Below are positions 1-25,833 of a stretch of 25,833 bases of DNA, in pieces (within the stretch, counting starts at the first letter, position 1; every line of letters starts with the position of its first letter). The notes under the pieces are model-generated. The model was given only the letters and a program-made list of their open reading frames with translations. It did no database searches and was not told where the DNA came from. The position numbers and the translations under genes are program-made. The DNA comes from Candidatus Bipolaricaulia bacterium (GTDB taxonomy: Bacteria > Bipolaricaulota > Bipolaricaulia > JBHIAT01). The DNA lies in NCBI GenBank assembly GCA_046758705.1, contig JBHIAT010000034.1, positions 1 through 25,833 of the forward strand, read 5' to 3'.

Positions 1-21
1 GACAGACACGATTTTGGACAT
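1..21 (-). CDS. 5' end of a gene leaving the window (MSKIVSV...), probably a MinD/ParA-family ATPase
   Basis: Minus strand reads AGGAGG-taagct-ATG TCC AAA ATC GTG TCT GTC just downstream of the 56 stop. MSKIVSV resembles the N-terminus of MinD/ParA proteins that continue HSxRGGTGKS. Only 7 codons are visible. Confidence 0.45.
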
Positions 22-55
22 AGCTTACCTCCTGAATCCAGATGGAGTCGCGAAT

Positions 56-1186
56 CTATTCGTCGGATCTTTCCTCTCTACTCTTTCTACTCCTCCTCAG
101 CTGTTTCGCCTTTTCTTTCAGCTGTTGGAAGTACTCGGTTTCGGTGATCTTGGCCACCTGACGCGTCTTCTTGGCTTCGTCGATCTCGATGCGCAACTCC
201 TTGATCTTCTGTTTTAACTTCTGTTCACGGATGTACGCCTCAAGAGCAGCGGTCGCCAGCAAGGACAGCGCCTCGATCATCTGTTGTGTCTCCGGGTCGA
301 ACGGGATCACCTCGTCGGTTTCAGGGTGTTGCGCATTGATCAGTTGCAGCACACCGATCACCCGATTGCGGTTGTTTTTCAGCGGGATGGTCAACATGGA
401 GGTGGAGCGGTAGCCGATCTGTTTGTCAAATTCTCGGGGGCCGGAGAAGTCGAAGTTCTCGGTCTGGTAGATGTCGGGAATGTTGATCGATTCTCCAGTT
501 AACACCACATGGGTGCAGACATTTTGGTGATTGGGCTCGCCGGTCCTCTGATCGTAGAGGTGGAGCGGCGAGAAGGAAGCCTCCTTGCCGGCGGTTCCGC
601 CCACCGCGAGATTCAGCGAATCGGTGCGTGCGATCACGAACTCTAGGCGATCGTCTTTGGTGCGCAGGTACAGGGTGCCGGCATCGGCATTGCATAACGA
701 CTTGGCCTCCAGTACGATCATCTCCAGCAGTTGATCGAAGTCCTTTTCCGCCGACATCGCCACGCCGATGGGAATCACGACGTTCACTAGCTCATCGGAT
801 CGCTGCTTTTCCTGCTTGATTTGCTGCAGGTACATCCATTCCTGTTCGCGTAACCGCTTCTGCCCGGTGATGTCCCGGAAGATTCCCGTGTAGAATGACG
901 CTCCACCTAATTCTGCTTCGGCCACCACCACTTCCATGGGAAAGCTGGAACCATCGACACGCCGTCCGACGGCCTGTTGACGTTCTCCAGTGAGCAGCTT
1001 TGGAAGCATCACATCTGCATCCTGAGGTTCCAGAAGAATCCCGATCGGCTGACCGATCAATTGGCTCTTCTGATAGCCAAAAATCACCTCCGTATTTGGG
1101 TTAAATGTGATGATAGAGAATCCTGGCTTCGCAAATATGATAATCGCATCTGTTGCTGATCTCACGAGAGCGTTTGTCTTTGCCAT
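56..1186 (-). CDS. PAS-GAF sensor-like protein with conserved C-terminal coiled-coil tail and no catalytic output domain (paralog 1)
   Basis: PAS (TDAII...NPNTEVIFGY...GRRVDGSSFPME...FRDIT), then GAF (SAEKDFDQLLEMIV...NADAGTLY...FDFSG...YRSTSMLTIPL...VIGVLQLIN), then tail ELRIEIDEAKKTRQVAKITETEYFQQLK. Start set at MAKT (1186) by homology to paralog 3; the ORF is open to 1210. Confidence 0.85.
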   Translation of the reverse strand: MAKTNALVRSATDAIIIFAKPGFSIITFNPNTEVIFGYQKSQLIGQPIGILLEPQDADVMLPKLLTGERQQAVGRRVDGSSFPMEVVVAEAELGGASFYTGIFRDITGQKRLREQEWMYLQQIKQEKQRSDELVNVVIPIGVAMSAEKDFDQLLEMIVLEAKSLCNADAGTLYLRTKDDRLEFVIARTDSLNLAVGGTAGKEASFSPLHLYDQRTGEPNHQNVCTHVVLTGESINIPDIYQTENFDFSGPREFDKQIGYRSTSMLTIPLKNNRNRVIGVLQLINAQHPETDEVIPFDPETQQMIEALSLLATAALEAYIREQKLKQKIKELRIEIDEAKKTRQVAKITETEYFQQLKEKAKQLRRSRKSREERSDE

Positions 1187-1293
1187 GGATTTCTCAAGCA
1201 AATTCATCACCTATCATCAGGGTTCTTGTCCGTAGGGCTATAACTATAATCGGCCACCTCCTCTCAGGTGCATCACAGGGTGCTGCGAGTTAG

Positions 1294-1339
1294 AAGTTTG
1301 GGGTATTATACCATGATCTCTACCTTTTCATCCAACTAT
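1294..1339 (-). promoter_or_regulatory. Extended -10 promoter (TGgTATAAT), copy 1 of a duplicated promoter segment
   Basis: Minus strand TGGTATAAT at 1313-1305. The segment is similar to 3972-4016 and lies upstream of paralog 1. Confidence 0.6.
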
Positions 1340-1377
1340 GTAAGAAATTTAACATCTCCGAAGGGGAAGTTGAGAAC

Positions 1378-2838
1378 TTATGGGTGGGATCTTTCCCGCT
1401 TGTTTCTGAGCTCTTTTGACTTTTGCTTCAGCTGTTGGAAGTAATCGGTATCGGTGATCTCGGCCACCTCACGCGCCTTCTTGGTTTCGTCGATCTCGAT
1501 GCGCAGCTCCTCGATCTGTTGCTTTAACTTCTGTTCACGGATGTACGCCTCCAGGGCAGCAGTCGCCAGCGAGGATAGCGCCTCGACCATCTGTTGTGCC
1601 CCTGGGTCGAATGGGATCACCTCGCCGGTTTCAGGGTGTTGCGCGTTGATCAGTTGAATGACACCGATCACCTGATCGCGGTTGTCTTTCAGCGGGACGG
1701 TCAGCATGGAGGTGGAGCGATAGCTGGTCTGCTTGTCGAAGTCCCGGGTACCGGAGAAGTCGAAGCGCTCGGCCTGATAGACGTCGGAGATGTTGATCGA
1801 TTCCCCGGTTAAGGTCGCATAAGTGCAGACATTTCGGCGGTTGGGCTCACCGGTTGTCTCATCGTAGAGGCGAAGCGGCGGGAGGGAGGCCTCTTTACCG
1901 GTGGTCCCGCCCATGGCGAGATTCAGCGAATCGGTGCGTACAATTACGAACTTCAGGCGGTCGTCTTCGGTGCGCAGATACAGGGTGCCGGCGTCGGCGT
2001 TGCACAGCGACTTGGCCTCGAGCAGGATCATCTCCAACAGTCTATCGAAGTCTCTTTCCGCCGACATCGCAACGCCGATGGGAATCACGACGTCCAACAG
2101 TTCATCAGCGCGTTGCTTCTTCTGCTTGATTTGCTGCAGATATGCCAGTTCCTGTTCACGAAGACGCTTCTGCTCGGTGATGTCCCGGAAGGTCCCCGTG
2201 TAGAATGACGCTCTACCCAGTTCCGCTTTGGTCATCACAACTTCCATGGGAAAGTTGGAACCGTCGGCACGCTGTCCGACCACCTCGTGACGTTCTCCGG
2301 CGAGCAGTTTCGGAAGTCTCGGGTCGACGTCCTGAGGAACGGAGTCACCGTTTTCTTGAGGTTTCAGAAGTATCCCGATCGACTGACCGATCAATTGATG
2401 TTCTTGATAGCCAAAGATCGCTTCTGCACTTGGGCTGGTTGTGATAATGGATAATCCTCGCTTGGCAAACATGATGATTCCATCCGTGGCGGTGATGCGG
2501 AGATTGTTGATGGTCACCTTCTGGCGGTTGATGGTTCGCCAGCCACGCCACACGATGAAGACCAGGCTGAAGTACAGAACGACAAAGCCAATGCCTATGG
2601 CACCATAAGTGAGCCAGCGAAGGTTACGGACGTTTTGACTGATGCTGGGAATGGAATAAGGGTCCGCTGGTTTCAGGGTGCCTGCGACCATGGCGTCGCT
2701 GTGGTCTCTCAAAAGCTCGATGTTACGGTTGAGGCTGGTCGAAAAGAATATCAATATGATGGCGAGCGCGAGGGCCAGTATGATCACAAAACTGATGACC
2801 GAAAACTGAACCACCAGGTTCTCTGTTAAGCGTTTCAT
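1378..2838 (-). CDS. Membrane-anchored (2 TM) PAS-GAF protein with conserved tail (paralog 2)
   Basis: Two hydrophobic segments (FSVISFVIILALALAIILIFF; WLTYGAIGIGFVVLYFSLVFIVW), then the same PAS, GAF and tail as its neighbours. ATGA overlap with paralog 3. Confidence 0.87.
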   Translation of the reverse strand: MKRLTENLVVQFSVISFVIILALALAIILIFFSTSLNRNIELLRDHSDAMVAGTLKPADPYSIPSISQNVRNLRWLTYGAIGIGFVVLYFSLVFIVWRGWRTINRQKVTINNLRITATDGIIMFAKRGLSIITTSPSAEAIFGYQEHQLIGQSIGILLKPQENGDSVPQDVDPRLPKLLAGERHEVVGQRADGSNFPMEVVMTKAELGRASFYTGTFRDITEQKRLREQELAYLQQIKQKKQRADELLDVVIPIGVAMSAERDFDRLLEMILLEAKSLCNADAGTLYLRTEDDRLKFVIVRTDSLNLAMGGTTGKEASLPPLRLYDETTGEPNRRNVCTYATLTGESINISDVYQAERFDFSGTRDFDKQTSYRSTSMLTVPLKDNRDQVIGVIQLINAQHPETGEVIPFDPGAQQMVEALSSLATAALEAYIREQKLKQQIEELRIEIDETKKAREVAEITDTDYFQQLKQKSKELRNKRERSHP

Positions 2839-3956
2839 TCGCCGGATCGTTCCTCTCTGCTCTCTTTCAGCTCTTTGGCCTTTTCCTTCAGTTGTTGGAA
2901 GTAGTCGGTTTCGGTGATCTCGGCCACCTGGCGCACCTTCTTGGTTTCGTCGATCTCGATGCGCAGTTGCTCGATCTGTTGCTTCAGCTTCTGCTCACGG
3001 ATGTACGCCTCGAGAGCGGCGGTGGCCAGCGAGGACAGCGCCTCGATCATCTGTTGTGTCCCTGGGTCGAATGGGATCACCTCGCTGGTTTCAGGGTGTT
3101 GAGCGTTGATCAGTTGCAGTACACCGATCACCTGATTGCGATTGTTTTTCAGCGGGATAGTCAACATGGAGGTGGAGCGGTAGCCGGTCTGTTTGTCAAA
3201 GTCCCGGGTACCAGAAAAGTCGAAACTCTCGGCCTGATAGACATCGGGGATGTTGATCGATTCACCGGTTAAGGCCGCATGGGTGCAGACATTTTGGTGG
3301 TTGGGTTCGCCAGTTGTCGCATCGTAGAGGTTGAGCCACGAGAAGGAAACCTTTTTGCTGGCAGTCCCGCCCATGGCGAGATTCAGCGAATCGGTACGTG
3401 CGATCACGAACTTCAGACAGTCGTTTTGGGTGCGCAGATACAGGGTGCCAGCGTCGGCGTTGCATAACGACTTGGCCTCCAACAGAATCGTCTCCAGCAG
3501 TCGATCGAAATCCTTTTCCGCTGTCATAGCAACGCCGATGGGAATCACGACGTTCAATAGTTCATCAGCGCGCTTGTTTTCCTGTTCGATTCGCTGCAAG
3601 TACGCCAGTTCCTGTTCACGTAGCCGCTTGCGCTCGGTGATGTCTCGAAACGTCCCTATGTAGAACCATGCGCCATCCAATTCCGCTTCGGTCACTACGA
3701 CTTCCATGGAAAAGGTGGAACCATCCGCACGTCGTCCGACCACTTGTTGACGTTCCCCGGTAAGCAGCTTTGGAAGCATCACGTCTGCGCGCTGAGGTTC
3801 CAGAAGCATGCCGATCGGCTGACCCACCAATTGGCTCCTCTGATAGCCAAAGATCGCCTCTGTACTTGGGCTCAGTGTAATGATAGAGAACCCTCGTTTT
3901 GCAAACATGATAATTGCGTCTGTCGCTGATCTTGCGATAGCGTCCGTTTTTGCCAT
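2835..3956 (-). CDS. PAS-GAF protein with conserved tail (paralog 3)
   Basis: Colinear with paralog 1 over its full length; RBS GGAGG upstream of the ATG. Confidence 0.88.
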   Translation of the reverse strand: MAKTDAIARSATDAIIMFAKRGFSIITLSPSTEAIFGYQRSQLVGQPIGMLLEPQRADVMLPKLLTGERQQVVGRRADGSTFSMEVVVTEAELDGAWFYIGTFRDITERKRLREQELAYLQRIEQENKRADELLNVVIPIGVAMTAEKDFDRLLETILLEAKSLCNADAGTLYLRTQNDCLKFVIARTDSLNLAMGGTASKKVSFSWLNLYDATTGEPNHQNVCTHAALTGESINIPDVYQAESFDFSGTRDFDKQTGYRSTSMLTIPLKNNRNQVIGVLQLINAQHPETSEVIPFDPGTQQMIEALSSLATAALEAYIREQKLKQQIEQLRIEIDETKKVRQVAEITETDYFQQLKEKAKELKESREERSGE

Positions 3957-3960
3957 GCCC

Positions 3961-4170
3961 CTAACCTCCCAAAGTTGGGGTATTATACCACACCCTCCAC
4001 CTGTTCATCCAATTATCATTGTCGCTGAGTGACCCAGCAAAAGATCCCTCACCGGTCAGGAGGAGCCACTCGGTCACCAGCAAGACGATCACCATCGGAC
4101 TCACCGACAGCAAGAACCGTCCGCGCTCGCCCAGCACCTCTTCACGGTTGAACAGCTCATCGGACGGCAT
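3961..4170 (-). pseudogene. Collapsed remnant (69 codons) of a paralog of the 20668-23595 permease gene
   Basis: MPSDELFNREEVLG matches the N-terminus of the 975-aa protein and runs directly into ERGRFLLSVSPM..VTEWLLL, which lies 700 residues later in that protein. RBS GAGGGGG precedes the ATG at 4170. Confidence 0.8.
3972..4016 (-). promoter_or_regulatory. Extended -10 promoter (TGgTATAAT), copy 2
   Basis: Minus strand TGGTATAAT at 3990-3982, upstream of paralog 3; similar to 1294-1339. Confidence 0.6.
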
Positions 4171-4183
4171 ATTCGCCCCCTCG

Positions 4184-4247
4184 ATGGTTGACAATATTGG
4201 TTAGCATATTTGGTTACCAGTTGTTGACAATCTAGATTGTTGACAAT
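4184..4247. promoter_or_regulatory. Three quasi-palindromic operator-like boxes (ATTGTTGACAAT consensus)
   Basis: ATGGTTGACAAT 4184-4195, GTTGTTGACAAT 4220-4231 and ATTGTTGACAAT 4236-4247. A perfect palindrome ACAATCTAGATTGT at 4227-4240 links boxes 2 and 3. Confidence 0.65.
4203..4230 (-). promoter_or_regulatory. Possible divergent (leftward) sigma70 promoter
   Basis: Minus strand TTGTCA (4230-4225), 16-nt spacer, TATGCT (4208-4203), upstream of the 4170 ATG. Confidence 0.4.
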
Positions 4248-4269
4248 TAGAATAGCTCTTTAGTATAAT
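4240..4269 (+). promoter_or_regulatory. Consensus sigma70/sigmaA promoter of the long operon
   Basis: TTGACA 4240-4245, 18-nt spacer, TATAAT 4264-4269; RBS AGGAGG before the ATG at 4332. Confidence 0.8.
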
Positions 4270-4331
4270 CCGGGTCAAAAGTACTGACGCGTGCGCTCAA
4301 AACTAATCAAGTAGAAGCAGGAGGTCGTCAC

Positions 4332-5156
4332 ATGAAGAAGATCCTGGTCGTATTGTCAGAGTGGGGCTACTGGGGTGAAGAGCTGGTCGGCCCGCTGGAA
4401 GTGTTCGACAAGCAGGGATATGAATCGGTCTTTATGACCCCCACGGGCAAGAAGCCGCCGGCGCTTCCGCCCAGTATGGATTCCACTTATCTGGACCCGC
4501 CGTTGGACAGGTGCGTCACTTCAGAGTATTATGCAAAGAAGACCCGCGAAATCGATGCATCAGATCGGCTGGCTAACCCGCTCAATCTGTCTGGGTGGTT
4601 CCCCGAACGGCCCTATTACAGCGCTAAAAATTACCTGCGGGAGTTCGAGGCTTACAACAATGCCCTTGATGGCGCGTATGAGGAGTTAGGAGAATACGAT
4701 ACTCTGCTCATTGTGGGCGGAAGTGGCCCCATGGTTGACATGGTCAACAATCAGAGGTTCCACGACGTGATCCTCGGCTTTTACAAGGTGAATAAGCCGA
4801 TCGCAGCCGAGTGCTACGGCGTGACCTGTCTGGCGTTCGCTCGGGACTGGTATGATCGCAAGAGTATCATCTGGGGCAAGCACGTCACCGGGCACCCGCT
4901 CGAGTATGACTACAAAGATGGCACAGGATTTATTCCAAGTGGTAACCTTAATTTTGGTCCGCCCTTCTACCCCCTGGAGCACATTCTGCGCGATGCCGTC
5001 GGTCCTGATGGGCGGTATCACAGCAATGTCGGCAGGGTGACTTCCGTGATTGTCGACTATCCGTTTATCACGAGTCGGTCCACCGCATCCTCCCATCTCT
5101 GTGGCGAGAAGTTGGTGGAGGTCTTAGAGGAAGATCTTACGCGGTTTGGTTGGTAG
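4332..5156 (+). CDS. DJ-1/PfpI (class I glutamine amidotransferase-like, Hsp31-size) protein
   Basis: KKILVVLS...GYWGEEL (acidic residue), IVGGSG, nucleophile elbow IAAECYG, GKHVTG, VIVDYPFITSR. Confidence 0.88.
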   Translation: MKKILVVLSEWGYWGEELVGPLEVFDKQGYESVFMTPTGKKPPALPPSMDSTYLDPPLDRCVTSEYYAKKTREIDASDRLANPLNLSGWFPERPYYSAKNYLREFEAYNNALDGAYEELGEYDTLLIVGGSGPMVDMVNNQRFHDVILGFYKVNKPIAAECYGVTCLAFARDWYDRKSIIWGKHVTGHPLEYDYKDGTGFIPSGNLNFGPPFYPLEHILRDAVGPDGRYHSNVGRVTSVIVDYPFITSRSTASSHLCGEKLVEVLEEDLTRFGW

Positions 5157-5184
5157 ACCCAATCGTTCAGGAAAGGCTGGAGTG

Positions 5185-6891
5185 ATGCCTAGCAAAAGTG
5201 GACGGTTTGCGATCATCGAGCAACTGCTTGCTGATGGGATTGAATATATGTTTGGCAACCCCGGCACGGTCGAGCAAGGGTTCCTGGATTCGTTGGAGGA
5301 CTATCCGGAATTCAAGTACATTCTGACCCTGCATGAGACGGTGGCGGTGGCGGCAGCCGACGGTTACGCCCGTGCCACCAAAAAGCCAGCGGTCGTGCAA
5401 CTCCATAGTGGTGTTGGTCTGGGCAACGGGATTGGGATGATGTACCAGGCCAAGCGTGGCCATGCGCCGTTGGTGGTCATCGCTGGAGAGTCCGGCATCC
5501 GATACGATTCTATGGATGCGCAGATGGCCGCAGACCTGGTGGCTATGGCCAAGCCCGTTACCAAATGGGCGACCCGGGTTGTCGATCCATCGTCGGTGTT
5601 GCGGGTGCTGCGCCGAGCCATCAAGATAGCGGCCACGCCCCCCATGGCACCCGTATTCGTCTGCCTGCCGATGGACGTTCTCGATGCCCCTAATGAGGAA
5701 CCGGTGGTTCCGACCTCGTTCCCGGTGACGCGAGTGGCTCCTGAGCCGGATCAGATCGCAGCAGCGGCGGCTATACTGGCCGCTGCTGAAACGCCGATGA
5801 TCATCATGGGGGACGGTGTGGCGTCTTCTGGTGCGCAGGCCGAATTGGCCCGTGTGGCCGAACTCATCGGAGCTGAGGTGTGGGGCGCGGACTCATCCGA
5901 GGTGAACATGAGCGCCACGCATCCTCTGTTCAAGGGGTTGCTGGGCCACATGTTTGGGGACCATAGCCGCCCGATTACGTCGGAGGCAGACGCGGTTCTG
6001 ATTTGTGGAACCTACGTTCTCCCCGAGGTGTTCCCCGCGCTGTCCGACGTGTTTGGCTCGGGAACTCAGGTGATTCACATCGACCTGGATGCCTATGAGA
6101 TTGCCAAGAATTTTCCAGTGGATCTCGGGCTGGTCAGTGATCCGAAAATCACGCTCGGAAAGCTGGTCGCCGCGCTCGAAACGACCATGACGTCCGAACA
6201 GAAAGACACGGCAGACACCCGGACAGCTCGGATCGCTGCCGAGAAGGAGCAGGAGCTGGCCGCTCAGCGTGACGCGGACAAGGCGGTTCGCGACGCCGTA
6301 CCTCTGTACGCGTCACGGTTTATGGAGGAACTCGCGGTCCAGCTGCCCCAAGACGCGATCGTCTTCGACGAAGCATTGACCGTGTCTCCCGAACTGACTC
6401 GGTATATACCGCCAACGACACCGGGACACTACTTCCAGACGCGGGGTGGTTCGTTAGGCGTCGGCATTCCTGGGGCGATTGGCGTCAAGCTGGCCCACCC
6501 GGACAAAACGGTGATCGGGTTCACGGGCGATGGTGGCAGCATGTACACGATCCAGGCGCTCTGGACCGCCGTGCACCACAATGTCAATGCCAAGTTCGTG
6601 ATTTGCAACAATCACAGTTATCAGCTGCTGAAGCTCAACATCATGCAGTACTGGCGCGAGCGCGACATACCGGATCACGAGTTCCCAGCGTCGTTCGACC
6701 TGGCCGACCCCGACATCGGCTTCGCCGAGTTGGCCAACGCGATGGGCGTTCAGGCAGTGCGCGTTGAAACGCCGGATCAGGCTGCCCCGGCCATCCGTCA
6801 GGCACTGGAACACGACGGGCCGTTCCTGATCGATATGGTGATCGGTAACGAGGTGCCGGGTCACAAGGTCGGGTGCAAGTGTGGTCAGTAG
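5185..6891 (+). CDS. Thiamine diphosphate-dependent enzyme, benzoylformate decarboxylase-like
   Basis: FGNPGTVE, LHETVAVAAADGYA, and ThDP motif GDGG...NN (GDGGSMYTIQALW...ICNN). Start moved to the ATG at 5185. Confidence 0.9.
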   Translation: MPSKSGRFAIIEQLLADGIEYMFGNPGTVEQGFLDSLEDYPEFKYILTLHETVAVAAADGYARATKKPAVVQLHSGVGLGNGIGMMYQAKRGHAPLVVIAGESGIRYDSMDAQMAADLVAMAKPVTKWATRVVDPSSVLRVLRRAIKIAATPPMAPVFVCLPMDVLDAPNEEPVVPTSFPVTRVAPEPDQIAAAAAILAAAETPMIIMGDGVASSGAQAELARVAELIGAEVWGADSSEVNMSATHPLFKGLLGHMFGDHSRPITSEADAVLICGTYVLPEVFPALSDVFGSGTQVIHIDLDAYEIAKNFPVDLGLVSDPKITLGKLVAALETTMTSEQKDTADTRTARIAAEKEQELAAQRDADKAVRDAVPLYASRFMEELAVQLPQDAIVFDEALTVSPELTRYIPPTTPGHYFQTRGGSLGVGIPGAIGVKLAHPDKTVIGFTGDGGSMYTIQALWTAVHHNVNAKFVICNNHSYQLLKLNIMQYWRERDIPDHEFPASFDLADPDIGFAELANAMGVQAVRVETPDQAAPAIRQALEHDGPFLIDMVIGNEVPGHKVGCKCGQ

Positions 6892-6933
6892 CCAACACAA
6901 CAGTGCTGTATAAACGTAAACGAGGGGGCATGC

Positions 6934-7407
6934 ATGAGTAACTTAGCACCGCTTACGGAGTCCGAAGTGAGACAGTTTGTTGAGGATTGGTATAGGAAGC
7001 TGGACGTTCACGCGCCAATGTCTGAGCTCCTGGCCATGCTCGCCGACGAGGAGTTGGAGATGCGGTTTCCGGAGGGCACGCTGTACGGCCATGCCGAATT
7101 TGGAGGCTGGTATCAGGGTTCGGCCGAGAACTCCAAGAACTATCCCGGTGTGGTCAACATCTTCTTCGATGAGGTCCACACTGTGAAAGAGGTGGCGGTC
7201 GATATTTCAGGAGATCAGGCCAACGTCAAGGTGGTGGTCAAGTGGGAAGCCAGTGTATGGAACCCACCTGCTGCCAAAAGCGTGCGGATCATCCTGGATG
7301 CGGCACAGACATGGGTGATGAAGCGCTCGCCTGAGACAAGCAAGCCGGTCATCGTGACCTATATCGTTGATGATCTAAGCTACTATGAGGGTTCGGCCAA
7401 GCTTTAG
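6934..7407 (+). CDS. NTF2-like/SnoaL-fold protein
   Basis: Short helix EVRQFVEDWYRKLD, then MRFPEGTLYGHAEF and beta-rich C-terminal half ending QTWVM; RBS GAGGGG. Confidence 0.7.
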   Translation: MSNLAPLTESEVRQFVEDWYRKLDVHAPMSELLAMLADEELEMRFPEGTLYGHAEFGGWYQGSAENSKNYPGVVNIFFDEVHTVKEVAVDISGDQANVKVVVKWEASVWNPPAAKSVRIILDAAQTWVMKRSPETSKPVIVTYIVDDLSYYEGSAKL

Positions 7408-7442
7408 ACGATAAAGAAAAGAAAAAAGAAAGGAGAGCAAAA

Positions 7443-7862
7443 ATGTCTAACGTAGCCATTGTCGAAAAGATGTACGAGGCCTTCAATAAGGGGGATATGG
7501 ACACGATCCGTAACGAGGTGTTCGCTCCCGATATCGTTTGGCGCTTGCCTGGCCGCCATCCGCTTTCGGGCACCAAGAACGGCGCAGAAGAGGTGATCGC
7601 CTTCTTCGGCCAGTTGGTCAAATCGGGTATCCAGGTGGATCTGGTCAAAGTCGACGATTTCGGTGAAGACACCGTCGTGGAAGTACACCGTGGGCATGGA
7701 AAAGTTGGAGACGCGGTTCTGGATGCACTGAACTGCACCCATTACCACATCCGCGACGGCAAGATCGCAGATGTCCAGGTCTACATCAGTGACCAGCACG
7801 CGGTCGATAACTTCATGTGGGCGGCTTACGATCTCAAGCCGATACCGGATCGTCTGGGCTAA
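7443..7862 (+). CDS. NTF2/SnoaL-like (ketosteroid isomerase-related) protein
   Basis: NVAIVEKMYEAFNKGD...FAPDIVW.LPGRHPLSG...G.EEV...IRDGKI; RBS AAGGAG. Confidence 0.88.
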   Translation: MSNVAIVEKMYEAFNKGDMDTIRNEVFAPDIVWRLPGRHPLSGTKNGAEEVIAFFGQLVKSGIQVDLVKVDDFGEDTVVEVHRGHGKVGDAVLDALNCTHYHIRDGKIADVQVYISDQHAVDNFMWAAYDLKPIPDRLG

Positions 7863-7895
7863 CTTCTGCTTTTGCAGCATATGAAAGGAGTCAAC

Positions 7896-8342
7896 ATGGC
7901 ACACGTGACCCCAGAGCTTGTAGGCAAGGCGTATGAAGCTTTGGCTTCAGGTGACAAGGAGCGGATCAAGGAGTATTGGGCCGAGGATATGGTCTGGCTT
8001 GTGCCCGGCCACAACCCGCTCTCGGGCTGGTACCATGGCTTGGACGAGTTCCTCGGCTTCATGGGCCAAGTTGGAGAGCTGTCTAACAACAGTTTCAACA
8101 TGGAGTCCATCGCCGTCATGACCAGCGATGAGTATTCCGCTGACGTCACGTACAATGAGGGGTATCGCGGTGGGGATAAGAGCGGGGAGGTGCCCTACCG
8201 GAAGCTTGCCATCGATGTCGTCCACGTGCTTCGCTGGCGTGATGGCAAGGTGATCGAGGGCCGGGGAGCCATCTTCGCGGATGGCACCACCGAGTACGAC
8301 CAGTTCTGGGCCCCTGTCGGTCCTGAGGGTCGAAGAGCTTAA
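7896..8342 (+). CDS. NTF2/SnoaL-like protein
   Basis: AYEALASGD...WAEDMVWLVPGHNPLSGWYHG...RWRDGKVIE; related to the preceding gene. Start at ATG 7896 after AAGGAG. Confidence 0.86.
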   Translation: MAHVTPELVGKAYEALASGDKERIKEYWAEDMVWLVPGHNPLSGWYHGLDEFLGFMGQVGELSNNSFNMESIAVMTSDEYSADVTYNEGYRGGDKSGEVPYRKLAIDVVHVLRWRDGKVIEGRGAIFADGTTEYDQFWAPVGPEGRRA

Positions 8343-8367
8343 CCATACAAAGGAGGAGGGAACTTGC

Positions 8368-8649
8368 ATGCCTATCATTAATGTCAAATTTATCGGAGAG
8401 GGAGCCGTCGCTACCGATGAGCAGAAGCAGGAGTTGATCGTAAAACTCACCGATGCGTTCGTTTCCGTCCTCGGTGACGTCGTGCGGCCGTTTACCTATG
8501 TGGTGATCGACGAGACGCCACCGATGCAGTGGGGGATTGCTGGAAAGCCCATGCCCGACCTGCCATATCTGATCAGCGAGGAGCACGCGGCGGTCATCAA
8601 TAAGGCGAACGAAATTATGGCCGCGTACGTCGAGCAGCAGGGAGGATAA
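8368..8649 (+). CDS. 4-oxalocrotonate tautomerase-family protein
   Basis: Starts MPIINVK (catalytic Pro-1 after Met removal), TDEQKQELI..LTDA, VVIDE...WGIAG. RBS AGGAGG before ATG 8368; the longer ORF-track start at 8281 overlaps the previous gene. Confidence 0.88.
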   Translation: MPIINVKFIGEGAVATDEQKQELIVKLTDAFVSVLGDVVRPFTYVVIDETPPMQWGIAGKPMPDLPYLISEEHAAVINKANEIMAAYVEQQGG

Positions 8650-8652
8650 CTC

Positions 8653-9093
8653 ATGTCAGCAACAGAAGCAAACAAGGATCTCTTTCACCGTTGGTTTGGC
8701 GAGGCCTGGAACAAGGGGAACTATGACGTAGCCTATGAAGTCGTCGATTCTGACTTCACCGTCCATGGTGCTGGCGGTCAAGAGGTAAAGCAGGGTCCTG
8801 AGGGCGTCATCGAACTCATCAAAACGTGGCGCAACGCCTTCCCCGATGGCCAGATGACGATTGATGACCTGATCGCCGAGGGGGATCTGGTGGTGGCTCG
8901 CCTGACATGGCGTGGCACACACCAAGGGGAGTTCTATGGCATCGCCCCGACCGGCAATCAGGTTGCGGTGACGTCGATCGGCATCGATCGCATTGTTGAC
9001 GGCAAGATCGTGGAAGGCTGGGGCGAAGTGGACATGCTGGGTATGATGCAACAGCTCGGTGTGGTCCCCCCGCCGGGGGAAGGTGGGGAGTAG
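8653..9093 (+). CDS. SnoaL-like ester cyclase (copy 1)
   Basis: NK..F.RWF.EAWNKGN, AFPD, IAEGDLV, GTHQGEFYGIAPTG, DGKIVEGW, MMQQLG. Confidence 0.92.
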   Translation: MSATEANKDLFHRWFGEAWNKGNYDVAYEVVDSDFTVHGAGGQEVKQGPEGVIELIKTWRNAFPDGQMTIDDLIAEGDLVVARLTWRGTHQGEFYGIAPTGNQVAVTSIGIDRIVDGKIVEGWGEVDMLGMMQQLGVVPPPGEGGE

Positions 9094-9147
9094 GGAATAC
9101 CCCTGGAGGGCCCACTCAACTATGCGCTGAGTCAGCAAGGAGGATAT

Positions 9148-9576
9148 ATGTCAACGGAAGAGAACAAGGCGATCATGCGCCGTATGATCGAAGAGCTCTG
9201 GAACCAGGGGAATATGGACGTTGCAGACGAGCTGTTCGCTCCTGACCATACCAGCCCCAGTGCCCCTGATCTACCCCCGGGTTCGGAGGGTGTCAAAATC
9301 ATCACCACCATGTTCCGTAACGCCATGCCCGACTACCATATGACGATCGATTTCATGGTCGCCGAGGGAGATCAAGTGGCCGCCCGCTTTACCCAAAGCG
9401 GCACCCATACCGGTGGCGATCTCATGGGTATCGCCCCGACCGACAAGAAAGCAACGTGGACGGAGATCGGCATCCTGCGCATCAAGGATGGCAAGATCGT
9501 GGAAAGCTGGTATGAGGTCGATATGATGAGCCTGATGCAACAGCTCGGCGTGATCCCGCCGATAGGTGAGGGATAA
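9148..9576 (+). CDS. SnoaL-like ester cyclase (copy 2)
   Basis: MSTEENKA, AMPD, VAEGDQV, GTHTGG.LMGIAPT, DGKIVESW, LMQQLG. Confidence 0.92.
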   Translation: MSTEENKAIMRRMIEELWNQGNMDVADELFAPDHTSPSAPDLPPGSEGVKIITTMFRNAMPDYHMTIDFMVAEGDQVAARFTQSGTHTGGDLMGIAPTDKKATWTEIGILRIKDGKIVESWYEVDMMSLMQQLGVIPPIGEG

Positions 9577-9610
9577 CCCGTGGAGAATCCAACAGTAAGG
9601 AGGATATCCC

Positions 9611-10045
9611 ATGTCAACAGAAGAGAACAAGGCGGTCATGCTGCGCTTCATTGAGGCGGTCAACGACTGGAATCCGGATAAGTTAAGGGGGATCGTGGAT
9701 GTAGACAACTACATCGAAAACAATCCCGCTTGGGGTGCGATCAACTTCGAGGCCGCCGTTCAAACGTACGAAATGATCCGGGCCGCCATGCCCGATGTTC
9801 GTTTCGATCCGGATACCGATATCATGGTCGCCGAAGGGGACAAGGTCGCGGCCCGTGGGACCGTCAGCGGAACACACACCGGTGGCGAGCTGTTTGGTGT
9901 CCCGCTAAGTGGCAAGAAGTTGACCTGGACGGGGATCGACGTTGTCCGCATCGCTGACGGCAAGATCGTGGAGCGTTGGCTTTGTGCCGATATCATGAGC
10001 CTGATGCAGCAGCTCGGTGTGATCCCGCCGCCAGGTGAGGAGTAA
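9611..10045 (+). CDS. SnoaL-like ester cyclase (copy 3)
   Basis: MSTEENKA, AMPD, VAEGDKV, GTHTGG.LFG, DGKIVERW, LMQQLG. Confidence 0.92.
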   Translation: MSTEENKAVMLRFIEAVNDWNPDKLRGIVDVDNYIENNPAWGAINFEAAVQTYEMIRAAMPDVRFDPDTDIMVAEGDKVAARGTVSGTHTGGELFGVPLSGKKLTWTGIDVVRIADGKIVERWLCADIMSLMQQLGVIPPPGEE

Positions 10046-10066
10046 CCTAAGGAAGGAGGATATTGG

Positions 10067-10495
10067 ATGTCAGTCGAAGAGAACAAGGCTCTCGTTCGTC
10101 GTTTCATAGAGGAGATCTGGAGACAAGGGAAGCTCGATCGGCTGAACGATTTTTTTGCGACTGACTATGCCGATTACAGTTTTGACCCCCGGCAGGCCGT
10201 CGACCGCGAGGGGCTCAGAGAATTCCTCGCCATGTTCCGCAATGCGTTTCACGATCTCAAGTACGATCTTCATGACATGATCGCCGAAGGGGACAAGGTC
10301 GTGAGTCGAGATACCGTTCGCGCCACTCACAAAGGCGAATTCATGGGCATCCCGCCAACTGGCAAGCGAGTGGAGGTAACGGCGATCCACATCCTTCGGA
10401 TCGCGGATGGCAAGATCGTGGAACATTGGGGCAACACGGATCAACTGGGCCTGATGCAGCAGCTTAGCGTGATCCCGTCACCGGGTGAGGAGTAA
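10067..10495 (+). CDS. SnoaL-like ester cyclase (copy 4)
   Basis: MSVEENKA, AFHD, IAEGDKV, THKGEFMGIPPTGK, DGKIVEHW, LMQQL. Confidence 0.92.
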   Translation: MSVEENKALVRRFIEEIWRQGKLDRLNDFFATDYADYSFDPRQAVDREGLREFLAMFRNAFHDLKYDLHDMIAEGDKVVSRDTVRATHKGEFMGIPPTGKRVEVTAIHILRIADGKIVEHWGNTDQLGLMQQLSVIPSPGEE

Positions 10496-10547
10496 TTTGC
10501 TAAGGCATTTGTAAAAAGCTTTAAAATAGGGTATTAAGAGTAGAAAT

Positions 10548-11594
10548 ATGCAAACTCTAAAATTTTCTGGGCTCGATGACTTCCGTTTATTGGGTCGAAG
10601 CGGTCTGCGCGTATCCCCGCTGTGCTTGGGTACCATGACGTTTGGTACCGATTGGGGTTGGGGCGCTGACCAAGACGAGTGTCGAAAGATGTTCGACCTG
10701 TATGTCGAACGAGGCGGTAACTTGATCGATACCGCCAACAATTACACGCATGGAACCAGCGAAACCTTCCTGGGAGAGTTCATCGGATCCCGCCGGGATC
10801 AGTTGGTGGTTACGACCAAATACTCGCTCAATATGCGGCGAGGCGACCCGAATGCAGGCGGAAATCACCGAAAAAATCTCGTTCAATCGGTTGAGGCGAG
10901 TCTCAAACGCCTGAAAACAGATTATATCGATATTTATTATCTACATGCTTGGGAATTTCGCACACCAATTGAAGAGGTCATGCGGGCTTTGGACGATTTG
11001 GTTCGATCGGGAAAGGTGCTGTATCTAGGAATTTCCGATGTACCGGCCTGGAAAGTCTCTCAGGCGAATACCATCGCCGACCTGAGAGGTTGGACACCTT
11101 TTATTGCGCTTCAAGCTCAATACAGTTTGGTCGAACGAAGTGCTGAGCGCGATTTGATCTCCATGGCCCAAGAGCTAAATATCGGGGTTATGGCCTGGGG
11201 GCCCCTTGCCGGAGGTGTGCTGACCGGAAAGTACAATCGCAATGCTACAAAGGACGATAAAGTTGGACGGAGGAACGTGAGCCACAGACTGACTGAAAGA
11301 AACCTGGCCATTGCTGAAGCCGTTCAGCAAATAGCCGAAGAGGTGGGTCGTTCTCCGGCTCAAGTTTCAATCCAGTGGTTGCTAAACAAACCGGGCGTCG
11401 TGATCCCGATCCTCGGCGCTCGTACCGCAAAACAGTTGGAAGATAATCTCGGATGTTTGGATTTTTCGCTCTTGTCTGAGCAAATCGAGAGGTTAGACGA
11501 TGTGAGCAGGATCGATTTGGGATTTCCCCACAGTTTTCTCGCCGATGACTCGATAAAGAACCTGATTACGGGTGGGGTAACGATCAAAGAATAG
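10548..11594 (+). CDS. Aldo/keto reductase
   Basis: LGRSGLRVSPLCLGTMTFG; catalytic tetrad D (IDTAN), Y (NNY), K (TTKY), H (LHAW); SLKRLKTDYID; PILGAR. Confidence 0.95.
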   Translation: MQTLKFSGLDDFRLLGRSGLRVSPLCLGTMTFGTDWGWGADQDECRKMFDLYVERGGNLIDTANNYTHGTSETFLGEFIGSRRDQLVVTTKYSLNMRRGDPNAGGNHRKNLVQSVEASLKRLKTDYIDIYYLHAWEFRTPIEEVMRALDDLVRSGKVLYLGISDVPAWKVSQANTIADLRGWTPFIALQAQYSLVERSAERDLISMAQELNIGVMAWGPLAGGVLTGKYNRNATKDDKVGRRNVSHRLTERNLAIAEAVQQIAEEVGRSPAQVSIQWLLNKPGVVIPILGARTAKQLEDNLGCLDFSLLSEQIERLDDVSRIDLGFPHSFLADDSIKNLITGGVTIKE

Positions 11595-11602
11595 GGGGTA
11601 AG

Positions 11603-11983
11603 ATGGACACTCAAGGGGTGATATCGAAGTACTATGAGTCGGTCAACGCCGGAGATTGGGACGCATGGCTTGAGCTCTTCGACGACGATATCGTGATGGA
11701 CGAGCAATTGGCCGGCCATCTCGAAGGCATTGACGTGTTGAGAGGCGCGATCGGCGGTCTCGAGAAAGGTTATTCCAGGTTCCAGAATCATCCCAAGCAC
11801 ATTGTGATCGACGGGGACGAAGCCTGTGTTGTCTCGCACATCTCGGCAGCCAACGCTGGCGGTGTGCCGATTGAGGCTGACGTCGCCAACTATTTCAGAG
11901 TGGAGAACGACAGGATCACCTACATGGCGAACTTCCATGACTCTGTGCCGTTTAAGCCGTTTCTCGAGCAGGATCTGAGCTAA
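11603..11983 (+). CDS. NTF2/SnoaL-like protein
   Basis: ISKYYESVNAGDWDAWLELFDDD...IVIDGDEA...YFRVENDRI...FHD. Confidence 0.88.
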   Translation: MDTQGVISKYYESVNAGDWDAWLELFDDDIVMDEQLAGHLEGIDVLRGAIGGLEKGYSRFQNHPKHIVIDGDEACVVSHISAANAGGVPIEADVANYFRVENDRITYMANFHDSVPFKPFLEQDLS

Positions 11984-12018
11984 ACAGAGCGTCAAGAACT
12001 TCACGACAAGGAGTTGAA

Positions 12019-13551
12019 ATGAGTGAATACGATTTCATCGTCGTAGGCGCAGGTTCGGCAGGGTCGGCGGTGGCCAACCGACTCAGCGAAAACCCTGGGG
12101 TAGATGTGCTGGTCTTGGAGGCCGGTGGCTCCGAAATCTCCCCCAATGTTGAGAATCCCTCAGTATGGTATACCTTGCTCGGTTCGGAGGTGGACTGGGG
12201 CTATCAAAGTGTTCCACAGCCAGCCTTGGACGGTCGGGTCACCAACGAGCCGCGCGGCAAGATCATCGGCGGAAGCAGCCAGTTATACCTCATGATGCAC
12301 ATCCGGGGGCATCCGTCGGATTATGACAACTGGGCTTATAACGGTTGCCCTGGCTGGTCCTACCAGGATGTGCTGCCCTACTTCCAGAAGCTGGAAGATC
12401 AGGAAGATGACACCAGCGAGTGGGTCGGCAAAGGCGGAGCAGTCAGCTTAATCAACGCCAAACTGCACAACCCGAACCCGACCTCTGAGGCGTTCATCAA
12501 TGCCTGCCTCGAGTTGGGCTATCCCTATACCGAGGACTTCAATGGCCCGAACATGGAGGGGGTCGGCTGGCACCACGTCAACATCAAGGACGGCAAGCGC
12601 CACAGTACGGCCGTAGCCTATCTCAATCCGGCTTTGGAGCGGCCAAATCTCACCCTGAGTACGAACGCTCAGGCCACCCGGCTGCTGTTTGAAGGCAAGC
12701 GCTGTGTGGGCGTGGAGTACAGCCAGGACGGTGAGGCCAAGACCGCTCGTGCTAACCATGAGGTGATCGTCTGTGGCGGAGCACTTGAATCCCCTAAGCT
12801 GCTGCTCCTTTCCGGTATCGGCAATCCCAATCACTTGAAGGAGTTCGATATTCCCGTGATCGCTGATCTGCCCGGTGTGGGTGAAAATTTTCACAATCAT
12901 GTGCTGACGGGTGTGATCTGCGAAGCGTCGCAACCGGTGCCGCCGGGCAACCTGAACCTGTCGGAAAGCGCGCTGTTCTGCAAGTCAGATCCGGGCTGGA
13001 TCGGACCCGACCTGCAGATCGGCTTTGTCCACGTCCCGTTTGACATCATCATCGGCCAGGGTCACCCGAACTCGTTCACCATCCTGCCCGGTGTTGTTCG
13101 CCCCATGTCGCGCGGTTGGATCAGGCTGGCCAGCAACGACCCCCTGGATAAGCCGCTGGTCAATCCGAACTACCTCGGTGTCCAAGTCGACGTCGACCGA
13201 TTGGTGCAAGGCGTCAAGATCGCCCGCGATATTTTTGCAACCCAGGCGTTCTCAAGCTGGGTCGGGGAGGAGTTGCTGCCGGGACCGGACGTTCAAAGTG
13301 ATGATCAACTGCGCGCGTTTGCCAGGCAAAGGGCCGACTCCTACCATCACCAGGCTGGGTCGTGCAAGATGGGCTGTGATAGTATGGCGGTGGTCGATCT
13401 CCAGTTGCGCGTCTATGGTGTTGAAGGGCTTCGGGTCGCTGACGCGAGTGTCATGCCCGTCGTCCCCTCGGGAAACTGCCACGCGGGCATCCTGATGATC
13501 GCTGAGAAGGTCTCCGATATGATCAAGGATGCGCATGGCTTGCATACGTGA
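12019..13551 (+). CDS. GMC-family FAD oxidoreductase
   Basis: YDFIVVGAGSAG, VLVLEAG, PRGKIIGGSS, SPKLLLLSGIG, LPGVGEN, YHHQAGSCKMG, LRVADASVMP. Confidence 0.95.
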   Translation: MSEYDFIVVGAGSAGSAVANRLSENPGVDVLVLEAGGSEISPNVENPSVWYTLLGSEVDWGYQSVPQPALDGRVTNEPRGKIIGGSSQLYLMMHIRGHPSDYDNWAYNGCPGWSYQDVLPYFQKLEDQEDDTSEWVGKGGAVSLINAKLHNPNPTSEAFINACLELGYPYTEDFNGPNMEGVGWHHVNIKDGKRHSTAVAYLNPALERPNLTLSTNAQATRLLFEGKRCVGVEYSQDGEAKTARANHEVIVCGGALESPKLLLLSGIGNPNHLKEFDIPVIADLPGVGENFHNHVLTGVICEASQPVPPGNLNLSESALFCKSDPGWIGPDLQIGFVHVPFDIIIGQGHPNSFTILPGVVRPMSRGWIRLASNDPLDKPLVNPNYLGVQVDVDRLVQGVKIARDIFATQAFSSWVGEELLPGPDVQSDDQLRAFARQRADSYHHQAGSCKMGCDSMAVVDLQLRVYGVEGLRVADASVMPVVPSGNCHAGILMIAEKVSDMIKDAHGLHT

Positions 13552-13567
13552 GTGAGATGAGAGGATC

Positions 13568-14143
13568 ATGAAACTTAAAGGCAAAAAGATTGGGATCCTG
13601 ATCGAGAGTGACTTCTATGAAAAGGAGATCTTTTACTACGAGTACCGCTTCCCAGAGGAAGGCGCCGAGCTTCACTTCCTGACCCGCCTGTGGGACCAGG
13701 AGTCTCTGACCTTCACCGGTCATGAGTATAAGATTCCGTTCGAGTGTCATGAAAGTTTTGAGAACATGGATGATAAGACGCTCAAGAGCTATTCGGCCAT
13801 CATTGTGCCGTCCGCCATGGTGGCTGATCGTCTCAGATACACCGAGGATATCAACAAACTTCCGCCGGCCACCGAGTTTCTCAAGCGGGCGTTCGCGGAG
13901 GAGCGCATCATCAAGGGGATTATCTGTCACGGCATGTGGCTGGTGGCTCCAGTGCCGGAACTGGTTCGAGGGCGACGGGTCGTCGCTCATAACAACCTGC
14001 TCGGTGACGTAAAGAACATGGGCGCCATCTATACCGACCAGGATGTCGTGGTCGACGGTGATTTGGTGACGGGGCGTACGGGCGGCCATTGCCATCTGTT
14101 TGCGCGCAAGATCATCGACATACTGGCCGACGAAGTAGGATAA
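13568..14143 (+). CDS. DJ-1/PfpI family protein
   Basis: LKGKKIGILI...FYEKE, nucleophile elbow GIICHG, DQDVVVDGDLVTGR. Confidence 0.92.
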   Translation: MKLKGKKIGILIESDFYEKEIFYYEYRFPEEGAELHFLTRLWDQESLTFTGHEYKIPFECHESFENMDDKTLKSYSAIIVPSAMVADRLRYTEDINKLPPATEFLKRAFAEERIIKGIICHGMWLVAPVPELVRGRRVVAHNNLLGDVKNMGAIYTDQDVVVDGDLVTGRTGGHCHLFARKIIDILADEVG

Positions 14144-14167
14144 AGAAGTAGGATAAAGAGGTGAACC

Positions 14168-14602
14168 GTGGCTTCTTTGAGGTTTTCTCACACAGCAATC
14201 GCCTGCAAGGATCCGATCGCGGTCGAGCGTTTCTATACCCAATACTTCGGCTTCAAGCGGGCGCGAGTCTTACCTCTCGGCGAAGAGCAGATTGTCTTCA
14301 TCAAGTCGGGGGACGTCTACCTTGAGATTTTCCAGGCCAAGGAAGAGGCACCTGTGCCGGCACCTGAAAACGATGGGCCGTGGTACCCCGGCTGGCGTCA
14401 CATTGCCTTTCAGGTGGACGACGTCGATGCCAAGTTGGCCGAGATAGGCGACGATGCCAACATCACCCTGGGGCCGTTGAACTTTGACGACTTCATACCC
14501 GGGTGGCGCACCGTTTGGGTCGCCGACCCCGAGGGCAATATCGTCGAGATAACCCAGGGATACACGGATGAGGATCATCCACCGATTATCGGTTCAACTT
14601 GA
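14168..14602 (+). CDS. VOC/glyoxalase-family metalloprotein
   Basis: GTG start after GAGGTG; H/E/H/E metal ligand pattern (FSHTA, YLEIF, RHIAF, DPEGNIVE). Confidence 0.92.
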   Translation: MASLRFSHTAIACKDPIAVERFYTQYFGFKRARVLPLGEEQIVFIKSGDVYLEIFQAKEEAPVPAPENDGPWYPGWRHIAFQVDDVDAKLAEIGDDANITLGPLNFDDFIPGWRTVWVADPEGNIVEITQGYTDEDHPPIIGST

Positions 14603-14623
14603 CTCTGGGAGGAGGAAAGCATA

Positions 14624-16441
14624 ATGGATCACATGAGCTTCTCGTTTTCGGACACGATTGCCGGGTACGTGACCCAGGTTGACTCGGACAAGAGAACCTT
14701 CGGCCTCAAGACGAGCGATGGGAGAGAGTTCCAGGTTGCCTTAACCCCGACCACCTATGCAGAGCTGGTGCGCAATCTGGGGGAGCCTTTTCATGACGGT
14801 ACCGGTCAGATGGGGGATATGCTCGTCCCCAATCGGTACTTGTTTGCGTATGGTGTTTTCTATCCTGAGGGCGACGAGCACAACTTTGAAGCCAAGCATC
14901 TGATCTTCCTGGGCCGGAAAGCGGACCAGTATCGTTTCGAGAAACAAGACTGGTGGATCAAGCAGGTGCATGCGCTGGGCGATTTTTACCTGGAATCGGA
15001 GTTTGGGGAGCGCGAAATTGATTTTCGGGGCTATCGCACCCAATTGTCTCTGGGGGGGGCCAAGACAGAGGATGTCCGCCAGGAAACCGACACCATTTCG
15101 CGCTTGGTCTACGGTTTTGCCTCGGCCTACTTGATGACCGGGGAAGACCGTTACCTGGAGGCTGCCGAGAAAGGGACCGAATATCTGCGCGACCACATGC
15201 GTTTTGTTGACGTGGACGAAGGGATCGTCTACTGGTACCACGCGATTGATGTGAGGGGGCAGCTTGACGATAAAATCTTCGCTTCGGAATTCGGGGATGA
15301 TTATGACGCGATCCCGGCGTATGAACAGATCTACGCGCTGGCCGGTCCCACCCAAACCTACCGGGCGACCGGTGATCCGCTGATTCTGAGCGATATCGAG
15401 CGGACCATGGACCTGTTCAGCCGCTTTTTCCTGGACCAGGAAGGAGAAGGATACTTTTCACACATCGATCCGATCACCCTCGATCCCCGCAGCGAGACGT
15501 TGGGCCCCAACCGGGCGCGCAAGAACTGGAACTCCGTCGGCGATCACGCGCCGGCCTATCTGATCAATCTGTGGCTGGCGACCGGCGAGGAGCAGTACGC
15601 GGACATGCTGGCCTACTGCGCGGACGCGATCGAAAAACATTTCCCGGATTATCAGCATAGTCCGTTTGTTCAGGAGCGGTTCCGCGAGGATTGGAGCCAC
15701 GACACGACATGGGGGTGGCAGCAAAACCGCGCCGTCGTGGGGCACAACCTCAAAATTGCCTGGAACCTGATGCGCATCCACCACCTGCGCCCCAAGGACC
15801 GGTACGCGGCCCTGGCCCGAAGGATCGCGGAGGTCATGCCCGCAGCCGGCAGTGACCAACAGCGTGGCGGGTGGTACGACGTCATGGAGCGCTTACTGGG
15901 CGAAGGAGAAGAGGTCCATCGCTATGTATGGCATGACCGTAAAGCCTGGTGGCAGCAAGAACAGGCGATCTTGGCCTACCTGATCCTGGCCGGTTCCCTG
16001 GGGGATCCTGAATATCTCCGATTGGCGCGTGAATCGTCGGCGTTCTACAACGCTTTCTTCCTCGACCACGACGCCGGCGGTGTTTACTTCAACGTTCTGG
16101 CCAATGGCCTTCCCTACCTGCTGGGGACCGAGCGGTTCAAAGGCAGCCATTCGATGAGCGGTTATCACTCGTTCGAACTGGCCTACCTGGCCGCCGTCTA
16201 TACTAACCTGCTGATCACCAAGCAGCCGATGGATTTCTACTTTAAGCCCAAGCCGGGAGGGTTTAAGGATCGTATCTTGCGGGTTCAGCCAGACATTCTT
16301 CCGCCCGGCAGCGTAAGCATCGGTGAGGTGTGGGCCAACGGGGAAGCGTATTCCGATTTCGACGCGGACGGCCTGACGGTCAAACTGCCGGACACGAAAG
16401 AAGCGTTGAGGATCAAGGTCCGCATCGTTCCCAACCAGTAG
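14624..16441 (+). CDS. AGE (N-acylglucosamine 2-epimerase) superfamily protein, Slr1855-like
   Basis: SRLVYGFASAY..TG...YL..A..G..YL, GHNLKIAW, KAWWQQEQA, KG.H...YHS. Extra N- and C-terminal beta domains. Confidence 0.85.
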   Translation: MDHMSFSFSDTIAGYVTQVDSDKRTFGLKTSDGREFQVALTPTTYAELVRNLGEPFHDGTGQMGDMLVPNRYLFAYGVFYPEGDEHNFEAKHLIFLGRKADQYRFEKQDWWIKQVHALGDFYLESEFGEREIDFRGYRTQLSLGGAKTEDVRQETDTISRLVYGFASAYLMTGEDRYLEAAEKGTEYLRDHMRFVDVDEGIVYWYHAIDVRGQLDDKIFASEFGDDYDAIPAYEQIYALAGPTQTYRATGDPLILSDIERTMDLFSRFFLDQEGEGYFSHIDPITLDPRSETLGPNRARKNWNSVGDHAPAYLINLWLATGEEQYADMLAYCADAIEKHFPDYQHSPFVQERFREDWSHDTTWGWQQNRAVVGHNLKIAWNLMRIHHLRPKDRYAALARRIAEVMPAAGSDQQRGGWYDVMERLLGEGEEVHRYVWHDRKAWWQQEQAILAYLILAGSLGDPEYLRLARESSAFYNAFFLDHDAGGVYFNVLANGLPYLLGTERFKGSHSMSGYHSFELAYLAAVYTNLLITKQPMDFYFKPKPGGFKDRILRVQPDILPPGSVSIGEVWANGEAYSDFDADGLTVKLPDTKEALRIKVRIVPNQ

Positions 16442-16478
16442 TTCTGGATCTGGATAAGGAGGGATCAATAGATCCATA

Positions 16479-16814
16479 ATGGAGATCAACACCAAGACGG
16501 TCGAACAAGTCACCGTGGTACAGCTGACCGGTGAACTGGACGGAAGTACGGCGCCTACAGCTCAAGAGCAGATATTGCCCCTGATCCAGGAAGGGGGTCG
16601 GATCCTCCTGGATATGACCGGTGTGGCTTACATGTCCAGCGCGGGTTTGCGGATGCTGTTGTTGCTGTACCGACAGACGAGGAGTCATAACGGGCGTATC
16701 GCTTTGGTAGGTCTTTCCGAAGAGATTCAGGACACGATGTCCGTGACTGGATTCCTCGACTTTTTCACCACCCACGAGACGCTCGATTCGGGATTGGAAG
16801 CATTGAATCGCTAG
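16479..16814 (+). CDS. STAS-domain anti-sigma factor antagonist (RsbV/SpoIIAA-like) 1
   Basis: LTGELD...ILLDMTGVAYMSSAGLR with phosphoacceptor Ser; TGFLDFF. Confidence 0.93.
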   Translation: MEINTKTVEQVTVVQLTGELDGSTAPTAQEQILPLIQEGGRILLDMTGVAYMSSAGLRMLLLLYRQTRSHNGRIALVGLSEEIQDTMSVTGFLDFFTTHETLDSGLEALNR

Positions 16815-16820
16815 GAACAT

Positions 16821-18929
16821 ATGGAACGCATCGATATCTATCCGACACACCGGCATGGGGAATTCAAGCTGCGGCGTGGCCGGCCGTTTCCGTTCGGAGT
16901 CACCTTCGTGCCGGGGGGCGTCAACTTTTCGATCTTTTCGCGCCATGCCAACTCCTGTGTTCTGGTGCTGTTCGAAAAGGGCCAGCCCGAACCGATGGTG
17001 GAAATCCCGTTTCCGGACGAGTTCCGGATCGGGAACGTCTTCGCCATGATCGTATTCGATCTGGATTACGAAAATATCGAATACGGCTTTCGCATGGACG
17101 GACCGTACAACCCGGTGGAAGGTCACCGGTTTGACACCACGAAGACTCTCATGGATCCATACGCCAAGGCGATCGGGGGTCGGGATGTTTGGGGGGAATC
17201 GCCCGATTGGGATGACATCTACCCGCATCGCGCCCGTCTCGTTTATGACGACTTTGACTGGGAATCAGACCGGCCTCTCGAAATACCGATCGAGGATCTG
17301 ATTATCTACGAGATGCACGTCCGCAGCTTCACCCGGGATCCATCCTCCGGAGTGAAGCATCCAGGGACATTTGCCGGCATCCGCGAGAAGATTCCCTACC
17401 TCCAAGAGTTGGGTGTCAACTGCATCGAGCTGATGCCCATCTATGAATTTGATGAATTCGAAAACAGCCGACCCAACCCGGAAACGGGAGAGCAGCTGTT
17501 GAATTATTGGGGCTACAGCACGGTCGGCTTCTTTGCGCCCAAGGCCGGCTACGCGGCCACGGGCAGGTTTGGGATGCAGGTCGATGAGTTCAAAGCGCTG
17601 ATCAAAGAACTGCACAAGCATGGCATCGAGGTCATTCTTGACGTGGTGTTCAACCACACAGCGGAAGGCAATGAGAACGGCCCCACCATCTCGTTTCGGG
17701 GTATAGACAACCAAACCTACTACATGCTCACATCGGACGGCTATTACCTGAACTTCAGTGGCACCGGCAACACCCTGAACTGCAACAACCCGATCGTTCG
17801 CAACATGGTGCTCGACTGTCTTCGCTACTGGGCGGCGGAATACCACATCGACGGCTTCCGCTTTGATCTTGCCGCCATCCTGGGACGCGACCCCCAGGGC
17901 GCTCCGCTGGAAAACCCACCGCTGCTCGAAACGCTCGCGTTCGACCCGATTCTGGGCAAGTGCAAACTCATCGCTGAGGCATGGGACGCAGGTGGCCTCT
18001 ATCAGGTCGGCTCCTTCCCCGCCTACGGGCGTTGGGCCGAGTGGAACGGCAAGTACCGCGATACACTCCGCAAATTCCTGAAAGAGGATCTCGGACAGGT
18101 TGGGGGGATAGCACAGCGACTCCAGGGTTCGCCGGATCTCTATCGGGGCCGCGGACCGACCGCGTCCATCAATTTTGTCACGTGTCACGACGGTTTTACG
18201 CTGGCCGACCTGGTTTCGTACAATGAGAAGCACAATGAAGCCAACGGCGAAAACAACAACGATGGGGCCAACGATAACCACAGCTGGAACTGTGGTTGGG
18301 AAGGACCGACCGACGACCCGGAAATCAACGCGCTTCGGCGCCGACAGATCAAAAATGCCGTGGCCATGATGATGGTGAGCCAGGGTGTGCCTATGATCCT
18401 CATGGGCGATGAACTCGGGCGAACCCAGCACGGCAACAACAACACCTATTGCCACGACAACGAACTCAACTGGCTGAACTGGACGCTGTTGGAATCCAAC
18501 GAGGATTTGTTTCGGTTTTTCAAAAACTGTGTTGCCTTCCGCAAAGCTCATCCCGTGCTGAGAAACAGTTCGCACTTCCGCAATGAGGATTACGTAGGAA
18601 GTGGCTATGCCGATATCACCTGGCACGGAAGTCAGGCATGGAACGCCGACTGGTCCGGCTCCAGTCGCACCCTGGCTTTCATGCTGTGTGGTAAACATGC
18701 CAAGGGCGGCACGGTAGAGGACAATTACATCTATGTGGCCATGAATATGCACTGGGAAAGCCACATGTTCGAACTGCCGGGATTGCCGGAGGGCATGAAG
18801 TGGCATGTGTTTGCCAATACCGGTGCCGCCTCACCCGAGGATATCTGGGAGCCCGAAACCGAACCTGTCCTAAACGATCAGTGCCTTCTCATAGGGGACC
18901 GATCTGTGGCTATCCTGGTGGGCAGATAA
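16821..18929 (+). CDS. glgX: Glycogen debranching enzyme/isoamylase (GH13)
   Basis: GVNFSIFS, IIYEMHVR, NYWGY, LDVVFNHTAEG, catalytic DGFRFD / IAEAWD / TCHDGFTL, GNNNTYCHDNELNW. Confidence 0.96.
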   Translation: MERIDIYPTHRHGEFKLRRGRPFPFGVTFVPGGVNFSIFSRHANSCVLVLFEKGQPEPMVEIPFPDEFRIGNVFAMIVFDLDYENIEYGFRMDGPYNPVEGHRFDTTKTLMDPYAKAIGGRDVWGESPDWDDIYPHRARLVYDDFDWESDRPLEIPIEDLIIYEMHVRSFTRDPSSGVKHPGTFAGIREKIPYLQELGVNCIELMPIYEFDEFENSRPNPETGEQLLNYWGYSTVGFFAPKAGYAATGRFGMQVDEFKALIKELHKHGIEVILDVVFNHTAEGNENGPTISFRGIDNQTYYMLTSDGYYLNFSGTGNTLNCNNPIVRNMVLDCLRYWAAEYHIDGFRFDLAAILGRDPQGAPLENPPLLETLAFDPILGKCKLIAEAWDAGGLYQVGSFPAYGRWAEWNGKYRDTLRKFLKEDLGQVGGIAQRLQGSPDLYRGRGPTASINFVTCHDGFTLADLVSYNEKHNEANGENNNDGANDNHSWNCGWEGPTDDPEINALRRRQIKNAVAMMMVSQGVPMILMGDELGRTQHGNNNTYCHDNELNWLNWTLLESNEDLFRFFKNCVAFRKAHPVLRNSSHFRNEDYVGSGYADITWHGSQAWNADWSGSSRTLAFMLCGKHAKGGTVEDNYIYVAMNMHWESHMFELPGLPEGMKWHVFANTGAASPEDIWEPETEPVLNDQCLLIGDRSVAILVGR

Positions 18930-18963
18930 AATAGAGAAATATTCTCAACGAAAGGAGAAGATC

Positions 18964-19302
18964 ATGGCGTTCGACGCAGCTTTAGAAATGGCCCACGGTA
19001 TCGCTAAAATCACCTTGTCTGGAGAACTGGATGCGAATGGAGCGCCGACCTTCAAGTCGGAGGTGGAGAAAGCCGCGGCCGAGCAACCGAAACGCCTTGT
19101 CTTACTGATGCAAGATCTGGAATATATGGCCAGTGCCGGTCTGCGGATCCTCATCTTCGCCAAGCAAAAGATGGGCACCGACGTTGACATCTATGTGGTT
19201 GGTGCTCAGGAGCCGGTGATGGAAACCCTTCAACTGTCCGGATTCCACCAAAGCGTCATTGCGCTGGATACGTATGATGCCGCCGAGATAGAGAACATAT
19301 AG
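18964..19302 (+). CDS. STAS-domain anti-sigma factor antagonist 2
   Basis: LSGELDA...LEYMASAGLR...LSGF. Confidence 0.92.
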   Translation: MAFDAALEMAHGIAKITLSGELDANGAPTFKSEVEKAAAEQPKRLVLLMQDLEYMASAGLRILIFAKQKMGTDVDIYVVGAQEPVMETLQLSGFHQSVIALDTYDAAEIENI

Positions 19303-19329
19303 GAAGGAAAACGGTCCCTTGAGGTTGAT

Positions 19330-19767
19330 ATGGAGTCTTTAACCGTACCTGGCACGCTAGATTCTCTGAAAACTATCAGAGAGTACGTAACGGCGGCAGC
19401 CGATGAAGCTGACCTGGACAAAAAAGCCGCCTATCGCTTGCGCCTAGCCGTGGACGAAATAGCCACCAATGTGATTGTTCACGGTTATAATGAAGCGGGT
19501 CGCGAAGGGATGCTGGACTTAAACGCCGATATCGACGAAAACGCTCTGACGATCTGTCTTGAGGATACCGGTATGTCCTACGACCCTCGCCAGAATCCGA
19601 CCCCGGATGATTTGGACGAGCCCCTAGAACAGCGGCCGATTGGCGGGCTGGGCGTGTATCTCGCCATACAAGGTGTCGACAGGTTCACTTATGAACGCAT
19701 TGGGGACCGGAATCGAAACATCTTTGTGGTAAATCGGAAAGCGACCGCATCCGAGGAAGGAGAATAA
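19330..19767 (+). CDS. RsbW/SpoIIAB-like Ser/Thr kinase (anti-sigma factor, HATPase)
   Basis: LRLAVDEIATNVIVHGY (N box), LEDTG..YDP, GGLGVYL, YER...RN. Confidence 0.93.
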   Translation: MESLTVPGTLDSLKTIREYVTAAADEADLDKKAAYRLRLAVDEIATNVIVHGYNEAGREGMLDLNADIDENALTICLEDTGMSYDPRQNPTPDDLDEPLEQRPIGGLGVYLAIQGVDRFTYERIGDRNRNIFVVNRKATASEEGE

Positions 19768-19780
19768 GGAGTTCAGAATC

Positions 19781-20659
19781 ATGGCAACCGAATCAGAGAG
19801 GGAAGAGCTGCTGAAACTCGAACGTGAGCTGCAAATCGCCCGGAAAATTCAGGCTGATTTCTTGCCCGATACGCTGCCGCAGCCAGATGGCTGGGAGATC
19901 GCTGCCCGCTTCCATCCGGCGCGTGAGGTGGCCGGGGATTTTTACGACGCCTTCCCCCTCGCGCAAGACAGGCGGGTGGGCTTTGTCATCGCCGATGTCT
20001 GCGACAAAGGTGTGGGTGCCGCGCTGTTCATGGCCCTGATTCGCAGCTTGGTCCGGGCTTTTGCCCAACAGCACTATTCGTTGAGCTGGATGGACGAGCT
20101 TTCGCCCGATTGGCTCAGTGACGACGCTCCAGGCCGTTCGGTGGAGCAGCGGCGGGCGGTCCTTTCAACGGGCACAACCGCCCTCAAAAATGCTGTGGTG
20201 CTCACCAATAATTACATCCTCCAAAATCACGAGCAGGCGAATATGTTTGCCACCCTTTTCTTTGGCGTGCTGGACCCGGCCACTGGCTCGCTGAACTACG
20301 TGAATGGTGGACATAATCCGCCATTCATCGTCGGCCCGGACGGTGTGAAAGCGCGCCTCACCCCCACCGGACCGGCAGTCGGCATGTTTGCCGACGTGGA
20401 TTTTAACATCGAGCAAGCCCAGCTCGACCCCGGTGATATCCTGATCACCTACACCGACGGTGTGCCCGAGGCGCGGGACCCAGATGGAAAATTCTTCACC
20501 GAAAAACGGCTGCTTTCGCTAGTGGAGCCGTCTGCTCCCTCGGCTACAGCGTTGCTGGACCGCATCGAAACGAATCTGGACGCCCACATTGCCGAGGCAG
20601 ACCAATTTGATGACATTACCATGCTGGCTGTACGGCGGGCACCCGCATCCGAAGCATAG
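19781..20659 (+). CDS. PP2C/SpoIIE-family Ser/Thr phosphatase (RsbU/IcfG-like) with no sensory domain
   Basis: ELQIARKIQADFLP, VAGDFYD, VIADVCDKGVGAALFM, YVNGGHNPP, YTDGV.EA, DDITML. Only about 12 residues precede the conserved ELxxAxxIQ helix. Confidence 0.93.
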   Translation: MATESEREELLKLERELQIARKIQADFLPDTLPQPDGWEIAARFHPAREVAGDFYDAFPLAQDRRVGFVIADVCDKGVGAALFMALIRSLVRAFAQQHYSLSWMDELSPDWLSDDAPGRSVEQRRAVLSTGTTALKNAVVLTNNYILQNHEQANMFATLFFGVLDPATGSLNYVNGGHNPPFIVGPDGVKARLTPTGPAVGMFADVDFNIEQAQLDPGDILITYTDGVPEARDPDGKFFTEKRLLSLVEPSAPSATALLDRIETNLDAHIAEADQFDDITMLAVRRAPASEA

Positions 20660-20667
20660 CTGCGGAT

Positions 20668-23595
20668 ATGCCGTCCGATGAGCTGTTCAGCCGTGAAGAG
20701 GTGCTGGGCGGCCTGCCCGCCAGACAGGCACATACCTTACTCTTCCTCATTGAGAGCCGCACGGCGCATCTGGTAGCACAATCGCGGCGCGCCATGGAGA
20801 TCTTCCTCACCGAACAGGCGGCTGAGGAGCGCGATCTCGCGTTCTTCGAGGCGTTCAGCTTAGGGCGCCAACCTCCACTCCGCCCCACCATCCAGGATCT
20901 GGAACGCTATGCCCCCCAGTGGGCATCCCTGGTGCCGGACAACCCCAGGCTGCAGGCCGCTATCGCCCACATCCTGGGCGAGAAGTATGACTTCACTTAC
21001 CCAGCGGTGCCGGGCATCCGGGCGGCGTTGGGGGCGGACGAGGAAGCGGTACAGCAAGCTTACCATCGCCTGTACCGCGAACCGCTGGAGACGATCTTTG
21101 CCTCACGGACCCCACTGCCCGACCGACTGCGCTGGACCTGGACCGCGCTGGCCGAGTGGCTGGAGTCCCTGTCGCCTTTCTGGACCGCTTTTGCGTTGAC
21201 CCTCACCGAGATCGTTGCCGAGAGCATCCTGGCGTTGCCCATTGCCGTGGCCGGTATCGGCCCGCTGGCCGGTATTGTGGTCCTGGTCGTGCTGGGCGTG
21301 GTCAACGTGCTGACCATCGCTTCTCTGGCCGAAGCCGTCTCGCGAAGCGGCACCATTCGATACGGCAGCGGCTTCATCGGGCGGTTGGTGTCGGACTACC
21401 TGGGGAGCGCCGGTTCCCTCATCCTCACGTTAGCGGTGGCCACCATCTGTTTCGCGCACCTGGTGGCTTACTATATTGGAGTATCGACCACACTGGCGGA
21501 TGCCACACATGTGTCCGCTGCGGTGTGGACCGGGCTGCTGTTCCTGATCGGCCTGTACTTTCTGTCACGCGAGGCGCGAGAATCGATCCACTCCACCGTT
21601 GCCTCTTCATTGCTCGTGGGTGGGATCAACATCGGCCTGATCCTGATCCTCTCGATTCTCGCCTTCCCCCACGTGCGATCAGCAAACCTGCTGTATATGG
21701 AAGTGCCGTTCCTCGGTGGCCATCATTTCGAGCCCGAACTTGTGGAGACGCTGTTCGGCGTTATCATCGTGGGATACCTCGGACACCTGTCGGTGGGCAG
21801 CTCGGCCAGGGTCGTGCTCCGCCGTGACCCCAGTGCGCGCGCGCTGATCTGGGGCAGCATGGCGGCGGAGGTTGTCGTCATCGGCCTCTATTCCATCTGG
21901 GTGTTAGCCATTAACGGGGCGGTCGCTTCGGAGGTATTGGTTCATGAGTCGGGCACCGCCCTGGTCCCATTGGCGGAACAGGTTGGCCCCAGCGTGCTCT
22001 GGTTGGGATCTGCCCTGGTCATCCTCGGTATGGGTATGGCCTCGATCCATTACTCCGTCGGCCTGTTCAATCTGGTCCGTGAACGGCTTCCCAGACAGCA
22101 TCGCCCGATCGTGATGCTGCCCCACAAGCACGGGAAACTGCTGTTCCACCGACGTAGCAAACCCAGCGGCAGCCCGCGCATCGGTCTGACCTACCTGGGA
22201 CTCGATGACACCCAGTCCCAGCCGCAGTTCCGCCTCGATGTCCAACTGGGTGGCAACACCCATCACCTGGAAACGACTGTTGCCGATCACTGGCAGATCA
22301 CCGAGCTCTTTGACCGGCTTCCGGAGCTGCGCCAGCATCGAGTTCGCCTGACCCTGGGGATCCTGGACGCCAACCCGGAGAGTGTCCGCCTGCGAATCCA
22401 TTCGCCGATGCACCTGACCTATGAGGGAAACTGGGATGTCATCGGACTGAACATGGCCGATCTGCTCACCCTGCCCGACTCGCTGCGTCGACTGGTCAAC
22501 TGGATCATGCGCCAGGGAGACGTGAACCTGGCCCAAGTGGTGGCACACACCGGCGGGGATGAAGCAAGCACCCGCACCATGTTGGAGACGTTGATAGAGC
22601 AAGGCTTCGTGCGGGAAGTGAGTGTGGAAGGCGAGAACGAGGTACGCTACCGGGCGCGTCTTGCCCCCAAACGGCGACGGCAGCTGTCTCAAGAGATCTG
22701 GCAGGCTCTGGACGAGACGGTGGAAGTGCCGGCCGGTGCTCGTGTTGGCTCCGTGCGGCTCTGGGAAGGCATGCGTGTGCTGGCACAACGTATCTGGGAG
22801 GTGCTGGGCGAGCGCGGACGGTTCTTGCTGTCGGTGAGTCCGATGATGATCGTCTTCGTGGTGACCGAGTGGCTCCTCCTTAATCATGTGGAATCATTTG
22901 TCGAGGCGCTCGAATTTGCTGGCGTGATTCCCGCGTCCCTGTTTGCCGGCATTTTTCCAGTTTTGCTGTTATTTGCCAGCCGGCGAAAGAGCGAGTTCGT
23001 GCTGAGTGGGGTCTTCCGGTTCCTGGGGCATCCATGGTTCATCGCGAGCATCTACCTCCTGATCCTGGCCAGTCTGCTTTTCCACGGTCTGATCATCTGG
23101 CACAATCCCGTGGAGCGCGCCAGCGCATTGATCGCCGCTATCTTGGTGTTGGGAGTGACCATCGCGATGGTCCGCCGGGGAGCGTTCGCTTCACGCATGG
23201 TGGTGGAACTGCGCGAAGAGCTGAGTGAGGACGGAGAAGGACAGGCGGTCTTCTCCATTACCGCCGACGGTCAACCGACGGCGACGCAGGTACGGTTGGG
23301 ATATCCTGACGGGGAGCAACAGTACCGGACGGCCATCGGCGAGGTGCCGGAGTTCGCTTCGCTGCGCTATGCAGCGTTTCACCTGCCGGAGGACCAGGCA
23401 CACGAGCTCAAGGTGTGGGTACATGCGGTTACCCCGGAAGGGGAGTCTGAGGGGTTGCCTGCGCTGTTAGATCTGCACTGTGGAAACGAGACGACGCGGT
23501 TTGATCTGAGGCTGTCCGGCGGCCAGGTGGTGCTGCCCGCCACCAACAAGGCGTGCCAGTTAGAGATCACATTTTCAGAGCTGTCCCGTTCTTGA
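20668..23595 (+). CDS. Large membrane protein: amino-acid permease-like (APC) core with soluble N-terminal, internal (winged-helix) and C-terminal domains
   Basis: About 12 hydrophobic segments starting at TLTEIVAESILALPIAVAGIG (permease TM1-like), interrupted by a roughly 240-aa hydrophilic insert that includes an HTH-like segment. Confidence 0.75.
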   Translation: MPSDELFSREEVLGGLPARQAHTLLFLIESRTAHLVAQSRRAMEIFLTEQAAEERDLAFFEAFSLGRQPPLRPTIQDLERYAPQWASLVPDNPRLQAAIAHILGEKYDFTYPAVPGIRAALGADEEAVQQAYHRLYREPLETIFASRTPLPDRLRWTWTALAEWLESLSPFWTAFALTLTEIVAESILALPIAVAGIGPLAGIVVLVVLGVVNVLTIASLAEAVSRSGTIRYGSGFIGRLVSDYLGSAGSLILTLAVATICFAHLVAYYIGVSTTLADATHVSAAVWTGLLFLIGLYFLSREARESIHSTVASSLLVGGINIGLILILSILAFPHVRSANLLYMEVPFLGGHHFEPELVETLFGVIIVGYLGHLSVGSSARVVLRRDPSARALIWGSMAAEVVVIGLYSIWVLAINGAVASEVLVHESGTALVPLAEQVGPSVLWLGSALVILGMGMASIHYSVGLFNLVRERLPRQHRPIVMLPHKHGKLLFHRRSKPSGSPRIGLTYLGLDDTQSQPQFRLDVQLGGNTHHLETTVADHWQITELFDRLPELRQHRVRLTLGILDANPESVRLRIHSPMHLTYEGNWDVIGLNMADLLTLPDSLRRLVNWIMRQGDVNLAQVVAHTGGDEASTRTMLETLIEQGFVREVSVEGENEVRYRARLAPKRRRQLSQEIWQALDETVEVPAGARVGSVRLWEGMRVLAQRIWEVLGERGRFLLSVSPMMIVFVVTEWLLLNHVESFVEALEFAGVIPASLFAGIFPVLLLFASRRKSEFVLSGVFRFLGHPWFIASIYLLILASLLFHGLIIWHNPVERASALIAAILVLGVTIAMVRRGAFASRMVVELREELSEDGEGQAVFSITADGQPTATQVRLGYPDGEQQYRTAIGEVPEFASLRYAAFHLPEDQAHELKVWVHAVTPEGESEGLPALLDLHCGNETTRFDLRLSGGQVVLPATNKACQLEITFSELSRS

Positions 23596-23632
23596 CACCT
23601 GTCCCCTGGCTGCTCCATGTGGGATCACGAAC

Positions 23633-24039
23633 TTATTGGCTGGGTTCTTCCCGCTTGTTCCTGAGTTCTTTCGCCTTTTGCTTTAGCTGTTGGAAGTACT
23701 CGGTATCAGTGATCTCAGCGACTTGGCGTGCCTTCTTGGTTTCGTTGATTTCGATGCGGAGCTCCTCCTTGTCCCAACTCATCAGTACACATGGTGACGT
23801 TTTCCAAGCTTTCGGGTTGGAACGTTTCAGCCTCAACGGCGGCGGCGGTGAGCCGGGCGACCGGTTCAGTCACTCGACGGGCCAGAACGATGGAGGCCAA
23901 CAGGCCAACCACCAACACGAAGGCGGCCACCGCGACCGCCAGTTGCAGGTTGCGACGTATGATCGCGCGCACATGCTCGGTGGGCAGGTACACCAGCGTC
24001 GCGCCGGTCACCTGATCTTGCGCATCGGGGATGGGCGCC
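23633..24039 (-). pseudogene. Truncated, internally deleted TM-HAMP protein carrying the same C-terminal tail as the PAS-GAF paralogs
   Basis: APIPDAQDQVTGATLV (Cache-like end), TM, ARRVTEPVARLTAAA...DELGQ (HAMP); frame change at 23768 into EELRIEINETKKARQVAEITDTEYFQQLKQKAKELR. 5' part replaced by intron sequence. Confidence 0.82.
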
Positions 24040-24132
24040 ATGCCCTTAGGTTGACCCTATCAGTTTCCCTTCCCTTTCGGTTGAATGGTGTCTCACTAGG
24101 CCAACCGTAGCCGGTTTCCACCGCCCCCTCAT
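24034..24132 (-). mobile_element. Probable domain VI remnant of a second (outer) group II intron
   Basis: Minus strand ATGAGGGGGCGGTGGAAACCGGCTACGGTTGGCCTAGTGAGACACC...CCGAAAGGG...GATAGGGTCAACCT...GGCGCC resembles extended bacterial intron DVI, with internal stem GGTTGGCCT/GGGTCAACC. The terminal branch helix is missing. Confidence 0.55.
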
Positions 24133-24612
24133 GTAGAGTAGGAACAAAGCGCACCTTCCCACCTCACAATGGGCGTGTTTCTTCATTCCCCTCTCCGAAC
24201 CCGCCGTGCCTCTGTTCGAGGCAACGGGCTCTCCATCGACGGTCTCATTTACTCTGTTGGTTAAACTGCGCCCTGTATGCGCCTTCAGAGCGAAGCTATG
24301 TTGAGTCAGACTGATAGTGTCCATACATTTCCAGGACATTCCTCTGCTCACCTGCTTCGACCGTCAACTGGGGGCCTTCCCGATCGCCTGGCGGGTCGCT
24401 AGGCTTTGTACGTGGTTTTTCCACGCTCACAGTACTACGCCCCCTCCGCCACGCTGGGACCACCTCAACCGCAGGTAGTCCAGTCCCAAGGGACGGGTCC
24501 CAGCGCTTCCCACGTTCACATGACTGTCATCTACACTCCGGGTTAGGCCGTTCCTAGACGTCCGTCGGGTGTTCTCTACACCCCCGTCGTGACCCGTATG
24601 CTTGTACCCCGC
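24133..24612 (-). ncRNA. Group II intron, ORF-less (IEP deleted), 5'-truncated at IS630
   Basis: DV at 24231-24197 GAGCCCGTT-GCCTC-GAACA-GAGGC-AC-GGCGGGTTC (AGC triad, AC bulge). DVI with bulged A at 24139, ending CTACTCTAC at 24133. DIV stem TTGACGGTC/GACCGTCGA, DIII GGGGGC/GCCCCC, DII GCGCTGGGACC/GGTCCCAGCGT. Confidence 0.85.
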
Positions 24613-24614
24613 TA

Positions 24615-25778
24615 TATAAAAACCGGGAAGGAGAAAGCAATTTGACATGGTCGGCCCATAGCGAACAGAATGACCCGGTGATTCTCTATGAATGTCTATA
24701 CCATTGAGTCCCTTAGCGAGGCAGAGGTTGCTGAGCTGGAAGACCGCTACCACCACCATCCCAAGCGGCGCGTCCGCCAGCGCGCTCACATGGTCCTCCT
24801 GTCTCATCAAGGCTTCTCCCTCGGTGAGATCGCCCAGATCGTCCGGGTCACGCGTCAAACGGTGAGCAAGACCATCCATGGTTACGAAGAAGAGGGCGCG
24901 AAGGCTCTGGAGGATCCGGAGCTGCCCGGACGGCCTCCCATCCTCAATGAATCGCAGCAACAGCAGGTGGCGCAGTGGTTGGACCAGACGCCTCGGGATC
25001 TGGGCTATCAGCAGAGCAACTGGACGGTCAAGTTGTTGCGCTATCACATCCAACAGACGTTTGGCCAAGCACCCTGTTGGGAACAGGTGCGGGTGTTGGT
25101 CAAAAAGCTGGGTTTTAGTTTGGTCCGCCCCACGCACGCGTCGCGGGAGGCGGACGAAACCGAAAAGCGCTGGGCGAAGGCGATCCTGGGGGAGCTGGAA
25201 GCGCTGGCACGGCAGGGGTGGATTCGACTGTTCTATGAAGATGAAACCGAGTTGAGTCGGTTTCCGACCCTGACGCGGGTGTGGACGCGCACCGGTCACC
25301 AGAAGACCATCCCCACCGACGATGATCACCGCAGTTTCTGGGTCTATGGCGTGTTCGACCCGATCAGCGGCCAGACGCACTACCGGCTCCATCCGAAGCT
25401 TGAGAGCGCAGGATTCTGGCCGTTTGTGACCCAACTGAAGCGGCGGTATGCCGAGGAGATGACGGAGCGACCGCTGGTGATCGTGCTGGACAATGCCAGT
25501 GCCCATGGTTACAAGGGTCGACATGGTTTGGTCAAAGTGGCGGACGGGCTGTATTTCTACTTTCTGCCGCCGTATTGTCCGAGATTGAACCGAGCGGAGC
25601 GGCCGTGGAAGGAGCTGAGGAAGCGCGTGACGCACAACTTTCTGTTTGAGTGCCTGGAAGCCCTGAAGGAAGCGGCGCGACGTACGATGATGTACTTGCA
25701 GGTGATGAAGTGGCGCGTGGTCTCGATCATGGGGGTCGTTGAACCAGTCAGGTGTTGAATTCATTCTCGGTGAGTATA
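24615..25778 (+). mobile_element. IS630-family insertion sequence
   Basis: Imperfect terminal IRs TATAAAAACCGGGAAGGA / TATACTCACCGAGAATGA, flanked by TA at 24613-24614 and 25779-25780 in a C-TA-G context. Confidence 0.85.
24688..25758 (+). CDS. IS630-family DDE transposase
   Basis: N-terminal HTH (RAHMVLL...EIAQIV.VTRQTV, PGRPP, WT..LL); DDE motifs FYEDET, IVLDNASAH, FLPPYCPRLNRAERPW; single uninterrupted frame. Confidence 0.95.
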   Translation: MNVYTIESLSEAEVAELEDRYHHHPKRRVRQRAHMVLLSHQGFSLGEIAQIVRVTRQTVSKTIHGYEEEGAKALEDPELPGRPPILNESQQQQVAQWLDQTPRDLGYQQSNWTVKLLRYHIQQTFGQAPCWEQVRVLVKKLGFSLVRPTHASREADETEKRWAKAILGELEALARQGWIRLFYEDETELSRFPTLTRVWTRTGHQKTIPTDDDHRSFWVYGVFDPISGQTHYRLHPKLESAGFWPFVTQLKRRYAEEMTERPLVIVLDNASAHGYKGRHGLVKVADGLYFYFLPPYCPRLNRAERPWKELRKRVTHNFLFECLEALKEAARRTMMYLQVMKWRVVSIMGVVEPVRC

Positions 25779-25833
25779 TAGCACGGCCGCCATCTGCACC
25801 ACCCGATCTTTGATCGTCGGAATGCCTAACGGC
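25779..25833 (-). pseudogene. ltrA: Group II intron reverse transcriptase fragment truncated by IS630
   Basis: Minus strand 25832-25779 translates PLGIPTIKDRVVQMAAVL, the hallmark RT1-2 motif of group II intron IEPs. It stops at the IS630 TA and does not resume on the other side. Confidence 0.85.

Follow-up and report, generated by a model that had tools for sequence, protein, structure and literature searches.

An enlarged icfG-type gene cluster in Candidatus Bipolaricaulia with accessory enzymes and tail-bearing sensors

What is controlled by the icfG cluster, long known from Synechocystis sp. PCC 6803 (slr1852-slr1862; Beuf 1994, Shi 1999, and Gonzalez 2001 as cited in later papers; Kurkela 2025, PMC12329169), is the question raised by a contig of a Candidatus Bipolaricaulia bacterium (JBHIAT010000034.1; the window is the whole stretch analyzed, 25,833 nucleotides). 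The locus is an enlarged version of this cluster, and its combination of plugged-in sensors with a probable enzyme switch suggests a testable answer. The genes at the locus are real, and the region unites three modules: an icfG-type core (AGE-like enzyme, STAS1, GlgX, STAS2, kinase, and PP2C), accessory enzymes tracking this core, and tail sensors with a MinD-like ATPase (table 1). An earlier note on this DNA had described a 19-kb operon with 15 chemistry genes, and the ORF listing agrees, with 22 ORFs at 4332-23595, all in one direction and spaced -62 to +54 nt apart. The 15 small-molecule enzyme-type genes (two DJ-1, a ThDP enzyme, eight SnoaL/NTF2-fold, a tautomerase, AKR, GMC, and VOC) are followed by those for the AGE-like enzyme, STAS, GlgX, STAS, RsbW-like kinase, PP2C, and a membrane protein. 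The glgX, paired STAS, kinase, and sensor-less PP2C genes of the note are all present; its permease-HTH is a membrane protein with a below-cut-off Aa_trans match and a weak HTH match, and it overlooked a fourth tail gene, the HAMP-tail remnant S4.

Table 1. Features of the window
Feature	Position	Strand	Remark
MinD-like ATPase (Arg-Walker-A family), first 7 codons	1..21	-	cut by contig end; GGAGG ribosome site upstream
S1, PAS-GAF-tail protein	56..1210	-	likely start 1186
Extended -10-like element TG-G-TATAAT of S1	1305..1313	-	upstream of S1, duplicated along with gene; consensus match only
S2, 2-TM PAS-GAF-tail protein	1378..2838	-	overlaps S3 stop by 4 nt
S3, PAS-GAF-tail protein	2835..3956	-	
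Permease remnant, 69 codons	3961..4170	-	from second permease copy; 2.1-kb internal deletion at 13-nt direct repeat
Extended -10-like element TG-G-TATAAT of S3	3982-3990	-	inside permease remnant; consensus match only
Three GTTGACAAT repeats with tandem sigma-70-like promoters for operon	4187..4269	+	putative operator
DJ1a, ThiJ-like DJ-1 protein	4332..5156	+	Glu and Cys motifs present
ThDP enzyme	5146..6891	+	likely start 5185; nearest solved structures are benzoylformate decarboxylases
NTF2/SnoaL-fold protein	6934..7407	+	no Pfam match
Two SnoaL_2 proteins	7443-7862, 7872-8342	+	
4-oxalocrotonate-tautomerase family protein	8368..8649	+	N-terminal Pro
Four tandem SnoaL ester-cyclase-like paralogues	8653..10495	+	
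Aldo-keto reductase (AKR)	10548..11594	+	
SnoaL_2 protein	11603..11983	+	
GMC oxidoreductase	12019..13551	+	FAD motif, His/Asn pair
DJ1b, PfpI-type DJ-1 protein	13568..14143	+	Glu and Cys-His motifs
VOC/glyoxalase-fold protein	14168..14602	+	His/Glu/His/Glu motifs
AGE-superfamily (alpha/alpha)6 enzyme, Slr1855-type	14624..16441	+	extra N- and C-terminal beta domains
STAS1, Slr1856-type	16479..16814	+	phospho-acceptor Ser retained
GlgX, GH13_11 isoamylase-type, Slr1857/GlgX2-type	16821..18929	+	catalytic Asp/Glu/Asp intact
STAS2, Slr1859-type	18964..19302	+	Ser57 phospho-acceptor; type fused to AGE-like enzyme in other genomes
RsbW/SpoIIAB-like Ser kinase, Slr1861-type	19330..19767	+	
Sensor-less PP2C/SpoIIE phosphatase, 292 aa	19781..20659	+	metal-binding motifs intact
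Membrane protein, 975 aa, ~12 hydrophobic segments	20668..23595	+	winged-helix insert ~590-690; tail/MinD module member
S4, frameshifted TM-HAMP-tail remnant	23629..24041	-	

Measured against Synechocystis salina L015 as a stand-in for PCC 6803, the core is 41-73% identical (AGE 68%, STAS1 55%, GlgX 73%, STAS2 55%, PP2C 46%, and kinase 41%), in agreement with the earlier claim that its DJ-1/AGE/STAS/glgX/STAS/phosphatase/kinase series matches the icfG cluster. The expectation that enzyme genes co-occur with this core is likewise supported by 251 genomes of one phylum, nine of them AGE-positive. DJ1a, the tightest accessory partner of the icfG-type core in our gene surveys, is found in eight of these nine and in 0/242 others, and all six genomes with a close ThDP enzyme are among the nine. 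The accessory set is variable, the tautomerase occurring at none of 80 AGE loci and the AKR, seldom linked to the core, at one of 80 at an identity of at least 45%. Seven of the eight SnoaL/NTF2-fold calls were made by Pfam and the one at 6934-7407 by Atlas features and structure.

The motifs for phosphorylation and dephosphorylation appear intact in the STAS, kinase, and PP2C sequences, and the phospho-Ser is retained in all 36 STAS1 and all 32 STAS2 rows. The kinase and the PP2C are the sole stand-alone RsbW/SpoIIAB-like kinase and the sole sensor-less PP2C/SpoIIE phosphatase found in the host genome. Their enzymatic neighbor was compared by fold using a model of a fused homologue (L001, at the 73% level of identity to the window protein), whose (alpha/alpha)6 barrel is closest to AGE/CE/MI and superposes on D-mannose isomerase 5x32 with a Z of 42.1 and an rmsd of 2.5 over 382 residues. 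Six active-site residues (Arg160, Tyr233, Asn303, His308, His374, and His515) are invariant in 70/70 rows; His374 aligns to His259 of RmCE and His515 to the YH motif of 5x32. Catalytic roles are assigned to His259 and His390 of RmCE, along with roles of other active-site residues, in the available text of PMC5726027. Lys377 is invariant where cellobiose 2-epimerase has Glu after the catalytic His, and the protein is identified as neither cellobiose 2-epimerase nor mannose isomerase, lacking the Glu of GH-x-x-E and scoring 28 and 22 bits against cut-offs of 800 and 600.

Gene fusions bear on the partner of STAS2. At 43 of the 80 AGE loci the AGE-like enzyme carries a C-terminal STAS, whose best match is STAS2 in 39 of the 43 and STAS1 in none. 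Within the retrieved stretches no kinase, PP2C, or free STAS lies near these 43 loci, and the 37 unfused loci have STAS1 (35), STAS2 (31), kinase (29), and PP2C (25). The phospho-Ser is kept in 11 of the 43 fusions, with Thr in 14 more, and Arg61, Phe65, and Gln68 of STAS2 persist in 43, 37, and 37 of them, respectively. A complex model of STAS2 with the AGE-like enzyme scores 0.87, the best control (STAS1 not being among the controls) 0.00; the score mark was calibrated on solved and mismatched pairs (116/157 vs 2/215), counts roughly valid for the alignments used here. Runs share 100% of contacts, with a partner pLDDT of at least 89. In the model, STAS2 meets the enzyme by its phospho-serine face at a predicted dock of residues 191-199, 209-220, and 283-285, where Ser57 contacts Asp196, invariant among unfused enzymes in the alignment. 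Position 198 is Asp/Glu in 28/28 unfused enzymes and Asp in 3/42 fused ones. The predicted interface is no better conserved than the whole AGE-like protein (0.75 vs 0.79), and conservation of the docking face in free STAS2 has another explanation because the same face binds the kinase.

On the strength of the fusions and the complex model, phosphorylation probably turns a sugar-isomerase-like enzyme on and off directly. We found no published link between a STAS and an AGE-like enzyme in the icfG-cluster literature. Unphosphorylated STAS2 would dock on the AGE-like enzyme via its Ser57-bearing face, the kinase would phosphorylate Ser57 and release STAS2, and PP2C would restore binding. Docking most likely activates the enzyme, since AGE-STAS2 fusions keep the active site and lose the kinase. 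We regard such phospho-switched docking as likely, and as distinctly unlikely a classical partner switch, with the kinase as anti-sigma factor, the two STAS proteins as antagonists, and enzymes that simply share the operon as members of a stress or carbon regulon. The latter draws on Slr1861, which binds and phosphorylates Ssr1600 and is assigned as anti-SigC in the available text of PMC12329169, on the four full-length SigB/F-like sigma factors (all below the TIGR02980 cut-off and encoded outside the window, in which no sigma factor was found) and several truncated sigma domains of the host, and on the STAS2 interface being the canonical kinase-binding helix. It leaves unexplained the complex score and the kinase-less fusions that keep Arg61, Phe65, and Gln68. 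The two readings are compatible, and both can hold.

The left arm holds candidate inputs. S1, S2, and S3 are minus-strand paralogues, 74-81% identical, that lack an enzymatic output, as the earlier note had observed, and end in a common, unnamed C-terminal tail of ~45 residues. Over 188 aa, the S3 GAF shares 36% identity with that of a GAF-PP2C fusion from a related cluster. The picture of one divergent, operator-laden promoter is not supported: the permease remnant fills ~210 of the 375 spacer bases between the arms, S3 and S1 have promoter-like elements of their own, and minus-strand sigma-70 matches in the spacer reach 9/12 at most. The spacer repeats themselves are there, in three GTTGACAAT copies (4187, 4223, and 4239; some 9-mer reached three copies in 22/20000 shuffles of the spacer), but two of them are the -35 boxes of plus-strand sigma-70 matches scoring 12/12 and 11/12.

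The MinD gene starts at position 21 of the minus strand and its reading frame leaves the contig, so that family placement is by homology, the window holding the first seven codons only. This N-terminus fits the alignment of MinD homologues, in 19/19 of which the Arg in Walker A and the PG after sensor-1 are invariant, and contigs C18 and C90 end in two near-identical C-terminal halves of MinD. An Arg-Walker-A MinD-like ATPase is the constant partner of the tail: among the 251 genomes, 34 have the tail and 33 MinD, all within the 34. Tail and MinD genes form a separate module, more widespread than the core; icfG-type genes occur at 6/80 MinD loci and a wHTH neighbor at 20/80. Both MinD and tail are present in 4/4 unfused-AGE and 0/5 fused-AGE genomes, and their genes adjoin 8/37 unfused and 0/43 fused AGE loci. 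Tail proteins adjoin 6/6 sensor-less versus 6/26 sensor-fused PP2C rows, the six sensor-less rows not being independent because they come from about two lineages. The earlier association of tail sensors with the icfG core stands for the kinase-bearing form, with which they are co-located in several phyla, but not in the converse direction, 29 of the 33 MinD-positive genomes in this sample having no AGE gene. In Chloroflexota, Deinococcus, Streptomyces, and cyanobacteria, tail/MinD genes immediately follow the phosphatase or kinase within one operon; a Deinococcus plasmid keeps the window gene order and adds MinD, a wHTH, and two tail proteins, and the Streptomyces cluster has MinD and no tail in 29.8 kb. 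The membrane-protein model, examined for a LeuT-type (APC permease) fold, has a pLDDT of 62, and Foldseek gave no match for it at E 0.001.

From this genomic context we slightly favor signaling by the PAS-GAF-tail proteins in trans to the sensor-less phosphatase, most likely via the Arg-Walker-A MinD-like ATPase; the winged-helix and membrane proteins may be further parts of the input layer. It is somewhat unlikely that tail, MinD, winged-helix, and permease genes are instead an independent signaling or defense module co-traveling on islands, with the PP2C constitutive or otherwise regulated. Such independence would fit the frequent occurrence of tail/MinD without the core, the separate promoter-like elements and decayed copies of the left arm, and the placement of Arg-Walker-A ParA proteins in the immunity-linked assemblage ConB2 (Li, Burroughs, Aravind, available text of 10.64898/2026.10.19.760177), and fits poorly with the operons shared with phosphatase or kinase in the taxa just named and with the absence of the module beside fused, kinase-less AGE loci.

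GlgX passes the TIGR02100 cut-off (710 vs 640.9 bits), and its best solved matches are plant ISA1 (E 3e-197), with bacterial GlgX ranking behind. The enzyme is present at 74/80 AGE loci, the GH13 nucleophile is intact in 70/70 GlgX proteins of such clusters, and the published slr1857 primer has 3 mismatches in 19 to the window glgX start. The host genome (93.9% complete) encodes glgA and GH57 genes, with glycogen phosphorylase not found in it, and a Streptomyces plasmid copy of the cluster is flanked by glgE, glgB, and maltokinase. For the Synechocystis orthologue, GlgX2, the protein by itself did not debranch and its mutant had no phenotype (bioRxiv 10.1101/2022.11.21.517384).

The earlier note knew of no resolved biochemical output of icfG; in print, the output is partly resolved by the anti-SigC assignment of Slr1861. 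For the chemistry we infer a glycogen-to-metabolite route. The GlgX-type enzyme would free alpha-glucan reducing ends, the AGE-like enzyme would isomerize them through an enediol, and the ketose or dicarbonyl so formed may be processed by the DJ-1, VOC, ThDP, GMC, and SnoaL proteins to yield a small end product; this is the weakest of the three layers, and we propose it tentatively, with somewhat more doubt than belief. Some members of the DJ-1, VOC, AKR, and GMC families process carbonyls, and this, the inactivity of GlgX2 alone in vitro, and Lys377 in place of the epimerase Glu would suit an island for detoxifying reactive carbonyls or repairing proteins, unconnected to glucan, where GlgX and the AGE-like protein serve as regulatory scaffolds. 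We consider such an island improbable: the GH13 nucleophile and the AGE histidines are intact throughout, GlgX accompanies nearly all AGE loci and glucan genes flank the Streptomyces copy, and generic detoxification genes are not expected to follow one AGE family so exactly.

Taken together as a mobile three-layer cassette of switch, trans sensor input, and glucan-derived chemistry, these readings are as easily wrong as right. In its boldest form, which is unlikely, a sigma-independent chain would run from output-less receptors via the tail and a MinD-type ATPase to a sensor-less phosphatase; STAS would serve an AGE-fold enzyme as a subunit switched by phosphorylation, and this enzyme, together with an ISA1-like debranching enzyme, would open an undescribed pathway from storage glucan ends to a dicarbonyl-derived metabolite or signal, conserved in many phyla and plasmid-borne. 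Such a pathway, if true, would be an enzymatic version of isomerize-and-eliminate "peeling."

Like the AGE superfamily (5x32, cellobiose 2-epimerase, Runsl_4512, and YihS), the window enzyme retains the (alpha/alpha)6 barrel and catalytic His positions, but it is only 15-19% identical, adds N- and C-terminal beta domains and a predicted STAS dock, and has Lys for the Glu two to three residues past the catalytic His. GlgX resembles the GH13_11 isoamylases (plant ISA1, Synechocystis GlgX2, and CLg1 GlgX2) in family score and triad; Synechocystis GlgX2 is inactive alone. The MinD family shares with the ConB2 ParA/MinD NTPases and the ParA-wHTH system the Walker A Arg, the PG after the sensor-1 DxD, and a winged-helix partner. 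As described in the available text of 10.64898/2026.10.19.760177, the main text of which, as far as available, makes no mention of HAMP, Cache, GAF, STAS, or PP2C, that system differs in being mainly archaeal, with two genes, ParA and PwHTH1 (long N-terminal helix), and a proposed role in immunity. With RsbUVW and SpoIIAA-SpoIIAB-SpoIIE the locus has in common a phospho-Ser STAS, a GHKL Ser kinase, and a PPM phosphatase, and the face by which STAS is predicted to dock here also contacts the kinase; unlike them, the operon has no sigma factor, and the proposed second STAS partner is a metabolic enzyme. The closest relative is the icfG cluster, which also has DJ-1, AGE-like, STAS, GlgX2, STAS, PP2C, and kinase genes within one operon. 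The window differs in its PP2C (292 aa without a sensor vs 634 aa in S. salina L015), in the kinase standing ahead of PP2C, the reverse of L015, and in having no EthD or CMD gene (EthD-like at 20/80 and CMD at 13/80 AGE loci); it has 14 further enzyme genes, and tail sensors, MinD, and the permease-wHTH are attached.

The window region is a real, expanded version of the icfG-type cassette (icfG cluster, Synechocystis slr1852-slr1862), as shown by its gene content, the two architectures of its core and the co-occurrence of its parts elsewhere. The operon described in the earlier note holds in its gene content: our ORF survey finds 22 closely packed plus-strand ORFs. Among those with Pfam/NCBIfam assignments are seven SnoaL-type proteins, two each of DJ-1 and STAS proteins, and one each of ThDP enzyme, tautomerase, AKR, GMC oxidoreductase, VOC protein, AGE-family enzyme, GlgX, RsbW-like kinase and SpoIIE phosphatase. 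NTF2x, in the same run, is without a Pfam match; Atlas features and its structure mark it as NTF2/SnoaL-like. The minus arm comprises three PAS-GAF paralogues (S1, S2 and S3; 74-81% identical), which lack an enzymatic output, as the same note had it. No Rfam matches were found in the window. The AGE gene was not found among 60 genomes of the same class, leading us to reject vertical inheritance, and AGE relatives are present on 17 plasmids; the region is therefore best read as an acquired cassette.

Features of the window and of other loci discussed in the text
Feature	Location	Strand	Remark
MinD-like gene	contig end, beyond PAS-GAF paralogues	minus	first seven codons only
Plus-strand ORF run	4332-23595	plus	22 ORFs
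DJ1a	4332-5156	plus	DJ-1 family
NTF2x	6934-7407	plus
SnoaL paralogues	8653-10495	plus	four in tandem, 36-52% identical
DJ1b	13568-14143	plus	DJ-1 family
AGE-like enzyme	14624-16441	plus	Slr1855-type
STAS1	16479-16814	plus	Slr1856-type
GlgX	16821-18929	plus
STAS2	18964-19302	plus	Slr1859-type
Permease	20668-23595	plus	membrane protein
IS630-family transposase	24688-25758	plus	apparently intact
Second tail module of host genome	G000:C18:30549-33656 (L081:8549-11657)	minus
Second genomic GTTGACAAT pair	G000:C252:1462-1493		upstream of unrelated small ORF
N-terminal-half SigB/F-like domains	G000:C46:19745, C58:4452, C48:1359, C85:68, C48:2504		two in very long frames
Genes after fused, kinase-less Nostocales loci	L038:12620-14281, L001:17422-18861		receiver-thioredoxin-reductase fusion (21 loci), cNMP histidine kinase (18 loci)
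CMD-EthD-glyoxalase-SnoaL multi-domain family	L056:19201-21732		12 cyanobacterial loci
Second, more divergent MinD copies	L283:23076-23843; also L237, L239, L248, L249, L255		tandem to main MinD

Several parts of the window recur on other contigs of the host. More relatives of the tandem SnoaL paralogues lie on C107, C69, C85, C24 and C201, and the transposase has partial matches at two other contig ends (C227, C40) and may mark an island edge. The ends of C18 and C90 carry two near-identical MinD C-terminal halves, and after the one on C18 come genes for a winged-helix protein, an MFS-like protein and a further tail protein. In this second tail module, into which the window's left end may continue, the MFS-like protein has a weak NTP/NDP-exchanger match, the tail protein is of the form ECF-S-HAMP-tail and the winged helix stands alone.

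Relatives of the AGE-like enzyme number at least 598 in species-level genomes, and we took the best 80 of these (60-79% identical). Many are from Nostocales, with others from Spirochaetota, Acidobacteriota, Chlorobiota, Chloroflexota, Pseudomonadota, Campylobacterota, Bacteroidota and further phyla. GlgX is present in 74 of the 80 loci, which fall into two architectures. The 37 unfused loci encode an AGE protein of about 606 aa, followed by STAS1 (35 loci), STAS2 (31), kinase (29) and PP2C (25); the Synechocystis salina locus has this form, connecting the window with the icfG cluster and bearing out the core match recognized earlier. The other 43 carry a STAS domain at the AGE C-terminus; in all of them kinase, PP2C and free STAS genes are absent from the fetched stretch, which covers the full 9 kb or more downstream in 33 of them. 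The fused domain matches STAS2 in 39/43 and STAS1 in 0/43, and groups with STAS2 in a quick tree; as the fused slices in that tree contain a few AGE tail residues, the fusion may have arisen once or more often. Every STAS1 (36/36) and STAS2 (32/32) row has the phospho-acceptor Ser, as do only 11/43 fusions. The 43 fusions retain Arg61 (43/43), Phe65 (37/43), Lys67 (35/43) and Gln68 (37/43). A cNMP histidine kinase follows 18 of the fused Nostocales loci and, like the receiver-thioredoxin-reductase fusion found there, is a possible alternative input.

A complex model of the window AGE protein with STAS2 (29-row alignment for each) scored 0.87, the best of three controls reaching 0.00; the mark of this test is reached by 116/157 solved and 2/215 mismatched pairs, rates roughly valid for the alignments used here. 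The runs share 100% of contacts with partner pLDDT of at least 89. As a caveat, the pair resembles the halves of a naturally fused gene, and such halves tend to pass this test. The predicted interface comprises STAS2 residues 56-72 and 88-97, with Ser57 facing Asp196. AGE position 198 is acidic in 28/28 unfused enzymes and Asp in only 3/42 fused ones, a pattern that would follow from repulsion of phospho-Ser by an acidic patch. Counting against the dock, interface conservation on the AGE side is not higher than that of the whole protein (0.75 vs 0.79). Structure searches returned no solved AGE-STAS complex, and the literature searched, in which subscription journals are sparsely covered, yielded none either. 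The model supports docking of STAS2 on the AGE-like enzyme at the phospho-site, and we infer that docking would activate the enzyme because the fusions keep every active-site residue.

The model of the fused homologue from L001 (pLDDT 85) is nearest to D-mannose isomerase (Z 42.1, rmsd 2.5, 382 aligned residues) and then to cellobiose 2-epimerases, whose mechanism and catalytic residue roles are set out in PMC5726027. His374 aligns with RmCE His259 and His515 with the YH motif, and both, together with Arg160, Tyr233, Asn303 and His308, are invariant in 70/70 rows. Unlike the named AGE families, which have Glu in a GH-x-x-E motif, the AGE-like enzyme has an invariant Lys377. These residues suggest that it likely performs enediol chemistry on a reducing sugar, with a substrate predicted to differ from that of any named family. 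The idea of a charge swap (Glu/Arg) at Lys377/Glu518 was rejected, as 5x32 lacks Arg at that position.

The window GlgX scores above its family cut-off with the triad kept, and is a closer match to plant ISA1 structures than to those of bacterial GlgX or TreX; on these structure matches, the cluster GlgX clade may be relevant to how plant isoamylases arose. GlgX2 of Synechocystis is described in a preprint as having no debranching activity alone and no mutant phenotype (bioRxiv 10.1101/2022.11.21.517384), slr1857 is not among the pullulan-active enzymes listed in one section of PMC4911114, and a summary of CLg1 GlgX2 is available (PMC12516185). An inactive GlgX2 would be expected if the enzyme needs a partner or acts on some other substrate, and no less so if its role is a different one.

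Within flanks of up to 10 kb, the 80 loci contain DJ1a in 15, the ThDP enzyme in 15, NTF2x in 12, GMC in 12, VOC in 24, a DJ-1 of the DJ1b type in 52, AKR in one and tautomerase in none. EthD, CMD, VOC and SnoaL domains are present in cyanobacterial copies, in some cases within one fused protein; the multi-domain family at L056 is a fused equivalent of the accessory enzymes. Co-occurrence of the accessory enzymes with the core, as the earlier note proposed, is borne out in 251 genomes of one phylum, a sample that includes kin and is not independent, so that p-values are given no weight: AGE is present in nine, and DJ1a (eight genomes) and the close ThDP family (six) are found only within those nine, with one more distant ThDP (46%) outside them. 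The host has glgA and GH57 genes; GT35 phosphorylase and a clear glgC were not found in its 93.9% complete genome. The copy on a Streptomyces plasmid has glgE, glgB and maltokinase genes in its flanks. We infer that the pathway involves glucan-end chemistry, for which isomerise-and-eliminate 'peeling' is an analogy; the DJ-1, VOC, AKR and GMC families include carbonyl-processing enzymes. An anhydrofructose route was set aside, there being no GH31 (lyase) among 22 neighbour families scanned. Literature on the accessory pathway was not found in sources that cover subscription journals sparsely.

The single operator region proposed to be shared by both arms is not supported. A permease remnant that has lost 2.1 kb by deletion takes up over half of the spacer, two GTTGACAAT copies form the -35 boxes of tandem plus-strand sigma-70 consensus matches, minus-strand sigma-70 matches are weak, and S3 and S1 each have their own copy of a duplicated extended -10-like element (consensus matches). 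The GTTGACAAT triplet is real, as only 22 of 20000 shuffles yield any 9-mer three times. An operator role was rejected because the pair does not recur in the 80 AGE loci and the second genomic pair precedes an unrelated ORF; upstream of ten DJ1a genes the pair is likewise absent (one single match).

The sensors share a C-terminal tail of about 45 residues. A ten-tail profile recovers 2297 protein clusters (50% identity, E <=0.001) in which the tail is nearly always C-terminal, and neither a Pfam nor an NCBIfam model covers it; its best Atlas score of 0.75 is a lead only. Inputs in 60 longer proteins of the 150 tail matches listed include Cache, CHASE2/3/4, HAMP, GAF, PAS, receiver, MASE1 and ECF-S domains. 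Tails occur in 15/40 and 22/39 AGE-locus genomes (one genome in both sets). In 40 hand-picked tail neighbourhoods we found the Arg-Walker-A MinD in 29 and a full permease in eight, and among 80 metagenomic MinD loci a tail in 47 (31/38 of loci of at least 8 kb), a winged helix in 20 and icfG-type genes in six. Of the 251 genomes, 34 have a tail and 33 MinD, all 33 also having a tail. These counts identify MinD, not the phosphatase, as the constant partner of the tail. The permease belongs to the tail/MinD module; its winged helix is an insert, and its low-confidence model has no significant Foldseek match. A cyanobacterial operon of tail, (permease), MinD, DUF7005 and a double cNMP protein (TIGR03896) recurs in ten loci (L144, L148, L164, L166, L167, L172, L173, L175, L177, L179), in many cases close to C39 ABC exporters and DUF4135 genes, an arrangement suggestive of a peptide export link. 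No literature on the tail family was found, with subscription journals sparsely covered. ConB2 ParA proteins are defined by a Walker A Arg and a PG motif, and the main text of the preprint that defines them has no match for HAMP, Cache, GAF, STAS or PP2C (10.64898/2026.10.19.760177).

The tail sensors co-occur with the core, as had been proposed, in its kinase-bearing form: tail-module genes are found in 8/37 unfused vs 0/43 fused loci, and the module in 4/4 unfused-AGE vs 0/5 fused-AGE genomes. Tail proteins adjoin 6/6 sensor-less vs 6/26 sensor-fused PP2C rows, two rows being the same locus and several having short flanks. The tail module thus couples to the kinase-bearing form; a single run unites enzymes, switch, MinD and tails on a Deinococcus plasmid and in two genomes of Chloroflexota. 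The GAF domain of S3 resembles one that is joined to PP2C in a related cluster, and by this likeness tail and phosphatase are predicted to be alternative outputs of the same sensor. MinD is favoured as the link because the Streptomyces copy has MinD and no tail within 29.8 kb; signal input would be via tail and MinD. The tail family is a large unnamed receptor output, for which the window locus gives a concrete readout.

Links between the icfG cluster and the metabolism of carbon and glucose date from the 1990s. A sigma-factor output may act in parallel with the enzyme switch. The N-terminal-half SigB/F-like domains of the host are possible docking sites for its only RsbW-like kinase. In Synechocystis, slr1852-1862 is reported in one study as one salt-repressed operon (PMC8670252), and Slr1861 is assigned in another as anti-SigC factor and Ssr1600 kinase, with the targets of Slr1856 and Slr1859 given there as unknown in 2025 (PMC12329169). 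If real, a specific, phospho-sensitive complex of the Slr1859-Slr1855 type would make a metabolic enzyme the target of a partner switch and suggest an unknown glucan-linked pathway in at least 598 genome stretches and 17 plasmids.
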